Shown here in pieces: positions 1 through 64,000 of a stretch of 64,000 nucleotides of DNA. The notes below the pieces were generated by a model, which was not told where the DNA came from, did no database searches, and worked only from the letters and a program-made list of their open reading frames with translations. Location: positions 2,917-66,916 of IMG/VR virus record IMGVR_UViG_2716884754_000002; one strand, written 5' to 3'. The position numbers and the translations under genes were made by a program. This DNA comes from a virus. The first letter of the stretch is position 1. Every line of letters begins with the position of its first letter.

Positions 1-2
1 CT

Positions 3-746
3 GAGTATGTTGAAGAAGTAGATGAAGAAAGTGGAGAAATCGAAGCGTTTTGGGATGGATTTTTATTATATAAGTTAGGGTTTGAATATATTGAACAGGC
101 TTTTGAATATGTAACTGAAATTTTAGATGCACAAAAAGCAGGTGAAATACCTCACGATATAGTATTTTTATGGGATTCTATTGGTACTATACCTTGTAAA
201 ATGAGTTTTGAGGGTAAAGGGGGAAATCAACATACTGCTAGAGTAATATCGGAGAAATGGGGTATGGGTATGGCACAAAGAATTACCTCTTCCCGTAAAG
301 AGTCTTCACCTTATACTAATACAATGGTATTTGTTAACCAACCATGGGTTGAGTTAGCAGATAATCCATTTAGTCAACCTAGAATCCAACCCAAAGGGGG
401 GCAGTCTATTTACTTATCTTCTGCGTTAGTATTTTTATTTGGTAATCAGAAAAGTTCTGGTGTTTCTAAATTGAATGCAACCAATAAAGGTAGAAAAGTA
501 AATTTTGCGGTTAGAACTAAAGTAGGTATACATAAGAATCATATGAATGGTTTAGGGTATGCAGACTGTAGAATCTTAGCTACCACACATGGGTTTATTG
601 AAGATGATAAGAAATCAATAGATTCTTATAAATCTGAATATAAAGAATATTGGTCACATGTGTTTGATAGTGTAGGAGAAGAAGTAGATTTCACTATAGA
701 AGAAGGTGATCATATTGAGGCACCTGTTGAATATGCTGATAGATGA
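3..746 (+). CDS. recA: RecA/UvsX-like recombinase, 5'-truncated by the window edge
   Basis: The frame is open from position 3, upstream of the track's Met at 201. It contains a Walker B-like IVFLWDSIG, VFVNQ and PKGGQSIY, matching RecA-family motifs. Confidence 0.8.
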   Translation, partial: EYVEEVDEESGEIEAFWDGFLLYKLGFEYIEQAFEYVTEILDAQKAGEIPHDIVFLWDSIGTIPCKMSFEGKGGNQHTARVISEKWGMGMAQRITSSRKESSPYTNTMVFVNQPWVELADNPFSQPRIQPKGGQSIYLSSALVFLFGNQKSSGVSKLNATNKGRKVNFAVRTKVGIHKNHMNGLGYADCRILATTHGFIEDDKKSIDSYKSEYKEYWSHVFDSVGEEVDFTIEEGDHIEAPVEYADR

Positions 747-776
747 AAAATTGTTTAACTATAAGTAATATGTTAA

Positions 777-1820
777 GTGTCGAGACCATCTAAAAAAAAG
801 AAATACACTAATACCCTGTTAATCGATGGGGATTCATTATTAAAAACTGCTTATCACGGTGCAAAAAATCTTTATTATAAAGAAACACATATAGGTGGTA
901 TATATCAATTTCTTACTATGTTAAGAAAATGTTTAAATGAACATCGATATGATAGGGTGTTTGTATTTTGGGACGGTATATTCAGTGGTAGATTAAGATA
1001 TGATATCTATAAAGAATATAAATCAAATAGAGATAAGGATTTTTATAACGAACAACCACCCTCCGAACCCGACTTATACGTTCAAAAAGAACGTGTTATG
1101 GGTTATTGTGAAGAATTGTTTATTAGACAGTTTATTGATGAAGTAATAGAGGCAGATGATAGTATTGCATATTACTGTTCTCAAATTAAAGAAGATGAGA
1201 AAGTAGTTATAATGACTAATGATAGAGACATTCTACAACTCATTAATGAAAGAGTGGGTGTATACGTTATAAATTTAAAAACTATTGTGACAAGTACTAA
1301 TTTCGCCAATTATTTCAAACATCATTATAGTAATGTTAAATTGTTAAAAATTATTTCAGGAGATGCTAGTGATAATATAAAAGGGATTAAAGGTGTTAGC
1401 GAAAAAACACTATTAAAATATTTTCCGGAAATATCTTCCAAAACTTTGACATTGGATGAAATTTTTAGTAAAATTGAAAGTATACAAAAAGAAAGAAAAA
1501 CTAGATTGAAAACATTAGATAATATAATTAATAAAGTGACTTTAGGTATACAGGGGGAGAGTATATTTGAAATCAACGAAAAAATTATAAATCTAAAAAA
1601 ACCTTTGTTAACAGAATCTTCTAAAGAAAGTCTAGATGAGTTATTTGTTTCACCTATTGATCCTGAAGATAGGAATACAAAAAATGTAATTAAGATGATG
1701 TTAGAAGATGGGTTAACAATGGCAATACCAGGGGGTAGAGATGGGTATATAAATTTTCTACAACCTTTTTTAAGAATAATAAAAAAAGAACAAAGTTATT
1801 ACAACAAAATTAAAAATTAA
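777..1820 (+). CDS. 5'-3' exonuclease / flap endonuclease (Pol I N-terminal domain, T5 D15 or T4 RNase H family)
   Basis: LLIDGDS, VFWDG, YKSNR, EADD, TNDRDILQ and GDASDNIKGIKGVSEKT (H3TH) motifs. Confidence 0.92.
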   Translation: MSRPSKKKKYTNTLLIDGDSLLKTAYHGAKNLYYKETHIGGIYQFLTMLRKCLNEHRYDRVFVFWDGIFSGRLRYDIYKEYKSNRDKDFYNEQPPSEPDLYVQKERVMGYCEELFIRQFIDEVIEADDSIAYYCSQIKEDEKVVIMTNDRDILQLINERVGVYVINLKTIVTSTNFANYFKHHYSNVKLLKIISGDASDNIKGIKGVSEKTLLKYFPEISSKTLTLDEIFSKIESIQKERKTRLKTLDNIINKVTLGIQGESIFEINEKIINLKKPLLTESSKESLDELFVSPIDPEDRNTKNVIKMMLEDGLTMAIPGGRDGYINFLQPFLRIIKKEQSYYNKIKN

Positions 1821-1831
1821 AAGTAGAAGTT

Positions 1832-2293
1832 ATGAAAAAGAATTATGAAAATCTTCCTTATGAATTTTTATTACTAATTAATGGCAAACCTATTGTTGGT
1901 AGAAATTTTCAAGTTAAAGGTTTTAATGTAGATAGTTTAAGATCGATAGAATTAAAAGAAACTATAGATGAGGCAGCAGCGGTTATTGAAAACCAATTTC
2001 AATTAAAAAGTGAAGCCTATTTATGGAGATATTATAACCCATATTTATCTCAAACTAGCGAAGAAGTTGATGGTTTAAAAAAAGATGTTTATGAAAATGA
2101 AGACTTTTTTACATTACAAATTAAAGTTAAGGGAAGAGTAGTAGCACAAAAGATTTTTAGTGGAAATGACTACCCACCAAAGGTAAGATATGACGTTGAT
2201 ATCAGATCAATTATTCCTGAAATCATTGCCACAATACAAAATGGCTTGACTTTGAAAAAATATACTAAAGAATATTGTGGTTACACACTTTAG
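1832..2293 (+). CDS. hypothetical protein
   Basis: 153-aa ORF tightly packed in the replication operon. Confidence 0.75.
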   Translation: MKKNYENLPYEFLLLINGKPIVGRNFQVKGFNVDSLRSIELKETIDEAAAVIENQFQLKSEAYLWRYYNPYLSQTSEEVDGLKKDVYENEDFFTLQIKVKGRVVAQKIFSGNDYPPKVRYDVDIRSIIPEIIATIQNGLTLKKYTKEYCGYTL

Positions 2294-2296
2294 TGT

Positions 2297-2304
2297 ATAT
2301 TTAT
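2297..2304 (+). promoter_or_regulatory. ATATTTAT motif (putative phage promoter)
   Basis: Exact 8-mer upstream of the helicase gene; recurs before 14 genes. Confidence 0.5.
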
Positions 2305-2317
2305 TAATATATCAAAA

Positions 2318-3721
2318 TTGATAAAAAGAATGACTAAAGAAAAAGAAAAAAATTTAGGTTATTTAGGATGGAGTTTTCAAGTAAAGTTAGTCAAACAATT
2401 AATTGAAGATACTAAGTTTTCTGAAGAAATTATGGATATTATCGATGCAAAGTATTTCGATAATGAGTACCTTAGATTAATTGTGGCTTGTCTTAAAAAT
2501 TATTATGAAAGTTACGATACTATACCTACATATGACACTATATTTCAATTAATAAGGGTAGATATTAAAAGAGAAATTGCGAGAGACTCAGCAATTGAAA
2601 TGGTTAAGGAGGTTAAAAATGTTGACAATAAAGATTGTCTACACACACAAGAAGTTGCCACTAAATTTTGTAAACAACAAGAACTTAAAAAAGCTACAAA
2701 TAAAATACAAAATATTTTAGAAGCAGGTGATTTTGACAGATATGATGAGTGTGAAGATATTTTAAAAGAAGCATTATCAGTAGGTGGGGAAAAAGACAAT
2801 GGTATTGATGTTTTTCACGCAATTGATGAAGTACTTAGTGATGATTTTAGAAATCCAGTTCCAACAGGATTGGTTGGGATAGATAACTTAATGGATGGTG
2901 GACTATCTAAAGGTGAATTAGGGGTTATTTTAGCACCTTTTGGTGTTGGTAAAACAACATTAATTACCAGAATGGCAAATACTGCATATAACTTAGGATA
3001 TAATGTAGTACAAATCTTTTTTGAAGATAATCCAAAGGTTATTCAAAGAAAACATATGACATGTTGGACAGAAATACCTTTAAATGAATTAACTGAAAGA
3101 AAAGAAGAAGTCAAAGAATTATTACCACAATTTAGAGAAAGAGAGGGTAATCTTATTTTGAAAAAAATGCCAAGTGATGGTACTACTATTAATCATATAA
3201 AACAATATTTAAGAAAATTAACTTCTAATGGTACTAAACCAGATATTGTTTTTGTTGATTATATGGATTGCGTTGTACCAACTAAACAATTTAAAGATGA
3301 ATATGCAGGTGAAGGAAATGTTATGAGACAATTCGAAACTATGATTTCAGAATTAGATATTGTTGGTTGGACTGCAGTACAAGGAAACAGAAGTTCAATA
3401 GGGGCAGATGTTGTAAAAGCAGATATGATAGGTGGGTCAATTAAAAAAGGACAAATTGGACATTTCATAATATCTGTAGCAAAAACTTTAGAACAAAAAG
3501 AAGAAGGTACTGCCACAATGGCAATATTAAAATCTAGATTCGGTAAAGATGGGATGATTTTCGAAGATATTTTATTCGATAATGGATCATTAAAAATTGA
3601 TACTAGTATATCTAGTGACGTTTCATTCTTAGAACACCAAAGAGGTGAAGAGAAAAGAAAGTCTCAGATGGTAACGGAAGCATTACGTAAGAAAAGAGAG
3701 ACATTCGGGGGAAATAAATAA
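2318..3721 (+). CDS. dnaB: DnaB-like replicative helicase (likely start ATG 2330)
   Basis: Walker A LAPFGVGKT, Walker B IVFVDYMD, WTAVQGNR and KSRFG motifs. Confidence 0.92.
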   Translation: MIKRMTKEKEKNLGYLGWSFQVKLVKQLIEDTKFSEEIMDIIDAKYFDNEYLRLIVACLKNYYESYDTIPTYDTIFQLIRVDIKREIARDSAIEMVKEVKNVDNKDCLHTQEVATKFCKQQELKKATNKIQNILEAGDFDRYDECEDILKEALSVGGEKDNGIDVFHAIDEVLSDDFRNPVPTGLVGIDNLMDGGLSKGELGVILAPFGVGKTTLITRMANTAYNLGYNVVQIFFEDNPKVIQRKHMTCWTEIPLNELTERKEEVKELLPQFREREGNLILKKMPSDGTTINHIKQYLRKLTSNGTKPDIVFVDYMDCVVPTKQFKDEYAGEGNVMRQFETMISELDIVGWTAVQGNRSSIGADVVKADMIGGSIKKGQIGHFIISVAKTLEQKEEGTATMAILKSRFGKDGMIFEDILFDNGSLKIDTSISSDVSFLEHQRGEEKRKSQMVTEALRKKRETFGGNK

Positions 3722-3747
3722 TAATAAAAAAAAGAACTAGTAAAAAA

Positions 3748-5607
3748 ATGGAGTTATCAAGCAAAATTTTATCTGATATTACTGTGTATATGAAATATGC
3801 TAAGTACTTACCAGAGTTGAATAGAAGAGAAACGTGGAACGAATTAGTTACCCGTAACAAAGAAATGCATCAGAAAAAATATCCTCATATTGCGGATAAA
3901 ATTGATGATGTGTATAAATTTGTTTATGAGAAAAAAGTATTACCCTCAATGAGGAGTATGCAATTTGGGGGAAAACCAATAGACATATCACCTAATAGAA
4001 TTTATAATTGTGCATATATGCCAATTGATCATATTGATTCATTTAGTGAATGTATGTTTTTATTGTTAGGGGGGACTGGAGTTGGTTATTCAGTACAAAA
4101 ACATCATGTAGAAAAATTACCACCAGTTAATAAACCATATAGTAAAAGAACTAAAAGATTTTTAATTGGGGACTCTATTGAGGGTTGGGCTGACTCTATT
4201 AAAGTTTTAATGAAGTCTTATCTTAATGGTAAAAGTTCTAGAATAGTGTTTGATTATTCAGATATAAGACCAAAAGGTGCGAGATTAGTTACTTCAGGTG
4301 GTAAAGCACCGGGACCTCAACCATTAAAAGAATGTATTGTTAAAATAACTGGTATTTTAGACTCTAAGGAAGACGGTGATCAATTAACTACTTTAGAAGT
4401 ACATGATATTGTTTGTCATATTGCAGATGCAGTATTGGCGGGTGGTATAAGACGAGCAGCATTAATTAGTTTATTTTCTGCTGATGATATGGAAATGATT
4501 GGTTGTAAATCTGGTAATTGGTGGGAAACTGAACCACAAAGAGGTAGAGCCAATAATTCAGCGGTTTTAATGAGACATAAGATTACTAAGAAGTTTTTCT
4601 TAAAATTATGGAAGAGGGTTGAATTAAGTGGTTCTGGAGAACCAGGAATATACTTAAACAATGATAAAGATTGGGGAACTAATCCTTGTTGTGAAATTGC
4701 CTTAAGACCTTATCAGTTCTGTAATTTATGTGAGGTTAATGTGTCAAACATTGAATCACAAGAAGATTTAAATGAAAGAGTAAAGGCGGCAGCATTTATT
4801 GGTACACTACAAGCAGGGTATACTAATTTTCATTATTTAAGAGATATTTGGCAAGAAACTACAGAAAAAGAGGCATTGATAGGTGTTAGTATGACAGGTA
4901 TTGGTAGTGGTAGAGTATTAGGGTACGATATGGAAGAAGCAGCCAAATTAGTTAAGAAAGAAAATTCTAAAGTATCTAAACTTATTGGTATTAATAAGTC
5001 GGCTAGGACAACTACTGTTAAACCTGCAGGTACTACGTCTCTTACATTAGGAACATCTTCAGGTATTCATGCGTGGCATAACGACTTCTATATTAGGAGA
5101 GTAAGAGTAGGTAAGAATGAGTCTATTTATAATTATTTAAATACACATCATTCTGAATTATTGGAGGATGATTATTTTAGACCACATGATACCGCAGTAA
5201 TTTCAATACCCCAAAAAGCACCAAAAGGTTCTATTTTGAGAACAGAATCTCCATTTGATTTATTAGAAAGAGTTAAAAAAGTAGCAACTGAATGGGTGAG
5301 AGCGGGACATAATAAAGGTTCAAATAGTCATAATGTATCTGCCACTATTTCCCTTAAAGATGAAGATTGGGAATTAGCAGGTGAATGGATGTGGGAAAAC
5401 AGAGAACATTATAATGGTTTATCGGTTTTACCTTACAATGGTGGTACATACGTACAAGCTCCATTTGAAGACTGTACAGAAGCAGATTATGAAAGAATGA
5501 TGAAAACCCTAACTGAGATTGATTTATCTAATGTAATCGAAGAAAAAGATGAAACAAATCTAAGTGGAGAACTAGCTTGTGCAGGTGGTGCATGTGAAAT
5601 CACATAA
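3748..5607 (+). CDS. nrdJ: class II (adenosylcobalamin-dependent) ribonucleotide reductase
   Basis: PSMR, YNCAY, GGTGVG, TNPCCEI active-site motif, FCNLCE, TTVKPAGT and C-terminal CAGGAC redox pair. No class I beta subunit is adjacent. Confidence 0.9.
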   Translation: MELSSKILSDITVYMKYAKYLPELNRRETWNELVTRNKEMHQKKYPHIADKIDDVYKFVYEKKVLPSMRSMQFGGKPIDISPNRIYNCAYMPIDHIDSFSECMFLLLGGTGVGYSVQKHHVEKLPPVNKPYSKRTKRFLIGDSIEGWADSIKVLMKSYLNGKSSRIVFDYSDIRPKGARLVTSGGKAPGPQPLKECIVKITGILDSKEDGDQLTTLEVHDIVCHIADAVLAGGIRRAALISLFSADDMEMIGCKSGNWWETEPQRGRANNSAVLMRHKITKKFFLKLWKRVELSGSGEPGIYLNNDKDWGTNPCCEIALRPYQFCNLCEVNVSNIESQEDLNERVKAAAFIGTLQAGYTNFHYLRDIWQETTEKEALIGVSMTGIGSGRVLGYDMEEAAKLVKKENSKVSKLIGINKSARTTTVKPAGTTSLTLGTSSGIHAWHNDFYIRRVRVGKNESIYNYLNTHHSELLEDDYFRPHDTAVISIPQKAPKGSILRTESPFDLLERVKKVATEWVRAGHNKGSNSHNVSATISLKDEDWELAGEWMWENREHYNGLSVLPYNGGTYVQAPFEDCTEADYERMMKTLTEIDLSNVIEEKDETNLSGELACAGGACEIT

Positions 5608-5629
5608 ATTAAACTACATAATATAAATT

Positions 5630-5658
5630 AAGGTGTCTTTTTAGACACCTTTTTTTTT
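5630..5658 (+). terminator. intrinsic terminator
   Basis: AAGGTGTCT-TTTT-AGACACCTT hairpin followed by a T run, just after nrdJ. Confidence 0.85.
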
Positions 5659-5692
5659 ATATAACCTTTTCTTTTAAAAAATTTATTGTAGA

Positions 5693-5700
5693 ATATTTAT
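5693..5700 (+). promoter_or_regulatory. ATATTTAT motif (putative late promoter)
   Basis: Exact 8-mer after the terminator, ending 6 nt before the first baseplate ATG. Confidence 0.6.
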
Positions 5701-5706
5701 ATACAT

Positions 5707-6090
5707 ATGGCAGATGTAAGATATATAAATATTGATTTCCCTTTTAGGAATAGTGAAAAAGGATTTTATTTTAAATTAAATAAAACAGATAAAGAAGCAA
5801 TAAAGGCAGATTTACTTCATTTATTATTAACTAATAAGGGAGAAAGATTATATATGCCTGATTTCGGTAGTGATTTAAAAAAGTTTATATTCCAACCCAA
5901 TGATAATATCACACATAGTGAAATTAGAGATAATCTAAATGAGACAATAAAAAGATATATTCCTAATTTAGTGGTGGATAGTATAGAATTTAAAAAAAAT
6001 GACGTTGAAGAAGTAATAATAGTAGAATTAAAATATACAGTAGTAGAAGGAACATTTTCATCTTCTGATGTATTACAAATAACACTTTAA
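5707..6090 (+). CDS. baseplate wedge protein, T4 gp25 / GPW-like
   Basis: LLLTNKGERLYMPDFGSDL motif and 127-aa size are typical of the gp25-like family. Confidence 0.88.
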   Translation: MADVRYINIDFPFRNSEKGFYFKLNKTDKEAIKADLLHLLLTNKGERLYMPDFGSDLKKFIFQPNDNITHSEIRDNLNETIKRYIPNLVVDSIEFKKNDVEEVIIVELKYTVVEGTFSSSDVLQITL

Positions 6091-6092
6091 CT

Positions 6093-7916
6093 ATGGAAAA
6101 GAAAATTAATTATAATAGTAGAAATTTTGCACAAGTACGGGCAGAATTAATTGCGTTTATACAACAATATTACCCAGAAGTATTCTCTGATTTTAATGAT
6201 GCATCGGTGGGTATGATGTTATTAGAATTAAATGCTGCGGTGGGAGATATGTTATCTTTCCATACAGATAGAATGTTTAATGAGACACAAATTAATTATA
6301 CACAGGAAAGGTCATCAGTCTTAGAATTAGCTAGAACTTTTGGTGTTAACATACCTGGTAAAAGACCTAGTATCACTATGGTAAATTTCTCTGTTGTAGT
6401 ACCTGTTGATAGAAATGATGGGGATAAAGCAGATTATAGTTATGCACCTTTATTATTAAAAGGGACACAAGTAAGTGGTGGTGGAAAAATATTTGAATTG
6501 GCAGACGATTTAGATTTCTCTTCACGTTTTAGTAGTAGTGGTATACCTAATATCACAGTAGTACCAAATGAAAATGCTAGTGGGGGTATAGATAATTATA
6601 CACTAACAAAAAGGGCACTTGTTTTAAATGGTATAACTAAAGAATATAAAAGAGTAATTGCTAGAGAAGATTATAAACCATTTTTTGAAATAATATTACC
6701 AGAAGAAAATGTTATTTCTATAGAAAATATTATCACATTAGAGGGTACTAATTTAACCACACCACCAACACTTAAAGATTATACTACGTTTGATAATAAT
6801 TATTACGAAGTATCTGCATTAGCCGAAGCGGAAAAGTTTATTGAAGATCCTAATGTACCAAGTACTACTGAAGGTATTAAAGCAGGAAGATGGAAAAATA
6901 TACCACAAAGATTTATAAAAGAATATACAGATAATGGTTTCTGTAAAATTATTTTTGGTGGTGGCGAAATTGATACTTCAGAATTAAATGATTTTATTGG
7001 ATGTAGGGGGCAAATTGATCAGATTGGTGATTTTGTTAATAATAATTCATTGGGTACTATACCAGAACCTGGAAGAACAATGTATGTAAAATATAGAGTA
7101 GGTGGTGGTGCAGATAGTAATGTTGGACCTAATGTACTTAAAAGTTTAGGTGAGGTGTTTATGGTAACTCCGGGAGAAGACCCAGCAATTAATCTAAATA
7201 TAAGAAATAGTTTAACAGTAAATAATGTATTACCTGCAATTGGTGGAAAAGAGCAACCTTCAATAAATGAAATAAGAAATTTAGTTAAATATAATTTTTC
7301 ATCACAAAATCGATGTGTTACTATCAAAGATTACCTTTCTAGAATTAGTTTAATGCCTGGGAAGTTTGGTGTACCTTTTAGAACAGGTGTGTGGGAACAA
7401 AGAAATAAAGTTAATATAACTATTTTAGCGTTGGATGGAGATTCCAAACTTACGAATACGTCTACAAGTACACTTAAAGAAAATATTTCTGAATATTTGG
7501 CAGATTATAGAATGTTAAATGATTATGTCACCGTAAAGGACGGTAGAATTATTAATTTATCTTTTGAAATATCTCTTTTTACCGATAAATCAACATCTAA
7601 AGGTGAGATTATGTCAGATGTTATTGAGAAAGTTGATGAATATTTTGATATTAATAAGTGGGAGATGGGTGAAAATGTTTATTTAGCACAATTAATTGAA
7701 AATATTAACAATGTAGGTGGTGTTTTAAATGTTACTGACTTAAAAATATTCAATAAAGTAGGTGGGAAATATTCATTAAATGAAATCTCTCAACCTTATA
7801 TAGATGATGCAACTAAACAAATAGACATATCGGATGATTATACCTTATTTGGTGAACCAGATGCTATGTTTGAGGTTAAATTCCCAAATAAAGACATTAA
7901 AGTAAGATTTAAATAG
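6093..7916 (+). CDS. baseplate wedge protein, T4 gp6 / baseplate J-like
   Basis: FSDFNDASVGMMLLEL, QERSSVL, IIFGGG, YRVGGG and QNRCVTIKDY motifs; follows the gp25-like gene. Confidence 0.85.
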   Translation: MEKKINYNSRNFAQVRAELIAFIQQYYPEVFSDFNDASVGMMLLELNAAVGDMLSFHTDRMFNETQINYTQERSSVLELARTFGVNIPGKRPSITMVNFSVVVPVDRNDGDKADYSYAPLLLKGTQVSGGGKIFELADDLDFSSRFSSSGIPNITVVPNENASGGIDNYTLTKRALVLNGITKEYKRVIAREDYKPFFEIILPEENVISIENIITLEGTNLTTPPTLKDYTTFDNNYYEVSALAEAEKFIEDPNVPSTTEGIKAGRWKNIPQRFIKEYTDNGFCKIIFGGGEIDTSELNDFIGCRGQIDQIGDFVNNNSLGTIPEPGRTMYVKYRVGGGADSNVGPNVLKSLGEVFMVTPGEDPAINLNIRNSLTVNNVLPAIGGKEQPSINEIRNLVKYNFSSQNRCVTIKDYLSRISLMPGKFGVPFRTGVWEQRNKVNITILALDGDSKLTNTSTSTLKENISEYLADYRMLNDYVTVKDGRIINLSFEISLFTDKSTSKGEIMSDVIEKVDEYFDINKWEMGENVYLAQLIENINNVGGVLNVTDLKIFNKVGGKYSLNEISQPYIDDATKQIDISDDYTLFGEPDAMFEVKFPNKDIKVRFK

Positions 7917-7962
7917 TTACTTTTTACTATATGTGAATTAGTTTTAAAAAAAAATAGAAATT

Positions 7963-8376
7963 ATGGGATGTGATACATGTAAACAAAAAAATAGTAAAAA
8001 TTTAGGAGAAGGTGAAACAATTAATTTATTACCTTCAGAAATAATTAAAGGAGATTTTAGTATTTCTGGGATTTTAATTAAATTTATTGCTTTTGTAGTA
8101 ATATTAATTGCTATACCCCCAATTATATTGATATTGGCGGTACAATTATTCTTACAATTCTTTTTCCCTAAATCTTTAATTAAATTAACTAAAAAACTTA
8201 ACAGTGTAGTAAGTAATATTTTTACTAAGTATAGTAGTTTTATTGTAAATAGAAAAATTAAAAAAAGAGAAAAACAATTTCAAAACAATACTAAGTATGA
8301 AGTAGAGAATTATGTTAATGAGACTGGCCAAGAATTCGAATTTGAGGTTTATGAAAATAATGAAAAAGAGAAATAA
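7963..8376 (+). CDS. small membrane protein with N-terminal CxxC
   Basis: MGCDTC start and a long hydrophobic segment (ILIKFIAFVVILIAIPPIILILAVQLFLQFFF). Confidence 0.7.
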   Translation: MGCDTCKQKNSKNLGEGETINLLPSEIIKGDFSISGILIKFIAFVVILIAIPPIILILAVQLFLQFFFPKSLIKLTKKLNSVVSNIFTKYSSFIVNRKIKKREKQFQNNTKYEVENYVNETGQEFEFEVYENNEKEK

Positions 8377-8384
8377 GGATAAAT

Positions 8385-11300
8385 ATGTCGAAATCTATTC
8401 GAATAAGAACAACACCAAATGGAGACGATAAATACATTAAGGTTGAACTTAAACAAGATTTCGATCTACTCGAAATATTAAGTTTAAAGATAAAACAATC
8501 TGATGTTTATGGTAATTTCTGTTCAGGATATGGGGTTGTTGCGGGTAGAGTAATAATAAATAATGGATTTGGTGTTCCTAATGTAAAAGTTTCCATTTTC
8601 ATTCCTAGAGATTCTGATGATAGTCTTTTAGAAAAATTATATCCATATACTAGTCCGACTCCCGATCAAAAAAATATTAATGGTATTAGATATAATTTAT
8701 TACCTGATACCCAACAGACATTCGATCATACACCTGTAGGTACATTTCCTACTAAAATGTCTATTTTAGATGATAAAACTAATTTAGAATTGTATGAAAA
8801 ATATTATAAATTTACCACAACTACAAACGAAGCCGGAGATTTTATTTTATTTGGTGTCCCTACAGGTAATCAAATACTTCATTATGATATGGATGTTAGT
8901 GACATTGGTTTTATATCGGCAAGACCTTTTGAATTAGTGGAACAGGGTTACTCTAAAGAATTATTTGAATCTCCTTTTAAATTTAAATCTAGTACAAATT
9001 TAGATAGTTTAACACAGATAGTAAGCCAAAATATACCAGTATTGGTTCAACCTTTTTGGTGTGATAGTTTAAGTACGGGAAGAGTTATTGGTATTACTAG
9101 AGAAGATATTAGTATCGATAGTATGGAACTTATCCCAACGGCAATGTTTTTTGGGAGTGTATTTAGTGATGATGAAAAAGATTCAATAAATAAAAATTGT
9201 AGACCTAGAAAAAAATTAGGTAAAATGAGTGAAGTTATTACTTCTTCAGGAAATATAGAAGCAATTTATAGAACAATAGATGGGGATATAGACAAATATG
9301 AAGTAGGACAAGATGTTATCGATGATAATGGTAACTGGGCAATACAGTTACCAATGAATTTAAGAAAAGTTGTAACAGATGAGTTCGGTAATTTAATTCC
9401 TAGTCCTGATGGTATAAAGGGTATTGCAACAGAAGCAGATTTTAGATTTAGAATCAGTATGGATGCAACTAGTGAAGATAAAAGACTTAGACAACGAGCT
9501 AAGTTTTTAGTACCTAATCTTACGGGTAATTATAATTTCGACATTTATGATGCACCTGAATTAACTTCAGATTACCCTTTTAAAATTAATGAACAATTAT
9601 CTACCCTTACTCAAAACACACCGTATTCTGCAGACACAACTAACCAATACAATTATTTAGAAGAATTTTATACTTTCCGATGGAAAAAAGTTTACACAAT
9701 TAAACAATTTATTGGTAGATATCAGTCAGTTAAAAGTGATGAAAGTAGGGCATTTACTGGTGTTAAAGATATTTTATCAGGTGAAGCGGTTAATAAATTC
9801 CCTACGAATAGAATAGATGTAAATGTTAATTTTTTATATACTATTATTTGTATACTTTTAAGTTTTTTCGCACAAATTGTAGGAATTATAAATGGTATTT
9901 TAAATATAATAAATGGATTAGTAACTGCCATATGTAATTTTAAAATACCTTTTGGTCTGTGCTCAACTTCATATAAAGGCCCACGATTAAAATTAAAATT
10001 TAAGACATGGAAAGGTGATGGGGGGTCAGGTTGGAATTCAGATGGTGATAAAAAAGGTGATTATAGTGATGTTTTAGATCCTGATACAATAAGTGGTGGT
10101 GATGTTGAGGTTTCACTGGGATTAAATGCTTCTTGTAATGATTTAGAAGAGTTATTAGAAGATTACCCCGCAGAAACATGGCAAAATATGGCGCCTAATG
10201 AAAGTCCTAACGCAATTGAGACTTCTCCTGGGGTTAATATTCCAGGAAGATTCCCTGAGAATTTTTGTGGTGGTAGTACTAATTGTAGTTGCCCAAACGG
10301 TATGCCTAGTTCAGGTAAATATTGTTATAATTATGGTGGTTGTCAACCTGGTGGTGCATCTGTAGGGTCAACTGGTTGTAGAAGATGGCAACTTGATAAT
10401 GGTGACATGGAAGGTGCGTGTAACGCAGTAAAAAAAGGTACTAATCAGACAATTAAAGATAATTGTGATGGTCTTAAACTTTTAGGTAGATGTTGGCAAC
10501 TTAAAAATAAATGCTTATTTGCAGGTGGTTTATGTAAAAAATGTGATGATATTTGTGACTCTACCGCCCCTAAACATAGTTGTTGTCCTCCCTCTTATGC
10601 TGAAGGATGTCCTAGTAATGATGCCGTTTGTGGTGGTACAGGAGACTGTTGTTCAAAATGTTGTGGTAAAATACCATTAATTAAATTAAGGTGTCCTGAA
10701 GAACTTAATTTCCCTCCATTAACTATATCTACAATTCCAACACCTTTTGCTAGTGATGTGTGTAATTCGGTTTATGTTGCACCAGGTGGGTGTATTTCTT
10801 GTGCGGGTATAGAAACCGCAGGAATCAGAGATTGGGTTGCTTGTAAATTAGAAAAATTAGCTGCAATTCTTAATATGGTTAAATTTGATTTTTATAATGA
10901 TTGGGTAAGTGGTACATTATATTTCCCTCTAATAAAAAGAAAATATAAAGTTAAGAAAAATAAAAAAGGAAGGGGACAAATAAAAAAGGATAAATTTTGT
11001 GATTTTGACTGTAGACCAGATTATCAAGAGCCACAGACATATAAAAAATATAGATATAAAATTAAGAATAATACATTATTCCAAAATGAGACTATATCAG
11101 TTAATGGTTGTTCAGTAACATTTAAGGCGAGTTATAGGTATGTAACACAGTGGTATGGGACATATGGGCAAGACCCTGTAGCTGCACAAGCAGCCGCAAA
11201 TCTTGCTGCTAGAGATGAATTAGTATTTCATGGGGTTGATAGTAATTTAAATGCATGTACCTTAAAATTTAGTGATTCTGCGGTAAGTCAGGCAATAACT

Positions 11301-13298
11301 AATAATTCAAATATGTCTGTTACCTTACAAGATAAAACTTTTCCAGGACCACATGGTAAACCTAAATATATTAAGGCAGATGATCCTGTTACGGGATTAG
11401 AAACTTGGGAAAATGTAGGGGGGCACGGACATCATCAAAATAGATGTAATAGTGTTTATAGGGTAGAAAGACAAGAATTTTTTAGAACTACTTTAGGGTG
11501 TGATGGTGTGGTTAATCCTGCCGCCCTTGGAACTTATATTGCTAATGGTACAGACATTGAAACTACCGACCCTGAATTAGAAGATGGTGTAGGTAGTAGT
11601 TGTGTAGGTAATAATAATTGCTCCTCAAAATGTGAAAATGGTGTTAAACCTTGTAATATATTATGTCCTTGTGGTGATATTTCTGGTGGGTATAATGATA
11701 ATAATATAAGACATGGGGTTATAAAAATGGAAAATGACACTATTTACTACGCTTCATTAATTAAAACAGGTGATAATGTATTTAATGACAAAAATTATAA
11801 AGCAAACTTATTATTCCCAACCGATATTAGTGAAATGGGTAGTTCGGTTACATGTGATATAGATGAAGTACCTTTTATAATTGGAGAGTTAGAACCTACT
11901 ACATTTGAGGTTAGTGAAGAAAATCTTTCATATAAGATAGATCAAAGTACTAACCCACAAAAGATTGAAAAAGTAGAAGATAAGGATGCAGAATTAAACT
12001 TAAGGGCATATGTTAGTTTTGGATGTACATTCGCTAATTGTGTAAATACAATGGCAACCGCAAACCAATCTCAGATAGGGGTAGAAATGTTAGATAGTAA
12101 TGACTTAGGTATGGAAATAGGTAATTGTCAAACATATTTTTTACACGATAGTGATGTAAGAGAATATTTTTGTAGAAGATTTTCTACTTATACTGACGGA
12201 AATTTAAACATTAACTATATGAGACCATCATCAAATGAATTTGATAATGTATATAATGAATATGAAAATCAAACATTAACTAGTACTATTACATTTGAAA
12301 CTGAAGATGGATTGATTGTGGATAACACATATAATGATGCAGATGAGTTTTTAACTGGTGATAGATGTGGGTTAAAGACTGATAATACACCTAATTATTT
12401 TTATGGTATTGGTGTAGGTGGTGCACAACAGTTCTTTAATGATTTTCCCACAAATTCATTTATTGATGATTTAGGTAACAACGCTAATTCTTATGGTATT
12501 AAATTCAGTACATCACAAACACCTTATTATCATTATTTTGGTATTGTACCTGGTAATACCTCATTACATAAACTAGTAACTAATTATTTTGCTGATAAGA
12601 TAGATAAAGTTACTTTACAAGGTTTAGGTGAAAATGAATTAGCCGCAGAAAACACTTATAACCAACCTAATTTTAGAAATGTAGAACAAAATAAATTTAC
12701 AATATTAAAAACTTGTTTAGGTCAAACACAAGTGGCAATGGCAACAGAGGTAGATAATAGTGGGGGAAGTACTGGTGGAGGAATTAGTAATTTCGGTGGT
12801 GGAATTGTAGCACAAACTGTAAATAATATTATTGCATCTAATTTTAATCCTGGTACCGGTGGAGTAGCACCACCACCACCGGCATATTATAACCCACAAT
12901 TAGATAATGGTACTAGTAATGGTGTAGGGTTAAACTGTTCTACAGGACTTTCACAAAAAACTGGTACAATAACAGTCACCCAAACACCATCCTTAGTTAC
13001 GGTAGAAGTAGATGGTGGAAATACGGCATTAGCTAACAATGTATCAGGTGCCTTTGGTGTTGAGATATTTAACCCTAATGGTTTTTATACTCCATCACCG
13101 CCTGAAGTTACTATAGAAGATAGTCCTAATGCTACCACACAACCTAGTGCATATAGTAACCCATTAAATGGTACTATAAATACGGGTGACTTAAAATATT
13201 ATAATATAGTATTCAATAACACAGGTACTTACGATTATACTTTAACGTATAATTGTTTAAATAGTAATCAAAACGGTTATATTGCTTTACGTACATAA
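8385..13298 (+). CDS. large Cys-rich putative virion (baseplate/tail) protein, 1637 aa
   Basis: Lies in the baseplate operon; more than 50 Cys by manual count, an internal hydrophobic segment and a beta-rich C-terminus. Confidence 0.7.
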   Translation: MSKSIRIRTTPNGDDKYIKVELKQDFDLLEILSLKIKQSDVYGNFCSGYGVVAGRVIINNGFGVPNVKVSIFIPRDSDDSLLEKLYPYTSPTPDQKNINGIRYNLLPDTQQTFDHTPVGTFPTKMSILDDKTNLELYEKYYKFTTTTNEAGDFILFGVPTGNQILHYDMDVSDIGFISARPFELVEQGYSKELFESPFKFKSSTNLDSLTQIVSQNIPVLVQPFWCDSLSTGRVIGITREDISIDSMELIPTAMFFGSVFSDDEKDSINKNCRPRKKLGKMSEVITSSGNIEAIYRTIDGDIDKYEVGQDVIDDNGNWAIQLPMNLRKVVTDEFGNLIPSPDGIKGIATEADFRFRISMDATSEDKRLRQRAKFLVPNLTGNYNFDIYDAPELTSDYPFKINEQLSTLTQNTPYSADTTNQYNYLEEFYTFRWKKVYTIKQFIGRYQSVKSDESRAFTGVKDILSGEAVNKFPTNRIDVNVNFLYTIICILLSFFAQIVGIINGILNIINGLVTAICNFKIPFGLCSTSYKGPRLKLKFKTWKGDGGSGWNSDGDKKGDYSDVLDPDTISGGDVEVSLGLNASCNDLEELLEDYPAETWQNMAPNESPNAIETSPGVNIPGRFPENFCGGSTNCSCPNGMPSSGKYCYNYGGCQPGGASVGSTGCRRWQLDNGDMEGACNAVKKGTNQTIKDNCDGLKLLGRCWQLKNKCLFAGGLCKKCDDICDSTAPKHSCCPPSYAEGCPSNDAVCGGTGDCCSKCCGKIPLIKLRCPEELNFPPLTISTIPTPFASDVCNSVYVAPGGCISCAGIETAGIRDWVACKLEKLAAILNMVKFDFYNDWVSGTLYFPLIKRKYKVKKNKKGRGQIKKDKFCDFDCRPDYQEPQTYKKYRYKIKNNTLFQNETISVNGCSVTFKASYRYVTQWYGTYGQDPVAAQAAANLAARDELVFHGVDSNLNACTLKFSDSAVSQAITNNSNMSVTLQDKTFPGPHGKPKYIKADDPVTGLETWENVGGHGHHQNRCNSVYRVERQEFFRTTLGCDGVVNPAALGTYIANGTDIETTDPELEDGVGSSCVGNNNCSSKCENGVKPCNILCPCGDISGGYNDNNIRHGVIKMENDTIYYASLIKTGDNVFNDKNYKANLLFPTDISEMGSSVTCDIDEVPFIIGELEPTTFEVSEENLSYKIDQSTNPQKIEKVEDKDAELNLRAYVSFGCTFANCVNTMATANQSQIGVEMLDSNDLGMEIGNCQTYFLHDSDVREYFCRRFSTYTDGNLNINYMRPSSNEFDNVYNEYENQTLTSTITFETEDGLIVDNTYNDADEFLTGDRCGLKTDNTPNYFYGIGVGGAQQFFNDFPTNSFIDDLGNNANSYGIKFSTSQTPYYHYFGIVPGNTSLHKLVTNYFADKIDKVTLQGLGENELAAENTYNQPNFRNVEQNKFTILKTCLGQTQVAMATEVDNSGGSTGGGISNFGGGIVAQTVNNIIASNFNPGTGGVAPPPPAYYNPQLDNGTSNGVGLNCSTGLSQKTGTITVTQTPSLVTVEVDGGNTALANNVSGAFGVEIFNPNGFYTPSPPEVTIEDSPNATTQPSAYSNPLNGTINTGDLKYYNIVFNNTGTYDYTLTYNCLNSNQNGYIALRT

Positions 13299-13316
13299 AT
13301 GAAAATAAGACAATAA

Positions 13317-13324
13317 ATATTTAT
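13317..13324 (+). promoter_or_regulatory. ATATTTAT motif
   Basis: Exact 8-mer ending 5 nt before ATG 13330. Confidence 0.55.
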
Positions 13325-13329
13325 AGTTA

Positions 13330-15330
13330 ATGGATAACAAATATAAAATATTATTAAATAAAGAAAAATCAGTTAACTCTGTAAATCAGAATTCTAATGT
13401 TCCATTAAATTTAGAAAATAAGAATAGATTATTACCGTTAAGTGATGAACAAAGTGTTATTGATAGTTACGAACAATTCGAAAAAGAAAGAAAAGAATGT
13501 ACTACATATAGATTCTATGGGGTAATAAATACGGTGGCTAGTAATTGTTTATATAATGAAAATGTTAATATAGTAACAATTAATAATAATTCTTCGGGAC
13601 GTACAGTACCTTCTCATAGTATATTTGTTAATGATGGTTGGTATGGGTATTATGATGATGTAGATTTATCCACACCCCAAATGCAAAATGATAATGAGTC
13701 TTCTTTATGTCAGTTTAAAACATTTGATCCTGGGTTTGATAGATTATTAGGATTAGATAGTGATGGAAAACAAAATTATTTATATAAAATCACATACCCT
13801 TTTGAAATAAGGGATATTAATTTAGTAGTAAACAAACAAGGGGTATCACTAAAAGATGGTATACAAGTAATAGAAAAAGGTGTTGTAACAATTAATAATA
13901 GAAACTATGTTTATTTCAAAACACCTATAAATCATGGACTTTCTGAAGATGATGAAGTTAAACTTTTAAATTTTACTGATAATCAAAATGGAGGATTGTA
14001 CTTAAATAAGAGAACTTTTAATGTTGTTAAATTAGGTAATCAAAATAATAATTTAACAGAAAGAATATTTGTGTTAGACATTAATCCTGTAGATATAGAT
14101 ATAGATTTAGGTGTGTCTACTATTAAAAGAGTAGTTGCTGGTATAGAATCAGAATATTATGTTAGAAGATTAAAATGTTTAACAACAGAAGAAAAAGAAT
14201 ATGATATTTATCCTGCCGCTTATGGAGTTAATTATTTTGATGATGGACAAGCAAGTTTTTATTTTAAGAATGATATTGACATAGATGGTTTAAGAGATAA
14301 TTTAGGTAGACCACTTAGCGAACTATTTTTAACTATAGTAAAAAATGATAATGATACACCACTAACAGATTCTAAAAATAGATATTGGATAGATCAACAA
14401 AAGACATTACCGCCAGAAATAAAAAATAGATTTTGGATGCCGATAGTTGGTGGGTATGAAACAGAGAAAAATGTAAATGTTAATTACAATATTAGGGCAG
14501 TAGGTGCAAATTATCCTGGGGGTAACCCTAATTACCCACAAGTGTATTTTGATAATATTGATGAAAGTGACTTAACTTTTGATAACGATATAGTAGAATA
14601 TAATGAATACGAATTAACAGAAAGAACTTTAGAGTTTATATATCATAGGATTAATACTGTATATAGAGATAATTTAAATACCATTGATAACACTAAACCA
14701 GATAAAAGAGAAGGGTATATCTATAATCCTCACCAATTAATCACTATAAGAGAATTTTCAGAATATATTGAAGAAGGTGATTCGCAAAATACTTTTAATA
14801 TACCAGATTATGCACAGTTAAAATATTCTGCAACATCTGTTAGTAATATTGTAGATGCGGGGGTTATTAAAAAATTTTCCACAATACCGCTAAGTAGTAA
14901 TTCTAAAATCTATAGGTGGAGAGATTTATTAGATATTGGGTTTGTGGATGGAAATGGTGTTGGTGTAGAGTACCCATTTGAAAGTGGGGCACATTATATA
15001 TATTTAAATAATAGTTTTTATTTATTTAGACAAGATCCACCGTGTGAAATCGATTTAACGGAAAAAAGTGTAACATTACCTCAAGATAGAGATTTATTTA
15101 TTAATTACACTAGTGAACCTACTTTTTACAATTATGAGGTAGAAAATGTAATTGGTATTTTAGGTACTAATGCACCGGTAGATTTATTAGACACTAGTAT
15201 ATCACCAACTAATGTAGATATAAAATTTATCACCTATAGTGGGGAATATAATTTAGGGGAAAGAGATACACCAGGTGGGTGTGTTGACTATTCATTATTA
15301 GAAGAAAAAACCATAACTAATGTCTGTTAA
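13330..15330 (+). CDS. putative virion structural protein
   Basis: 666-aa Asn/Tyr-rich ORF in the tail module. Confidence 0.65.
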   Translation: MDNKYKILLNKEKSVNSVNQNSNVPLNLENKNRLLPLSDEQSVIDSYEQFEKERKECTTYRFYGVINTVASNCLYNENVNIVTINNNSSGRTVPSHSIFVNDGWYGYYDDVDLSTPQMQNDNESSLCQFKTFDPGFDRLLGLDSDGKQNYLYKITYPFEIRDINLVVNKQGVSLKDGIQVIEKGVVTINNRNYVYFKTPINHGLSEDDEVKLLNFTDNQNGGLYLNKRTFNVVKLGNQNNNLTERIFVLDINPVDIDIDLGVSTIKRVVAGIESEYYVRRLKCLTTEEKEYDIYPAAYGVNYFDDGQASFYFKNDIDIDGLRDNLGRPLSELFLTIVKNDNDTPLTDSKNRYWIDQQKTLPPEIKNRFWMPIVGGYETEKNVNVNYNIRAVGANYPGGNPNYPQVYFDNIDESDLTFDNDIVEYNEYELTERTLEFIYHRINTVYRDNLNTIDNTKPDKREGYIYNPHQLITIREFSEYIEEGDSQNTFNIPDYAQLKYSATSVSNIVDAGVIKKFSTIPLSSNSKIYRWRDLLDIGFVDGNGVGVEYPFESGAHYIYLNNSFYLFRQDPPCEIDLTEKSVTLPQDRDLFINYTSEPTFYNYEVENVIGILGTNAPVDLLDTSISPTNVDIKFITYSGEYNLGERDTPGGCVDYSLLEEKTITNVC

Positions 15331-16219
15331 TAAAATTAAAATACCACTTAAAGATATTAATATATCGGGATCTTCAATTAACATTAATGTTAATTTAGAT
15401 TTTACGCCTATTGATAATACTGAATTAATAGAAACTAAATTAATTGATGATGAAAGAGAAAAGAGTATTAACCCAATTATAGACTATAAGAAAATTAGGT
15501 TTTTTCCTGCAGACAATAATTGGAATATTATAAGGAAATTTAAAATTAATTTAAATTTCTTTACATTTAAAAATACAGATTATTTTTATAGTAATGCTCC
15601 GAGTTATAATGGTGCTTCTGCGTATGGTGATTTAGGATTTTCTTTTGACGATATCTTTTGTAGGGCAGATAGGGTTATGAATAGTTATTTAACTTTTAAT
15701 TATTATGATTCTGATGAATTACCTAATAATTTAATAGGTAGTACTAATATCTTCACCCAAATATTAAACGATCAAAAAAACGAATACGGATTTGTTTTAC
15801 CGATTAATGAATGTCCTGTTAGTTTTATTTTAGGGGATTCTACTTTAGAACCAGAAACAGTACATGAAGGATATTATATATATTGGTTTAAAGATTTAGT
15901 AGATAATGCGCCGAATCAAGAATATGTAATGTATTTAGAAGTTACATATCAAAATGCGGGAAATGGTTTAACTACTCTACATTATGGTAGAAAAACAGTT
16001 AATTATAATACTTTAAATTTAACACAAATTAATCAAAATAGATTTTTAAAAATTGTTTTGAAAAATGATAATGGGATATATAAGTATAGATTTGAACCCA
16101 ATTCTCAACAAACTGCATTTAATGGTGGGCCGGGTGGAATAAATTTAAATCCCCAAAGTAACATATCAGATTTGCCTTATTTAACATTTTGGCAAATTCA
16201 ACCAAATAAAGGAAACTAA
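15320..16219 (+). CDS. putative virion structural protein
   Basis: 299-aa ORF overlapping the upstream gene by 11 nt, in the tail module. Confidence 0.6.
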   Translation: MSVNKIKIPLKDINISGSSININVNLDFTPIDNTELIETKLIDDEREKSINPIIDYKKIRFFPADNNWNIIRKFKINLNFFTFKNTDYFYSNAPSYNGASAYGDLGFSFDDIFCRADRVMNSYLTFNYYDSDELPNNLIGSTNIFTQILNDQKNEYGFVLPINECPVSFILGDSTLEPETVHEGYYIYWFKDLVDNAPNQEYVMYLEVTYQNAGNGLTTLHYGRKTVNYNTLNLTQINQNRFLKIVLKNDNGIYKYRFEPNSQQTAFNGGPGGINLNPQSNISDLPYLTFWQIQPNKGN

Positions 16220-16227
16220 ACGTAGAG

Positions 16228-16989
16228 ATGAAGGTAAAAAGAAATATAGAAAATTATAAATCTAGGTTAGATAACTACACTTATGGGGCAATTACTGCAG
16301 ACACAGTGGATATAAATGTTTTTTTAACCCAAACTATGGACGATCAAGGAATATTTACAGATTACCCTTTTAAACCATTATTACCTTATCTTACACAAAA
16401 ACCAAATGATTTAGGCACATTTAATTCATTTGTTTATGGTAGATTTCCTGCTGCGCCATTAGCCTTTTACATTAATCCACCAATTAGGGTTGAGGGGAGT
16501 AGTGATGATTCTAAGTTACCTGACGTATCCTCCTATAGAGTAGATCCACTAACAGGTGAACCTATATTTGTAACTAATTTAGATATGACAGGAAATGCAG
16601 ATTTAATATTTACAGGTGCTCTTTCTCAAAATAGTCAAAGTGTTACTTATGTTTTAAACGCTAATAGTAACAATATTACGACTACAGGTGTTCATTTTAT
16701 TACTTTTTTAAATGAGTATGAAAATAAAGAAGATGAAAGTGGTAATTTAGTAAGATATAGAAAAACAGATTTTTATAGTGATGTTAATAGTGTAACTGAG
16801 GAAACAGTAACACTTTCTGCATTAACTAAACAAGAAGAATATTTTGGTTTAGTATTTAAACCAGAAGTTGATAGTGAAGTATTTATAGATAGAGGTGTGG
16901 CAGATATTTTTGAAAGACATGCTTTGTTAGGTGAAATAAAGACAACTAATGATATAGATAATAATAGAAATGGGTTTTTAAGAACCTAA
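16228..16989 (+). CDS. putative virion structural protein
   Basis: 253-aa ORF in the tail module. Confidence 0.6.
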   Translation: MKVKRNIENYKSRLDNYTYGAITADTVDINVFLTQTMDDQGIFTDYPFKPLLPYLTQKPNDLGTFNSFVYGRFPAAPLAFYINPPIRVEGSSDDSKLPDVSSYRVDPLTGEPIFVTNLDMTGNADLIFTGALSQNSQSVTYVLNANSNNITTTGVHFITFLNEYENKEDESGNLVRYRKTDFYSDVNSVTEETVTLSALTKQEEYFGLVFKPEVDSEVFIDRGVADIFERHALLGEIKTTNDIDNNRNGFLRT

Positions 16990-17002
16990 AAAAAAGATAA
17001 TT

Positions 17003-17917
17003 ATGGCAACAGGAAATTATGGAACAGTAAGACCAGCAGATGTAGCGGTAGAGGATATAGAGATATTATACTCTTATAGTCCTAATAGGGGGAGTAATTC
17101 AGCACAAACAGTTTTGACAGAATTAGACCCAACACAGGTTTTAGTACCTGCAAATAACCCCAATAATAATAAAGAAATTTTAGGGGGAATGTATACTTTA
17201 AAATTACCATCAAATGAGTTTACTGCTAAAGGATTTTATAATATTATTATTAGACCAAAACAAATTAGAACTTCTATTGTTGCGTGTGGTACGTTAGCTA
17301 GTAGTCCTGATATCATAGGTATGGTAATAAATTTAAATGATTCTAATATAGACAATGCCGATAAAGTTAAATTAGAAAATGGAAATTTAGTAGGGTATAG
17401 AGTAGAGTATTTAACTACTAACACAAATGCTGAACAAGATAAAATACAAAATTTATTTAGGGTAGTGACATCCAATAATAGAGTACTTGCAGTATCGGAA
17501 AACTTAAGTAATTCATCTGATCAAGTATTATCATATTCTTTTGATGATAGTTCTTCATTAGTTTTCTGTACATTAACTCCGTCTTCTGCACCATCTATCA
17601 AACCAAATGTTTTACCATTTATTGGAGAACCGGGTCAAGATATTATTATAACTAATACATTTTTTAATCCTATAATGTTAGAAGTGGAAATGGTAGAGTA
17701 TGATGATGAAACTTTAGCATATGCACTATATGGAAATCAAACAAAATCTTTAGAAGACGGTATTTATACAATATACAACTTTGACAATGAAATTTATAAA
17801 CAATATACCTTATTTGAAGTTAAAGATCAGTTTACTGGTAAACCTCTTTATGAGGTTAGAGAAGAACTTAGTTCACCTGACTTTACAAAAGAATTTGATG
17901 ACATTACAGACTTTTAG
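17003..17917 (+). CDS. putative virion structural protein
   Basis: 304-aa beta-rich ORF in the tail module. Confidence 0.6.
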   Translation: MATGNYGTVRPADVAVEDIEILYSYSPNRGSNSAQTVLTELDPTQVLVPANNPNNNKEILGGMYTLKLPSNEFTAKGFYNIIIRPKQIRTSIVACGTLASSPDIIGMVINLNDSNIDNADKVKLENGNLVGYRVEYLTTNTNAEQDKIQNLFRVVTSNNRVLAVSENLSNSSDQVLSYSFDDSSSLVFCTLTPSSAPSIKPNVLPFIGEPGQDIIITNTFFNPIMLEVEMVEYDDETLAYALYGNQTKSLEDGIYTIYNFDNEIYKQYTLFEVKDQFTGKPLYEVREELSSPDFTKEFDDITDF

Positions 17918-17927
17918 GATTAATTAG

Positions 17928-20900
17928 ATGCCACAACAAAATCAAAATAACACCAATAATAATAATAATAGAAAAGTTATTAAAGTAGCGGGCTATGCGA
18001 AAAGAAAATTTTTCGATGGTGGTATTGAATATAGAGATTTTAGTGATGATTTAGTTGGTTTACAATTAACTGATGATGGTGGTTCATCGTTATTTACGAT
18101 GGGTAACTTTAAAGTTACTACTAATTTATCCCCTAAATTAAATAAAACGTATAATCAGGGTACATATTCTGATTTTTATGATTTAGATAGTTTGGATGAT
18201 AAACAATTTGGTGCGGTAAAAGTACAAAAAAACCAAAAAGCGGGATTAAATTTAGATATAACAAATCCTTTAAGTTATATTTTATATGGTTCTTCCGAAG
18301 AAAAAATTAGAGTTTCATTGGAATATATACAAGAATATTTTCCAGCCGCAATTTATGTAGATAACAAAATAGGTGCAATAACGGGTAATAATATCACAGA
18401 TTATGTCTATGATAATTTAAATGATGAGACTAGTTTTACTGTTAGTACTAATTATTTTACCAATCCTTTTGGTATAAATTATACATTATCTTATAATCTA
18501 GTACCTGAGGATCAGATACCCAATCCACTAAGAAATTTAACAGTTAATTACAATCAGTATGTTATAGAACATAATGGAATAAGTAAAAAGATAAAATCTT
18601 TTAGTGGTTCTACTACTAAAACTAATGCAACATTAAAATTTGTTGTAGAAGGAAATCCCTTTCCTGAAATAACAGGATTAAATTTTTCACAATTTACTTT
18701 TTTAAATCCTACTTATAATGCATCTATTCCATTTTTTGTAAAACCAAATGAATTAAAGTGTGAAGAATTTTTCAGTGGTTTGAATGACTTAGAAAAAAAC
18801 TTATTGAATAGAGATGTATACCCTATTTATACGGCAACTTTTAGTCTACCAAAAGAAACCACTCAGGGGGTTATAGTTTATAGTGATGAAAAGATAACTT
18901 TTCCTGTTTTAACAGATGGATACAATCTTAACTTTTTTGATGGGATATATATTACTTATTTAGATGAAATCACTTCTATTGGTGAAACTTTAGATAAGTT
19001 TAAAACTGATATTATAAAGAGAAAATATACTGCAGAAGTTATAACAGGATTTGATACTATCCCTAGGGGTGATGGTGGAGAAGATATGGTGATAGATGGT
19101 GCAAAAGCAACTAAATTACTTAGAATTTATGGGGTTGAGTTTGATGAAGTTAAAAAATATATTGACGGTATTAAATTTGCACATGTTGTTACTTATGATA
19201 AGAAAAATAACACACCTGATTCATTAGTAAAAGATTTAGCTAATATGTTAGGGTTTAGTAAATTTGATTTCTTAACTAACCCAAACATTTTAAATAATGT
19301 ATTACCGAGTAATGGTAAAGGATTATTTAGTGGTACATCTACACCACTTAGTTTAGAACAAATAGATATTGAGTTATACAGAAGATTAATATTAAATGTT
19401 GCTTGGTTATGGAAAAGTAAAGGTACACGTAAAGCAATAGAATTCTTATTTAGATTTATTGGTGCACCAGAATCTTTAGTAAACTTTAATGAACATATTG
19501 TAATTGCAGATAAACCCGTAAATATACCACATTTAAAAAGTTTATTATATTTGTATACGGGTAGTTCTAATTTGAAAGATTTACCATTCGATGATGATGG
19601 TTACCCCTTACCAATACCCAACGGTGGATTAGTATTAGTTGGTTTTGATAACACTACTACACCACCATCACCAATATATGAAACTAATTGGTTTCAAAAA
19701 TCTGGTGGGTGGTATAGAGAAACTGGTGGTTTAAACCCACCTATTGATATAACTGAGGATAATAATCCACACGCGGGTGTATATGATGGTGGTGCATTTT
19801 ATTTAGAACAATTTTTAACCTGTCCATTTCCAAATGAGATAGTTAGTAAGTTTATTACTTTAACAGGTAATACACTTTATGAGAACCAATTTATAAATTA
19901 TAATGATGGGTTTATAAATGGTACAATGGATAATGATATATTATATATTACTCCAGTATCTTCAGTTAATAATCAAATAATAACCGAAGGTATTGATATT
20001 GATTTTACTGTGGTATCTTCACCAGCAACTTCAGGAGGAACTACTATTTTTGAACAATTATGTACTGAAGCACTCGAAGAATATAATGAATGGGTAGAAC
20101 TAATTAAAGAAAATTGTGAATTGATTTACTCACCCGAATGGTTTAGAGTACAACAAAATTATATTGTTGCGAAAAATAATTTAAATAGAGAACAAAGTAG
20201 TAGGGGAACAGGTATTAATGAAGCATTAGAAATATGTATAAATGTTGATTGTGAAAATATTGAAGTTATAGAAAACCCTTGTGATCATTATGAGATGATT
20301 AATGAAGATGGGTTTATATATTTTGTTAATGAAAATGGTAAAAAGGTATTTTTTGAGGAATTTCCTCAATGTTGTGTTTCGGCAGGTGGAGAATATTATA
20401 CATATGTAAACCAAAAAAATCAAAAAGCATTCTTTTGTGCTAGCGAATCCCCTTGTATAGGAAATCCTATTAGTAGTAATGGAGAAGCAATTTTATTTGA
20501 AGTAGAGGGAGTTAATGCAGTTCCCGATAATATTATTTCAATAACTACCCCGAATAATGATAGACCCACAAACGATGCTAGACGCACCACAGAAAATGAG
20601 TTATGTAAAGAAAATAGTGGTAGTAATACACTTAATGGGTGTTTCCAATTAACCGAACAAGGAGAATATTACTTTGGTTTTAAAACTAAACCTAATGAAG
20701 AAGATTTTAGTACTAAAATTAGTCCTAGAGAAGCACCTTTTGTTGTATATGATAAAAATAATAATCCTGTAGGGTATATCCCACAAGTTCCTGGTATGAC
20801 TTTATTTACGGAAGGAATTGTTGCGATTAATTATGTTAAAAGTAATGGTGGTATTGTTTATCCATCTTATCAGTCATCGTTTGGAAACAATTCCGAATCA

Positions 20901-23900
20901 AGTGATCCACAACAAGCCTTAGATAAATATGTGAATAACATACGACAAGGTGGTGAAGTACCTTCAGACTTTTATAAATATTTTACATCAGTTGATTGTG
21001 ATAAGAAAAATACTACTTATGAATCTAGTATAGAATGTTGTACATATCATGGATTCGATCATTATTATGTGAATATCACTGACCCAACGGATGGGTCGGT
21101 TAGACAAGTTGTTTATTGTAGACCTAAAGATACTTCAGCAACTGGTGATCTTACACAACCCTCTACACCTGGTTTAGGGGATATATTAGACCCAGGAAAA
21201 GAAATAGATAAAGAAATAGAAGTAATAGAAAGAGAAAAAGAAGTAATAAATAAAAAAATAAGTGAAGAACCTTCTTTATCAAGTAAACAAAAAACCGAAT
21301 TAACTACACAAAAATTAACTTTAGAACAACGTACACTAGATTTAAATTCGCAAAAACAAAAAATGGAAGTGTCAAATCGTAAAACTATGACACCTGCCAA
21401 TGAAAAAGGGTTTAATAAATACGTAGAAGGAAGTAACCTCAATGCAGTTAAAACAGAAGGTGATCAATTAGTAGTAGGGAAAGACCCTAAAGGTGTATAT
21501 ACACAGGGAGTTGACTCTACAAAACCAAATAACCCAACCACTGATTTTGGTTCACCATTTAGTAATCCAGACTTAATGGATAGTATTAATTGGGAAGTTG
21601 CTTCAGTAGATCAATATGGTAGAATAACATTTATACCTATAGATCGTAATTATGATGATGTCTTAAGTTGGGAATTATTGGCAGGAGAAGGTGCTGATTT
21701 ATACAAAGAATGTTGTTTATTACAAGGTTATACTTTTGGAGAATTCCAAATTAACCCACAAACAAATGAGTTAATACCCTATAACGGACAACCTAATGAA
21801 TATACTAATGGTAGTACTTTTTATGCTTGTGTAGATAATACAACCTTACCTTGTACCGAACTTAAAGATGTAAAATTAGTTTTTGGTAGTAATGGTAATA
21901 ATGGTTTCTTTTTACCGGAAAATACAGAAAGTAATGAGGTAACCATTAAGTTTGATTATATGATTAAATATAATGCAGAAGAATTAATTAATTGTGCAAA
22001 TATAGAAGTATGTAAAATACCATTAGATTTATATAATAATAGTATCTATAACTTAGATTGTAGAAACTTTATCGTCTTTACTCAAACCGAAGATAATAAG
22101 AATATTTTAAAAGATAATATAAACTATATTGATTCTGACGTATTTGCACAGAATGATTTTAGTTTAAATTCACCCAATGTAGGGGATTTAGTTGTAAGTG
22201 AATTAGATGGTATACCTAATTTAATACCTTATTGGTCAACACAAAACTTACAAGTATGGCAAACTCCTGGTTTACAACAACAAATAGATGTAGAGGGAGA
22301 CTGTTGTAAAGCATTTGGTGGTAATTTATTACCAATAGAACAATGGGGTCCGGTAAACGAAGATAATGTTTATAATATTAGACGTGAGTTTAATATTGCA
22401 ATCAAAGCAATTTCTAATAATACACGACAACCAGAATGGGTAACACCTGAAATGTATTCTAATTTTAAATTAATCAACGATAACTTAAATAAGGTTAATA
22501 AAATTATAGAAGAAGGTTGTTTAAACTATACTCTATTTACGGAAGATAATTTCTGTGATGATTTTGAAAGATTAATAACAACTGAAAAGGTATGTGCGTT
22601 ACTAACACCATTAGAATTAGGGGTTAATAGTGAAATGCTAAAAGAGTATTGGAAACTAATAAACCAACTTTTATTAATGCAAAAAGAACTAGAAATCTGT
22701 GTTGAAAGAAAAGAAGGTTTAAGTAAGATTATTGAAGAGGTAGATAAAGAAATGGTTTTAGTAGAAGTAGAAAAAGAAACTAAAAGAGGAGATTATAGAA
22801 AAACAGAAACTAATTTAGAAAATGACCTACTAACTAAACAAAGAGAAATTTTAGAAATTGATGATACATTAACTAACTTAAGAAACCAAAATACGGCAAT
22901 TGATGTAGTTAAACAAGATAATTTACCTAAATTAGATTGTAACTTATACCAACAACAGATTAAAGAGGCACAATCATTTAATGTTGAGGAATTTTGTAGA
23001 AATCAACCACAACCTACTACAGATAATCCAGATGAGATTTTATCTGCATTTAATACATGTGTAAATCAAAAAAGATTTGAGATAGAACAAGAAGTAAAAA
23101 AATATCAACGATTATTTGAAAGTTGTGTTAATAGTAATGTTTATAGTGAAGAAATAACTAGGGCTAGAGTTAATAATGATACTATAACTGAAGAAAGATT
23201 TACAGAAGAGTATAATACTACATTAAAACAAATAGATGAATTACAAGCAACAATTTATTGTGAAGATATTAGTGAGTTAAATGAATCTCTTAGAACAAAT
23301 AAGGAACAAGAAAATAATATTGAAAAAAATGTAGATGTTGTTGCAAATATTTTAGGTGTTGAACCAACTACTATTAGAAATGGTAATACAACTGATTTAA
23401 CTACCGAACAAAAAGTTGAGGTGACTAGAGTTGCTAATGTGAATAAAACAACAGAAAATAAATTATTAATACAAAAAGAAGAAAAGGAACAAGAATTAAG
23501 AAGTTTAGAAACTTTTAAAACACAAGTACGAAATGAATTTAAAGAACAAGAAAGAGAATTAGATGAAAACCTAACCAATATAAATAACATTAAAGAAAAT
23601 ATTGTTACAGAAAATAATAATACGGTAGGTAGGGATTGTTGTAAAGAAACTTTAAATGTTGTACGTAAATTAGTTAGTAATATTAAAAAATATAGAAATA
23701 ATTTATATTATGAAACCGAAGCACTATATCAAGGGTGGTATTTACAAAGATTTGAAGAATATAAATTATTCGTCAATGAGAAGATGGCAACTGCTTTTGA
23801 ATATATGGATGAATTAAACCTTAATTTTAATATTGAAGTGGATAACACTTCTGTGGGTAGTCAACCACCTAATCAAATATCTTCTAATCTAACTACTTTA

Positions 23901-26063
23901 CCAATAATGGGTAATAGTAACCCCATTTGGACATTCCAACCTAAAAATTATAGTGGAGTCGTTATTGGTGGGTCACAATACAATTCAAATCTAATTGAAG
24001 ATTCAATAACAACCGCATTAATACAAAATGGGTATCCTGGTTTAGATGCAGTATTTGAACCACAATGGCAAAATTTTGAGATGACATTACCTCAAAATGT
24101 AATAGATAATTTAAGACAAAGTTACCCTAATAAACAATTTTATATTTCTTTGGAATTAGAAAATTATGAATGTAGTGTGTGTTTATTAATTGATAATATT
24201 CAAATAAATTATAAAACATACGATATACTACCATTTTATAATACTGAGGGTTGTGGGTTACCAGAATTAAGTTGTGTTATAGATAATAGAAAATCTTGGG
24301 TATATAAAGGAGATACAATTAACCCAGTTACTCACTTACCTGATGGTGAATGTCAAAAAAATGAAGTAACTTGTGCAACTCCACTACAAATAACTGCACA
24401 AAATAGATTATGGCAAAATTTAGAGTATAGATACACTGAATATGATTTTAATCATTCAGATTTAATCATCAACAGTAAATCTGCAGCATTTCAGATAGAT
24501 CCGTCTAAGTCTATTGAATGTGATGTTTATAATTTTTGGAGAAATATTGATTGTGATGAATGTCCTACCTCTTGTACGAGTGGTGAAAGTATTACATATG
24601 AAGGTAAAGTACAATATACTGCTAGTTCTTACACTGATTACAGTGTTGTATTGAGTGGTACTTCTGCTGGTGGTTTCACAGGAGATTGTAATACGTATGT
24701 GAGTTTATTAAATACTAATACTAATTTATTAAAAGAAGAATATTATGTATTAACGGCAGATTATTCACAAGCATTAAGTGCTGGATACACTGATTTTATT
24801 AATATTGGTGGTAGTATAGACACATTAAACATAGTAGAGAATGATTGTCAGGGTGATACTATAGTGTTAGGAAATAGATTTGATTTAAATGAGGAACAAA
24901 GATTAATTGTTGAGGATAGTGACGGAACGGTTTCTTTATGGGGACTTTATGTATATACTGGTTCGACACCTTATAGTGGTGGTGATATAAATGAAGTTAT
25001 TAGTGGTGTATCTGCACAAACATTTAATCAGACTAGTGGTATGACAGAAGAATGTTGTGAATCATTAAATAAAACATTATCATCTAAAGGTAAAAAAGGA
25101 TTAAGTTTAGATAAAAATTATGTGTGGGACACAACATTGAGTGGTTGTACTTGGAGAGAAATTAATGATGGTCAAGGAGATTGTACACATTGTGGTAACA
25201 CTACCGAATCTTCCTTTACTGCTACTAGTAGTGGGTTAACTTGTGAAGTAGTTAACAAAACGATATGTGTAAATCCGGTAGATTTCTTAGATACTCCCCC
25301 ATCTCAAATAAAAGTAAAAGAGGTGTTTGATGAAATGGTACAGAGAAATTTAATTAATGCACAAAATAGACAAACACTTAGTGGATACCCAACACTTAAA
25401 CTATTTTACGAATTATATTTAAATGCAACTAATTGTGGTAAAGATTATAGTGGTAAGTTAACTTACAATAATCTATTCCAATTTATGGATTTAATTGGGG
25501 ATTATTGGTTAGAATTAATTGAACAAGTAATTCCATCTACCACTATTATGGAAGGGTGTGAAAACTCAGGTAAAGTTTATAGGAATACTATTTTTGATAA
25601 TAATAAATTTACCTATAAGAAATACAGTTTAAACTTCTTAGAAGTAACTAATGAATGTAATGTTAGTGGTGTTACAAATAATTCAATAGGTCAAGAAACT
25701 GTAGATGTTGCAGTTGAAGAAGTTTGTTTAGGTGGTGGATGTTTAGGACAATCTAATAAAGATTGTGAAGATAGTATAAGTGTATTACAAGGACAAATTG
25801 ATACGTTACAATCCACTATAACTAGTATTGATGATCAATTACAAGTAATACAATTAGCAATAACATCATTAAAATCACAAAATAATAGTAATAATACTAG
25901 TAAAGAAACGTCTAAAGAAAATACGTTTAAACAAAGAGAAGACGAAAAGGCAAAAAAAGAAGAAAATAATAAAATTAAAGAGGAGGTAAGAAGACAAGAA
26001 GAAGCAGCAGCTAGAGAACAAAAAGCTAGGGACGCAAGAAATCAAAGAGATCAATTAAGTTAA
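17928..26063 (+). CDS. giant baseplate/tail protein (2711 aa) with gp7/P2 gpI-like wedge motif, CC repeats and coiled coils
   Basis: WKSKGTRKAIEFLFRFIG near 19410 resembles the KGT motif of baseplate wedge proteins; repeated CCxxxG motifs and long heptad regions. Confidence 0.65.
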   Translation: MPQQNQNNTNNNNNRKVIKVAGYAKRKFFDGGIEYRDFSDDLVGLQLTDDGGSSLFTMGNFKVTTNLSPKLNKTYNQGTYSDFYDLDSLDDKQFGAVKVQKNQKAGLNLDITNPLSYILYGSSEEKIRVSLEYIQEYFPAAIYVDNKIGAITGNNITDYVYDNLNDETSFTVSTNYFTNPFGINYTLSYNLVPEDQIPNPLRNLTVNYNQYVIEHNGISKKIKSFSGSTTKTNATLKFVVEGNPFPEITGLNFSQFTFLNPTYNASIPFFVKPNELKCEEFFSGLNDLEKNLLNRDVYPIYTATFSLPKETTQGVIVYSDEKITFPVLTDGYNLNFFDGIYITYLDEITSIGETLDKFKTDIIKRKYTAEVITGFDTIPRGDGGEDMVIDGAKATKLLRIYGVEFDEVKKYIDGIKFAHVVTYDKKNNTPDSLVKDLANMLGFSKFDFLTNPNILNNVLPSNGKGLFSGTSTPLSLEQIDIELYRRLILNVAWLWKSKGTRKAIEFLFRFIGAPESLVNFNEHIVIADKPVNIPHLKSLLYLYTGSSNLKDLPFDDDGYPLPIPNGGLVLVGFDNTTTPPSPIYETNWFQKSGGWYRETGGLNPPIDITEDNNPHAGVYDGGAFYLEQFLTCPFPNEIVSKFITLTGNTLYENQFINYNDGFINGTMDNDILYITPVSSVNNQIITEGIDIDFTVVSSPATSGGTTIFEQLCTEALEEYNEWVELIKENCELIYSPEWFRVQQNYIVAKNNLNREQSSRGTGINEALEICINVDCENIEVIENPCDHYEMINEDGFIYFVNENGKKVFFEEFPQCCVSAGGEYYTYVNQKNQKAFFCASESPCIGNPISSNGEAILFEVEGVNAVPDNIISITTPNNDRPTNDARRTTENELCKENSGSNTLNGCFQLTEQGEYYFGFKTKPNEEDFSTKISPREAPFVVYDKNNNPVGYIPQVPGMTLFTEGIVAINYVKSNGGIVYPSYQSSFGNNSESSDPQQALDKYVNNIRQGGEVPSDFYKYFTSVDCDKKNTTYESSIECCTYHGFDHYYVNITDPTDGSVRQVVYCRPKDTSATGDLTQPSTPGLGDILDPGKEIDKEIEVIEREKEVINKKISEEPSLSSKQKTELTTQKLTLEQRTLDLNSQKQKMEVSNRKTMTPANEKGFNKYVEGSNLNAVKTEGDQLVVGKDPKGVYTQGVDSTKPNNPTTDFGSPFSNPDLMDSINWEVASVDQYGRITFIPIDRNYDDVLSWELLAGEGADLYKECCLLQGYTFGEFQINPQTNELIPYNGQPNEYTNGSTFYACVDNTTLPCTELKDVKLVFGSNGNNGFFLPENTESNEVTIKFDYMIKYNAEELINCANIEVCKIPLDLYNNSIYNLDCRNFIVFTQTEDNKNILKDNINYIDSDVFAQNDFSLNSPNVGDLVVSELDGIPNLIPYWSTQNLQVWQTPGLQQQIDVEGDCCKAFGGNLLPIEQWGPVNEDNVYNIRREFNIAIKAISNNTRQPEWVTPEMYSNFKLINDNLNKVNKIIEEGCLNYTLFTEDNFCDDFERLITTEKVCALLTPLELGVNSEMLKEYWKLINQLLLMQKELEICVERKEGLSKIIEEVDKEMVLVEVEKETKRGDYRKTETNLENDLLTKQREILEIDDTLTNLRNQNTAIDVVKQDNLPKLDCNLYQQQIKEAQSFNVEEFCRNQPQPTTDNPDEILSAFNTCVNQKRFEIEQEVKKYQRLFESCVNSNVYSEEITRARVNNDTITEERFTEEYNTTLKQIDELQATIYCEDISELNESLRTNKEQENNIEKNVDVVANILGVEPTTIRNGNTTDLTTEQKVEVTRVANVNKTTENKLLIQKEEKEQELRSLETFKTQVRNEFKEQERELDENLTNINNIKENIVTENNNTVGRDCCKETLNVVRKLVSNIKKYRNNLYYETEALYQGWYLQRFEEYKLFVNEKMATAFEYMDELNLNFNIEVDNTSVGSQPPNQISSNLTTLPIMGNSNPIWTFQPKNYSGVVIGGSQYNSNLIEDSITTALIQNGYPGLDAVFEPQWQNFEMTLPQNVIDNLRQSYPNKQFYISLELENYECSVCLLIDNIQINYKTYDILPFYNTEGCGLPELSCVIDNRKSWVYKGDTINPVTHLPDGECQKNEVTCATPLQITAQNRLWQNLEYRYTEYDFNHSDLIINSKSAAFQIDPSKSIECDVYNFWRNIDCDECPTSCTSGESITYEGKVQYTASSYTDYSVVLSGTSAGGFTGDCNTYVSLLNTNTNLLKEEYYVLTADYSQALSAGYTDFINIGGSIDTLNIVENDCQGDTIVLGNRFDLNEEQRLIVEDSDGTVSLWGLYVYTGSTPYSGGDINEVISGVSAQTFNQTSGMTEECCESLNKTLSSKGKKGLSLDKNYVWDTTLSGCTWREINDGQGDCTHCGNTTESSFTATSSGLTCEVVNKTICVNPVDFLDTPPSQIKVKEVFDEMVQRNLINAQNRQTLSGYPTLKLFYELYLNATNCGKDYSGKLTYNNLFQFMDLIGDYWLELIEQVIPSTTIMEGCENSGKVYRNTIFDNNKFTYKKYSLNFLEVTNECNVSGVTNNSIGQETVDVAVEEVCLGGGCLGQSNKDCEDSISVLQGQIDTLQSTITSIDDQLQVIQLAITSLKSQNNSNNTSKETSKENTFKQREDEKAKKEENNKIKEEVRRQEEAAAREQKARDARNQRDQLS

Positions 26064-26073
26064 AAAAAAAGAT

Positions 26074-26676
26074 ATGAAAGACCCTAAAATAAAAATAATA
26101 CAAAATAGTCCAGAAGGTAAACAAAAACCGCCTTTGGAAGTGGATACTAATGCGATACCTAAACCTAATCCGACTACCCCAACTAATAATTCTTCTAATC
26201 AGGCACAAATTACTACATTACAAAATCAATATAATTCATTGGTTAACCAAAAAGAAGTTTATACTAACGAACTAGACTTATTAAATCAGCAATTACAACA
26301 ACTTAAAGATGATTGTGAAGAACTAGCTGCACAACAAGCTCAACAACAACAACAATTTATATCAACTAAAGACGATTGTAATTCTTTAAGTATTGAGATA
26401 GAGGCGGTGCAACAACAATTAAAGTTAATCCCACCTAGTACAGTAAGTGGTTGTACTACTAATTCTTCATATAACAGTTTACTGGCTTATTTAAATGAAT
26501 TAAAAGAAAAATATAATAATTGTATAACTGGTGCTCAGGCTACTAATGTTACACAATATAATACGGTATTTATCACACAAATATACAACACTAACGAATA
26601 TGAAGGTAATGTGACAGTTATTGGTGATGATGAGTGGGATGATAATAACCAATTAATTAATGATTGTATACAATAA
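26074..26676 (+). CDS. Gln-rich coiled-coil protein
   Basis: 200 aa with heptads and AAQQAQQQQQ; starts 10 nt after the giant ORF. Confidence 0.6.
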   Translation: MKDPKIKIIQNSPEGKQKPPLEVDTNAIPKPNPTTPTNNSSNQAQITTLQNQYNSLVNQKEVYTNELDLLNQQLQQLKDDCEELAAQQAQQQQQFISTKDDCNSLSIEIEAVQQQLKLIPPSTVSGCTTNSSYNSLLAYLNELKEKYNNCITGAQATNVTQYNTVFITQIYNTNEYEGNVTVIGDDEWDDNNQLINDCIQ

Positions 26677-26678
26677 AT

Positions 26679-26686
26679 ATATTTAT
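26679..26686 (+). promoter_or_regulatory. ATATTTAT motif
   Basis: Exact 8-mer ending 5 nt before ATG 26692. Confidence 0.55.
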
Positions 26687-26691
26687 AGATA

Positions 26692-29610
26692 ATGGCGAAT
26701 ATAAAAGGAAATATTACAAACCCAATTACTTTAAACGGTAAAGTTGTTTCAGAAATAGAGGTAAGGACTGATTTTACTCCAACCTTAAATGTTAGTTATT
26801 TGGCAAATTCTTTATCACCTTCCCTTTTTACTGTAAATAACGCTTATTTCTTAGATGATTTGTCTAATGTGAGAGATTTAATTTTTAAAAGTGTACCAGT
26901 AACATTAGGGAATAGTGCATTAAAAGATTCATCCCCTAATAAATTATGTTTATTTAATTATGAAGTGGATGGTGATGGTAATTTAGTAGATATGGATATA
27001 TTTGCTAATATCCCAATGCAATACATAGATGGTGGTAAAACGTATACACAATATGGTGCTATTAGTGAGAAGAAAAATTATTTAGGGTGGGAGCCTTTGA
27101 GTAATGAAGACAAATATTCACACATTGAGAGAACAGATGTATATGGGTTTGATTATCCACAATTTACCCCTAGAGGCACTAGAAAGATACCTGTAACAGA
27201 AAGTGCGGATACTTTATGTGGCCCAGTTACTTATGTAGAAAATGAATATACCTATGATAGATTAAATTATAATTGGTTTTTCGGTAATAATGCGGGAATA
27301 AATTTTAATACAATAAAAAGTGGGGCAACACCAGTTACTATTACAGGTAGTGTAGTATCACAAGAAGGATGTTCTTCGATATCTGACCAAGAAGGTAATC
27401 TATTATTTTATACAGATGGTGAAAATGTTTATACTAAGTTAAATACTATAATGTTAAATGGGACTGGATTAAGTAGTTCAGGAACCTCCACACAATCTAG
27501 TATTATAGTACCCCAACCTGATAGTAATAATTATTATATTTTCACTACGGATTTTGAAGGGAATCCAGATGGGTTTGAATATAGTATTGTTGATATGACT
27601 TTACAAGATGGTTTGGGGCAAGTAACTACAAAAAACATTAAGTTGATTAATAATCCAATAACTGAAAAAGTAACTTCTTGTAATCACGCAAATGATGAAG
27701 ACTATTGGGTTATTACACATACAAGTGGAGATTCTAGATATTACGCTTATAAGTTAAGTAGTAGTGGGTTAGTTGCACCTGTTATTTCTAATATCGGTCA
27801 AGTTCATAACAGTAGTAGAGGGTATATGAAAACTTCTTTAAATGGGGATAAATTAATTTCCTTATTATACGATGAAAACATAATTCAAATTTTAGACTTT
27901 GATGCGTCGGGAGGTACATTAAGTAATGAAATAGTTTTAACGGGATTAACATTTAGTAATGGTCCGTATGGATTAGAGTATTCTTCAGATTCTACTAAAT
28001 TTTATGTTTCGGATGGGGCATCCCAAACTATTAAACAGTTTGATTTGAGTTACACTTCTTCCACAGAAATGGTGGAAAATGTAATAGAAGTGGCATCTAT
28101 AACTGACTCTAGTTTAGGTGCGTTGCAAATGGGTCCGGATGAAAAAATATATGTGGCAGACAATTTAAAAAATCATTTACATGTTATACATCGACCTAAT
28201 GGATTAGGGGTACAATGTAATTTTCAAGAAAGAGGGTTTTATTTAACTGGTGTCACAAGTGGTATAACTTCTACATGGGGGTTACCAAATACCGTCACAA
28301 CCAAAGATCTTTCTTGTGACAGATATATTTACGTCAGTGAAAGAGATAGAACACCTTTTGAATTTGATTTAATAATGAATGATGTATCAAATGTTATTCA
28401 ACCTAATATGTTGAACTTTACTGCGGAGATATATCCATTTAACCATAATACGGGTGCTTTTGATGTAGAAAGTTTATTTAACCAATCATTTACTTATGAT
28501 AGGTTTAGTGGAGAAAGCGGTACTACTTTATCTATACCAGTTAGTGGGGTTAGTGAAGGAGAATTTATAATTAAAGGTTATTATGAATATCCGATAAAAA
28601 CATTGCTCCAAAAACAGTTAGGTTTTAGAAGAAATAGTATAAATAATTATAAAAGAGGTACAGAGTATAATATCTATAACCCTGAAACGGATTGGTATTT
28701 TTTAAATATATATGAGGCAGATAAACCTACATTTAGTAATACAGATGTAACACCCGTCAGTACTATTAGTAATTTGAAGGTTGTTAGTACTTTTACTAAT
28801 TCTGGAGACACTATTTTTTATTATAATTCTCAGTCTGATCCTATTGTAACTTATAATGGTGTGGTATTGGCTAAAGATATAGAATATAGTGCAATTACAA
28901 CAGGTACAACCCCATATGTTTTATTTAATACACCAACATTGGCGGATCAAATGGTTACTTTAGCTTATGTAGAAGAAGGTAATACAAATGAGTTAATTGC
29001 AGATACTTATACCGTTATTGCACCAATAGCGAGTGGTAAAACAAATGAACAAACTTCTGAAGATAAATTGTATTATAATACAGATAGGGCTAATTTTGAA
29101 TTCTATTTAGAGATACAACCTTATGGTGACGTTATTTTTACATTAAATGGTACACCATTATCTAATAATATAGAATATCTTCGTTCTTCTAGTGATTTTA
29201 GAAGAATAATAATATTAGTTGATATTAAACCGGGAGATTTAATACAAGTATTTTATAATCCATTAACGGGTGTGTTTGGACCTTTACAAACGAATGAACC
29301 AACATTATCTTGGTCTATAGTTAATGCTCCTACATTAGGACAAAGTGGATTGTTCACAGTTCAAATAACCAATGTTACTGACGAGGATTATGAAAATGTA
29401 CAATATTTTGATAGTGTACCATATGTGATTGGACAGAGAACATATTCAGTAACAATGAATTTATCTAATGCAGTGGCAGGTGATAAATTAATGTATAGAA
29501 TAAAAAATGAAAAATTTTATACCCCAATAGTGGGACAAATAATAACAAGTGTTGCTTATAGTGACTCAATTCCTATAGAAATAGTCACAAATAAGGGAAA
29601 TATTTATTAA
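26692..29610 (+). CDS. putative tail/receptor-binding protein with a Bacteroidota T9SS-cargo-type beta-propeller
   Basis: NWFFGNNAGINF...QEGCSSISDQEGNLLFYTDG...STQSSIIVPQP...LQMGPDEKIY...WGLPN, plus two C-terminal (Y/L)NGxxL...EY repeats. Confidence 0.65.
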   Translation: MANIKGNITNPITLNGKVVSEIEVRTDFTPTLNVSYLANSLSPSLFTVNNAYFLDDLSNVRDLIFKSVPVTLGNSALKDSSPNKLCLFNYEVDGDGNLVDMDIFANIPMQYIDGGKTYTQYGAISEKKNYLGWEPLSNEDKYSHIERTDVYGFDYPQFTPRGTRKIPVTESADTLCGPVTYVENEYTYDRLNYNWFFGNNAGINFNTIKSGATPVTITGSVVSQEGCSSISDQEGNLLFYTDGENVYTKLNTIMLNGTGLSSSGTSTQSSIIVPQPDSNNYYIFTTDFEGNPDGFEYSIVDMTLQDGLGQVTTKNIKLINNPITEKVTSCNHANDEDYWVITHTSGDSRYYAYKLSSSGLVAPVISNIGQVHNSSRGYMKTSLNGDKLISLLYDENIIQILDFDASGGTLSNEIVLTGLTFSNGPYGLEYSSDSTKFYVSDGASQTIKQFDLSYTSSTEMVENVIEVASITDSSLGALQMGPDEKIYVADNLKNHLHVIHRPNGLGVQCNFQERGFYLTGVTSGITSTWGLPNTVTTKDLSCDRYIYVSERDRTPFEFDLIMNDVSNVIQPNMLNFTAEIYPFNHNTGAFDVESLFNQSFTYDRFSGESGTTLSIPVSGVSEGEFIIKGYYEYPIKTLLQKQLGFRRNSINNYKRGTEYNIYNPETDWYFLNIYEADKPTFSNTDVTPVSTISNLKVVSTFTNSGDTIFYYNSQSDPIVTYNGVVLAKDIEYSAITTGTTPYVLFNTPTLADQMVTLAYVEEGNTNELIADTYTVIAPIASGKTNEQTSEDKLYYNTDRANFEFYLEIQPYGDVIFTLNGTPLSNNIEYLRSSSDFRRIIILVDIKPGDLIQVFYNPLTGVFGPLQTNEPTLSWSIVNAPTLGQSGLFTVQITNVTDEDYENVQYFDSVPYVIGQRTYSVTMNLSNAVAGDKLMYRIKNEKFYTPIVGQIITSVAYSDSIPIEIVTNKGNIY

Positions 29611-29627
29611 TAATATTTACATTGAGC

Positions 29628-29635
29628 ATATTTAT
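29628..29635 (+). promoter_or_regulatory. ATATTTAT motif
   Basis: Exact 8-mer upstream of ATG 29655. Confidence 0.5.
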
Positions 29636-29654
29636 AATAAAATAATAATTAGTA

Positions 29655-31862
29655 ATGAGTTATATAAATAAACAAAATACCGCTTTAGTAAGAGTTAAGT
29701 TAACTGATATTGGTAGAGAACAATTAGCACAAGGAAAATTAACATATAATTCTTGGGTGGCAGGTGACTCAGAAGTGGACTATAATTATGTTAAGGGATG
29801 GAAAGAATTTGTACCTAGTAGTAATGCGGCAACTGGGGAGTTTTTCTTTTATGGGGGAGACGGTTCAGTAACTAGAAATATTTATTCAAAAGTTTTAAGA
29901 CCTAAAGATGAACAACCATTTTTCACTTCATTTCTTTTAAATAACCAAAACGAATTTATACAACCAATTGATACACAAAGTAGTTTACAATTAATAAAAG
30001 GTGTTGTAAGTAATCAGGCGGCAGATAGAGGATTTTTCTCTGGGTCGACTGTTGATGTTGGGTTAACGGCACAAACTTCAACAGAGTTTATTAAAGAAAG
30101 TGGTACAATTGATTTATCTAATTTTACGGGTGAAATTGAGGCTACACCCTTCATACAAGGGGTTTTATCAGGAATTACACTAACCGCAACCAGCGAAGAT
30201 GATTATATAATGTTTAGATTTAGTAATCCAACGTTAGGTGATGTGGATACACCACAAATGACTGCAGCAACTGTCAATCAATTTTATAATATAACAAGTA
30301 TTAGTGGTTCGACTATCAAAGTAGATAGAGAATTACCTAATTTTAGTGGTTTTGCTGGTACAATTATAACTTATTATACTCTACCTGGTGGTGATGATCC
30401 GGAAGATGATTATTATGGATTACCATCGTTATCTTCTTATTGGAATACAGGTACACTTTCTTTTGATAGTAGTTGTGATATTTGTGTAGAAAATATACCA
30501 GTGTGGAATATGAACAATGTGTGGACAGAAAATATGGCAGGACAATGGAAAGAAAACACACAAAATTACCATAATCACACATTATTTGGTTCAGAACAAT
30601 ATGCAGGAACTAAACAATATCTAAAATATAATGAAAACCCAACAGTTACACTTAATAGTAATCAGTTATCTGTTAGTTATATGGATCAATATGTAAAAGG
30701 TATTTCTATTATCCATTATACTAATAGTTGTATTTCTAATTTTTATGGGGAAATGTTTAATATAGACGGACAAAGTGGTAAATTATTGAATTTAGATATT
30801 CCTGTAATGTGGCACAGACGAAGTGACGGAGGAACTGCCAGTGGTACTACATTAGGAATGAGATTTGTTAGTGACACAATAGAAAAAACATTAAGTAATA
30901 CTGATATAGAATATTATGATTTAATAGAGTTTAGTGGAATGTCTGTTACACCAGATGCACCATTAGCAGTGGGTAAAGTATTCCCACAATTAAAGATTGT
31001 GGTTATTGATAATGAAGAATTGTTGGCAGCAATGTCTTATAAATCAAATAGAAACTACTCACTTCCTGATTTGGCAGCTAATTTAATCCCATGTGTAGAT
31101 GGTGATTGTACCGGATGTTTAAGTGCGGGCGAGTCGATGTTTTTAACATATGCTTTACAATATACGGGTAGTACAGGATTTACAACTGTTTTACCTTGTC
31201 AAAGATATACAATACTAGAAAATAATACTCAAAGTGATAAAGATTTACAATTTAGAATTAATAATGTGAGTCAATTACCTTATATGAGAAAATTAGAATC
31301 ACCTTCATATGATGGTTATGGATTTTATGCAAATCAGTTTGTTTTATTAGCACAAAAAATAAATAAAGCAACACAGACTAGACCAAATCCATCTGAATGG
31401 AGAGTAGTAGATTACACAAGTCCTTTAATAACTAGTGTAGCTGGAGAAACTATTGACCCAATTCTTTTGGAAAATCAAAATAGTGCAAATACAGGATTTG
31501 AATTAATAGGTAGTGTGTATGATGCAGCAAGTGCCAATACATTTAATTTAGGGGTTGAATTAGACTTACCTAAAGGAGATAGTTATGGTAAATTAAATTT
31601 TGGGGATGAAAGATTATTTTATGGTAATTTAAGAACTTTTATTGGTGCAACAATATACAAAACTTTATTTACCATAAATGTGGATGGAGCTACTTTACAA
31701 AGTAGTTGTAATACCACTTATACTGTAGGTACAGATAGATTTATTTCTGAAGTGGGAATTTTAGATAGTGATGGTAATTTAGTATTAGTAGGTAAATTAT
31801 CTAGACCAATAAGAATAGCGGATAGTAGTACTGCCTCTATTGAACTAACAATTGATTTTTAA
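29655..31862 (+). CDS. putative tail-collar/fibre attachment protein (P2 gpH N-terminal-like fold with large insertion)
   Basis: N-terminal KLTDIGREQLA...AGDS and C-terminal ISEVGILDSDGNLVLVGKLSRPI. Confidence 0.55.
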   Translation: MSYINKQNTALVRVKLTDIGREQLAQGKLTYNSWVAGDSEVDYNYVKGWKEFVPSSNAATGEFFFYGGDGSVTRNIYSKVLRPKDEQPFFTSFLLNNQNEFIQPIDTQSSLQLIKGVVSNQAADRGFFSGSTVDVGLTAQTSTEFIKESGTIDLSNFTGEIEATPFIQGVLSGITLTATSEDDYIMFRFSNPTLGDVDTPQMTAATVNQFYNITSISGSTIKVDRELPNFSGFAGTIITYYTLPGGDDPEDDYYGLPSLSSYWNTGTLSFDSSCDICVENIPVWNMNNVWTENMAGQWKENTQNYHNHTLFGSEQYAGTKQYLKYNENPTVTLNSNQLSVSYMDQYVKGISIIHYTNSCISNFYGEMFNIDGQSGKLLNLDIPVMWHRRSDGGTASGTTLGMRFVSDTIEKTLSNTDIEYYDLIEFSGMSVTPDAPLAVGKVFPQLKIVVIDNEELLAAMSYKSNRNYSLPDLAANLIPCVDGDCTGCLSAGESMFLTYALQYTGSTGFTTVLPCQRYTILENNTQSDKDLQFRINNVSQLPYMRKLESPSYDGYGFYANQFVLLAQKINKATQTRPNPSEWRVVDYTSPLITSVAGETIDPILLENQNSANTGFELIGSVYDAASANTFNLGVELDLPKGDSYGKLNFGDERLFYGNLRTFIGATIYKTLFTINVDGATLQSSCNTTYTVGTDRFISEVGILDSDGNLVLVGKLSRPIRIADSSTASIELTIDF

Positions 31863-31872
31863 AAATATTCTA

Positions 31873-33171
31873 ATGGGATTTATAAGTTCAGCAACAACAG
31901 TATCAATAACCGCTAAATTAACTTTAGCTGGTAGACAAAGACTATTAACACAAAGCAATCAAATATTAACACACTTTGTTTTAGGTGATTCAGATGCCAA
32001 TTATAGAACTAGTGGTTTGTTAAGTACAGGTACAGTTCCCGCTAATAGTGGTAACTTAGGTGAAAATGGTGGAGTGAATGATAATATAGATGTGGGTGTA
32101 GGTATTAAAAATAAATTATATTTAGATAATACACAAATTAATATAAAGCCAGTTGAGTCGGGTTCTAATGTAGTAAGTAACACTACGGTATCATTAGGGG
32201 AAACTGTAGTAAGTGGTACTAATTTAACTTATGCATTATTAAATAAAAATGATGGTACATCATCTTTCACTAATTATTTTGAAAGTTTAAGATTACCTAT
32301 ACTACCATCTAAGAAAAATTTGTTTACTGGTTCTACATCAGCCGATGGTGGTTGGGCAGATACTGCGTTTAGTGGTTTGGCTAGTGATAGAGTATTAATG
32401 TTATCGATAAACACTGATAGTTATGGTGAATTAATAGATGGTAAGAGTATAAAAGCAACTTTACCAATAGCAACAGGGTATACTTCAGGTGGAGATGTTA
32501 CTGGAATTACTACCTATGATTGTTATTCTACTTTTGTTAATAGTGGACAATTTAGTTTAGTACAACAAGATGGTAGATATAAAGATGGTTCTGTTTTTAC
32601 AGATGGGTTATTCGGTTCTAATTTCCCAGTTACTTATATGGTTTCTGATAATATACAACGACCAAATAATGATGTATTAAAAAGTTGGTCAACAGGATAT
32701 GATTCATTTAAACCGTTTAGTGTTAATAATAAATCTTTGATTAATACTAAAAATGTTACACCAACTAACATTAATGCAGATAAGGTAATAGGTGTTGCTT
32801 ATTTAGATAAAGGTTTGATTGCGTTTACGGATCCCGCAATTGTAGATAACATTGCTACTAATTTTTCAGGTGATACTGAAACCGGTATTGAGACAAATAG
32901 TTTTGGTTTCTATTATTATACTGGTGGTACATATAATACTACAGTAGATAGTATCCTAAATAATTTAGTACAAAATGTAGTATGTATTGCAGGAAGAGGA
33001 GAATTTTTTAGGTCTAATAACCCAACTATTGATATTAATGATAATGTGAGAATTAGTGAAGTGGCACTTACTGATGTTACTGGTGAAATATTAGCAATAG
33101 GGAAGGCAGATAGACAAATTATTAAAAAGAAGAATGACTTTGTAATATTTGATGTACAAGTTGTTATATAA
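31873..33171 (+). CDS. putative tail-collar protein, paralog of the upstream gene (track start 31852)
   Basis: N-terminal KLTLAGRQRLL...LGDS and C-terminal ISEVALTDVTGEILAIGKADRQI. Confidence 0.55.
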   Translation: MGFISSATTVSITAKLTLAGRQRLLTQSNQILTHFVLGDSDANYRTSGLLSTGTVPANSGNLGENGGVNDNIDVGVGIKNKLYLDNTQINIKPVESGSNVVSNTTVSLGETVVSGTNLTYALLNKNDGTSSFTNYFESLRLPILPSKKNLFTGSTSADGGWADTAFSGLASDRVLMLSINTDSYGELIDGKSIKATLPIATGYTSGGDVTGITTYDCYSTFVNSGQFSLVQQDGRYKDGSVFTDGLFGSNFPVTYMVSDNIQRPNNDVLKSWSTGYDSFKPFSVNNKSLINTKNVTPTNINADKVIGVAYLDKGLIAFTDPAIVDNIATNFSGDTETGIETNSFGFYYYTGGTYNTTVDSILNNLVQNVVCIAGRGEFFRSNNPTIDINDNVRISEVALTDVTGEILAIGKADRQIIKKKNDFVIFDVQVVI

Positions 33172-33173
33172 AT

Positions 33174-33190
33174 AAAACCTCATAGGTTTT
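33174..33190 (+). terminator. weak hairpin at the end of the tail module
   Basis: AAAACCT-CAT-AGGTTTT immediately after the stop codon. Confidence 0.35.
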
Positions 33191-33210
33191 AATAAAAAAA
33201 ATGTTTTATA

Positions 33211-33843
33211 ATGAGTAGAATACTAGGATTAGATGTGTCCACAAAAACTATAGGGATAGCATTATTTGAAGATCAAGGAGAAAAAGGAAAATTACAATTA
33301 TTAACCCACATAACCCCTAAAGTTAAACCCAAACCAACAAATAATATTGAGACTTTAATTAAAAAAGTGCAAATTTTTGAAAACGATTTTTTAGAAAAAT
33401 ATAGTGATATAGAAATTGATAGGGTGTTTATTGAAGAACCTTTATTACGTTCTAATAATGTAAATACTGTGGCAACCTTATTAAGGTTTAATGGTATGAT
33501 TTGTAGGTCAGTTTACGAAGTTTTAAATATTGTACCAGAATTTGTTTCTTCTTATGATGCTAGAAAGTTTGCGTTTCCAGAATTAATGCAAATCAGACTA
33601 TTTAAAAAATCGGGAGATAGATATAGCGAGAAAGAGATACAAAAGAAAAATCCTGTGTTATTTGGTGGGTTACCATACGACATAGATAAAAAAGTAGTAA
33701 TACATCAAAAAGTCAGCGAATTAGAACCTCAAGTTATATGGATGTACGATAAACACAACAAATTAACTAAGGAAAATTATGATATGACAGATGCGTATGC
33801 GTGTGTGTTGGGGGGTATGAGAAAGTGTGGTGATTGGTCATAA
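33211..33843 (+). CDS. RuvC-like Holliday junction resolvase
   Basis: ILGLDVSTKTIG, FIEEP and DMTDAYAC RNase H-fold catalytic motifs. Confidence 0.82.
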   Translation: MSRILGLDVSTKTIGIALFEDQGEKGKLQLLTHITPKVKPKPTNNIETLIKKVQIFENDFLEKYSDIEIDRVFIEEPLLRSNNVNTVATLLRFNGMICRSVYEVLNIVPEFVSSYDARKFAFPELMQIRLFKKSGDRYSEKEIQKKNPVLFGGLPYDIDKKVVIHQKVSELEPQVIWMYDKHNKLTKENYDMTDAYACVLGGMRKCGDWS

Positions 33844-33875
33844 TTTGGTTAATTAAAATAAATTCACTATATTTG
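33844..33875 (+). promoter_or_regulatory. Bacteroidota-type -33/-7 promoter
   Basis: TTTG-N20-TATATTTG upstream of the primase gene. Confidence 0.6.
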
Positions 33876-33880
33876 TGGAA

Positions 33881-34828
33881 ATGTCACAACTTATAGTAGA
33901 AATATTAGAGGATGTATTAGGTAACTCCAAAAAACATTACGAAAACAAAAGTCAAATATCTTTTGATTGTCCTGTGTGTTCATCCATTAAAGGATTAGAT
34001 TGTGGGGACGGGAAAGGTAATTTAGAAGTTAATTATAATCATCATGTTTATAAATGTTGGGCATGTTCGGAAACTCATGGTACACATGGTACAATAAATA
34101 AATTAATCCGAAAGTATGGTAATAAAACCCATTTAAAACAATATCAATTAGTTATACCTGATAATAAAAGAATTATTGGTGAAAAAGAAAAAGTGGTAAT
34201 AAATGGATTACCCAAAGATTTTACTTCATTAACTATAGATAGGGATGATAATGGTTACCGACAAGCCATACAGTATCTTAAAAAGAGAAACATTGGTTTA
34301 GACTTAATTAAAAAGTATAATTTAGGTTATGCAAATACTGGCGACTATAGAGGTAGAATAATATTCCCTTCATATGATTCTGATGGTAATATAAACTATT
34401 TTTTAGGTAGGAGTTATGAAAAGTATAGTAAATTAAAATATAAGAATCCAGAAGTATCCAAAATGGGTATTATATTTAATGAAGGCAAGATAAATTGGGA
34501 TTCAAACATATATTTAGTAGAAGGTGTGTTCGATCATATAACATTACCCAATAGTATTCCTATGTTAGGTAAAGTACTAAATGATTTATTGTTTAAAAAG
34601 TTAATTGATTGTGCATCTGCAAAAGTTATCATTGTTTTAGATAATGACGCAGAAAAAGATGCAATTAATTTATACAGAAGACTTAATAGTACTAAATTAA
34701 ATGGGAGAGTATTAATGGTATATATGCCAAAAAGATTCGATTTATCAGATGTACACCAAAGATTGGGTAGTAAGGGTGTAATTAAATTAATTACTACTGC
34801 AAAACGTATAAAAGAAAGTTTATTATGA
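33881..34828 (+). CDS. dnaG: DNA primase (zinc finger + TOPRIM); track start GTG 33875
   Basis: CPVC...CWAC zinc finger, RIIFP, YKNP, LVEGVFD and LDNDAE motifs. Confidence 0.85.
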   Translation: MSQLIVEILEDVLGNSKKHYENKSQISFDCPVCSSIKGLDCGDGKGNLEVNYNHHVYKCWACSETHGTHGTINKLIRKYGNKTHLKQYQLVIPDNKRIIGEKEKVVINGLPKDFTSLTIDRDDNGYRQAIQYLKKRNIGLDLIKKYNLGYANTGDYRGRIIFPSYDSDGNINYFLGRSYEKYSKLKYKNPEVSKMGIIFNEGKINWDSNIYLVEGVFDHITLPNSIPMLGKVLNDLLFKKLIDCASAKVIIVLDNDAEKDAINLYRRLNSTKLNGRVLMVYMPKRFDLSDVHQRLGSKGVIKLITTAKRIKESLL

Positions 34829-35211
34829 AATTATTTTTAGATGATGTAAGAGTACCCTACGATGTTTTTAGATTAACAGTTAATCCACTATATGAAAATA
34901 ATGAGGATTGGGTTATTGTTAGAGATTACTACCAATTTATTAATGTGATTACTAAATTCGGTGTACCAGAATATATTTCTTTCGATCACGATCTTTCGTA
35001 TGATGCATATTTAAGTGAAAACCAAAAAGGAGATATAAAATATGATAGTCTTAAAGAAAAAACTGGTTATGATGCATGTAAATGGTTATGTGAATATTGT
35101 GAGGATAATAATATAGATATCCCTAATTATTATGTCCACTCTGCTAACCCAGTTGGTGCGAAGAATATTGACAGATATTTAAAAAATTTTAAAAAATATT
35201 TGGCAGTTTAA
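34825..35211 (+). CDS. cyclic-phosphate-processing receiver-like domain protein (cREC)
   Basis: LFLDDVRVP, ISFDHDL, KTGYDACKWL and VHSANPVG motifs. Confidence 0.75.
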   Translation: MKLFLDDVRVPYDVFRLTVNPLYENNEDWVIVRDYYQFINVITKFGVPEYISFDHDLSYDAYLSENQKGDIKYDSLKEKTGYDACKWLCEYCEDNNIDIPNYYVHSANPVGAKNIDRYLKNFKKYLAV

Positions 35212-35230
35212 AATATTTTTTGTAATTTAG
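35199..35230 (+). promoter_or_regulatory. degenerate Bacteroidota-type promoter
   Basis: TTTG-N20-TAATTTAG upstream of 35252. Confidence 0.35.
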
Positions 35231-35251
35231 TGTTAACAAAATCAAACAACT

Positions 35252-35773
35252 ATGAATAATTTAAATGCAATCCGAAAAAACGAAACTTCAACAAGTAACT
35301 ACCCAGAGATAGACAATAAGTTCTATTATGGTAAAGTATCTCAGTATGATAACACTGGTAAATACTTTGAGTTTAGTGTTACTAATCACTTAGACGAAAA
35401 CAAGAAGTATAAATTTCGTTACACCGCAAAATGTAAAGCAGGTTTCCTTAATATTAGTGAAACTCGTTACGATCAGACACCAAAACAGTTTATTGAACAA
35501 ACTTATGGATTTTTAGAGAACGTACAAGTATGGAGTGAATCTGAAAACCCAACAGAAGATCATAAGGGTATTTGGTTAAATGTATTATGTACTAAAGGGA
35601 AAAAATTCTATTCTATCGATAAGAGTTTCCTTTTGAATCTGACTGTAAGTAATATGCACAACGCTTGGAAGAAGATGGTAGATTACGATCTATGGAAGAG
35701 AATGGGTACTAAGACTCACGCAGATTATCCTTACAAAATGAATAATGTCGCTACCGAAGAGGTGGCGGCATAA
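35252..35773 (+). CDS. hypothetical protein
   Basis: 173-aa ORF with noticeably more C-ending codons than its neighbours. Confidence 0.7.
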   Translation: MNNLNAIRKNETSTSNYPEIDNKFYYGKVSQYDNTGKYFEFSVTNHLDENKKYKFRYTAKCKAGFLNISETRYDQTPKQFIEQTYGFLENVQVWSESENPTEDHKGIWLNVLCTKGKKFYSIDKSFLLNLTVSNMHNAWKKMVDYDLWKRMGTKTHADYPYKMNNVATEEVAA

Positions 35774-35792
35774 ACCTTAAAAAAAAACAATT

Positions 35793-36077
35793 ATGAAATA
35801 TTTTAACAGACATCAATGTATGAAAAGAGAAACTTTAAGTAGTATCTCCAAAGTTATAACTGATTTATTTGGAATAGATGGTATTAGTCCTTTTGGTGGT
35901 ATCTCTAATATGTTATATGGGTTATATGACGGATTTGACTATTCTGACAAAATTCGTTCACACGAAGAAATGGAAATCATTAAAGAACAAAGAATGGATT
36001 TGTATGAAAAGATTTTAAATATCTGTAAGGATATTGATACATATCCTAAACACGATTATGACGTAACAGTTCACTAA
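35793..36077 (+). CDS. hypothetical protein
   Basis: 94-aa ORF with an A-rich start context. Confidence 0.6.
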   Translation: MKYFNRHQCMKRETLSSISKVITDLFGIDGISPFGGISNMLYGLYDGFDYSDKIRSHEEMEIIKEQRMDLYEKILNICKDIDTYPKHDYDVTVH

Positions 36078-36091
36078 ATAATAACAATAAT

Positions 36092-36580
36092 ATGGAATTG
36101 AGAATTGAGGATTTGTATAGGGATTATTGGAAAAAAATGTTAGTACAGGTTTGTCTTCGGTATACAAAAAATATAGAACAAGCAGAGGATTGGTGTCAAA
36201 ACGGTTTTATAAAAATTAATAATAATTTAGATAAATATAAAAATACTGGTTCTTTAGAAGGGTGGGTTAGAAGAATAATTAGAAATACAGTGATGGATGA
36301 TTTAAGGAAAAAGAAATTAGAAGTTACTTACGAAGGTTATGATGATGTGGCAGAAGAAATAATAGAGGAAGAAGATAAGTATACATTTTTACACGTAATG
36401 AAAGTTAAAGATGACTTATCCCCCAACTATAAAAAAGTTTTTGATTTACATGTATTAGAACAATTAAAACATAAAGAAATTGCGGAAATATTAAATATTA
36501 GTGAAGGTACATCTAAATCTAATTTCCACAAAGCTAAAAAATCAATTAAAAGAATGTTGTTAACTAGAAAAAATTTGTAA
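36092..36580 (+). CDS. ECF-family RNA polymerase sigma factor
   Basis: Region 2 (VCLRYTKNIEQAEDWCQNGFIKI...SLEGWVRRIIRNT) and region 4 (KHKEIAEILNISEGTSKSNFHKAK). Confidence 0.9.
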   Translation: MELRIEDLYRDYWKKMLVQVCLRYTKNIEQAEDWCQNGFIKINNNLDKYKNTGSLEGWVRRIIRNTVMDDLRKKKLEVTYEGYDDVAEEIIEEEDKYTFLHVMKVKDDLSPNYKKVFDLHVLEQLKHKEIAEILNISEGTSKSNFHKAKKSIKRMLLTRKNL

Positions 36581-36581
36581 T

Positions 36582-36917
36582 ATGAAAAATTTTATTTTAA
36601 TAGTATTTATTTTATTATCTCTTACTCTCTATAGTCAAGAAATTGATTTACATTTAAGTGATAAACAAATACCTAATTATGGGTTAGCGATGACAGGAAC
36701 CGGTATGACGTTGTGTGTTATTGGTACTTCTATGAGTCAAAGTCCACAACCAACATATAGTGGGAGGTATGGTATTAATTATGTGAGATATGAATCACAA
36801 AATAATAGATCATTAAGGTTATCGACAATGGCAATAGGTACAGTAGTAACTATTGTAGGTATATTATTGCAAAATAGAAATAAAAGAAAAAACAATGACA
36901 GAGGAAGAAATATATAA
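36582..36917 (+). CDS. small membrane/exported protein
   Basis: Signal-peptide-like N-terminus plus two hydrophobic segments. Confidence 0.6.
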   Translation: MKNFILIVFILLSLTLYSQEIDLHLSDKQIPNYGLAMTGTGMTLCVIGTSMSQSPQPTYSGRYGINYVRYESQNNRSLRLSTMAIGTVVTIVGILLQNRNKRKNNDRGRNI

Positions 36918-37059
36918 AAAATGGAAAAAAATACTTAGAGGTATTTCTATAGAAGATGCGATCAGATGTGAAGGATTTAATGAAGATTTTAAAGACGGTA
37001 TATTGTCTGCTAAAGAATTAGAAGAAGAAATCTATCAAATATCACTAAAATACTCTTAA
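36895..37059 (+). CDS. small hypothetical protein (54 aa, not in track)
   Basis: Manual translation MTEEEIYKKWKKILRG...QISLKYS*; fills the gap after 36917. Confidence 0.5.
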   Translation: MTEEEIYKKWKKILRGISIEDAIRCEGFNEDFKDGILSAKELEEEIYQISLKYS

Positions 37060-37062
37060 AAG

Positions 37063-37094
37063 TTTGTTTTTAAAAAAAAATATTTTTATATTTG
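37063..37094 (+). promoter_or_regulatory. Bacteroidota-type -33/-7 promoter
   Basis: TTTG-N20-TATATTTG upstream of ORF 37099 and the tRNA pair. Confidence 0.7.
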
Positions 37095-37098
37095 AAAT

Positions 37099-37263
37099 AT
37101 GATTAACCTAAATAATATAGAAAAATTTAAATTACTGTATAACGACGCAGTAAATAAAGGTGACGAAATGTTTGTGTTTGAAGGTAGGGATGTTCTTACT
37201 TCATACGCTAAATATGTTATTGAATATTTTAATAGTATAGTAAATGCTCGGGTGGTGGAATAG
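37099..37263 (+). CDS. small hypothetical protein (54 aa, not in track) overlapping the tRNA-Leu 5' end
   Basis: Manual translation MINLNNIEKFKLLY...DVLTSYAKYVIEYFNSIVNARVVE*; its TAG lies inside the tRNA D arm. Confidence 0.55.
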   Translation: MINLNNIEKFKLLYNDAVNKGDEMFVFEGRDVLTSYAKYVIEYFNSIVNARVVE

Positions 37264-37329
37264 GTAGACACGCAAGACTTAAAATCTTGTTCCCATTTGG
37301 GAGTGCGGGTTCGATTCCCGCCCCGAGTA
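37246..37329 (+). tRNA. trnL: tRNA-Leu (anticodon UAA)
   Basis: GCTCGGG/CCCGAGT acceptor stem, CAAGA-CTTAAAA-TCTTG anticodon arm, long variable arm, GGTTCGATTCC T arm; no encoded CCA. Confidence 0.95.
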
Positions 37330-37335
37330 CATATT

Positions 37336-37409
37336 GGACCGGTAGCTCAGCTGGATAGAGCATCTGCCTTCTAAGCAGACGGTCGAAGGTTCGAATCCTT
37401 CCCGGTTCA
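37336..37409 (+). tRNA. trnR: tRNA-Arg (anticodon UCU)
   Basis: GGACCGG/CCGGTTC acceptor stem, TCTGC-CTTCTAA-GCAGA anticodon arm, GGTTCGAATCC T arm. Confidence 0.95.
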
Positions 37410-37471
37410 CTTTTCTTTACTTTAAAATTACAATTAACTTATAATTTATACTAAAGTCATTATACTTATTA

Positions 37472-37726
37472 ATGGTTATGAATGAAATCTATCATGTATT
37501 ACACAATAAAGAAAAAGATTTATGGTATATAGTACCCATTAAACAAGGATTTATGTCCACCATCAATGATCTAATGTATGAAAAAAAAGAAGTTATATTT
37601 ATTGGGGATGGTAGAAGTAAAAGAGAACAAGTTGAAGATTTAGTAGAATTGGTGTGTATGGATGATGGATATGGAAAATATTACATTCACATCATTTCAA
37701 AATTAATTTTTTCTTACGAAGACTGA
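37472..37726 (+). CDS. hypothetical protein
   Basis: 84-aa ORF whose 3' end overlaps the convergent minus-strand gene by 13 nt. Confidence 0.55.
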   Translation: MVMNEIYHVLHNKEKDLWYIVPIKQGFMSTINDLMYEKKEVIFIGDGRSKREQVEDLVELVCMDDGYGKYYIHIISKLIFSYED

Positions 37727-39000
37727 GTTTCTTTTTTAATAAAATCCGGATTAGGTGCTACAAATGCTCTCAGTTTAACTTTGTCCCAATCCTTTAATTC
37801 AGTAGGGGATTCTTCATCCCATAATTCATCATCATAATCCTCCGTAGGTTTATCACCCATTTTTAAAATAGACATTGTTCTATGCCACCCTTCTATTAAT
37901 TGATAAGTTCCATCAGGATTTTGTAGGATAATAACTGGTTCGTTCATTCCATCGTCTCTCCTCATACTCATTTGTGTATCCATTCGTTCTTCATCGTTTG
38001 GTACGTTATATGCATTTATATTACCGAAGTCTCTTTGTTCAAACGCTCTTACTGTACGTTTATCAAAATCCATTGGGTTTACATTTAAAACTTGCAACTT
38101 CCACGGACCTTTTAAATAGTTATACCACCACCCATTTCCATCACCTTTAATATAAGGTATTGGATCACCATTATAAGTGTTTAAAATATCTTTCATCGCT
38201 GGACGATGACCTGGTGCTCTCATTAATATGATGTTTCTATAATAATCTTGTAAAACATATTCTGGTGTGTCAGGAAATTCTCTCCTCATTTTTTCATATA
38301 TTCTTTTGTGGGGATTATTATCTTTATATATTGGAATACTAGTTACCTCTTCTTCTAACTCCACACCCATTTCATATTTGTTTTTGTTTGGGTTTGCATC
38401 ACTAACATTCCAATACTTTAAATCCTCTTCTATTTTAGATAATTGACTTTCAGTAATAATAATTTTTCTTTTAGTAATACTTTCATTTAAATTTCGTATT
38501 ACATTCACATCCATATCAAAAACATCGTCATAATCACCTTGTTCTATGAAATCATCTAAGTGAGTTGTTAATTCTGGATTTACCATATTACCATAATCAA
38601 TTTCCCAATCTAGTGCATCACCTGCATCATCCGAATCAGATGCCACCACACTATTTGTCGCTTCTCTCCAAGAGTTAACATTTTGGTACATTTTAACTTC
38701 ATACTCTTTCATTTGGGGTACAACTACTTCATCAATAGATGAAAAGTTACCATCAATAGTATTGTGTAAGTTGTTTTTATATAAAGAATAAAAATACATC
38801 AGTATATCCTTATCTAATGCTAAGTTACCTATTATATCATTATCCATTAAAAGGTACATATCAGTTCTATCACCACTCTGACTATTACGATTTTTTATTT
38901 TACCACCTAAAGTTCTATATATTTCTCTTAATACCGCAACCTCAAATTTATTGAACGGTTGGGTATCGGTAGTATTTCTTATAATATCTTTTAGTTCCAT
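37714..39000 (-). CDS. two-domain protein with C-terminal ParB/Srx-like domain (track start 39048)
   Basis: EPVIILQNPDGTYQLIEGWHRT motif; internal linker NLNESITKRKIIITESQLSKIEE; start MELKDIIR at 39000. Confidence 0.7.
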   Translation of the reverse strand: MELKDIIRNTTDTQPFNKFEVAVLREIYRTLGGKIKNRNSQSGDRTDMYLLMDNDIIGNLALDKDILMYFYSLYKNNLHNTIDGNFSSIDEVVVPQMKEYEVKMYQNVNSWREATNSVVASDSDDAGDALDWEIDYGNMVNPELTTHLDDFIEQGDYDDVFDMDVNVIRNLNESITKRKIIITESQLSKIEEDLKYWNVSDANPNKNKYEMGVELEEEVTSIPIYKDNNPHKRIYEKMRREFPDTPEYVLQDYYRNIILMRAPGHRPAMKDILNTYNGDPIPYIKGDGNGWWYNYLKGPWKLQVLNVNPMDFDKRTVRAFEQRDFGNINAYNVPNDEERMDTQMSMRRDDGMNEPVIILQNPDGTYQLIEGWHRTMSILKMGDKPTEDYDDELWDEESPTELKDWDKVKLRAFVAPNPDFIKKETQSS

Positions 39001-39031
39001 TTGTTTTTTTAAAAAAAAATGCTTATCTTTG
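39000..39031 (+). promoter_or_regulatory. Bacteroidota-type -33/-7 promoter
   Basis: TTTG-N20-TATCTTTG upstream of the nuclease gene. Confidence 0.65.
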
Positions 39032-39036
39032 TAATA

Positions 39037-39044
39037 ATAAATAT
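39037..39044 (-). promoter_or_regulatory. ATATTTAT motif on the minus strand
   Basis: Plus-strand ATAAATAT, 36 nt upstream of the minus-strand ATG at 39000. Confidence 0.5.
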
Positions 39045-39948
39045 GCATAAAATGGAGATTATTAAAGAATTATCCGTATTCAACAATATAAAATATTATG
39101 ATGAACCTCATACGTACTATATTGATGGAGAGAAAACAATATCCTGTACTGGTTTCATTCATAAGTTTGAAGAAGACTTTGAATCTAATGTAGATAAACC
39201 AGATAAGTGGGCGGAAAAACAAGGACATTTTTATAAGGCGAAAAGTATGGCAGATAAGTTTGCACATAAACAGAATTTTTATCCAATGGAAGATGACCCA
39301 TATGAGAGACCAGATTATTCAAATCCTAAACCACCGGAAGAATGTACCAGTGAAGAAGACATCAAAAAACTATGGAAATATAAAAACAATCATGCTACTT
39401 TTGAGGGTACAACTCTTCACGACTATATTGAGAATTATTTAAATAATAAAATAATGCCTTATCCCACTAAAAGTCCTGAAGGTTTAGACTTTAGTGAGAT
39501 AGAAGAAACATATAAAATTATGGAAGGTTATTTTCATAATTTCTATAATGATACAGTAGCTAAAGGTAAGTTAGTACCAATTAAATCAGAGTTAGTGGTT
39601 GGTGATAAAGACTATATGTTATGTGGGATGGTAGATCAGTTATTTTGGAATGAGAGGTATGGTACTTTAGAAATATGGGATTGGAAAACCAATACTCGCT
39701 TAAATATGAAAGATGATTATGGAAATAAAATGAAAGATTGTTTATGGATGTTAGATAAGTGTGAATTTAACACATATTCATTACAACTTAATATCTATAA
39801 AAAAATTATAGAAAAAAATACTAATTTAAAAGTTGGTAGATGTAACTTAGTTTGGTTTAATGAAAACAACCCAAATTATAAAGTCATTAAATGTGCGGAT
39901 TACAGTGAACACGTGGATAATATGTTATCTACTTTGATTCCTGCCTAA
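39043..39948 (+). CDS. PD-(D/E)XK exonuclease (RecB/YqaJ-like); track start 39019
   Basis: EGTTLHDYIE, SELVV, CGMVDQL, IWDWKT and YSLQLNIY motifs. Confidence 0.85.
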   Translation: MHKMEIIKELSVFNNIKYYDEPHTYYIDGEKTISCTGFIHKFEEDFESNVDKPDKWAEKQGHFYKAKSMADKFAHKQNFYPMEDDPYERPDYSNPKPPEECTSEEDIKKLWKYKNNHATFEGTTLHDYIENYLNNKIMPYPTKSPEGLDFSEIEETYKIMEGYFHNFYNDTVAKGKLVPIKSELVVGDKDYMLCGMVDQLFWNERYGTLEIWDWKTNTRLNMKDDYGNKMKDCLWMLDKCEFNTYSLQLNIYKKIIEKNTNLKVGRCNLVWFNENNPNYKVIKCADYSEHVDNMLSTLIPA

Positions 39949-39953
39949 TCGCG

Positions 39954-39984
39954 TTGTCTTTTTAATAAAAAATCCTTATATTTA
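39954..39984 (+). promoter_or_regulatory. degenerate Bacteroidota-type promoter
   Basis: TTG-N20-TATATTTA upstream of sbcD. Confidence 0.4.
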
Positions 39985-39988
39985 AGAT

Positions 39989-40807
39989 ATGATAAAAAAA
40001 TTATTTCACATTGCAGATTTACATTTTAGGACTTATAATAGACATAGTGAATGTAGAGAAGTCTGTAATAAATTCCTGAATGAAGTAAAATTCTATATGG
40101 AAGATAAAAACTTATCTTTTGAAGAATGTAGAATAGTAATTGCAGGAGATATAGTTCATCAGAAGATTACTATATCAAATGAATTAACAATGTTAGTTTC
40201 GTGGTTTCTTAATAAATGTAGTGAATTGTGTCCCGTAGTATTAATTGCAGGTAATCATGATTTATTGGAAAATAATAAAGATAGATTAGATTCACTTACA
40301 CCCATAATAGAGATAATGAATAATCCTTACGTAAGTTATTTAACTGAGAGTAAATGTTATTTAGACGAAAATATTGTTTGGTGTTGTTACTCCATCTTTG
40401 AAGAAAATGCAAGACCAGATATAGATGCCTGTCGTAAAGAGTATGGTGACGATAAAAAATATATAGGGTTGTTTCATGCACCAGTTAATGGGGCAATCAC
40501 TTCAGTAGGATTTGAATTTGAAGAATCAGTAGAATTACAACAATTTGAAGGGTGTGATGCGGTTATTATGGGAGATATACATCATAGGCAAAATTTTGTA
40601 CATAAAGGTATAAATATCACATATAGTGGTAGCTTCATCCAACAAGATTTTGGTGAAAGAGTTTCAGAACATGGATATCTTATTTGGGATGTAGAACACT
40701 TAGATTATACCGAACATGATATTGATACGGAATATGGTTACTATGTATTCAAAATAAATTCTTTAGAAGATTTAGATATCGGTAAAGAATATCTAACTAA
40801 TTCTTAA
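39989..40807 (+). CDS. sbcD: SbcD/Mre11-like metallophosphoesterase nuclease
   Basis: HIADLH, IAGDIVH, AGNHD, FHAP and MGDIHH motifs. Confidence 0.88.
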   Translation: MIKKLFHIADLHFRTYNRHSECREVCNKFLNEVKFYMEDKNLSFEECRIVIAGDIVHQKITISNELTMLVSWFLNKCSELCPVVLIAGNHDLLENNKDRLDSLTPIIEIMNNPYVSYLTESKCYLDENIVWCCYSIFEENARPDIDACRKEYGDDKKYIGLFHAPVNGAITSVGFEFEESVELQQFEGCDAVIMGDIHHRQNFVHKGINITYSGSFIQQDFGERVSEHGYLIWDVEHLDYTEHDIDTEYGYYVFKINSLEDLDIGKEYLTNS

Positions 40808-41469
40808 TGAGAGTCCCAAAAAAAATAAGAGACGAGATTAAAAAATTTTGTGAATTAAACAGTATTGATGATATTGATAAGTTCATCGTAAAAAACATTG
40901 AAACCGGATTTAATATTGAAAAGTATGGTAACGCACCTTTTATACAAGAAGTGGTGGTAGAAAAAGAAGTAGTTAAAGAAGTAGTTAAAGAAGTACCGGT
41001 AGAGGTGGAGGTAATTAAAGTTGAAGAAAAAATAGTCGAGAGGGAAATACCAATAGAAAAAGAAGTAATTAAAGAGATTACTGTAGAAAAAGAAGTGTAT
41101 ATTACTGATAATAAAGAGGTAGAAAAATTAGCATCTAAAATTATAGATTTAGAAGAAAAAATATTAAAAGAGAAAAAAAATAATACTTCTTTGCAAAATA
41201 AATTAAACAAAATAGAAAAAACTTATACAATAAAAGAGACAGAAAATTTAAACAAAGAGGAATCTATTAGTAAATTAAATATTGAGATTAAGAAAAAGGA
41301 TAAAAAAATAAAAGAATTAAAAAATGAAGTGGTTGATTTAGAAAAAGAAATTACGGATTTAAAAAATAAAGGTTTGGGTAATAAAGGTAGACCTATTAGA
41401 GACATTTATGATGAAGAACCTTTTAGTAAAGGTGGACATTGGGGATCTAATCTTAAAGATAAAAAATAA
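40807..41469 (+). CDS. V/E/K-repeat coiled-coil protein
   Basis: EVVVEKEVVKEVVKEVPVEVEVIKVEEKIVEREIPIEKEVIKEITVEKEV followed by heptads. Confidence 0.7.
   Translation: MRVPKKIRDEIKKFCELNSIDDIDKFIVKNIETGFNIEKYGNAPFIQEVVVEKEVVKEVVKEVPVEVEVIKVEEKIVEREIPIEKEVIKEITVEKEVYITDNKEVEKLASKIIDLEEKILKEKKNNTSLQNKLNKIEKTYTIKETENLNKEESISKLNIEIKKKDKKIKELKNEVVDLEKEITDLKNKGLGNKGRPIRDIYDEEPFSKGGHWGSNLKDKK
40966..40995 (+). repeat. in-frame 12-bp tandem repeat (about 2.5 copies)
   Basis: GAAGTAGTTAAA x2 plus GAAGTA, encoding EVVK-EVVK-EV. Confidence 0.8.
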
Positions 41470-41474
41470 TAAAT

Positions 41475-43856
41475 ATGGAAAATCAATTTGAAGTGGTTAG
41501 AACAAAAAAAATAGTAGAAGTTCCGAGTAACGCACAAATAAGGGTAGATTGGCAAGATTACCCTGAAAATAGAACATTAGAAACGATCAATAGAGTTAAA
41601 ACTTATTTTTCGGATAAGTATGGTTTACCTAAATCATCCATCAAAATTAATTTTATACCGATTTTAAAAAATAGTGTGGGTAAAGTAGTAGACATCACCG
41701 ATGGATTGATAGATAATATAATGGACACCGCATATCAAAGAAAATTATTTACTCAGTGGTTAGAAATAAATGGAGTTGATATAGATTTTGATCGGTTATG
41801 TAGATTAGACGAAAAAGTTAATGATGTATTAGTAAATTTAGGAGAAGAAGATATAAGATATAGGAGATGGAGTATAAATAGGTTATGGATTGATAATTTT
41901 TTATCTTTTGGTGGTGATAACATAGTGGATTATAATAATCTTAAAGGGTTAACTATAGTGAATTCATTACCAGCCAATCAAGGTGGTAAAACAATTTTTA
42001 GTATTGATTCTTTACTATTCTTATTTTTTGGTAAGACAACTAAAACTGATACTGCCGCTGAAATATTTAATACATTTACTGATAAAAACGAAGTGGTAGT
42101 GGGAGGCGAAATCAATATTGATGGTGAAGAATATATTATTGAACGTAAATTATTTAGGAAAAAAACTAAAACAGGTAATTATAAAACATCTTCTGAATTA
42201 AATTTCTATAGAGTTTTATCAGATGGTAGTCACGAAAATTTAGAGGGTGAACAACGAAGAGAAACTGATAAATTAATTAGTGAAACTATAGGTACGTTTG
42301 ATGATTTTATGTTAACTATTGTTGCAACTGCAAAAAATTTAGAAGATTTATTAGAAACCAAACCAACACAAAGAGGAAGGTTGTTAACTAAATTTATTGG
42401 TTTAGAAATTATTGAGAAAAAAGAAGAAATTAATAAGGGTTTAATGTCTGATTTCAAAAGTAAAATGAAATCAAATATTCATAATACTAAAGAATTAGAA
42501 TTTGAAATTGATGATAATTTAGACAAAATAAAAGAAAATAAAAATACAATAAAAGAAAATAATAATAAATTATTAAAAATAGATGAAGAGATCGCTGAAG
42601 CCAATAATAAAAAAGAAGTGTTATTATCAGAAAAATATGTTATTGATGATGAAGTAAGTAGTGTAAACCCTAAAACTTTAAAGGACGAAATAGGTTCATT
42701 AACAGAAGAGGGTGTAACTAAGAAAAAATCTTTAGATAAGATAGTAAAAGATATTAGTAAGATAGGTAAGGTGGAGTATGATGAAGATACTCATGAAGAA
42801 TTGAGACTGGAAGAAAAAGATTTATTGTTGAGAGAAAGTAAAGAGGAGAGTAATAAAGAAAGAAAAGAGTTATTAATTAAGAATTTAGAAGAGGGTGAAA
42901 CATGTCCTACATGTAAAAGAGCGTTAGATGATGTAGATCATAGTAAAGAGATAAAAGCGGAAAAGGAAAATTTAAAAACCATCAAAGGTTTAATAAAAGA
43001 AATACAAAAAGATTTAGGGATAACAATTAAGTCTTTAGATAAACAAAACAACCTAAAAAATATTTCTGATGAAAAAGATAAATTAGAACTAAGTAGAGAT
43101 AGATTAGAAGTAGAGATAGAAGGTTTAAGGGTAGATTTAAAAGAAAAAATGAATCTACAAAAGAACTATGAACGTAATATTGAGTATATTGAAAAGAATA
43201 GAAACTTAGAAAGTAAAATATTGGGGTACAATCAACTCTTAGAGAAGTTAAATAAAAAAAGAGATAGTGTTAGAAATGAAATACAAGACTTAAAAAATGA
43301 TAATAAAGTTAAAAAAGAAATAAACACCAAAAACAAACTATTAATTCAACAAATATTGAGAGAAGAGGAAGTATTAAAAATATTTGAAATATATAATAGG
43401 ATGATTGGTAAAAACGGTATATCTAAGTTGGTTTTATCTTCAGTAATACCTATTATAAATTATGAGTTAGATAGGTTATTAGATGAAGTATGTGATTTTC
43501 AAATACAATTAGAGATTAATGATAAAAATGAAGTAGATTTTAATATAGTTAAAAAAGACGTAACCAAAAAGTTAAAATCAGGATCAGGATTAGAAACAAC
43601 GTTAGCATCTTTAGCACTTAGATGTGTATTAGGTAGAATTTCTACGCTACCAAAACCAAATATTATCGTCTTTGATGAGGTGTTAGGTAAAGTTGCGAAT
43701 ATAAATTTAGATTATGTTAAAATATTTTTTGATAAGATAAAAAAGATGTATGAGGTGATTTTACTCATAACACATAACCCTATCACGCAAGATTGGGGTG
43801 ACAAAATTATCACTATTGAAAAAAATAATGACGTTTCGTCATTGCAAATCAAATAA
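41475..43856 (+). CDS. sbcC: SbcC/Rad50-like SMC ATPase
   Basis: Walker A NQGGKT, zinc hook CPTC, signature GSGLE, Walker B IVFDEVLG and LITHN. Confidence 0.92.
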   Translation: MENQFEVVRTKKIVEVPSNAQIRVDWQDYPENRTLETINRVKTYFSDKYGLPKSSIKINFIPILKNSVGKVVDITDGLIDNIMDTAYQRKLFTQWLEINGVDIDFDRLCRLDEKVNDVLVNLGEEDIRYRRWSINRLWIDNFLSFGGDNIVDYNNLKGLTIVNSLPANQGGKTIFSIDSLLFLFFGKTTKTDTAAEIFNTFTDKNEVVVGGEINIDGEEYIIERKLFRKKTKTGNYKTSSELNFYRVLSDGSHENLEGEQRRETDKLISETIGTFDDFMLTIVATAKNLEDLLETKPTQRGRLLTKFIGLEIIEKKEEINKGLMSDFKSKMKSNIHNTKELEFEIDDNLDKIKENKNTIKENNNKLLKIDEEIAEANNKKEVLLSEKYVIDDEVSSVNPKTLKDEIGSLTEEGVTKKKSLDKIVKDISKIGKVEYDEDTHEELRLEEKDLLLRESKEESNKERKELLIKNLEEGETCPTCKRALDDVDHSKEIKAEKENLKTIKGLIKEIQKDLGITIKSLDKQNNLKNISDEKDKLELSRDRLEVEIEGLRVDLKEKMNLQKNYERNIEYIEKNRNLESKILGYNQLLEKLNKKRDSVRNEIQDLKNDNKVKKEINTKNKLLIQQILREEEVLKIFEIYNRMIGKNGISKLVLSSVIPIINYELDRLLDEVCDFQIQLEINDKNEVDFNIVKKDVTKKLKSGSGLETTLASLALRCVLGRISTLPKPNIIVFDEVLGKVANINLDYVKIFFDKIKKMYEVILLITHNPITQDWGDKIITIEKNNDVSSLQIK

Positions 43857-43871
43857 TTTGCCGTATATTTG
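43842..43871 (+). promoter_or_regulatory. Bacteroidota-type promoter
   Basis: TTG-N19-TATATTTG upstream of the 43931/sigma operon. Confidence 0.5.
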
Positions 43872-43902
43872 TAAAAATTGGGTAATGGTACTTAATTTGT
43901 TA

Positions 43903-43910
43903 ATATTTAT
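43903..43910 (+). promoter_or_regulatory. ATATTTAT motif
   Basis: Exact 8-mer upstream of 43931, tandem with a host-type promoter. Confidence 0.5.
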
Positions 43911-43930
43911 AAAAAGGAAATAGTTTTAAT

Positions 43931-44434
43931 ATGGGAGAAAGTATAATACTAAAAAATTATTGTCTAATAGGTTTAGATGAAATAACAGAAATCCAACAAG
44001 ATTTAGAATATATATCGGAGAGTGTAGTTAATTATGCCACAGGTGATAGTTTAATTATTGCAACATTTAAATCTTCTTTAAACATCATAGAGTTGGAAGA
44101 TTTTTTAAATACACACCAAAGAGCTTATATTGTGTTTGAAATGTTACCCGCCACATATTCAGCTAATTTAATGTTAGAAAAGTTTCAAAAGGCGTTATTT
44201 GGTGGTAAAATAGATAATACTGAATTCTTACCTTTATTTCAGGTAAGAAATAATATGGAAGGTGTTTTAGGACAAATGTTAGAGGAGGAACGTTTTGATA
44301 AAAGAAATATACAAGACATCCAACCCATAAAACCTACGATGGATGAATTATTAGACAAAATTGGGAAGGTAGGTTTAGAAAATTTAAGTAGAATAGAAAA
44401 AGAATATTTAAAAGAATACTCAAATCAACAATAA
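43931..44434 (+). CDS. hypothetical protein with C-terminal DUF6576-like helical motif
   Basis: TMDELLDKIGKVGLENLSRIEKEYL resembles the ILDKIxxxGxxSLTxxEK motif of Bacteroidota proteins. Confidence 0.6.
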   Translation: MGESIILKNYCLIGLDEITEIQQDLEYISESVVNYATGDSLIIATFKSSLNIIELEDFLNTHQRAYIVFEMLPATYSANLMLEKFQKALFGGKIDNTEFLPLFQVRNNMEGVLGQMLEEERFDKRNIQDIQPIKPTMDELLDKIGKVGLENLSRIEKEYLKEYSNQQ

Positions 44435-44444
44435 AAAAAACAAC

Positions 44445-45278
44445 ATGAATAAGAAATTTATAAATACTAAAGAAGATTCTATGTCCATTTACTTAAAGGA
44501 TGTAAGAAAAAGTGAACAAATAACACCACAACAAGAAGTAGAAATCGCTAAAAGAATATCAGAAGGGGATGAGAGTGCAATTGAAGAATTGGTTATGGCT
44601 AATTTAAGATTCGTTATAGCAATAGCAAAAGATTATCAAAATCAAGGGTTACCATTGGCAGATTTAATATCTGAAGGTAACTATGGGTTGATTACTGCAG
44701 CTAAGAGATTTGACTATACTAAAGGTTTTAAATTCATTTCTTATGCGGTTTGGTGGATAAAACAATCTATTTTACAATCATTAAATGATAATTCTAGGAT
44801 GGTTAGAATACCGGCTAATATGATTAATAAACTATCTAAAATAAAAAAAGAAATTGAGGCATTTGAGAAGGAATTTCAGAGACCACCTTCTCCCAATGAA
44901 GTAGAGTATATTTCTATACCCACATGTAGTTCTTTGAATAACACAATAAATGAAGATGGTGATGAATTAGGTTCACTAATTAGAGATAACACCTTTGCTA
45001 GTCCTGATAAAGTGATTGACCCAAACGACACTTTAAACGGACAGTTAATGAATGTAATGTCTATATTAAGTTATAGAGAAAGAGAAATAATTAATTGTTA
45101 TTTTGGTATATTTGGTAGTCCTATGACATTAGAAGCTATAGGCGAAGAATTAGAATTAACTAAAGAGAGAATTAGACAGATTAAAGAATCTGCAATTAGA
45201 AAAATAAGGCATAATGTGGGAGATTTATTAGATTATGTTTTAGAAGAAGAACAAGAAAGTGGTATAAAAATCACTTAA
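44445..45278 (+). CDS. rpoD: RpoD/SigA-like sigma-70 factor of Bacteroidota type (no region 1.1)
   Basis: ANLRFVIAIAKDYQNQGL, DLISEGNYGL, GFKFISYAVWWIKQSILQ and LTKERIRQIKESAIRK motifs. Confidence 0.92.
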   Translation: MNKKFINTKEDSMSIYLKDVRKSEQITPQQEVEIAKRISEGDESAIEELVMANLRFVIAIAKDYQNQGLPLADLISEGNYGLITAAKRFDYTKGFKFISYAVWWIKQSILQSLNDNSRMVRIPANMINKLSKIKKEIEAFEKEFQRPPSPNEVEYISIPTCSSLNNTINEDGDELGSLIRDNTFASPDKVIDPNDTLNGQLMNVMSILSYREREIINCYFGIFGSPMTLEAIGEELELTKERIRQIKESAIRKIRHNVGDLLDYVLEEEQESGIKIT

Positions 45279-45299
45279 TATTAGAAAAAAAATACATTT

Positions 45300-45324
45300 A
45301 AGGGGGTTTTTACCCCCTTTTTTT
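45300..45324 (+). terminator. intrinsic terminator
   Basis: AAGGGGGT-TTTT-ACCCCCTT followed by a T run, after the sigma gene. Confidence 0.85.
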
Positions 45325-45363
45325 ATACACTTTTTTGTGTTTTGGTATTATTTATTATTAACG

Positions 45364-45371
45364 ATATTTAT
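45364..45371 (+). promoter_or_regulatory. ATATTTAT motif
   Basis: Exact 8-mer after the terminator, heading the 45400-49909 operon. Confidence 0.6.
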
Positions 45372-45399
45372 ATAATATAAAAGTTAAAAAAAATAAGTT

Positions 45400-45702
45400 A
45401 TGAATCAAATATTAAATTTTATTGACAAATGGGGTGTAAGAATTACCTTTTTATTAACATTAGTAATATTCTTAAAGACTTGTGGTACTAACACTAAAAT
45501 AGAAAAGGTGCAAAAACAAGTTACCCAACAAACTAATAAATTAGATAGTACAATAGTGGAGATTAATAATAAAACTATTACTACTGAGGAATTAATTACA
45601 CTAATTAAAGAAACCCCAAATTGGAAAACTTTAGAATTAGAAGAGTTATCAGATAAAAATAGAATTCCTATTAATAAATTAAAAAACGATAACGAAAAGT
45701 AA
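45400..45702 (+). CDS. small membrane-anchored or lipoprotein-like protein
   Basis: Hydrophobic ITFLLTLVIFLKTC followed by a coiled region. Confidence 0.6.
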   Translation: MNQILNFIDKWGVRITFLLTLVIFLKTCGTNTKIEKVQKQVTQQTNKLDSTIVEINNKTITTEELITLIKETPNWKTLELEELSDKNRIPINKLKNDNEK

Positions 45703-45714
45703 AATAAATCTATT

Positions 45715-46617
45715 ATGGGACTAATTGGAAGTTGGATTAAAAACAATCCTATACGTACACTGTTTTTGATACCGATTATACTTGTTGCTGCGATTTCAAT
45801 ATCGCATGTTGTGACATGGTATAGTATCGCAAACCCAATTAATTGGGCAATTTATCTATCAATTGCAATTGAAGTCGGTGCGATGACGGCATTAGTTGCT
45901 GCAACAAATAGAGTGAAAGGTGGTGTTTGGTTTATGTTTGGATTAGTCACATTTATCCAAATGGTGGGAAATATATATTTTTCTTTTAAGGAAATTGATG
46001 AAACTGGGGAGTTATGGTACTCGTGGATAGAATTAACTACACCTGTATGGGAAATGATGGGTACAGAATTAACTGATACAGTATCTCTTAAACGGTGGTT
46101 AGCATTTTTAGAAGGTGGTTTATTACCTATAATTTCACTAACTTCTTTACATTTTTTCGTTAAATATAATAAAGTAGAAGATGAAGAAAAAGAAGAAAAT
46201 CAAGAAATAGATATGGATAAAATGAGGCAAGAAATAAAAGAAGAATTATTAGTTGAACTTTTACGAAAAGAAACTGCAATTAAAGAAGAAACTAATGAAG
46301 AAGAATCTACTACAACACCAACAGAAGTTGAAGTGGATGAAACTGATTATTTATTATCCTCCGAAGCCAATAAAACTAATTTGGAAGAATCTATTGAACA
46401 AGCCGAAGAAATAAAAGATTTGTATGGCGAAAATAAAAGTGAAGGAGAAATTGTAGAAGAAGAGATTTTAAAAAAAGCATTAGATGAGTATAATGAAAAA
46501 AAAAGTGGTGAAACTAAAACAACAGTAGTTAAAAATTCGCCAACTGTAATACAAACACAAACCGGTAAAGTTAAATTTAAAAAAGCAATTTCTAAAAATA
46601 TACAAAGAATAGATTAA
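45715..46617 (+). CDS. multi-pass membrane protein with acidic cytoplasmic tail (holin candidate)
   Basis: About four hydrophobic segments in the N-terminal half and an E/K-rich C-terminus; adjacent to cell-wall hydrolases. Confidence 0.55.
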   Translation: MGLIGSWIKNNPIRTLFLIPIILVAAISISHVVTWYSIANPINWAIYLSIAIEVGAMTALVAATNRVKGGVWFMFGLVTFIQMVGNIYFSFKEIDETGELWYSWIELTTPVWEMMGTELTDTVSLKRWLAFLEGGLLPIISLTSLHFFVKYNKVEDEEKEENQEIDMDKMRQEIKEELLVELLRKETAIKEETNEEESTTTPTEVEVDETDYLLSSEANKTNLEESIEQAEEIKDLYGENKSEGEIVEEEILKKALDEYNEKKSGETKTTVVKNSPTVIQTQTGKVKFKKAISKNIQRID

Positions 46618-47225
46618 TGGTTATAGATGAAAATACATATAAATTAAAGGAGGACAATTTTTATAATAAATCTTTTGATAAAAATCAAATTGTTATTGGA
46701 AATTCTTTTTCTCATAGTTTAAATCATTTCACTGGTTGGTTAAATAGATTAGATGGGGAATATAAAGAAACTGCACATTATACAATTACTAGAAAAGGAG
46801 AAATATATCAACATTTCGATACTAATAATTACTCTAATTTTGTAAATGAAAAAAGGGTTGATAAAAAAATTATTTCTATAGTATTAGAGAATTTAGGGTG
46901 GTTAAAAAAAGATTTGAAGGCAGACAAGTACATTGACTGGGTAGGTAATATTTATAAAAGAAGGGTTAAAGTTTTAGAAAAGAGATGGAGAGGACAACAA
47001 TATTGGGATCCATATACACCAAAACAATTTAATACTACAGTTAAGTTAGTTAAGTTTTTGTGTAATAAATACGATATTGATAATAAATGTGTAGGGCATA
47101 ATACATTTATTAAAGATATTGAGGATTTTAAAGGAGTTGTTTATCGAAGTAATTATTATAAAGATAATACAGATGTTAATCCTTCTTGGAATTTTTATAA
47201 ATTTAAAGAAAAAATAGAAAAATAA
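46617..47225 (+). CDS. N-acetylmuramoyl-L-alanine amidase-like protein (Amidase_2 fold, possibly degenerate)
   Basis: TAHYTITRKGEIYQ, ISIVLENLG, YTPKQF...LVKFLC and CVGHN motifs. Confidence 0.7.
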   Translation: MVIDENTYKLKEDNFYNKSFDKNQIVIGNSFSHSLNHFTGWLNRLDGEYKETAHYTITRKGEIYQHFDTNNYSNFVNEKRVDKKIISIVLENLGWLKKDLKADKYIDWVGNIYKRRVKVLEKRWRGQQYWDPYTPKQFNTTVKLVKFLCNKYDIDNKCVGHNTFIKDIEDFKGVVYRSNYYKDNTDVNPSWNFYKFKEKIEK

Positions 47226-48622
47226 TGAAAAAACAACTAAAAGAGGAACTTAAAAGATTTAATCAGATATTAAATTATGAATTATCGGGTAATAATTTAA
47301 TAAGGGAATCTGTTAGTGTGTTTAGCGACGCAATAATTAATAAATTAACACCCTCTTTACCCCTTAATTCTGAAAGTGATGATGTAGAATCAATTACCCT
47401 TTTACAAAAAACTTTAGTAGATTTAGGTAAATTAAATAAAAATTATGGAATTGATGGGGACGGGGTTGACGGTGATTTTGGTGGTGACACTAAAAAGGCA
47501 TTATATAAAACAATAAAAAGTGAACAATTGAATGATATTAACATAGATGAGTTTGAAACGGTATTAGATGATAATTCGGACAAAATAGTTAATACGTTAG
47601 ATAATCATGCAGATTTCTTTAAAAGATATGTGAAACAAGGTGGTGTTAGTAAAGATAAATTTAAGAAATGTAAATCTATAACGTCATACAAAGATTTAGA
47701 TTTTGTCCCTAAAAAAAATATGTGCCATACGAGAACAACTATTGCAGAAACACTTAACGAGGTGTTTCCTAAAGAATCACCAATTAATAAGGCAGCCATT
47801 TTATCCGTTATGATAAAAGAACAGGGTAGGGGTAATAAGATTTGTGCACCAAACAATAATTATGCAGGTATACAAACCGATGCTGGAAGATGGGGAGATT
47901 TAGACGATAAAATAGATGCACAATTTTGTGCTAAAGACGCAGAAAGAGTCAGATCTTTTGCTTCATTTACTAGTTTAAGTAATGGTTTATCATTCATAAA
48001 AAAATCATTTGATAGAAAAAATTGGTTTGTTAAACTTTTAGTAGATAGTGATGATGAAAATGTAGAAACGGAAGAAGTAGATATAGAAAAAATTTCTAAA
48101 AATCATGCAATTATTTGGCAAACTAAATGGAATTTGAGTTTAAATAAAGAAGAATTTAATAGGTTTAAAAAATATGGATACAATCCTTATATGAAAAATA
48201 AATCCTTTGCAGATAAAAAAGGGATATATAAAAAATCTGTTAATGACTTAACTACAGAAGAAAAAAAACAACACGACAAAAAAGATAAATTTTACAGAAG
48301 TCCTGAAAAAATACAAAAAAGTTTAGACTCAGTAAGTAACCACTTTATGACTGCATATAATATATTTAAAGAATTGGGGGGTGAAGAACCTATAATTACA
48401 CAACCCGGAATTGATGATGAAATAGATATGGTAGTTGACTTACCACAAGTAACTATAACAACATCTAAAAATAGAGGTGGTGGTGGAACAATGTGGTTTG
48501 ACCCAGATGACTTCAAATCAAAGAAAGATACTATAATACCAAATATTTATGGTAGAGAGATAGATATAAAAAAGGGAGATATAGTTCCCGATCATTTAAG
48601 AAATGATGATGACGATTTTTAA
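47225..48622 (+). CDS. peptidoglycan-binding domain + GH73-like glycosidase
   Basis: LLQKTL...VDGDFGGDTKKAL (PG-binding); AAILSVMIKEQG...NNNYAGIQ...RSFASF (lysozyme-superfamily/GH73-like). Confidence 0.6.
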   Translation: MKKQLKEELKRFNQILNYELSGNNLIRESVSVFSDAIINKLTPSLPLNSESDDVESITLLQKTLVDLGKLNKNYGIDGDGVDGDFGGDTKKALYKTIKSEQLNDINIDEFETVLDDNSDKIVNTLDNHADFFKRYVKQGGVSKDKFKKCKSITSYKDLDFVPKKNMCHTRTTIAETLNEVFPKESPINKAAILSVMIKEQGRGNKICAPNNNYAGIQTDAGRWGDLDDKIDAQFCAKDAERVRSFASFTSLSNGLSFIKKSFDRKNWFVKLLVDSDDENVETEEVDIEKISKNHAIIWQTKWNLSLNKEEFNRFKKYGYNPYMKNKSFADKKGIYKKSVNDLTTEEKKQHDKKDKFYRSPEKIQKSLDSVSNHFMTAYNIFKELGGEEPIITQPGIDDEIDMVVDLPQVTITTSKNRGGGGTMWFDPDDFKSKKDTIIPNIYGREIDIKKGDIVPDHLRNDDDDF

Positions 48623-48635
48623 AAAATAAAAAGAT

Positions 48636-49172
48636 ATGAACCAACATGATGAAACAAGAAAAATATTAGAATTAATTAGAGAAAGTGGTAGAAAAGTATC
48701 TCCCACTAAAAAATTAATTAATGAGCAAGACATAAGCGCCCAAAAACAAGATGAAAATGCGTTAGACCCTACAGAAATTAGAGAACAAGAAAGGTTATTT
48801 AGGGATACTGTAACACAAAGAGTTAAATTTAATCAATTAAAATTATATCCTAAGGCTCAGAATGTAGAATGGAGTGGTAAGTTTACGGATAATGAAATTG
48901 AATGGTTTTATTCGTTAGATGATTCACAAGGGGTTTATATTACAACTGACTTATTACAACTTAGGGAGGATACAATGAAATTACTTCAAAAGTTAATAGG
49001 TTATTATAAAACATGGTCAGAAGATTGGGCAAAAAGAATTGCAGAAGAATATGAGAATGATTTGGTAGACGAAGAAAATGCTGAAGAAGGACCAGAAAGT
49101 TTAGAATCACCAGGATTTGGGGAAGAAGGAGGAGGTGAAACTATGCCACAAACCCCAACTACCGATGCTTAA
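48636..49172 (+). CDS. hypothetical protein with (I/L)-x-E leader
   Basis: ETRKILELIRES...KKLINEQ N-terminus and acidic tail. Confidence 0.7.
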   Translation: MNQHDETRKILELIRESGRKVSPTKKLINEQDISAQKQDENALDPTEIREQERLFRDTVTQRVKFNQLKLYPKAQNVEWSGKFTDNEIEWFYSLDDSQGVYITTDLLQLREDTMKLLQKLIGYYKTWSEDWAKRIAEEYENDLVDEENAEEGPESLESPGFGEEGGGETMPQTPTTDA

Positions 49173-49545
49173 AATTAATATAGACTTAAAGGCAATCTTA
49201 ATATTATCACTAGCCGTTGCACTGGTTTTAAGTTTAGTGTTTAGACCTAGTGTGCCTATAGAAGAATATGAGAAGGAGATTGAAATTTTAAAAAGACAAA
49301 ATCAAGAGTTGATGATGTCTAATGATAGTATTACTAAAGCAAATAATAAATTACAGAAAGAAATTGAAGTAATATTATATGCTATTGATAGTACTAAATC
49401 AGTTTTAGCTGCAACTGAACATAAATTAGAAGAATTAGAAAAAAGAAGAAATGAAGTATCTAATATCGTTGATAATATGGATAGCGATGACGTTACCAAT
49501 ACTATCTCAGACTATCTCAAAAGGAGAGGTCAAAACAATCGTTGA
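49165..49545 (+). CDS. N-terminally anchored coiled-coil protein (i-spanin candidate); track start 49117
   Basis: AILILSLAVALVLSLVF transmembrane segment followed by long heptads. Confidence 0.55.
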   Translation: MLKINIDLKAILILSLAVALVLSLVFRPSVPIEEYEKEIEILKRQNQELMMSNDSITKANNKLQKEIEVILYAIDSTKSVLAATEHKLEELEKRRNEVSNIVDNMDSDDVTNTISDYLKRRGQNNR

Positions 49546-49909
49546 TGATAGTGGTGACACATTAGTTATTATGAACTTAGAAGACGCTAAGGTAATTCTT
49601 AATGATCTTTTAGAATATGAAATTGCAGATAGTTTATTAACTGTATATAAAGAAAAAGATTCTTTAAATACTGAAACAATTACACTACAGAAGGAAGTCA
49701 TATTTAAATTAATGGAAAAATCCGATAACCAAGCAGAGCAAATAAAAAACTTTCAACAGTTATTAGATAATAAAGATGAAGAGTTAGGACATAAAGATGA
49801 TACTTTAAAACAGTATAAAAAAGAACTAAGAAAACAAAAATTTCTAAAATTTTTAGGTTTTGGTGGATCAGTAATTTTACCTATTATCGCAATATTAATT
49901 TTAGTCTGA
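49451..49909 (+). CDS. signal-peptide coiled-coil protein with C-terminal transmembrane segment
   Basis: MKYLISLIIWIAMTLPILSQ leader and FLGFGGSVILPIIAILILV tail; overlaps the upstream gene by 95 nt. Confidence 0.55.
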   Translation: MKYLISLIIWIAMTLPILSQTISKGEVKTIVDDSGDTLVIMNLEDAKVILNDLLEYEIADSLLTVYKEKDSLNTETITLQKEVIFKLMEKSDNQAEQIKNFQQLLDNKDEELGHKDDTLKQYKKELRKQKFLKFLGFGGSVILPIIAILILV

Positions 49910-49927
49910 TTTTTTTAATAAATTTTA

Positions 49928-49935
49928 ATATTTAT
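49928..49935 (+). promoter_or_regulatory. ATATTTAT motif
   Basis: Exact 8-mer upstream of GTG 49955. Confidence 0.55.
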
Positions 49936-49954
49936 AAATAAACATTATCTCATT

Positions 49955-50215
49955 GTGGAAGATAGAGAATTAAAACATATTATTAGGGAAGCATTAACTA
50001 AAACGGATGAAAACAAAATTGGTGTTATGATTCGTAAAGAGATAAGAGATGCTTTTGGTAAAGATTTAGAAAAAAAAGTTACTGCTATTGTAGAAAAACA
50101 AATAAAAGGTACTAAATTTGAAAAAGAAGTGGTAAAAATAAGTAAAGATGTATTAGAACAACTTTATAGAGAATTATGGATGAGGAGAATGTTTTGGAAA
50201 AATGCAATTAAATAA
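49955..50215 (+). CDS. hypothetical protein with (I/L)-x-E leader
   Basis: ELKHIIREA leader; 86 aa. Confidence 0.65.
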   Translation: MEDRELKHIIREALTKTDENKIGVMIRKEIRDAFGKDLEKKVTAIVEKQIKGTKFEKEVVKISKDVLEQLYRELWMRRMFWKNAIK

Positions 50216-51366
50216 TGGGAACTAGCGAAGCATACGAAAAATATAATAAGGTTAAAAAAGTAATAAAATCTTGTGAAAATGAGGCACAATTAAATGTCGC
50301 AATAAGAATGTTTAATATATTATTAGAAAAATATGGTAAAGACATTCCTGACAATAATCTTCATATATTAAAAGAATTATTAAGTCTTATGAGACTTAAA
50401 TGTACAGGTGATGAAGAAATTAATGAAATATTTAATAGTGGTGAAGATTTTAGTAAACAATTAGGGTTAAGTCAAACAAGAGAGTTAAGAGATTTAGCAC
50501 CTAAAATGTTAAAAGAAATTAATATAGGAACACAAATTGAACAAAACCATTTACCTTTAGAACAAGCTAAAGAGTTAGCTACACAAAATGTACAACAAAT
50601 ATCAGATTACTATACTAATCCAGATTATTGTATAATTGCGGTGGAGAGTAAATCAGGTAATAAAAAAACAGTTAGGGTTGAGAAAAAAGTATATGAAAAA
50701 AGCGAAGTAGAAAAAGATGTTTTAATTATGGATGATATGGAAATATTTCATGAAGATTTAGATACTAATGAAATTGCAAATAGATTAAGAGATCAGTTAA
50801 GACAACAACAGAGAAAAAAGTTTACTAAAAAAGAAATTTTTGATAAGATAAGGGAAAAACGTCAACAAGAACTAGAAAGAAGAAGGTCCGAAGATTTTAT
50901 TGAAGATGAAGAACTAGAAGAAGCCACTGGTGCGTCTAGTGCAGGTGCGTTTGTAGGTCCATTAAATCAAGAACCAATCACTAAAAGATTTGCTAAAAAT
51001 GAAATACCGGTGACGAAAAATGGTATCACTAAACCTATAGGTAAAATGTATTCAATGGATATTTTAGAAGAAGATGAAGAAATAGAAGAAGCAGTAGATT
51101 ATGGGGGTGCGGTAGGATCTTATGTTACACCAGCAATGTGGGCTAAAAACAAAAAGAATTGGAGGGGTGCACATAAATTAGCATATCCGGGAGGTAAATT
51201 TGTTAATATTAAAAAGAAATGTAGTACTCACCCTTATTGTGATCAAGGTGCGGGTGGACCGAGTGGGTCTCCTATAACACTTTCTAACACATCGGATATG
51301 AAAATAGACAATGTATTTAATGAAAATAAAATAATTAAAAAAAGTAATTTAAAACTTAAAAAATAA
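50215..51366 (+). CDS. hypothetical multi-segment acidic protein
   Basis: Segments separated by EINE, ELEEA and EIEEA; TGASSAGAFVGP and KKCSTHPYCDQG motifs. Confidence 0.7.
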   Translation: MGTSEAYEKYNKVKKVIKSCENEAQLNVAIRMFNILLEKYGKDIPDNNLHILKELLSLMRLKCTGDEEINEIFNSGEDFSKQLGLSQTRELRDLAPKMLKEINIGTQIEQNHLPLEQAKELATQNVQQISDYYTNPDYCIIAVESKSGNKKTVRVEKKVYEKSEVEKDVLIMDDMEIFHEDLDTNEIANRLRDQLRQQQRKKFTKKEIFDKIREKRQQELERRRSEDFIEDEELEEATGASSAGAFVGPLNQEPITKRFAKNEIPVTKNGITKPIGKMYSMDILEEDEEIEEAVDYGGAVGSYVTPAMWAKNKKNWRGAHKLAYPGGKFVNIKKKCSTHPYCDQGAGGPSGSPITLSNTSDMKIDNVFNENKIIKKSNLKLKK

Positions 51367-51385
51367 GACATTATCTAATTAATGT

Positions 51386-51393
51386 ATATTTAT
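51386..51393 (+). promoter_or_regulatory. ATATTTAT motif
   Basis: Exact 8-mer upstream of ATG 51412. Confidence 0.55.
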
Positions 51394-51411
51394 ATATAAA
51401 CAAACAATAAA

Positions 51412-52260
51412 ATGGAAAAGAAATTTTTAACTAAAAATACAAAAGTTACCATTAATGAAGAGGCGGCACCTAATGGATTAAAAACTTATGAAAAAATCCA
51501 TAAAGAAGATGCAACTATTAATAATGATGCATTAAAGGAGATTGGGAAGAAGTTAGAAGATTATTATGGTGATGAATTAAAAGAATTAGATCCGGTATTA
51601 AAGGTAGATAGAGAACAAGAATCAACTGGTGATGTAGATGTATATGATATTGAAGCATTAGGTACTGGAATGCAGGCATTAAAATATGATGATGAAGGTA
51701 GTGAAGTATTTAAAAAGTTTATGAAAAGAATGGACGATTTAAATGATACCTCAGAATACGATAAAGAATTTGGTACTAAAGATGGTTTCGGTGCAACAGA
51801 CAAAAAAGATGACACTTATGAGAAATTAGAGAAAGCATCTGATGAGTATAAAAAGAATAAATATGATGAACCTAACCCTGAAATTGCAACACGTAGAGTA
51901 AGAGTTCAAACAGAGTCAAAAAATGAAAAAATGAAAAGATTAAATTTTAAAAACGAATTTACTTCAATAGAAGAAGTTAAAGAATTAATACCTGAAAATT
52001 ATAAGGTGGATGATCACACATTTTTAATGACAGATGGAAACCAAACATATAAATTTAGATGGGACGAATCTTTAAAAGAGGCAACAGTATTAAATTATAA
52101 AAACACTCAACAAATTAGTGAAAATGTTGATAAAATGAAAAAACTTTATGATTTTAAATATGGTGATGTAAACACTAAAACCAATGATTATACTGAAGAA
52201 ACAAAAGTTTTTAAAAATTTAATGGAATCTATTAAAGATAAAGATTTATTATCTGAATAA
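51412..52260 (+). CDS. acidic hypothetical protein (head scaffold/internal protein candidate)
   Basis: TINEE, QTESK, ISENV and LMESI segments; D/E/K-rich. Confidence 0.65.
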   Translation: MEKKFLTKNTKVTINEEAAPNGLKTYEKIHKEDATINNDALKEIGKKLEDYYGDELKELDPVLKVDREQESTGDVDVYDIEALGTGMQALKYDDEGSEVFKKFMKRMDDLNDTSEYDKEFGTKDGFGATDKKDDTYEKLEKASDEYKKNKYDEPNPEIATRRVRVQTESKNEKMKRLNFKNEFTSIEEVKELIPENYKVDDHTFLMTDGNQTYKFRWDESLKEATVLNYKNTQQISENVDKMKKLYDFKYGDVNTKTNDYTEETKVFKNLMESIKDKDLLSE

Positions 52261-52285
52261 ACCACAAATCTAAAACCACATAATT

Positions 52286-52309
52286 AAACCTCCATTTGGG
52301 GGTTTTTTT
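52286..52309 (+). terminator. intrinsic terminator
   Basis: AAACCTCC-ATTT-GGGGGTTT followed by a T run. Confidence 0.75.
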
Positions 52310-52320
52310 ATGCCTTATAT

Positions 52321-52328
52321 ATATTTAT
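52321..52328 (+). promoter_or_regulatory. ATATTTAT motif
   Basis: Exact 8-mer after the terminator, ending 5 nt before ATG 52334. Confidence 0.6.
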
Positions 52329-52333
52329 AAGTA

Positions 52334-53089
52334 ATGGGTTTAAATTTTAAAAATATATTATTAGAATCAATAATTGACGAATTAGATAATCTAAGTAGAA
52401 TGGATAAAGCGGTTCTTAAGTTTATCCACAACTCTATGTCACAAGAAAAATTTCCTCATCTAGTTGGTAATAAAAGCTATGATTTTGATGCTAGTGACGC
52501 ACTAAGAATTAATGATTTAATTAATAGTTTTGGTTTAAAAGATTATGACTATGCTTTCAAAATGTGGAATTTTTATAAAAGGTTTGGGAATGTCTTATTT
52601 GATGATGAGGTATTTGATGACTTTTCATACAAACAAGAAGATTATGATGATGCAACTAAACTTATAGTTGCAAAATATTATATAGATAATCTAGTAGGTA
52701 GGGAAATTTATCCGGGATGGACAATAGAAATGATGGAAGATCCAATTGGTATGGTAGAAGAAGATGTTATGACGTTTACAGTGGGTAATGATAAGTCAGA
52801 AGTAATATATCTCTATTTACTAGATTTAAATGGTAAAAGATTACAGGGAGATATAATTACTCATAATGTAGGATTAGGCGCATATTTTGTGGAAGCAGGT
52901 ATATCTAAACATAATGATGTTATTGATAGTATTGAGATACCAAACCCTTTAAAAGAAAGATTAATAGATTTAAGTGATGAAAGTTTGGAAAAATATTTTG
53001 ATTTCATTATTGAACAAATACAAGATGAGATTGAAGAATGGGATGAAGACATCCTACACTACTACAAAGATTGGGAACCAGAAAGGTAA
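52334..53089 (+). CDS. acidic hypothetical protein with (I/L)-x-E leader
   Basis: MGLNFKNILLES start; 251 aa. Confidence 0.7.
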   Translation: MGLNFKNILLESIIDELDNLSRMDKAVLKFIHNSMSQEKFPHLVGNKSYDFDASDALRINDLINSFGLKDYDYAFKMWNFYKRFGNVLFDDEVFDDFSYKQEDYDDATKLIVAKYYIDNLVGREIYPGWTIEMMEDPIGMVEEDVMTFTVGNDKSEVIYLYLLDLNGKRLQGDIITHNVGLGAYFVEAGISKHNDVIDSIEIPNPLKERLIDLSDESLEKYFDFIIEQIQDEIEEWDEDILHYYKDWEPER

Positions 53090-53132
53090 AATAAGTACGA
53101 AGAAACCAATAATAGAAGAAAAAAACAAAAAG

Positions 53133-53969
53133 ATGTTATTAAAAAAAGGAAGTAAAGGGGATGATGTTAAAGAATTACAAAAATTATTAAAAATTACTGT
53201 TGATGGTGATTTTGGTCCAGCAACTGAATTAGCCGTTATGAAATTTCAAGGACAACAAGGGTTAAAAACCGATGGTATAGTCGGTCCTAAGACATGGGCA
53301 AAAATACAGAGTAGAAATGGGGGTGAACAAAATAGTGATGGGTATGTTTGGATATTAGATAATGGACATGGAGGGATAATAGACGGTGTATATCAAACAT
53401 CTGGTAAACGATCACCTAAATGGGAAGATGGTACACAGTTATTTGAAGGAGAGTTCAATAGAGCGGTTGTAAAGAGAATAATTAAGATGTGTGAAAAGGA
53501 TGGTATTGAATGTATTAATTTAGTTGATACCGAAAAAGATTTATCATTAAGATGGAGAACTGATAAAGCAAATGATATATACAGAGAAAGACAACAAAGT
53601 GATGGTAAGAAATGTATTTATGTTTCAGTACACGCTAATGGATTTAATAAAGAATCTGCACACGGTTGGTCGGTGTATACAACCGTAGGGGAAACTAAAT
53701 CAGATAAAATTGCTCAGATATTACACGAAAAGGCAAAGGCAGAATTTCCTACACATAAAATGAGGATGGATAATAGAGATGGTGATGCCGATAAAGAATC
53801 TAACTTTTGGGTTTTACGTAAAGTTGTTATGCCTTCCATATTATCAGAAAACTTTTTTATGACTAATAGAGAAGAAAGTAAACTTTTATTAAGTGAGGAA
53901 GGAAGAGATAGGATTGCTAAAATACATTACCAAATGATAAAAGAAGTAGAAAAGAATAAAATTATATAA
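53133..53969 (+). CDS. endolysin: peptidoglycan-binding domain + N-acetylmuramoyl-L-alanine amidase (Amidase_3); track start 52974
   Basis: MLLKKGSKGDDVKELQ...DGIVGPKTW (PG-binding), ILDNGHGG, EGEFN, YVSVHANG and ILSENFFMTN. Confidence 0.88.
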   Translation: MLLKKGSKGDDVKELQKLLKITVDGDFGPATELAVMKFQGQQGLKTDGIVGPKTWAKIQSRNGGEQNSDGYVWILDNGHGGIIDGVYQTSGKRSPKWEDGTQLFEGEFNRAVVKRIIKMCEKDGIECINLVDTEKDLSLRWRTDKANDIYRERQQSDGKKCIYVSVHANGFNKESAHGWSVYTTVGETKSDKIAQILHEKAKAEFPTHKMRMDNRDGDADKESNFWVLRKVVMPSILSENFFMTNREESKLLLSEEGRDRIAKIHYQMIKEVEKNKII

Positions 53970-54014
53970 TATAGTCTTTATATAGTTCAAACCCAATATT
54001 ATATTAGTGTTGTA

Positions 54015-54482
54015 ATGAATAGTGCAGAATTTATAGAATATATATCTAGACCACTTACTAGTGATGAAATGAATTTGCTATATAAGGCAAATAATATAAA
54101 TTATGATAGATGTAATTTATATTATGATTTTATTACATCTTTAAATAGAAGTGTGAATAATACATTTTTAGGGGACGATGTAATCAATTCCGAAGAAGAT
54201 ATTAAAAATCATTTTGAGTGGTGTTTTAATAACAGAATAGAAAAATTCGCAAAAGAAGGTATATATTTTTTAGATACTAACACATTAAAAGAATACTTCT
54301 TCAATTTTTATATTGAAATATTTTATAATAATACTAACAAAAAAGATTCTTTAGAAAGATTAGATAAATTCCCTAATATGTCTTTTAAATACTATAGGTT
54401 AAAAACTAGATCAGATATGGATGTTTTATTAGAATTATACCGAATTTTCGATAAATCTTTAGATTTTAAATTAAAAATGTAG
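54015..54482 (+). CDS. hypothetical protein
   Basis: 155-aa ORF. Confidence 0.7.
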   Translation: MNSAEFIEYISRPLTSDEMNLLYKANNINYDRCNLYYDFITSLNRSVNNTFLGDDVINSEEDIKNHFEWCFNNRIEKFAKEGIYFLDTNTLKEYFFNFYIEIFYNNTNKKDSLERLDKFPNMSFKYYRLKTRSDMDVLLELYRIFDKSLDFKLKM

Positions 54483-54527
54483 TATTTAGTATTTATTTTA
54501 TAACAAAATAGTTTTATAGTTAGAGAT

Positions 54528-54776
54528 ATGAATAATAAAGTAAAATTTTTAGAAATAGTTTTGGCAGATTTAGTGTCACAAAGAGACACTGCAGAAATGG
54601 ATTTAAATTACGTTTTAAATTCAGAGAGTAATAAAACAGAAAATAAAAAAACAGATTTTATCTCGGTTTTAGATGAAATAGTTAGAATTAACAATAAAAT
54701 CCAAACACTGAGTGAATATTTAGCCCAACTCAACGCTACTACAGTAGCTAATGAGGTAGAAGCTAAAACAGAATAA
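54528..54776 (+). CDS. small coiled-coil hypothetical protein
   Basis: 82-aa ORF. Confidence 0.6.
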   Translation: MNNKVKFLEIVLADLVSQRDTAEMDLNYVLNSESNKTENKKTDFISVLDEIVRINNKIQTLSEYLAQLNATTVANEVEAKTE

Positions 54777-54803
54777 ATAATAACAATAATTAAATTAAGA
54801 AAA

Positions 54804-54992
54804 ATGAAAAATTTCGAAACATTAAAAGAATTAGTTGCAAGCTTAGAAGAAGATGCAGTAAAATTTTATGAAAAAAATAATAAAGCAGCAGGTACTAGAG
54901 TAAGAAAAGGGTGTCAGGAAATTAAGAATTTATGTCAAACTATTCGTGTTGAAGTGTCTGAGTTAAAGAAAAGTGATACAGTAACAGTATAA
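54804..54992 (+). CDS. histone H1-like (Hc1-type) small DNA-binding protein
   Basis: LEEDAVKFYEKNNKAAGTRVRKGCQEIKNL matches the KFxxKxNxAAGTRxRK family pattern. Confidence 0.75.
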   Translation: MKNFETLKELVASLEEDAVKFYEKNNKAAGTRVRKGCQEIKNLCQTIRVEVSELKKSDTVTV

Positions 54993-55010
54993 GTTATTAA
55001 ATATAAATAG

Positions 55011-55199
55011 ATGGACGTTCTTAACAAAATATTTTTATTCTTATTAATACTTTCTATTCTTAATGTTATTAGGAATTCATTTTTTTTAGTGAGGAATTAT
55101 ATGGATGGGGAAAGATTTGTGTTAAGTAAATTTTCTTTATGGATGTTAGGGATGTCTATCTCTTATATTATATTAATTTTAATAGATGGAGTAAAATGA
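55011..55199 (+). CDS. small two-TM membrane protein
   Basis: Two hydrophobic segments in 62 aa. Confidence 0.6.
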   Translation: MDVLNKIFLFLLILSILNVIRNSFFLVRNYMDGERFVLSKFSLWMLGMSISYIILILIDGVK

Positions 55200-55663
55200 T
55201 ACAAGATAAATTAAATAGTTTAAGACCCTATGTTACTGGTTTAAGATTTGTGAAAGATCTTCCTGTGGTAGATTTAATCATAAAGGAAGGTTGGAATATG
55301 TTTGAATCAGATAAAGTTTCTTATAAACCTAGTGCGAACAATAAAAATTATTTTATGGTTTTCCCAAAGGATCCTAAAGATTCAATTGATGATGTAGTTA
55401 TACACGTAGAAAATGTTATTTCTATTAATATAGAAAAAGAGAACAAATTAGTTTTATTAAAGGCAAAAATTGAAGAGTTGAAACTTTTATTTACAAATAA
55501 AGGGTTAAGTGAGTTAGAAACATTAAAATTTGTATTTCCTGATGTTACTGAACCTACGTTGGAAGATATTCCTATATCTACTACTAGTAGACATAGTAAA
55601 AATGGTGTTGAATTACCACCTAAACAAAACACAAAGGAGGTTTTGGAAAAAGAGGAAAAATAA
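55196..55663 (+). CDS. hypothetical protein (track start 55139)
   Basis: ATGA overlap with the upstream stop gives MIQDKLNSLRPYV. Confidence 0.65.
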   Translation: MIQDKLNSLRPYVTGLRFVKDLPVVDLIIKEGWNMFESDKVSYKPSANNKNYFMVFPKDPKDSIDDVVIHVENVISINIEKENKLVLLKAKIEELKLLFTNKGLSELETLKFVFPDVTEPTLEDIPISTTSRHSKNGVELPPKQNTKEVLEKEEK

Positions 55664-55676
55664 TTCCTCTTTTTTT
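55648..55676. terminator. bidirectional intrinsic terminator
   Basis: AAAAGAGGAA-AAATAA-TTCCTCTTTT with an A run before and a T run after, between convergent genes. Confidence 0.7.
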
Positions 55677-55995
55677 ATGCTTCAAAATGTTCTTGTAAGG
55701 TATGAATCAACCAAGTAGTACCAGATAAAAGACAACTATCGAGAAATATAGATATATAGATATTATCTAAACCATTAGAATAAAAAGGCGAAAATTGAGT
55801 ATAAGTACTTATTTGTGAACCAAGAGATAATATAAAACCTACCCAAAAAGGCATACACATCATACAACTAAACAATTTACCCCAAAAATCAGGTGATATT
55901 AGAGTGAGTTTATCCCTTAACCCCTCAAATATACTTCCATATACTATAATATTTGAAATTCCATAACACACTAAAATAGTTAATATAATTTCCAT
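55675..55995 (-). CDS. DUF1360-like membrane protein
   Basis: Hydrophobic 106 aa with LFSCMMCMPFWVG (CxxCxxFW). Confidence 0.7.
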   Translation of the reverse strand: MEIILTILVCYGISNIIVYGSIFEGLRDKLTLISPDFWGKLFSCMMCMPFWVGFILSLGSQISTYTQFSPFYSNGLDNIYISIFLDSCLLSGTTWLIHTLQEHFEA

Positions 55996-56012
55996 TTTTA
56001 ATTATTTTTTTA

Positions 56013-56020
56013 ATATTTAT
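56013..56020 (+). promoter_or_regulatory. ATATTTAT motif
   Basis: Exact 8-mer upstream of ATG 56042. Confidence 0.5.
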
Positions 56021-56027
56021 TATAAAA

Positions 56028-56035
56028 CAAATATA
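56028..56035 (-). promoter_or_regulatory. Bacteroidota-type -7 element
   Basis: Plus-strand CAAATATA reads TATATTTG on the minus strand, upstream of 55995; no clear -33. Confidence 0.45.
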
Positions 56036-56041
56036 CTTAAA

Positions 56042-56467
56042 ATGCGGTTAATTGTAAATGAAAGACAATATAAAGAGTTATTATCAAACCAAAAACAGAA
56101 CCTAAGTACGGGAGATGAATGGGTAAACTATATTAGTGATTTCACAATAACCAATCTAGAAGATAAAAATTTACTAGAAAGTGTACTAACAAATAATAAT
56201 TTAAAATATAAATTAGGTAAGTTTAATTTTTATAAAAAATTACCTATAGATAATATTATTTTAAATGTTTATAGTGAAGAAAACTCACCATTTAATTCCG
56301 AATTTGATGAAAGAGAAATATTTATAAATGAAAATAAACAGATAAAAAATGTCAATATTAATATTACTATAGATAAACTCCTAACATTAGAAGAACAAAT
56401 AGATAAAAATAATTTAAAGTTAACCTTACATAAAATAAAAGAGTGGTATGAAAATAATAATAAGTGA
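56042..56467 (+). CDS. hypothetical protein with leader motif
   Basis: MRLIVNERQYKELL start. Confidence 0.65.
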   Translation: MRLIVNERQYKELLSNQKQNLSTGDEWVNYISDFTITNLEDKNLLESVLTNNNLKYKLGKFNFYKKLPIDNIILNVYSEENSPFNSEFDEREIFINENKQIKNVNINITIDKLLTLEEQIDKNNLKLTLHKIKEWYENNNK

Positions 56468-57449
56468 AAAGCAATTAAAAATACTTAGAGAAGATAGTAT
56501 ATCTTCAGAAACTGACGTTGCATTAGATGATTTGAAAACTGCGGATCATTGGGTGGATGAGTTAGATGGTAAATATATTAAACGATATAAAAAAAATAAT
56601 GTGGATCACGTAAAACGTATACAGACAATGTTAACATTATTGGGTTACGATGTAGGACATTACGGTGATGGTGAACCAATGATAGACGGTATTTATGGAC
56701 CGGACACCGCAGAAGCAGTAAGAGATTACCAAAAAGATGTATTCATTGAACCGATTGAGTGGGACTCAATTATTGGCCCTAAAACGTATACGGAATTATA
56801 TGATGACATAGAAGAATTAGGAGATGATCACGCTATGTCAGTAGAAGAGGTATTATTATTGGGGTTAGATGATGAAAACATTATGGGGGATGAAGATGAT
56901 CCACATTATGATGACGAGGAAGATGATGAAGAAGAGGAAGAAGAAAATGATGATTTTGAATATAGTGATGGGATAGAAAAGTGGTTCGCACCTATCTCAG
57001 AAGAAGGATCGGGATGGGAAATAAGGTATCACGATCATTTTGGATCTGGTAAATATGGTGCGAGTAGAGGTAATAGAATTCACAAAGGATTAGACATTAT
57101 TTCAAATAAAGACGAAAAGGTATTTTCCCCTATGGATGGAAAAATTACGAGAACATTTCACCCATATAGTGATAAATGTAGATTTTTAAAAGGGGTAGAA
57201 ATTGTAGGTGAAGGTGAATATTCGGACTATAAAATGAAATTAATGTATGTGGATTTAGAAGATAATGTAGATACTGGAGATAGTGTTAAAAAAGGAGACG
57301 TAATTGCCATCCAGCAAGATTTATTGGAGTGTTATCCACCCAAACATGGTAAAAGTATGACTAATCATATACATTTTGAAGTGTACGAAAATGGAAGGAG
57401 TATTGACCCTGAACAAATAATAGATATGGAAAGACCTATAATGGTATAA
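56448..57449 (+). CDS. peptidoglycan-binding domain + acidic linker + M23 (LECT2-like) metallopeptidase domain
   Basis: MKIIISEKQLKILRE leader, IDGIYGPDTAEAVRDYQ (PG-binding), HKGLD and NHIHFE zinc motifs. Confidence 0.85.
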   Translation: MKIIISEKQLKILREDSISSETDVALDDLKTADHWVDELDGKYIKRYKKNNVDHVKRIQTMLTLLGYDVGHYGDGEPMIDGIYGPDTAEAVRDYQKDVFIEPIEWDSIIGPKTYTELYDDIEELGDDHAMSVEEVLLLGLDDENIMGDEDDPHYDDEEDDEEEEEENDDFEYSDGIEKWFAPISEEGSGWEIRYHDHFGSGKYGASRGNRIHKGLDIISNKDEKVFSPMDGKITRTFHPYSDKCRFLKGVEIVGEGEYSDYKMKLMYVDLEDNVDTGDSVKKGDVIAIQQDLLECYPPKHGKSMTNHIHFEVYENGRSIDPEQIIDMERPIMV

Positions 57450-57459
57450 ATTTAATTAA

Positions 57460-57837
57460 ATGAATAAATACGGAGGAGTTTTATTAATTTGTGAGAAAAG
57501 TGGTAAGTTTTTATTGTTAAAACGTTCTGCAAAGTCCACATATCCCAAAACTTGGTCAATAGTATCTGGTGGTATAGAAAAAGGAGAAAGTCCATTAGAA
57601 GGGGTTAAAAGAGAGTTAAAAGAAGAAACCCAAATAGATAGTAACAATATTAAGTATGAATTTTTTGAACATCAAAATCAATTGATACCATACTTTGATT
57701 TCTTTATTGGGTATTGTGATGAAGAATTTGAATGTAAATTAGATAATGAAAATATTGATTGGGGATGGTTTGATATAGAAAATCTACCAAAACCATTATT
57801 TCCTACCTTATATTCTTCACTAGTTAGAATTATTTAA
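57460..57837 (+). CDS. NUDIX hydrolase
   Basis: Nudix box GGIEKGESPLEGVKRELKEETQ. Confidence 0.9.
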   Translation: MNKYGGVLLICEKSGKFLLLKRSAKSTYPKTWSIVSGGIEKGESPLEGVKRELKEETQIDSNNIKYEFFEHQNQLIPYFDFFIGYCDEEFECKLDNENIDWGWFDIENLPKPLFPTLYSSLVRII

Positions 57838-57850
57838 GTATAATTGTAAT

Positions 57851-58042
57851 ATGGATGAAATAGAAAGAGAACGATTTAAGATTGAAATCGATAAAGAAAA
57901 GACTGAATTAAAAAAAGAACAATTTATTAAAGAAATTAGATCTGGGTTAGGTGACCATATTAAAAAAAATGGTAATAAAATTAATAGAATTGAAAAAACC
58001 AAATGGCAAAAATTTTGGTTAAAAATTAGAAAAATATTTTAA
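57851..58042 (+). CDS. small hypothetical protein
   Basis: 63 aa with an amphipathic basic C-terminus. Confidence 0.55.
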   Translation: MDEIERERFKIEIDKEKTELKKEQFIKEIRSGLGDHIKKNGNKINRIEKTKWQKFWLKIRKIF

Positions 58043-58043
58043 A

Positions 58044-58265
58044 ATGAATTTAGAAAAAGTTTTAGATATTGCAAATGAATGTGTGAGTAATGAAACCATA
58101 CCAACAGAAGGGTTAACCCTTATGTATTTTTTAGATGGAAAAACCCACCGACATTTAGATGAAGAATTGTTTTATAAAACTAATAATAGTTTAAATTCGT
58201 TCCAACACAACAAAGAAATAGAAGTGAATATTGCAGGTATTACTTTTATTTTTAAAGAAAAATAA
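58044..58265 (+). CDS. small hypothetical protein
   Basis: 73-aa ORF. Confidence 0.6.
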   Translation: MNLEKVLDIANECVSNETIPTEGLTLMYFLDGKTHRHLDEELFYKTNNSLNSFQHNKEIEVNIAGITFIFKEK

Positions 58266-58266
58266 T

Positions 58267-58298
58267 TTTGACATTATAAGAAAAATTGTTTAACTTTA
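58267..58298 (+). promoter_or_regulatory. degenerate Bacteroidota-type promoter
   Basis: TTTG-N20-TAACTTTA upstream of 58315. Confidence 0.45.
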
Positions 58299-58314
58299 CA
58301 CAAAAAGTTTACTT

Positions 58315-59376
58315 ATGCAAGAAGAAAATGAAATGGAAGATTTCATCGATTTTATATTAAATGATGAAGTAAAAGAAAAAGAAAAGGAATTGGGGTTAGA
58401 ACATCCTAGTGTAGAATATGAAGAAAAAGAAAGAGAGGCTGCAGATAAAATTTTAGAAGAAAGAAGTATTGAAGAAAGATTATCTTATTATACATGTAAA
58501 AGATTTCAGGGCGATGAACGAGGTGTATGTGATAAAATAAATAAATTAGGTAGGTGGTTAAAAGAAAAAGATGGTTTAGATATGCAACCTATTATTGATA
58601 CTTTATTGTCACCTTTAAGAGATAACAAAGATATGAATCCCGATTTCCAAAAACCATTAAAATATCTATATGAAACAGGTAAATTTAATGATATAACAGA
58701 AAAAAATGGTATATACACTTCTCAAAGATTATTAAATTGTGAATTAGTGAGAAATGAAAAAGGAGAATGGGTTTTTGTAAATAAGTTAAACACTAGTTGG
58801 AGTGATTTGGCAGAATTACTTACAACGTTATTTATGCGAGGTGGTAAAATAGAGTTGTTAAAAAATATGAATATTACTGAAATCAAAAATTTTATGTATG
58901 ATTTAAGAGTAAGTGGTAACCCTACTCGTAAAAATCCTCAAACATCACATTTATATAGATTATTGGATAAATATTTCGATGTTAACGAATATGGGGATTA
59001 TACATATAATACACGAAAAAATACTATCATAGGTGATGAGATTGAAGATTTAACTATAAAGTTATTAGAAAAACAAGGGTTTAAATTATTGTATCACGGT
59101 AGTAATGGTAATTTTATTGATATGAAATATGGTATTGATATGATAATGGAATTAGAGGGTAAAGTTTATTTAATACAAGTTAAAAGTAAATCTAACGCAG
59201 CGAAGATGGCGATGGATTACCCTAGTTATAAGTATATTGATTTGTTTGCTGGTGAAACACCAGATAAGAATGGTATAATGTTATACGACAGAGATTCAAT
59301 GAAAGAAGGTGAGTTCATTGCCAAAGATATCCTACAAGATAATTTAGATTATTTGATTAATAAGTATTCCAATTAG
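58315..59376 (+). CDS. hypothetical protein with C-terminal restriction-endonuclease-like PD-(D/E)XK domain
   Basis: GDEIEDLTIKLLEKQGF...YGIDMIMELEGKVYLIQVKSK. Confidence 0.55.
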   Translation: MQEENEMEDFIDFILNDEVKEKEKELGLEHPSVEYEEKEREAADKILEERSIEERLSYYTCKRFQGDERGVCDKINKLGRWLKEKDGLDMQPIIDTLLSPLRDNKDMNPDFQKPLKYLYETGKFNDITEKNGIYTSQRLLNCELVRNEKGEWVFVNKLNTSWSDLAELLTTLFMRGGKIELLKNMNITEIKNFMYDLRVSGNPTRKNPQTSHLYRLLDKYFDVNEYGDYTYNTRKNTIIGDEIEDLTIKLLEKQGFKLLYHGSNGNFIDMKYGIDMIMELEGKVYLIQVKSKSNAAKMAMDYPSYKYIDLFAGETPDKNGIMLYDRDSMKEGEFIAKDILQDNLDYLINKYSN

Positions 59377-59379
59377 GGG

Positions 59380-59387
59380 ATATTTAT
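59380..59387 (+). promoter_or_regulatory. ATATTTAT motif
   Basis: Exact 8-mer ending 6 nt before ATG 59394. Confidence 0.55.
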
Positions 59388-59393
59388 TAATAT

Positions 59394-61796
59394 ATGGATA
59401 AAAAATCATTAGACATAATAGTAGAAGAATTCTTTGATACCGGTAAATTGGTATTAAATGAAAATTACTGGGATGATACAGTAAGAATATTTACTAATTT
59501 AAGAAATAATCCTCAAACCGTTGATCAGTTATTAGATAGATATGACAGTATCCGTAATGGTGTCTATTCAGATAGAATTGGAAGGTTAAACGATATGATG
59601 GTTAATAATGAAATATCCGTATTTGATTTTATTGAAGGTTTACAAAGTGATGAAGTTGATGAAGAAGAATATTCGGAAGATGGGGTTATTTTCCCAACAA
59701 CTGACACTACTGAGGTAGAAGATGAAAAAGAGGTTGAAGTTTCTGACGAAGAATCTAAAGAAGAACCATTATATATTAGTGATAAAGTAGTAAAATTAAC
59801 CAATCCCATACAAAGAAAAAATCAAATTAAAAAACAAAATAATACTCCTTTATTACCATTATCTAGAAATTATGATGGTGATAAAGATAGTGAGTTATAT
59901 AAGTCTAATTTAAGATTGTTACAATATATTCTATGGAAAGGAGCCTGGACAAGAGAAGACATAGGTCCAACAGAAACTAGTGAATTGAAAAATGAAATAG
60001 ATAATTCCGAATTTGGGGAAATGACTGATATGTTACTTAGACTTTTCCAAACTATTCAAATGCAAAAAGAATATAAAGATAATAATGAACCGGATTATAT
60101 ACTATATTTTAATGATGGGCAACCTTCTTTAGAATGGAAAGAAGGTAGTATACCTATGTCTGTATATAAAAATTTACCACAAATATATAAAAATGAAGGT
60201 ATAGTAGATAAGGGGACATGGGATAAATTGATGAAAGTGATGGAGGAAAAAGAAATTATAAAATTAGAATTCATACCTAATTCTGAAGGTAATATAGATA
60301 GAATTGTTGATAAATCTCAGATAAAAACTATTGACGTAAATAATGATACCTTTGATGAAAGTAAGAGAGACATGTTTAAGTCATTATCACTTAAATTTTT
60401 TAATAATTTACATAATAATGAAATATATAAAACGACATTCCAAAAACAATGGGGGGATTTACAACAAAAGTTTTTGAAGGGTATACAAAGAGTAAGAAAA
60501 ATAGAAGAATTAGAGAAGAAAAAGGAAAAATTTTTAAATGGTTTAACTCTAGATTATAGAGAAAGAAATGAAAAAGGTATTAAGCGATATATAAAAGATA
60601 ATTTTGATACCCCAATTACAGATTTAAAGTCCACATCAAATAATATAGATGTAGAACCCATAGAGTTTTGGGAGAATTATAAAGATAGATGGGACGAAAT
60701 TAATAGAAGAACAGGTGGTGGAAGTACTGAAGGAGAAAGAGAAAAGAAGGATTTACAAAAAGAATATGTTAAATATAGAAATCGAAGATCTACTATTGAG
60801 GGTATATATGAAAAAATAATTGATAAATTAAAAGAGGCATTGAGAGGAAGAATATTATCTATAAATGAAATTAACACCATATTACATAATGTAAATGACT
60901 CATTATATGAAGTATTTGATACTGATAGACGACTTACCACACAAATAAACAATGCTAGAAACCTAATTAAGGATCTCTTTGATAAATTAAGTAAAAAGGA
61001 TGATATAGATGTATATGACGTAGTAGATTTCTTAAAAAACATAAATACTAGAAAACTCAGTTATGATGTATACGAAAAAAGTTTTTGTGGGTGTGAAGGT
61101 AATTATTTTAGAGGGTGTAATGGAAAAGAAGGTGATAAATCTAAGTTATTCAATACTGCCGTAAAAGAAATTAAAAAATATTTAGACGGAGACTTCAGAG
61201 ATTTGACAATTACAGGTGCTTCCGAATCAATTTATAACTTAATTATAGATAAGGAAACTACTAATGCGGATAAGTATGATATAATATCTAATAGTGCGGT
61301 TACTTTAACTAATAATGTAGTAATACCTGAAGGTAAAAAGATTGAGATTAAAAAATACGATGAGAGTTCATCATACACCTTATCCGAATTTATTGGTTTA
61401 TATAAAAAACAAAAGGATATAGTTAAGTATAAATACGAAAATGCTGAATATTATAAAAGATATAATAAAATAATAGAAGACGTAGTAAGACGTTTAAACT
61501 TGAATGATAATGGATTAGCAAATAGCTTCATAAATAATACAGAAGATGACGATAAATTATTTGGTGTTTTTGTTAGTAATTATATGTTTTATAAGTACGA
61601 TCAAATAGAAGTATTTTGGGATACAGATTCAGATCAAAAAAGATTTAGTGATGAATTTAGAATAACTCTTAAATTTAGAATTAAAGATAATGAACAACCC
61701 TCCCAATGGGTAACTGGTAATTGTAATCTTGATGAACCTAATACTATAGAAGAATCAATAACTAACTTTTTCGACACAGGTAATTTTGAATTTTAA
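59394..61796 (+). CDS. large hypothetical protein (800 aa) with FFDTG motif at both termini
   Basis: IIVEEFFDTGKLVLNE at the N-terminus and IEESITNFFDTGNFEF at the C-terminus. Confidence 0.7.
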   Translation: MDKKSLDIIVEEFFDTGKLVLNENYWDDTVRIFTNLRNNPQTVDQLLDRYDSIRNGVYSDRIGRLNDMMVNNEISVFDFIEGLQSDEVDEEEYSEDGVIFPTTDTTEVEDEKEVEVSDEESKEEPLYISDKVVKLTNPIQRKNQIKKQNNTPLLPLSRNYDGDKDSELYKSNLRLLQYILWKGAWTREDIGPTETSELKNEIDNSEFGEMTDMLLRLFQTIQMQKEYKDNNEPDYILYFNDGQPSLEWKEGSIPMSVYKNLPQIYKNEGIVDKGTWDKLMKVMEEKEIIKLEFIPNSEGNIDRIVDKSQIKTIDVNNDTFDESKRDMFKSLSLKFFNNLHNNEIYKTTFQKQWGDLQQKFLKGIQRVRKIEELEKKKEKFLNGLTLDYRERNEKGIKRYIKDNFDTPITDLKSTSNNIDVEPIEFWENYKDRWDEINRRTGGGSTEGEREKKDLQKEYVKYRNRRSTIEGIYEKIIDKLKEALRGRILSINEINTILHNVNDSLYEVFDTDRRLTTQINNARNLIKDLFDKLSKKDDIDVYDVVDFLKNINTRKLSYDVYEKSFCGCEGNYFRGCNGKEGDKSKLFNTAVKEIKKYLDGDFRDLTITGASESIYNLIIDKETTNADKYDIISNSAVTLTNNVVIPEGKKIEIKKYDESSSYTLSEFIGLYKKQKDIVKYKYENAEYYKRYNKIIEDVVRRLNLNDNGLANSFINNTEDDDKLFGVFVSNYMFYKYDQIEVFWDTDSDQKRFSDEFRITLKFRIKDNEQPSQWVTGNCNLDEPNTIEESITNFFDTGNFEF

Positions 61797-61826
61797 ATAT
61801 AAATTACTATATTTACAAAAAATTAA

Positions 61827-61834
61827 ATATTTAT
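61827..61834 (+). promoter_or_regulatory. ATATTTAT motif
   Basis: Exact 8-mer ending 4 nt before ATG 61839; a TTTG-N19-TATATTTA element lies at 61785-61815. Confidence 0.5.
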
Positions 61835-61838
61835 AGGT

Positions 61839-62477
61839 ATGGGATGTGATATTCATATGTGGGTAGAAAAGAAAAATCCAGTTACACATAATTGGGATAA
61901 GATGGGAAAAGTATTTTTCGATTCTTATGGTGCATCTCTTATTGTGCGAAATTTAGTGAATGTTATGGGGATAACCGAAGATGAAGGGTGGACTATTTTA
62001 CAAAAATGGAGAGATGGTGAAAAACCTTCTAATAAAACAGAAGAATTCATAATAGGTAAGTATATACCCCAAAATATGGCTGACAATCATTTACATTGGT
62101 ACGAAGCGGATAAAAAAGGATTATTACCATATCCTTATAGTGATCAACCTTATGGTGGTAGATGTTATAGACTATTCGGTTTATTAGCGGGTGTGAGGGA
62201 TACATCAATGGAAATGGTGGTGCCTGATAGATATGATCACTTACCTGATGATGTGAGTGATGAATTAAAAAGTATGTCAGATGGTTATGGAATGGACGCT
62301 CATTCACATAATTACTTAACATTAAGAGAATTAATGGATAGTAAGTATTATAAAATGAGTACGGATGAATTAATGGAGGATGGAATCGATCCATATTTCT
62401 TTAAAACTATGGTTCCTGATTTACAGAAATTTGGTAATCCCGATGATATAAGAATAGTATTTTGGTTTGATAATTAA
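61839..62477 (+). CDS. conserved phage hypothetical protein
   Basis: MGCDIH...RCYRLFGLLAGVR...HSHNYLTLREL...RIVFWFDN pattern, recognised from phage proteins of unknown function. Confidence 0.7.
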   Translation: MGCDIHMWVEKKNPVTHNWDKMGKVFFDSYGASLIVRNLVNVMGITEDEGWTILQKWRDGEKPSNKTEEFIIGKYIPQNMADNHLHWYEADKKGLLPYPYSDQPYGGRCYRLFGLLAGVRDTSMEMVVPDRYDHLPDDVSDELKSMSDGYGMDAHSHNYLTLRELMDSKYYKMSTDELMEDGIDPYFFKTMVPDLQKFGNPDDIRIVFWFDN

Positions 62478-62479
62478 TT

Positions 62480-63178
62480 ATGGAAGGGAAGAATAAAATA
62501 TTAATAATTGGTGTGGATAAAGAAATACACACATCAATTACCAAACATTTCGACACGTCAAATTTTGAATGTGTATGTGTGGTACATGGAAAAGAAGGTT
62601 TAACTAAAATTAGGGAAGCTAGGTTTGATATTATTATATTAGATGAAAAATTAGTAGATATTAGTGGGTTAGATTTATGTCAAACTATACGAATTGAAGA
62701 TCAAAAAACCCCTATCTTATACATAAGTTATCATAACGATGAAGAAAGAAAAATTGAAGTTTTAAAAAATGGTGCTAACGATTATCTAATAAAACCTTTA
62801 AATTATTTAGAAATTTTTTATAAAGTTAATAACTATATTAGGTTATTAGGTAAGTCCACTAACAATGTAATAAGTGATAAAACTGAAATTGGAAATCATA
62901 TTATTGATTTTAAATCTTTTGTAGTAAATGATACAAGTGGTGTCGAACAAAGGTTAACCCAAAGACAGGTTAAGTTATTAAAATTACTAATTAGTAAAAA
63001 GAATGAAGTGGTATCTAGAGAAGAGATATTAGAAAAAATTTGGGGTTACGATGTATATATTAAAACAAGGACAATTGATAATGTAATATTATCATTAAGA
63101 AAAATATTTGAAAAAGATTTAACACCAAACACTTATTTTAAATCAGTGAGAGGTGTCGGTTATAAATTAACTATTTAA
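62480..63178 (+). CDS. OmpR/PhoB-family response regulator (REC + winged helix)
   Basis: FDIIILDEKL (phospho-Asp), ANDYLIKP, VVSREEILEKIWG, RTIDNVI and SVRGVGYKL. Confidence 0.9.
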   Translation: MEGKNKILIIGVDKEIHTSITKHFDTSNFECVCVVHGKEGLTKIREARFDIIILDEKLVDISGLDLCQTIRIEDQKTPILYISYHNDEERKIEVLKNGANDYLIKPLNYLEIFYKVNNYIRLLGKSTNNVISDKTEIGNHIIDFKSFVVNDTSGVEQRLTQRQVKLLKLLISKKNEVVSREEILEKIWGYDVYIKTRTIDNVILSLRKIFEKDLTPNTYFKSVRGVGYKLTI

Positions 63179-63190
63179 AAACCTAAAAAA

Positions 63191-63264
63191 GGACTGGTAG
63201 TTCAGTTGGTTAGAATACCTGCCTGTCACGCAGGGGGTCGCGAGTTCGAGTCTCGTCCAGTCCG
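63191..63264 (+). tRNA. trnD: tRNA-Asp (anticodon GUC)
   Basis: GGACTGG/CCAGTCC acceptor stem, CCTGC-CTGTCAC-GCAGG anticodon arm, GTTCGAGTC T loop; no encoded CCA. Confidence 0.95.
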
Positions 63265-63265
63265 C

Positions 63266-63298
63266 AAAAAAAAATTAAAAAAAATTAAAAAAAAATTT
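63266..63298 (+). repeat. phased A-tracts
   Basis: A9-TT-A8-TT-A9-TTT, period about 10-11 nt. Confidence 0.7.
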
Positions 63299-63327
63299 GA
63301 CTTTTAATTATCTTTGTCTTATATTTG
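63296..63327 (+). promoter_or_regulatory. Bacteroidota-type -33/-7 promoter
   Basis: TTTG-N20-TATATTTG, with a second TATCTTTG at 63309-63316. Confidence 0.7.
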
Positions 63328-63370
63328 TATCACACTTTTGTTAAACAATTAAAAAAACAACAACTAAATT

Positions 63371-64000
63371 ATGGAAAATTCGTACACAAGATGGTTAGAA
63401 ATTCAAGAAGAAATGGAAAATAAAACTCCGTTAACAGAGAATGGTATGACAACTAATGATACTACATTAGATTCTTGTGTGGATTTATTTTTTTCCATTG
63501 GTGCGATGAGAGGAAAGAATAAAATTAGGTTAATTGAGAAATTTTCCAAAGCATATTCTGAGAACCCTTTAATTGCAACTAAAATCCTTTTTTGGGTTAG
63601 AGATGTGAGACAAGGTGCTGGTGAGAGACAAATCTTTAGAGATGTAATTTCTCATTTAGTAAAACTTGCACCACAAGTTGTTAGTAAAAACACTCACCTT
63701 ATTTCAGAATATGGAAGATGGGATGATGTATTCACATTAATTGGTACAGAACTAGAAGAGATGGTTATTGATTTAATTATCACTGCATTAAAAAATGAAG
63801 ATGGTTTATGTGCTAAGTGGATGCCACGTAAGGGTGTGGTATTTAACAAAGTAAGAAAGTCGTTGAGGGTAACACCTAAACAACTTAGAAAAATGTTAGT
63901 TGGTTTAACTAATGTGGTAGAAACTAAGATGTGTGCTAATGAATGGGATAAAATCGAATATTCGAAAATACCTTCTTTAGCATCAGCTAGGTATCAGAAA
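63371..64000 (+). CDS. DUF2828 (TROVE-related) protein, 3'-truncated, not in track
   Basis: Manual translation: LTENGM...CVDLFFSIGAMRG...KILFWVRDVRQGAGERQIFR...EYGRWDD...CAKWMPRK; open to the window end. Confidence 0.8.
   Translation, partial: MENSYTRWLEIQEEMENKTPLTENGMTTNDTTLDSCVDLFFSIGAMRGKNKIRLIEKFSKAYSENPLIATKILFWVRDVRQGAGERQIFRDVISHLVKLAPQVVSKNTHLISEYGRWDDVFTLIGTELEEMVIDLIITALKNEDGLCAKWMPRKGVVFNKVRKSLRVTPKQLRKMLVGLTNVVETKMCANEWDKIEYSKIPSLASARYQK

Follow-up and report, generated by a model that had tools for sequence, protein, structure and literature searches.

Described promoter systems

Primary-sigma promoters of the Bacteroidota combine a -33 TTTG with a -7 TAnnTTTG element, and in mapped promoters of this phylum the positions T-12, A-11, T-8, T-7, T-6 and G-5 are near-invariant; translation initiates there without Shine-Dalgarno sequences and is tuned by upstream A-rich bases (PMC6847099). 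The late promoters of phage T4 (TATAAATA), which are read with gp55, gp33 and the gp45 clamp, are built from one AT-rich -10-type element of 8 bp and lack a -35 box. Tens of copies precede the particle genes of this contractile-tailed phage, with its gp25/gp6-type baseplate genes, and T4 late mRNAs carry Shine-Dalgarno leaders. The Moraphages have a gene core with a sigma factor, gp25, gp6, primase and exonuclease, and their predicted hosts are Flavobacteriia (Bacteroidota); the paper describing them uses the term 'promoter' only in an unrelated context (PMC12619734).

The DNA analysed here (the window, 64,000 nt) is part of an uncultured myovirus of about 260 kb and 29% GC, assembled on seven contigs, whose many relatives form a large and likewise uncultured clade. 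By described features it is likened to the Moraphages, which also have large aquatic myovirus-like genomes. About 70 gene starts in the phage are marked by the 8-mer ATATTTAT, a genuine promoter-like element that is specific to the phage and whose orientation follows the strand. As in the T4 late system, it stands alone as an 8-bp -10-type element with no -35 box, and tens of copies precede particle genes in a phage that has a contractile tail and baseplate genes of the gp25/gp6 type. The clade's TATTTATW matches TATAAATA at six of eight positions, the two central positions differing, and TATTTATA is the exact reverse complement in this comparison; the T4 consensus itself is not the word in use, as sense TATAAATA stays near its expected frequency in the relatives (52 against 31), where ATATTTAT occurs 176 times. 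Unlike in the T4 late system, some replication genes have the box too, and many units appear to be leaderless.

Distribution of the ATATTTAT box

The exact ATATTTAT 8-mer is found at all 14 positions listed in a sequence-only reading of the window, 13 on the plus strand and one on the minus strand at 39037-39044 (Table 1). Across the whole window the word is not enriched (33 copies versus 28.4 in shuffles); it is concentrated in non-coding DNA. In particular, 13 of the 21 plus-strand copies fall within non-coding DNA, which makes up 1,704 nt of the window and in which shuffles within segments yield 1.28 +/- 1.10 sense copies with a maximum of 6 in 2000 (Poisson P about 1e-9), and the 62.3 kb of coding DNA contain just 8. 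The intergenic enrichment over a shuffled background, which that reading had named as its own check, is therefore present at 13 copies seen versus about 1.3 expected.

Moreover, ATATTTAT is the most frequent 8-mer in the 11.5 kb of upstream non-coding DNA on the seven phage contigs, with 71 sense copies versus 7-13 expected and 23 antisense copies. It is again the top 8-mer across 900 distinct upstream regions from 80 IMG/VR relatives (176 copies versus 31 expected), where the antisense word remains at background (45 versus 29). Overall, the word is 5-10 times as frequent as in shuffles matched for composition, and the intergenic DNA of bacterial contigs from the same assembly has no such concentration. 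The orientation of the box tracks the gene: genes on the minus strand are preceded by boxes on that strand, and both strands carry boxes in divergent gaps. Palindromic versions (ATAAATATTTAT) occur, including the one that surrounds the box at 13317; the majority of copies are non-palindromic and keep strictly to the direction of the gene. A tRNA-Ala gene, too, has a box 7 nt ahead of it. The consensus in this phage clade is ATATTTATW, and its extended form is R-ATATTTAT-WWW-N-AA.

Comparison of orthologous upstream regions leaves a footprint, where the exact 8-mer is conserved and its flanks, its spacing and the adjoining AT-rich bases drift. For example, the box before the gp25-like gene is retained in every distinct orthologous region and its spacing shifts to 18-19 nt in the most distant relatives. 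Three copies had been placed right after intrinsic terminators, and hairpins with T-runs are indeed present at 5630-5651, 45300-45319 and 52286-52305, upstream of the boxes at 5693, 45364 and 52321.

Table 1. Promoter-like boxes, the terminator-like hairpin ending the RNR operon and sigma-family genes. Coordinates refer to the window unless a contig is named.
Feature	Position	Strand	Distance and context	Presence in relatives
ATATTTAT before DnaB-like helicase / RNR operon	2297..2304	+	13 nt to TTG 2318, 25 nt to ATG 2330	exact box in 5/6 orthologous upstream regions, flanks differing
Intrinsic-terminator-like hairpin + T-run	5630..5651	+	end of RNR operon	
ATATTTAT before gp25-like baseplate wedge gene	5693..5700	+	6 nt to ATG; 34 nt past terminator T-run	exact in 15/15 distinct orthologous upstream regions (51-98% aa identity)
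ATATTTAT before 666-aa structural-block protein	13317..13324	+	5 nt to ATG 13330	2/6 orthologous regions
ATATTTAT before 972-aa protein	26679..26686	+	5 nt to ATG 26692	3/3 orthologous regions
ATATTTAT	29628..29635	+	19 nt to ATG 29655; second ATATTTAT copy nearby at 29600	5/5 orthologous regions, one a 53%-identity relative with unrelated flanks
Host-type TTTG-N20-TATATTTG before primase gene	33844..33875	+	5 nt to ATG 33881	
ECF-like sigma, regions 2 and 4_2	36092..36580	+	less likely reader	
Host-type TTTG-N20-TATCTTTG before nuclease / SbcCD-like operon	39000..39031	+	divergent from minus-strand ATATTTAT box	
ATATTTAT before sole long minus-strand gene	39037..39044	-	36 nt to ATG 39000	3/3 relatives, from which ATG 39048 is missing
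Host-type TTG-N19-TATATTTG before sigma operon	43842..43871	+		-7 boxes here conserved
ATATTTAT before DUF6576 gene + sigma gene	43903..43910	+	20 nt to ATG 43931	missing in 16/16 orthologous regions, with host-type boxes there instead
Sigma-70-family factor, regions 1.2, 2 and 4	44445-45278	+	candidate reader	
ATATTTAT downstream of terminator 45300-45319	45364..45371	+	28 nt to ATG 45400	5/5 relatives (32-62% identity), spacing variable
ATATTTAT	49928..49935	+	19 nt to GTG 49955	8/17 orthologous regions
ATATTTAT	51386..51393	+	18 nt to ATG 51412	3/3, including 38%-identity relatives with unrelated flanks
ATATTTAT directly after terminator 52286-52305	52321..52328	+	5 nt to ATG 52334	
ATATTTAT	56013..56020	+	21 nt to ATG 56042	1/2 orthologous regions
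ATATTTAT before 800-aa protein	59380..59387	+	6 nt to ATG 59394	
ATATTTAT	61827..61834	+	4 nt to ATG 61839	
Host-type TTTG-N20-TATATTTG	63296..63327	+	before gene 63371	
Gp55-like divergent sigma, 245 aa	contig C9:60980-61717		outside window	

Register of the box and its distance to start codons

The sequence-only reading had described the box as the host TAnnTTTG element in the same register with its final G changed to A. That register is not supported: it predicts a peak of ATG codons 3 nt after the 8-mer, where there are almost none, and the observed leaderless peak lies at 4-6 nt, a shift of 1-2 nt from this alignment. Further, the base preceding the 8-mer is not a fixed T (A 124, G 101, T 90, C 32). 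The spacing is most likely better explained by placing TATTTATW at -12 to -5 (T-12 A-11 T T T-8 A T-6 W-5), a register in which T-12, A-11, T-8 and T-6 are common to both boxes. The overlap can otherwise be taken as an ATATTT core, and the two elements have a similar inferred distance to the transcription start, which in the Bacteroidota class lies 4-5 nt after the box; ATATTTAT nevertheless falls outside the Bacteroidota -7 class, having A or T where G-5 is expected and lacking either T-12 (in the earlier register) or T-7 (in the shifted one).

The reading's claim that the box usually has no -33 TTTG partner is borne out: the spacing from TTTG to ATATTTAT is flat with no preferred distance, and no upstream column or box is conserved at 386 ATATTTAT sites. 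The offsets of AAC and AACAA are flat at these sites as well, indicating no ECF-sigma-type -35 box at a fixed spacing; a weak TT precedes the inferred start by about 27-28 nt. E. coli-type promoters (TTGACA-N17-TATAAT, 16-18 nt spacing) are not enriched (102 versus 127 expected, and 80 versus 95 expected). A minor class, TTGAC-N17-18-TATATTTA, does exist, and a subset of TATATTTAT copies has TTGAC 18 nt upstream, so the promoter classes overlap at their edges.

Box-to-ATG distances range from 4 to 47 nt overall, and the distance to the first ATG is bimodal with peaks at 4-6 nt and 13-18 nt and a trough at 8-12 nt. The 0-3 nt zone is nearly empty (3 of 325 boxes), and AT-rich control words fill the zone that ATATTTAT avoids. 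Six copies in the window do lie 4-6 nt before an ATG, as had been noted, and this spacing implies leaderless or near-leaderless mRNAs, in agreement with the earlier suggestion. Judging from the ATG spacing, transcription would start about 5-6 nt after the last T of the box; about one quarter of the units would then begin on the A of the ATG, creating leaderless mRNAs, and most of the remaining units would have leaders of about 8-13 nt only.

Host-type promoters and gene classes

A second promoter class in the phage, TTTG-N19-20-TATATTTG, matches the textbook Bacteroidota promoter. Among 138 TATATTTG boxes, 109 have TTTG at 19-20 nt, and the ATG codons form a sharp peak exactly 4 nt after the G of the box, which agrees with the G at -5 in mapped F. 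johnsoniae promoters (PMC6847099). The genes that follow include DNA polymerase, primase, a methyltransferase and the sigma operon.

The genes downstream of ATATTTAT include the terminase, portal, sheath, adaptor, baseplate hub and gp25 wedge, and conserved copies also precede the DnaB-like helicase/RNR operon and a second helicase. The proposal that the box marks a late regulon is thus upheld in part: it is enriched before particle genes, but two helicase genes also carry it, and with the helicase/RNR genes among its targets it is not a clean late marker. The copy at 43903, before the sigma operon, has no counterpart in the orthologous regions and is probably not a conserved promoter.

These gene sets suggest a two-step programme, where the host's primary sigma would read the TTTG-N19-20-TATATTTG promoters of early and replication genes, and ATATTTAT would subsequently direct the particle genes and some replication genes. 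At the second step, the host core RNA polymerase together with a phage-encoded sigma may melt the DNA at a box that appears to act alone, without a -33/-35 partner, both in this myovirus and in its large clade of relatives.

Candidate sigma factors and alternative explanations

The expected phage-encoded sigma genes are present: there are three, all conserved across the clade. The two well-recognised ones each keep region 4, and a sigma with this region would normally depend on a -35-type box. The third, from the 245-aa family, scores below the Pfam Sigma70_r2 cut-off; the only meaningful PDB match of its profile is T4 gp55, at a weak E of 0.005. Its structural model, compared with 48,161 chains, ranks gp55 on top (7d7d_F, Z 10.5, rmsd 4.6, 115 residues aligned), although this score is tied with those of other sigma domain 2 structures (sigma-B 10.4), so that gp55 is a best match in sequence and structure of a weak kind. 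Unlike gp55, the protein has an extra C-terminal helical domain, which aligns with sigma region 4, a region that T4 gp55 lacks. No ATATTTAT occurs within 2.6 kb upstream of its gene in almost all relatives. Neither a phage RNA polymerase gene nor a gp45-type clamp (PF09116 or PF02916) was found in the assembly, which is fragmented, and such absences therefore mean little.

From its placement, ATATTTAT is very probably a core promoter element of some kind, and it is likely to be of the -10 type and to be read with a sigma that the phage encodes. Our best guess for the reader, held at somewhat less than even confidence, is the divergent gp55-like protein; the ECF-like sigma is a very improbable one. 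That the sigma-70-like protein reads the box instead is doubtful, even though, with regions 1.2, 2 and 4, it is a complete sigma, and at least 186 viral contigs, all showing the motif, have conserved it. Its gene lies behind a host-type promoter in the phage and its relatives, and it would consequently be made before the ATATTTAT genes; its region 2.4 also differs from the E. coli sigma-70 sequence at the equivalents of T440 and R441. However, its near-canonical region 4.2 (KERIRQ) is expected to demand a -35-type box, which is lacking at the 386 sites, and the minor TTGAC-N17-18-TATATTTA class would suit it better.

Recognition by the host primary sigma holoenzyme, perhaps modified by the phage or aided by a co-activator, would make ATATTTAT a weak variant of the host -7 box. 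The shared ATATTT, or T-12/A-11/T-8/T-6, the weak TT upstream and the TATATTTA(T) copies with TTGAC-N18 are consistent with this explanation, as is the frequent lack of a clear -33 element in F. johnsoniae promoters, which have AT-rich tracts near -18 and -28 (PMC6847099). We nevertheless consider it unlikely, because the box lacks G-5 and either T-12 or T-7, positions that hardly vary among mapped host promoters (PMC6847099), and because the phage invests in three clade-conserved sigma genes. Moreover, the phage keeps perfect host-type boxes before another set of genes, which speaks for two distinct recognition systems.

A role in translation initiation, as an mRNA signal akin to the A/U-rich 'Kozak-like' context of Bacteroidota, or mere AT-rich filler, would fit the proximity of the box to start codons and the upstream A-rich tuning in a predicted host phylum without Shine-Dalgarno sequences (PMC6847099), but is scarcely credible: the ATG spacing extends from 4 to 47 nt and avoids the 0-3 nt that AT-rich controls occupy, a tRNA has a copy ahead of it, adjoining AT-rich bases vary around an exactly conserved 8-mer, and composition-matched shuffles fall short 5-10 fold. 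It is similarly very unlikely that a phage activator or repressor binds the box as a site overlapping otherwise unrecognised promoters. A short exact word in about 70 copies, with palindromic ATAAATATTTAT versions, could be an operator; against this, most copies are non-palindromic and strictly gene-oriented, no other promoter-like element is present at these sites, and the box keeps to leaderless ATGs a distance pattern like that of true -7 boxes.

Implications and host assignment

Extended to the whole clade of giant phages, which would be large and globally distributed, the preferred explanation of a promoter read with a phage sigma becomes more tentative: a middle/late programme may run from a lone TATTTATW box and the divergent gp55-like sigma, with about one quarter of both the phage's own units and the host-type units starting at the AUG. 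If true, leaderless translation would be a major route exploited by phages in a phylum that lacks Shine-Dalgarno sequences and whose own mRNAs mostly have leaders; the box points to an unusually heavy use of leaderless mRNAs in such hosts. In practice, the box could provide a simple operon map for widespread uncultured giant phages, predict exact transcription starts and, from sequence alone, separate genes with host-type promoters from those with phage-type promoters. The compact promoter/sigma pair might also become an orthogonal expression tool in Bacteroidota, once its reader sigma is identified.

The earlier assignment of the host to the Bacteroidota does not agree with the bacterium co-assembled with the phage, which is a cyanobacterium; the link to the Bacteroidota comes from the phage's own host-type promoters. 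The hosts of the phage clade are probably Flavobacteriia, and host-type promoters inside the phage allow the host phylum to be called without binning; here, this call contradicts the co-assembled cyanobacterial genome.

Enrichment and placement of the octamer

The exact octamer ATATTTAT is present at every site for which a sequence-only reading had proposed a phage-specific promoter, at the distances from the gene starts which that reading gave. Across the whole window, the 33 copies do not exceed the 28.4 found in whole-sequence shuffles; this is, however, the wrong null, because the claim concerns placement, and non-coding-only tests were substituted for it. Non-coding DNA makes up only 1,704 nt of the window, yet it holds 13 of the 21 plus-strand copies, compared to an expectation of 1.28 ± 1.10 copies and a maximum of 6 in 2000 within-segment shuffles; the proposed enrichment over shuffled non-coding DNA is thus borne out. 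Across all phage contigs, the 186 upstream non-coding regions (11.5 kb) contain 71 sense copies, whereas 7-13 would be expected from shuffles and from order 1-3 Markov models. The octamer is the top 8-mer upstream of phage genes, ranking above poly-A and poly-T, and its antisense word has 23 copies. The bacterial contigs of the same assembly contain nothing comparable to this concentration.

All three intrinsic terminators that had been named beside the boxes were also detected computationally. In a stringent scan, a hairpin followed by a T-run lies no more than 50 nt from the box in only 5 of 69 cases, so the adjacency is real, but for a minority of boxes. A 13-mer common to the upstream regions of the genes at 777 and 58315 was rejected as a wider motif. 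Paired or palindromic copies (ATAAATATTTAT) occur in divergent gaps, with one box per gene (C12:27163/27166, C12:24680/24685, C18:11908-11921 and C9:22007/22024, on contigs of the assembly); in a palindrome at window 13313-13324, the minus-strand copy at 13313 faces no gene on its strand and seems incidental.

Conservation in relatives

Relatives of several phage proteins were found in IMG/VR: the gp6-like protein at 29 loci (57-89% identity), the 972-aa protein at 8 loci, the sigma-70-like protein on at least 186 contigs and the gp55-like protein on at least 104 viral contigs; no IMG/VR relatives were found for the 800-aa protein (59394-61796). From 80 retrieved sigma-70-like loci (45-83% identity), 900 distinct upstream regions totalling 59 kb were collected. 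There, ATATTTAT is again the top 8-mer, with 176 copies versus 31 expected, and its antisense count is at background (45 versus 29). The exact box is kept before orthologues with its flanks replaced and its spacing shifted. This pattern of retention (see table) is the phylogenetic footprint of a functional element.

Orientation, spacing and register

The strand of the box follows the downstream gene, including minus-strand genes and both sides of divergent gaps. One copy precedes a tRNA-Ala gene with a gap of 7 nt, which argues against a purely translational signal. The spacing between the box end and the first ATG in the reading frame that follows has a sharply bimodal distribution. Of 77 sites in this phage, 21 have a spacing of 4-6 nt and 25 one of 13-18 nt; of 248 sites in the relatives, 65 and 91 do, respectively. 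Between the two peaks, at 8-12 nt, there is a trough. A spacing of 0-3 nt, which is freely taken by AT-rich control words, occurs at only 3 of 325 sites. Because a start codon cannot precede the transcription start, a -10-type element would be expected to produce an exclusion zone of this kind with a peak beyond it.

No conserved upstream box emerges from 386 distinct sites, and the upstream half of an ECF-type two-box signal is likewise absent from the sites of this clade; the only other signals are a weak TT 14-15 nt upstream, a preference for G or A directly before the box and AA at the fifth and sixth nucleotides after it. The sequence-only reading had laid nATATTTA on the host consensus TAnnTTTG, with the final G changed to A. 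That register predicts a leaderless ATG peak at 3 nt; the observed peak lies at 4-6 nt (mode 5) and is independent of the preceding base; the base preceding the box is not T. When TATTTATW is aligned to TAnnTTTG instead, the spacings become 3-5 nt (mode 4), the same as in the host class, so that an assignment of A-13, T-12, A-11, T-10, T-9, T-8, A-7, T-6 and W-5 appears to fit better. So aligned, it has T-12, A-11, T-8 and T-6 in common with its host counterpart, the differences being at -7 and -5; between TATTTATW and the T4 late promoter TATAAATA, 6 of 8 positions agree.

Host-type promoters and minor motifs

A second class in the phage consists of TTTG (often TTTGG or TTTGAC), a spacer of 19-20 nt and TATATTTG(TA), with about 14 full copies. 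In the relatives, TATATTTG occurs 75 times versus 10 expected. Of 138 spacings between TTTG and this box, 109 are 19-20 nt. The class is the Bacteroidota primary-sigma promoter known from the literature: the nearly invariant positions in Flavobacterium johnsoniae are T-12, A-11, T-8, T-7, T-6 and G-5, and transcription starts 4-5 nt after the box (PMC6847099). In the clade, the ATG peak of host-type boxes lies exactly 4 nt past the G (39 of 148), which implies that the A of the ATG is at +1 and that the mRNAs would be leaderless. The peak of this control class falls at the mapped distance, and the spacing method therefore reproduces the mapped rule. The most interesting by-product is the heavy use of leaderless units predicted in both promoter classes. 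Besides the copies in the table, further host-type promoters lie on contigs C9, C12 and C14. Two gene starts probably need revision: ATG 33881, 5 nt past a host-type box, is a more likely primase start than the called GTG 33875, and for the minus-strand gene ATG 39000 is more likely than the called 39048, which relatives lack.

Three minor motifs were observed. TTGAC(A/T)-N17-18-TATATTTA(A/T) occurs in the phage and its relatives with a spacing of 17-18 nt in 18 of 23 cases; its geometry is that of the host type, A stands in place of the final G, and there is overlap with a few TATATTTAT copies. (T)ATAATAACA is present in about 13 copies at a distance of 12-37 nt ahead of gene starts, with TAATAACA found 11 times versus 1.6 expected, and one copy immediately precedes the ECF-like sigma gene. 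This word could be either a leader motif or a third type of promoter whose core resembles TATAAT. AAATCAAAC, a short leader common to genes under host-type boxes, ends 4-5 nt ahead of the ATG (AATCAAAC occurs 6 times versus 0.3 expected).

Coordinates of promoter, leader and sigma-family features, with retention of the exact ATATTTAT box before orthologues (numerical site names are window start positions of box copies)
Feature	Location	Strand	Details
ATATTTAT box, gp25 wedge			exact box in 15/15 orthologous upstream regions
ATATTTAT box, helicase			5/6
ATATTTAT box	26679		3/3
ATATTTAT box	29628		5/5
ATATTTAT box	45364		5/5
ATATTTAT box	51386		3/3
ATATTTAT box, minus-strand gene			3/3
ATATTTAT box	49928		8/17 (weaker)
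ATATTTAT box	13317		2/6 (weaker)
ATATTTAT box	43903		0/16 (absent)
Host-type promoter	window 33844-33875		before primase
Host-type promoter	window 37063-37094		
Host-type promoter	window 39000-39031		before nuclease operon
Host-type promoter	window 43842-43871		before sigma operon
Host-type promoter	window 63296-63327		
(T)ATAATAACA sites	window 36078-36091, 54777-54790		
(T)ATAATAACA sites, upstream regions	C4:68639, C4:82566, C9:51086, C14:4539, C17:4566		
AAATCAAAC leader sites	window 35238-35246; C9:6454, 16967, 27901 (-); C12:37770 (-)		
Sigma-70-like gene	window 44445-45278		277 aa; regions 1.2, 2 and 4; close to primary sigmas in PDB
ECF-like sigma gene	window 36092-36580		162 aa
gp55-like sigma gene	C9:60980-61717	-	245 aa; region 2 below Pfam cut-off

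Genes under each class and candidate readers of the box

The genes downstream of ATATTTAT include those for particle components (large terminase, portal, tail sheath, head-tail adaptor-like protein, baseplate hub and gp25 wedge) and numerous large, uncharacterised proteins from the structural and 45-62 kb blocks. A late regulon had been proposed, and the enrichment before particle genes agrees with it; however, the box also stands before a second DNA helicase gene and the DnaB-like helicase/RNR operon, so particle genes are over-represented in the class, which is not exclusively late. Host-type boxes precede the genes for DNA polymerase, primase, DNA methyltransferase, peptidase, a nuclease/SbcCD-like operon and small unknown proteins, and the operon with the sigma-70-like gene has them in this phage and in all relatives checked. 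The strategy proposed for this phage, host-type early promoters followed by a phage sigma factor and a minimal phage-specific box, is a textbook one.

The phage contigs had no match to the RNA polymerase families PF00562, PF00623 and PF00940 in an assembly that is fragmented and in which the PF00940 control had no match anywhere; the host core enzyme is therefore assumed. Among the three sigma-family proteins, the gp55-like protein is ranked first as reader, because a lone 8-bp box is classically read by T4 gp55, though the protein's homology to gp55 is marginal. A 23-sequence profile searched against PDB had T4 gp55 as its sole match (E = 0.005, residues 20-142 versus 18-144). The AlphaFold model (mean pLDDT 75) found its best structural match among 48,161 chains in gp55 of the T4 late transcription complex (7d7d_F: Z = 10.5, rmsd 4.6, 115 aligned), followed by many sigma domain 2 structures with Z of 8-10; a Foldseek search of PDB gave nothing at E ≤ 0.001, its weak rows being mostly sigma factors. 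The N-terminal domain is the part that matches gp55, and an extra C-terminal four-helix domain is aligned to sigma region 4 in some rows. No match to gp45-type clamp families was found in the fragmented assembly. The sigma-70-like protein would be available early, as its gene stands under a host-type promoter, but it keeps a near-canonical region 4.2, which fits poorly to promoters without an upstream box; its target might be the TTGAC-N17-18-TATATTTA class. In a protein-atlas search, its nearest clusters were mostly viral, with no support for a recent capture from a Bacteroidota host.

Expression, phage and host

No RNA run with matches was listed for window 43500-53400. Window 5600-7400 has small shares in three metatranscriptome runs, as a few short contigs: exact contigs lie inside the gp25-like (5831-5983) and gp6-like (6664-6918) genes in two marine runs, where DNA carry-over is possible, and a third contig spans window 5616-5781. 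As assembled contigs, these runs give no 5′ ends. Literature searches returned no paper combining ATATTTAT with promoter and phage, nothing specific on late promoters of Bacteroidetes phages, and no description of the box or promoter analysis for this phage group. No close cultured relative was found by megablast and tblastn among 50,697 phage records, in which the matches are distant baseplate ones in Flavobacterium and Microcystis phages. The moraphages, described in 2025, are large phages of aquatic habitats for which a Flavobacteriia host is predicted and whose core includes a sigma factor; that paper uses 'promoter' once, in an unrelated context (PMC12619734).

The window is G000:C4:2917-66916, within an assembly of 27 contigs and 1.34 Mb in total. 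The best-matching DNA run, dated 2018 and comprising 2 million letters, may be a single-cell assembly. Seven contigs (C4, C9, C12, C14, C17, C18 and C24; about 262 kb) have about 29% GC, and the remaining contigs have 34-38%. The low-GC contigs encode structural proteins (gp25-like and gp6-like baseplate wedge, tail sheath, baseplate hub, portal and large terminase), replication proteins (DnaB-like helicase, ribonucleotide reductase, primase, DNA polymerase and SbcCD-like nuclease) and an amidase, and by gene content look like pieces of one giant contractile-tailed phage; C9 is a separate viral contig in IMG/VR (L131). The higher-GC contigs (C1-C3, C5-C8, C10, C11 and others) are cyanobacterial: C8 carries a photosystem reaction-centre gene, and there are three group 1/2 sigma factors whose cyanobacterial type was assigned by eye from translations. 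The TTTG-N19-20-TATATTTG promoter type was not found on the cyanobacterial contigs. The grammar of the phage promoters indicates a Bacteroidota host, and the cyanobacterial co-assembly is thus probably no host link.

Follow-up and report, generated by a model that had tools for sequence, protein, structure and literature searches.

An uncultured T4-like jumbo phage encodes about 30 proteins that carry an N-terminal tag of one of two classes, a 17-residue leader found on otherwise unrelated proteins or a short propeptide of the T4 style, and we think it somewhat probable that tags of both kinds direct proteins to the capsid and are processed by a protease. The phage is represented by about 210-260 kb of 29% GC contigs, which were binned with a 36-38% GC host; the window is the 64,000-nucleotide stretch of its DNA in which the features of Table 1 lie. 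An initial annotation had described one family of leaders ending in (I/L)-x-E: this family is real, but it had pooled the two classes with each other and with two chance tripeptides.

Table 1 Tagged genes, candidates and a negative example in the window. Arrows mark candidate cleavage positions.
Position (strand)	Product	Class and leader or site	Support	Position of ATATTTAT
37714..39000 (-)	428-aa two-domain protein	long, internal: KIIITESQLSKIEE / RKIIITESQLSKIEE at 38425-38469(-)	leader HMM 21.3 bits	39 nt upstream of ATG at 39000, within longer ORF call
47225..48622 (+)	465-aa protein	short, weaker candidate site: ..NNLIRE↓S	regex, Glu at residue 28	
48636..49172 (+)	178-aa acidic protein; no Pfam family matched	short, candidate: MNQHDETRKILELIRE↓S (48636-48683)	regex, Glu at residue 16	
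49955..50215 (+)	86-aa basic protein, pI 9.8 after tag	short: MEDRELKHIIRE↓A (49955-49990)	regex, Glu at residue 12	-27
51412..52260 (+)	282-aa protein; no Pfam family matched	unsupported as leader: KVTINEE, lone I-x-E tripeptide	no HMM or regex match	
52334..53089 (+)	251-aa protein	short: MGLNFKNILLE↓S (52334-52366)	regex, Glu at residue 11	-13
53133..53969 (+)	endolysin, PG_binding_1 + Amidase_3 (Pfam)	leaderless, negative example		
56042..56467 (+)	141-aa protein; no Pfam or PHROG family matched	long: MRLIVNERQYKELLS / MRLIVNERQYKELL at 56042-56092	leader HMM 24.3 bits	-29
56448..57449 (+)	333-aa protein: leader, PG_binding_1, acidic linker, Peptidase_M23	long: MKIIISEKQLKILRE (56448-56492)	leader HMM 20.9 bits	
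59394..61796 (+)	800-aa protein	weak candidate only: MDKKSLDIIVE↓E, then E instead of S/A	Glu at residue 11; not detected by leader HMM or regex	-14

The long leader, with the consensus MKIKLTExQ(Y/L)K(R/K)(I/L)(I/L)xE, stands at the N-terminus of 14 otherwise unrelated proteins and further in on 2 more, all encoded on the low-GC phage contigs of the bin. The family is real and specific to these contigs: As the initial annotation had proposed, the whole bin (1.34 Mb, translated in six frames) was scanned with an HMM of the leader, and the phage contigs, which make up 19.5% of the bases, returned 16 matches of at least 14 bits, 14 of them beginning at the initiator Met. Host contigs gave a single 19-bit match, within a 25-aa piece, with the next scores at or below 10 bits, and no match in 20 shuffles reached 14 bits (top score 11.5). 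The three copies in the window belong to this HMM family, a stronger result than had been claimed for them. Similarity beyond the leader is confined to one paralogous pair, and the domains of the long-leader proteins differ among themselves. Synonymous sites in the leader codons vary, Ile, Val and Leu interchange, and the upstream DNA is not conserved, which argues for selection on the leader peptide. The leader is predicted to pass from a short strand or coil into an amphipathic helix and holds two hydrophobic-x-Glu sites.

The short propeptides follow the pattern M-x(4-15)-[ILV][ILV]xE↓[S/A], with the position of the Glu peaking at residue 11. A comparison of motif frequency near N-termini with shuffled sequences, which the initial annotation had called for, came out clearly in favour of this class: [ILV][ILV]xE[SA] occurs within the first 30 residues 18 times among 273 phage ORFs, against a shuffle expectation of 3.0 ± 1.7 (maximum 8 in 300). 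In this N-terminal stretch the motif is 6.6 times as frequent as in the remaining sequence of the phage proteins, and host ORFs have no N-terminal enrichment of it (ratio 0.94). As a positive control, the same regex applied to 90 kb of T4 returned 7 matches that include gp22, gp24, gp68, IPII and IPIII (N-termini of T4 internal proteins were taken from NC_000866). Four window proteins that had been placed with the long-leader set (47225 to 49955 and 52334) match the regex but belong to this second, weaker class, 47225 less clearly than the others. The Glu site of the 52334 product, NIL(L/F/I/V)E↓S, is kept in about 36 of 40 homologs of 62-100% identity, some of them with upstream-extended gene calls; these homologs form one clade with one N-terminus and are uninformative on leader swapping. 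Two proposed leaders, KVTINEE (51412) and KLVLNEN (59394), fit neither class, and for 59394 DIIVE at residues 7-11 is the better candidate. The endolysin at 53133 begins without a tag, as had been stated.

The phage also encodes the gp21-like protease that the initial annotation had suggested seeking, a Peptidase_S77 (gp21-type) prohead protease (PF03420, 88.5 bits, C9:50429-50884; phrog_207, head maturation protease, E = 8e-43). The same contig, C9, carries a gp23-type capsid protein, portal and TerL, and just upstream of TerL lie five long-leader genes and one short-leader gene. The short motif is present at the N-terminus of the scaffold (SIIEE↓A) and of two head-module neighbours, of which one separates portal from protease and the other follows the capsid gene. 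In the capsid protein itself, LLNE↓A occupies residues 57-61, and orthologs conserve the cleavage-motif sites of the head module. All tagged genes had been said to lie behind ATATTTAT or in operons headed by it. The motif is indeed enriched: 15 of 29 tagged genes have it in the 80 nt upstream, as do 47 of 244 others (Fisher p = 2.8e-4), which makes the association frequent rather than universal. It also precedes TerL, portal, protease and scaffold and is a late-type upstream motif common to tagged and head genes.

The gene at 37714-39000 bears on the relation between the two classes of leader. Its product is laid out as an N-domain, a linker with NLNE↓S, the internal long leader and a C-terminal domain with a GWHR motif, and its true start is probably the Met at 39000 (MELKDIIRN...); homologs begin MELKD or MKLKD. 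In the AF2 model the leader forms a helix of low confidence, detached from the rest, and a disordered linker leads on to a folded domain. The ParB-like assignment made earlier for this domain has support from the fold, with weak scores: all top Foldseek PDB matches are sulfiredoxin (Srx), ParB-N, Noc or PadC (E 0.014-0.1, TM by target 0.5-0.63), the ParB-like PHROG match is weak (E = 0.0025) and Pfam returned no match for the product. The GWHR residues do not vary across 30 homologs. In a listing of 120 of the 187 homologs of the domain, the long leader is at or near the N-terminus in about 17 and internal in 24, at least 46 have short leaders of the MKxLI(R/K)(K/R)ILKE type, and most of the remainder bear variants of these leaders. 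The leaders meet the domain at the same residue, with the second hhxE of the long leader aligned with ILKE. In different phages, one domain of putative ParB/Srx fold thus follows either a long leader or a short one at an identical junction, which argues that the leaders are swappable modules.

The proteins behind the tags are varied. They include an M23 peptidase, a thioredoxin, a protein of putative ParB/Srx fold, one with a winged helix and many ORFans, and searches of Pfam and PHROGs with more than 30 tagged proteins found mostly no family. The M23 domain named in the initial annotation is confirmed by Pfam in 56448 (PF01551, next to PF01471 for PG_binding_1), and M23 proteins with the same long leader recur in IMG/VR in several architectures. 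For the GH73 assignment of 47225 there is only an Atlas lead: This protein may have PG-binding and glucosaminidase-like domains, as suggested by PG_binding_1 and Glucosaminidase clusters with scores below 0.9, but neither Pfam nor a PDB sequence search gave a match. Another tagged protein, the conserved 273-aa one upstream of TerL, is modelled by AF2 (pLDDT 87.5) as a helical domain with a C-terminal winged helix; the model gave no terminase match that would identify it as the small terminase.

In IMG/VR, proteins of at least 41 clusters, on at least 120 contigs, begin with the long leader, and 166 of 168 matches there lie at most 25 residues from the preceding in-frame stop. Peptidase_S77 is present in four of five large leader-bearing relatives (the four of 254-353 kb); the fifth record is 68% complete. 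Head genes are found near 36 of 120 IMG/VR leader loci; this enrichment goes back to one or two orthologous tagged genes whose synteny is conserved, and it is not independent evidence. No cultured carrier of the long leader was returned by tblastn against 50,697 phage records with a 22-aa leader, the 413-aa tagged protein or the GWHR domain. A single match of the leader model, in Flavobacterium phage immuto, lies at the C-terminus of an ORF with a thioredoxin domain and was taken as chance. A search of a library of papers with 6- to 7-residue pieces of the leaders gave no match.

In the reading we favour, the short tag, of about 11 residues, would most likely mark prohead-core proteins, which the gp21-type protease would most likely trim after the Glu. 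The long tag would most likely dock varied cargo on the scaffolding core as a capsid-targeting sequence and then be cut off. Docking and cleavage, like the retention in the virion and ejection that would follow, are steps that we infer. It is highly improbable that the set instead reflects (I/L)xE arising by chance in Glu-rich, AT-rich proteomes, paralogy, or conserved DNA elements, for example translation start regions. Chance is excluded for both leader classes by the shuffles, the host control and the position peak, and apart from the single paralogous pair the tagged proteins are dissimilar beyond the tag, with variable synonymous sites and differing upstream DNA. Such explanations are largely refuted for the whole set and still apply to individual weak cases, since the tripeptides of 51412 and 59394 are no better than chance, one tagged pair is paralogous and leader-gene recombinants occur.

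Two further explanations take the tags as genuine. The leaders could be tags for another shared partner, such as a RiPP-like modifying enzyme, a chaperone, or tail or baseplate assembly, which we hold to be quite unlikely. An N-terminal helix common to unrelated proteins implies only a common partner, and the invariant Q9 and strongly conserved residues 1-12 of the long leader exceed a protease site. In its favour too, M23-type cell-wall hydrolases are often tail-associated in other phages. Several features count against the capsid-tag reading: Q9 is not accounted for by the protease motif, the residue after the Glu of the long leader is variable, unlike the S/A of the short sites, the leader of ORF 56042 has no second Glu, in the 273-aa protein the leader helix continues into a long helix of the folded part, most tagged proteins are acidic, and internal cleavage motifs are not significantly depleted in them (figures for both below). 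Against another partner, the long leader can be replaced by short ones that hold hardly anything beyond a cleavage motif of the T4 type, the tagged genes cluster with the head module, whose scaffold is itself short-tagged, and all 9 Radical_SAM (PF04055) matches in the bin, which may be incomplete, are on host contigs (C1, C3, C5, C11) and 0 on phage contigs. It is also possible, if unlikely, that the tags do target the prohead and are cut, but that most tagged proteins are core or scaffold accessories which are degraded and expelled, with no large set of injected effectors. With the tag removed, the tagged proteins have a median pI of 4.9 and only about 6 of 31 are basic, unlike the basic internal proteins of T4, which suggests that many may be degraded prohead-core components; many are very acidic, like T4 gp67, gp68 and gp22. 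The same short tag is on the scaffold and on the ORF between portal and protease, and there is a precedent in the T4 core proteins, which are cut to pieces and exit the head (PMC9026906). Some cargo, however, consists of folded enzymes or DNA-binding-type domains without scaffold-like features (M23 with PG_binding, thioredoxin, a putative ParB/Srx fold, winged helix), and a few proteins are strongly basic, such as a 413-aa Lys/Cys-rich one (pI 9.9). Nor are internal cleavage motifs enriched in tagged proteins: 1 was observed against 2.4 expected, an underpowered test with no significant depletion, and O/E for [IL]xE is 1.07 in tagged and 1.22 in other phage proteins, a comparison that is likewise underpowered.

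Extending the capsid-tag reading across the lineage, we suggest, tentatively and with some doubt, that marine T4-like jumbo phages of Bacteroidota use interchangeable N-terminal tags to bring proteins into the capsid, tens of them in each genome and hundreds of families in the lineage as a whole. Such modular loading would draw on the 17-aa MKIKLTExQYKRIIxE, on tags of the short MKxLIRKILKE type and on others, MGRLAKLKRELxLES among them. If these tags work as in T4, the same principle operates on a much larger scale, and with swappable tags, in a large group of uncultured marine phages. The injected and internal proteome of uncultured phages could then be read directly from metagenomes, candidate virion-internal and injected proteins (for example anti-defence factors, cell-wall enzymes and DNA-binding proteins) could be listed from sequence, and natural packaging tags would be available for engineering phages of hosts other than E. 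coli.

The capsid-targeting sequence (CTS) of T4, which the prohead protease gp21 removes, is the classic example of how a virus packs particular proteins into its head; to our knowledge, only a few proteins are known to carry one, in phages of E. coli. The gp21 motif L/I-X-E and the 10-aa CTS have been described (PMC9026906, PMC3012670). The analogy to T4 drawn by the initial annotation holds on the points that sequence can test. As with the CTS of IPI, IPII, IPIII and Alt, a gp21-family protease is encoded and an N-terminal hydrophobic-x-Glu tag is present on unrelated proteins; the cleavage motif is also on the scaffold, head-module proteins and capsid protein, tagged and head genes have an upstream motif in common, and the leader of Alt (MELITELFDE) has two sites, as does the long leader here. 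The analogy falls short in having pooled two classes and in the cargo, which is mostly acidic where the T4 internal proteins are small and basic. The long leader has no sequence similarity to the T4 CTS MKTYQEFIAE, with which it has only the initial MK and the terminal hydrophobic-x-Glu in common, and is 17 rather than 10 residues long; by this comparison it would be a functional analogue or distant variant of the CTS and not the same tag. A single genome holds at least two leader classes, with about 30 tagged proteins to the 4 of T4 and at least 41 clusters across relatives, a set read here from sequence.

In the giant phage 201phi2-1, about 19 head proteins are processed after Glu by a gp21-related protease, and part of them are ejected (PMC9026906). 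The phage described here resembles such phiKZ-like phages (201phi2-1, phiKZ, SPN3US) in its giant capsid and in its gp21-related protease, a candidate for processing after Glu. The phiKZ-like phages are a different lineage, whereas the capsid protein here is gp23-like; their propeptides, on head, inner-body and ejection proteins, are long and have no short common consensus tag, whereas the tags here are short and shared, and they are cleaved at S/A/G-X-E, with a small P3, whereas P3 here is I/L/V. An analogy of another kind, for which we claim no homology, is offered by the cargo-loading peptides of encapsulins and the encapsulation peptides of bacterial microcompartments, in which unrelated enzymes are sent inside a protein shell by a short amphipathic helix that is transferable and sits on a flexible linker. 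The shell of encapsulins is built on the HK97 fold, and their tags sit at the C-terminus; in both systems no protease removes the peptides, unlike the tags proposed here, which would be cut off.

The window (G000:C4:2917-66916) belongs to a bin of 1.34 Mb in 27 contigs, of which C4, C9, C14, C17, C18 and C24 have a GC content of about 29% and C12 of 31%; the remaining contigs lie at about 32-38%, the large ones at 36-38%. The T4-type head genes are all on C9: a Peptidase_S77 prohead protease (gp21 family; C9:50285-50974), a gp23-type major capsid protein, portal and TerL. Among cultured phages, the closest capsid protein belongs to Flavobacterium phage vB_FspM_immuto (41% identity); next come those of Microcystis phage Mel-JY01 and of two uncultured huge phages. 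The DNA thus comes from a distantly T4-like jumbo phage that has not been cultured; its host is probably a member of Bacteroidota, judging by the nearest phage. About 260 kb of phage DNA (C4, C9, C12, C14, C17, C18 and C24) shares the bin with a host genome that is 70% complete, reflecting either a cell caught mid-infection or co-binning. C12, which has few, very long genes, encodes two leader-type proteins too.

To define a long leader (class B), we searched the bin's complete six-frame translation with a loose regular expression, followed by an HMM of 18 columns. The HMM gave 16 matches of at least 14 bits on phage contigs, 14 of which begin at an initiator Met. No match reached this threshold in 20 shuffles of the phage frames, and the host contigs gave a single 19-bit match, in a 25-aa piece, with the next best scores at 10 bits or below. 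The initial annotation had proposed that unrelated proteins carry leaders ending in (I/L)-x-E that tag them for packaging in the head; its examples at 56042, 56448 and within the minus-strand gene (an internal copy) are true members of this family. The consensus is M-K-(I/V)-K-(L/I)-T-E-x-Q-(Y/L/F)-(K/N)-(R/K)-(I/L/V)-(I/L/V)-x-E, with Q9 invariant, Glu 7 and Glu 16 as the predicted cleavage positions, and the residue following the Glu variable; two further proteins have in common a 29-aa extended form, MKIKKNGxVIRLTESDLKKIVKRVLIEQD. Past the leader the proteins are unrelated, one paralogous pair excepted, and the domains found are M23 with PG_binding_1 and thioredoxin, the others having no known domain. 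Codons vary at conserved leader residues (ATA/ATT/ATC, TTA/CTT, ACA/ACG/ACC, GAA/GAG, TCN/AGT) and the upstream DNA of these genes shows no conservation: conservation therefore acts on the peptide rather than on an element in the DNA.

[quoted passage not shown] The T4 N-termini (NC_000866; arrows here and below follow the Glu) read MLKEQLIAE↓A in gp22, MAKINELLRE↓S in gp24, MEGLIE↓A in gp67 and MKTYQEFIAE↓A in IPII/IPIII; Alt has MELITELFDE and gp23 ..FLTE↓A. The regular expression for a short propeptide (class A) gave seven N-terminal matches on 90 kb of T4, five of them known gp21 substrates and a sixth gp2, whose N-terminus (MAIFQIINE↓S) fits the pattern. T4 gp2 is a DNA-end protector and is packaged in the head. 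Replacing the Glu of a T4 cleavage site by Asp prevents cleavage.

In our phage, [ILV][ILV]xE[SA] occurs 18 times within the first 30 residues of 273 ORFs, against about 3.0 expected from whole-protein and N-terminus-only shuffles alike (sd 1.6-1.7, maximum 8) and at 6.6 times the rate in the remainder of the same proteins. The 1175 host ORFs show no N-terminal enrichment of the motif (ratio 0.94). The Glu is residue 11 in seven class A proteins, the sites are kept in orthologs while adjacent residues vary, and an identical tag, MGRLAKLKRELxLES, is found on two unrelated proteins. Of the leaders listed in the initial annotation, those of window ORFs 52334, 49955 and 48636 belong to class A, and more weakly that of 47225. 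In the capsid protein, LLNE↓A occupies residues 57-61, 13 residues ahead of the block aligning with T4 gp23 residue 95.

Both classes occur on homologs of the minus-strand gene's C-terminal GWHR domain, of which there are 187. Leader types were read from 120 listed homologs, essentially all of which begin with a leader. The long leader (MKIIITExQYKKLQE↓DLEYW...) is N-terminal or nearly so in about 17 of these 120 and internal in 24 two-domain forms; at least 46 have a short leader of the type MKxLI(R/K)(K/R)ILKE↓, and most of the remaining listed homologs have variants such as MKFSDILKE↓G, MKNIIKKILRE↓S and MKEQIRTILKE↓Y. Every leader type meets the domain at one and the same residue, so that the second hydrophobic-hydrophobic-x-Glu of the long leader aligns with the short leader's ILKE. 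This alignment is the best argument that the two classes would do one job and that the Glu matters. In an AF2 model from the GWHR-homolog alignment, the leader forms a helix of low confidence at residues 7-19, residues 20-51 are a disordered linker, and a confident domain follows; the top PDB matches of the domain all have a sulfiredoxin, ParB-N or Noc fold, and their E-values are weak. The minus-strand gene probably starts with the Met at 39000: within the longer ORF call, the late-type upstream motif ATATTTAT is found 39 nt before this Met, which is also where homologs begin. A natural recombinant, in which the leader and MRFDGKSTGLF of a 413-aa protein family are joined to the body of a 73-aa family at NEYF, suggests a role of leaders as recombination joints, similar to the variable IP loci of T-even phages.

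On C9, the TerL-portal-protease-scaffold-capsid block is immediately preceded by leader genes, five with the long and one with the short type, and on both C9 and C14 long- and short-class genes are interleaved within single gene strings. Besides the 253-aa protein, the head module includes one of 144 aa. Of 29 tagged genes, 15 have ATATTTAT in the 80 nt before the gene, versus 47 of 244 others (p = 2.8e-4), and the motif occurs upstream of TerL, portal, protease and scaffold as well, a distribution consistent with late co-expression. No depletion of internal cleavage sites was detectable in the tagged proteins.

Among individual proteins, a thioredoxin domain follows a long leader and the Pro-rich linker RPVRPDRPDVPHKPDWIKPP; if packaged, it would be of interest beside the Cys-rich virion proteins noted in the window by the initial annotation. 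A 413-aa long-leader protein with an extreme content of Lys and Cys and a pI of 9.9 comes closest, among the cargo, to the T4 internal proteins, and its C-terminal 170 aa have leaderless homologs in phages immuto, Melnitz and HTVC008M. An 11-kb stretch of the window holds four genes of the cell-wall hydrolase type.

Features of the phage and of compared loci (window coordinates unless a contig or locus is named; protein entries at 39019-45278 and 62480-64000 were assigned by reading translations)
Feature	Location	N-terminus or remark
tRNA-Leu + tRNA-Arg	37246-37410	
Minus-strand gene, two-domain	37714-39000 (-)	internal long leader
PD-(D/E)XK-like protein, SbcD-like phosphoesterase, 793-aa SbcC/gp46-like ATPase	39019-43856	after the inverted gene
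Sigma-70-type factor, putative	44445-45278	
Amidase_2	46617-47225	without leader-like N-terminus
Possible PG-binding/glucosaminidase protein	47225-48622	leader-like
Amidase_3 + PG_binding_1	53133-53969	without leader-like N-terminus
M23 + PG_binding_1	56448-57449	leader-like
Looks like OmpR-type response regulator	62480-63178	
tRNA-Asp	63191-63265	beside OmpR-type and TROVE-like ORFs
Looks like TROVE (Ro-like) protein	63371-64000	
Acidic scaffold	C9	class A, MATKRKSIIEE↓A
253-aa ORF between portal and protease	C9	class A
ORF following capsid gene	C9	class A
415-aa ORF within leader-gene cluster	C9	class A
413-aa protein	L003:3996-5237 = G000:C9:39996-41237	long leader
Thioredoxin-domain protein	L003:7227-7736 = G000:C9:43227-43736	long leader
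Natural recombinant	L104:8675-8950	leader
T4 gene 2	L141:26062-26886	short propeptide pattern

In IMG/VR, at least 120 contigs matched a degenerate DNA pattern for long-leader residues 1-9. Of the 140 matches listed, most sit at ORF starts and run on into the remainder of the leader; 81 of the 140 continue as leader by a strict regular expression, versus roughly 0.5% expected by a rough estimate. On these loci the HMM found 168 copies, 166 of them within 25 residues of the preceding stop, and the sequences past the leader form at least 41 clusters, mostly without a Pfam family. Four large relatives (254-353 kb; 1-13 leader copies each) all encode a Peptidase_S77. The long leader is absent from all 50,697 cultured or deposited phage records searched. 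Phage immuto (MW353176; L138, L142, L139) has shared N-terminal leaders of its own: a MKKSQLRQIIKE↓A-type leader on at least three proteins, with the looser variant MKKSQIVKAVQEVLEE on a fourth, and MKKQILSEQFKRMQxLAGIITE↓S on two, which looks like the long leader plus a clean short-type site. A further immuto leader, FLxENKLTxNxxxLKE, lies upstream of TerL. Immuto is a cultured relative, with Flavobacterium sp. LMO8 as its host, and hence a usable experimental system. Pieces of 6 to 7 residues of these leaders had no match in the literature searched.

Chance or paralogy is excluded as the origin of the tags for the set as a whole, given the shuffles and the unrelated proteins that follow the leaders; it may hold for KVTINEE (51412) and KLVLNEN (59394), which had been counted among the leaders and match neither class. 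A radical-SAM-read tag finds no support on the phage contigs. Best supported, on circumstantial evidence, and in our judgment somewhat probable, is a T4-type mechanism, in which the tags would bring proteins into the scaffolding core as the prohead assembles and a gp21-type protease would then cleave them after the Glu. Our confidence exceeds this level for the short class as substrates of the protease and falls below it for the long leader as the docking signal. Many of the tagged proteins may be core accessories that are degraded, not injected effectors, a reading favored by the acidity of the majority of them.

New here are the sequences of the leaders, the co-occurrence of at least two exchangeable classes within a single genome, the lineage, and the scale, with about 30 tagged proteins in this phage and at least 41 clusters in its relatives. 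The kind of system is already known, from the T4 CTS and gp21 propeptides.
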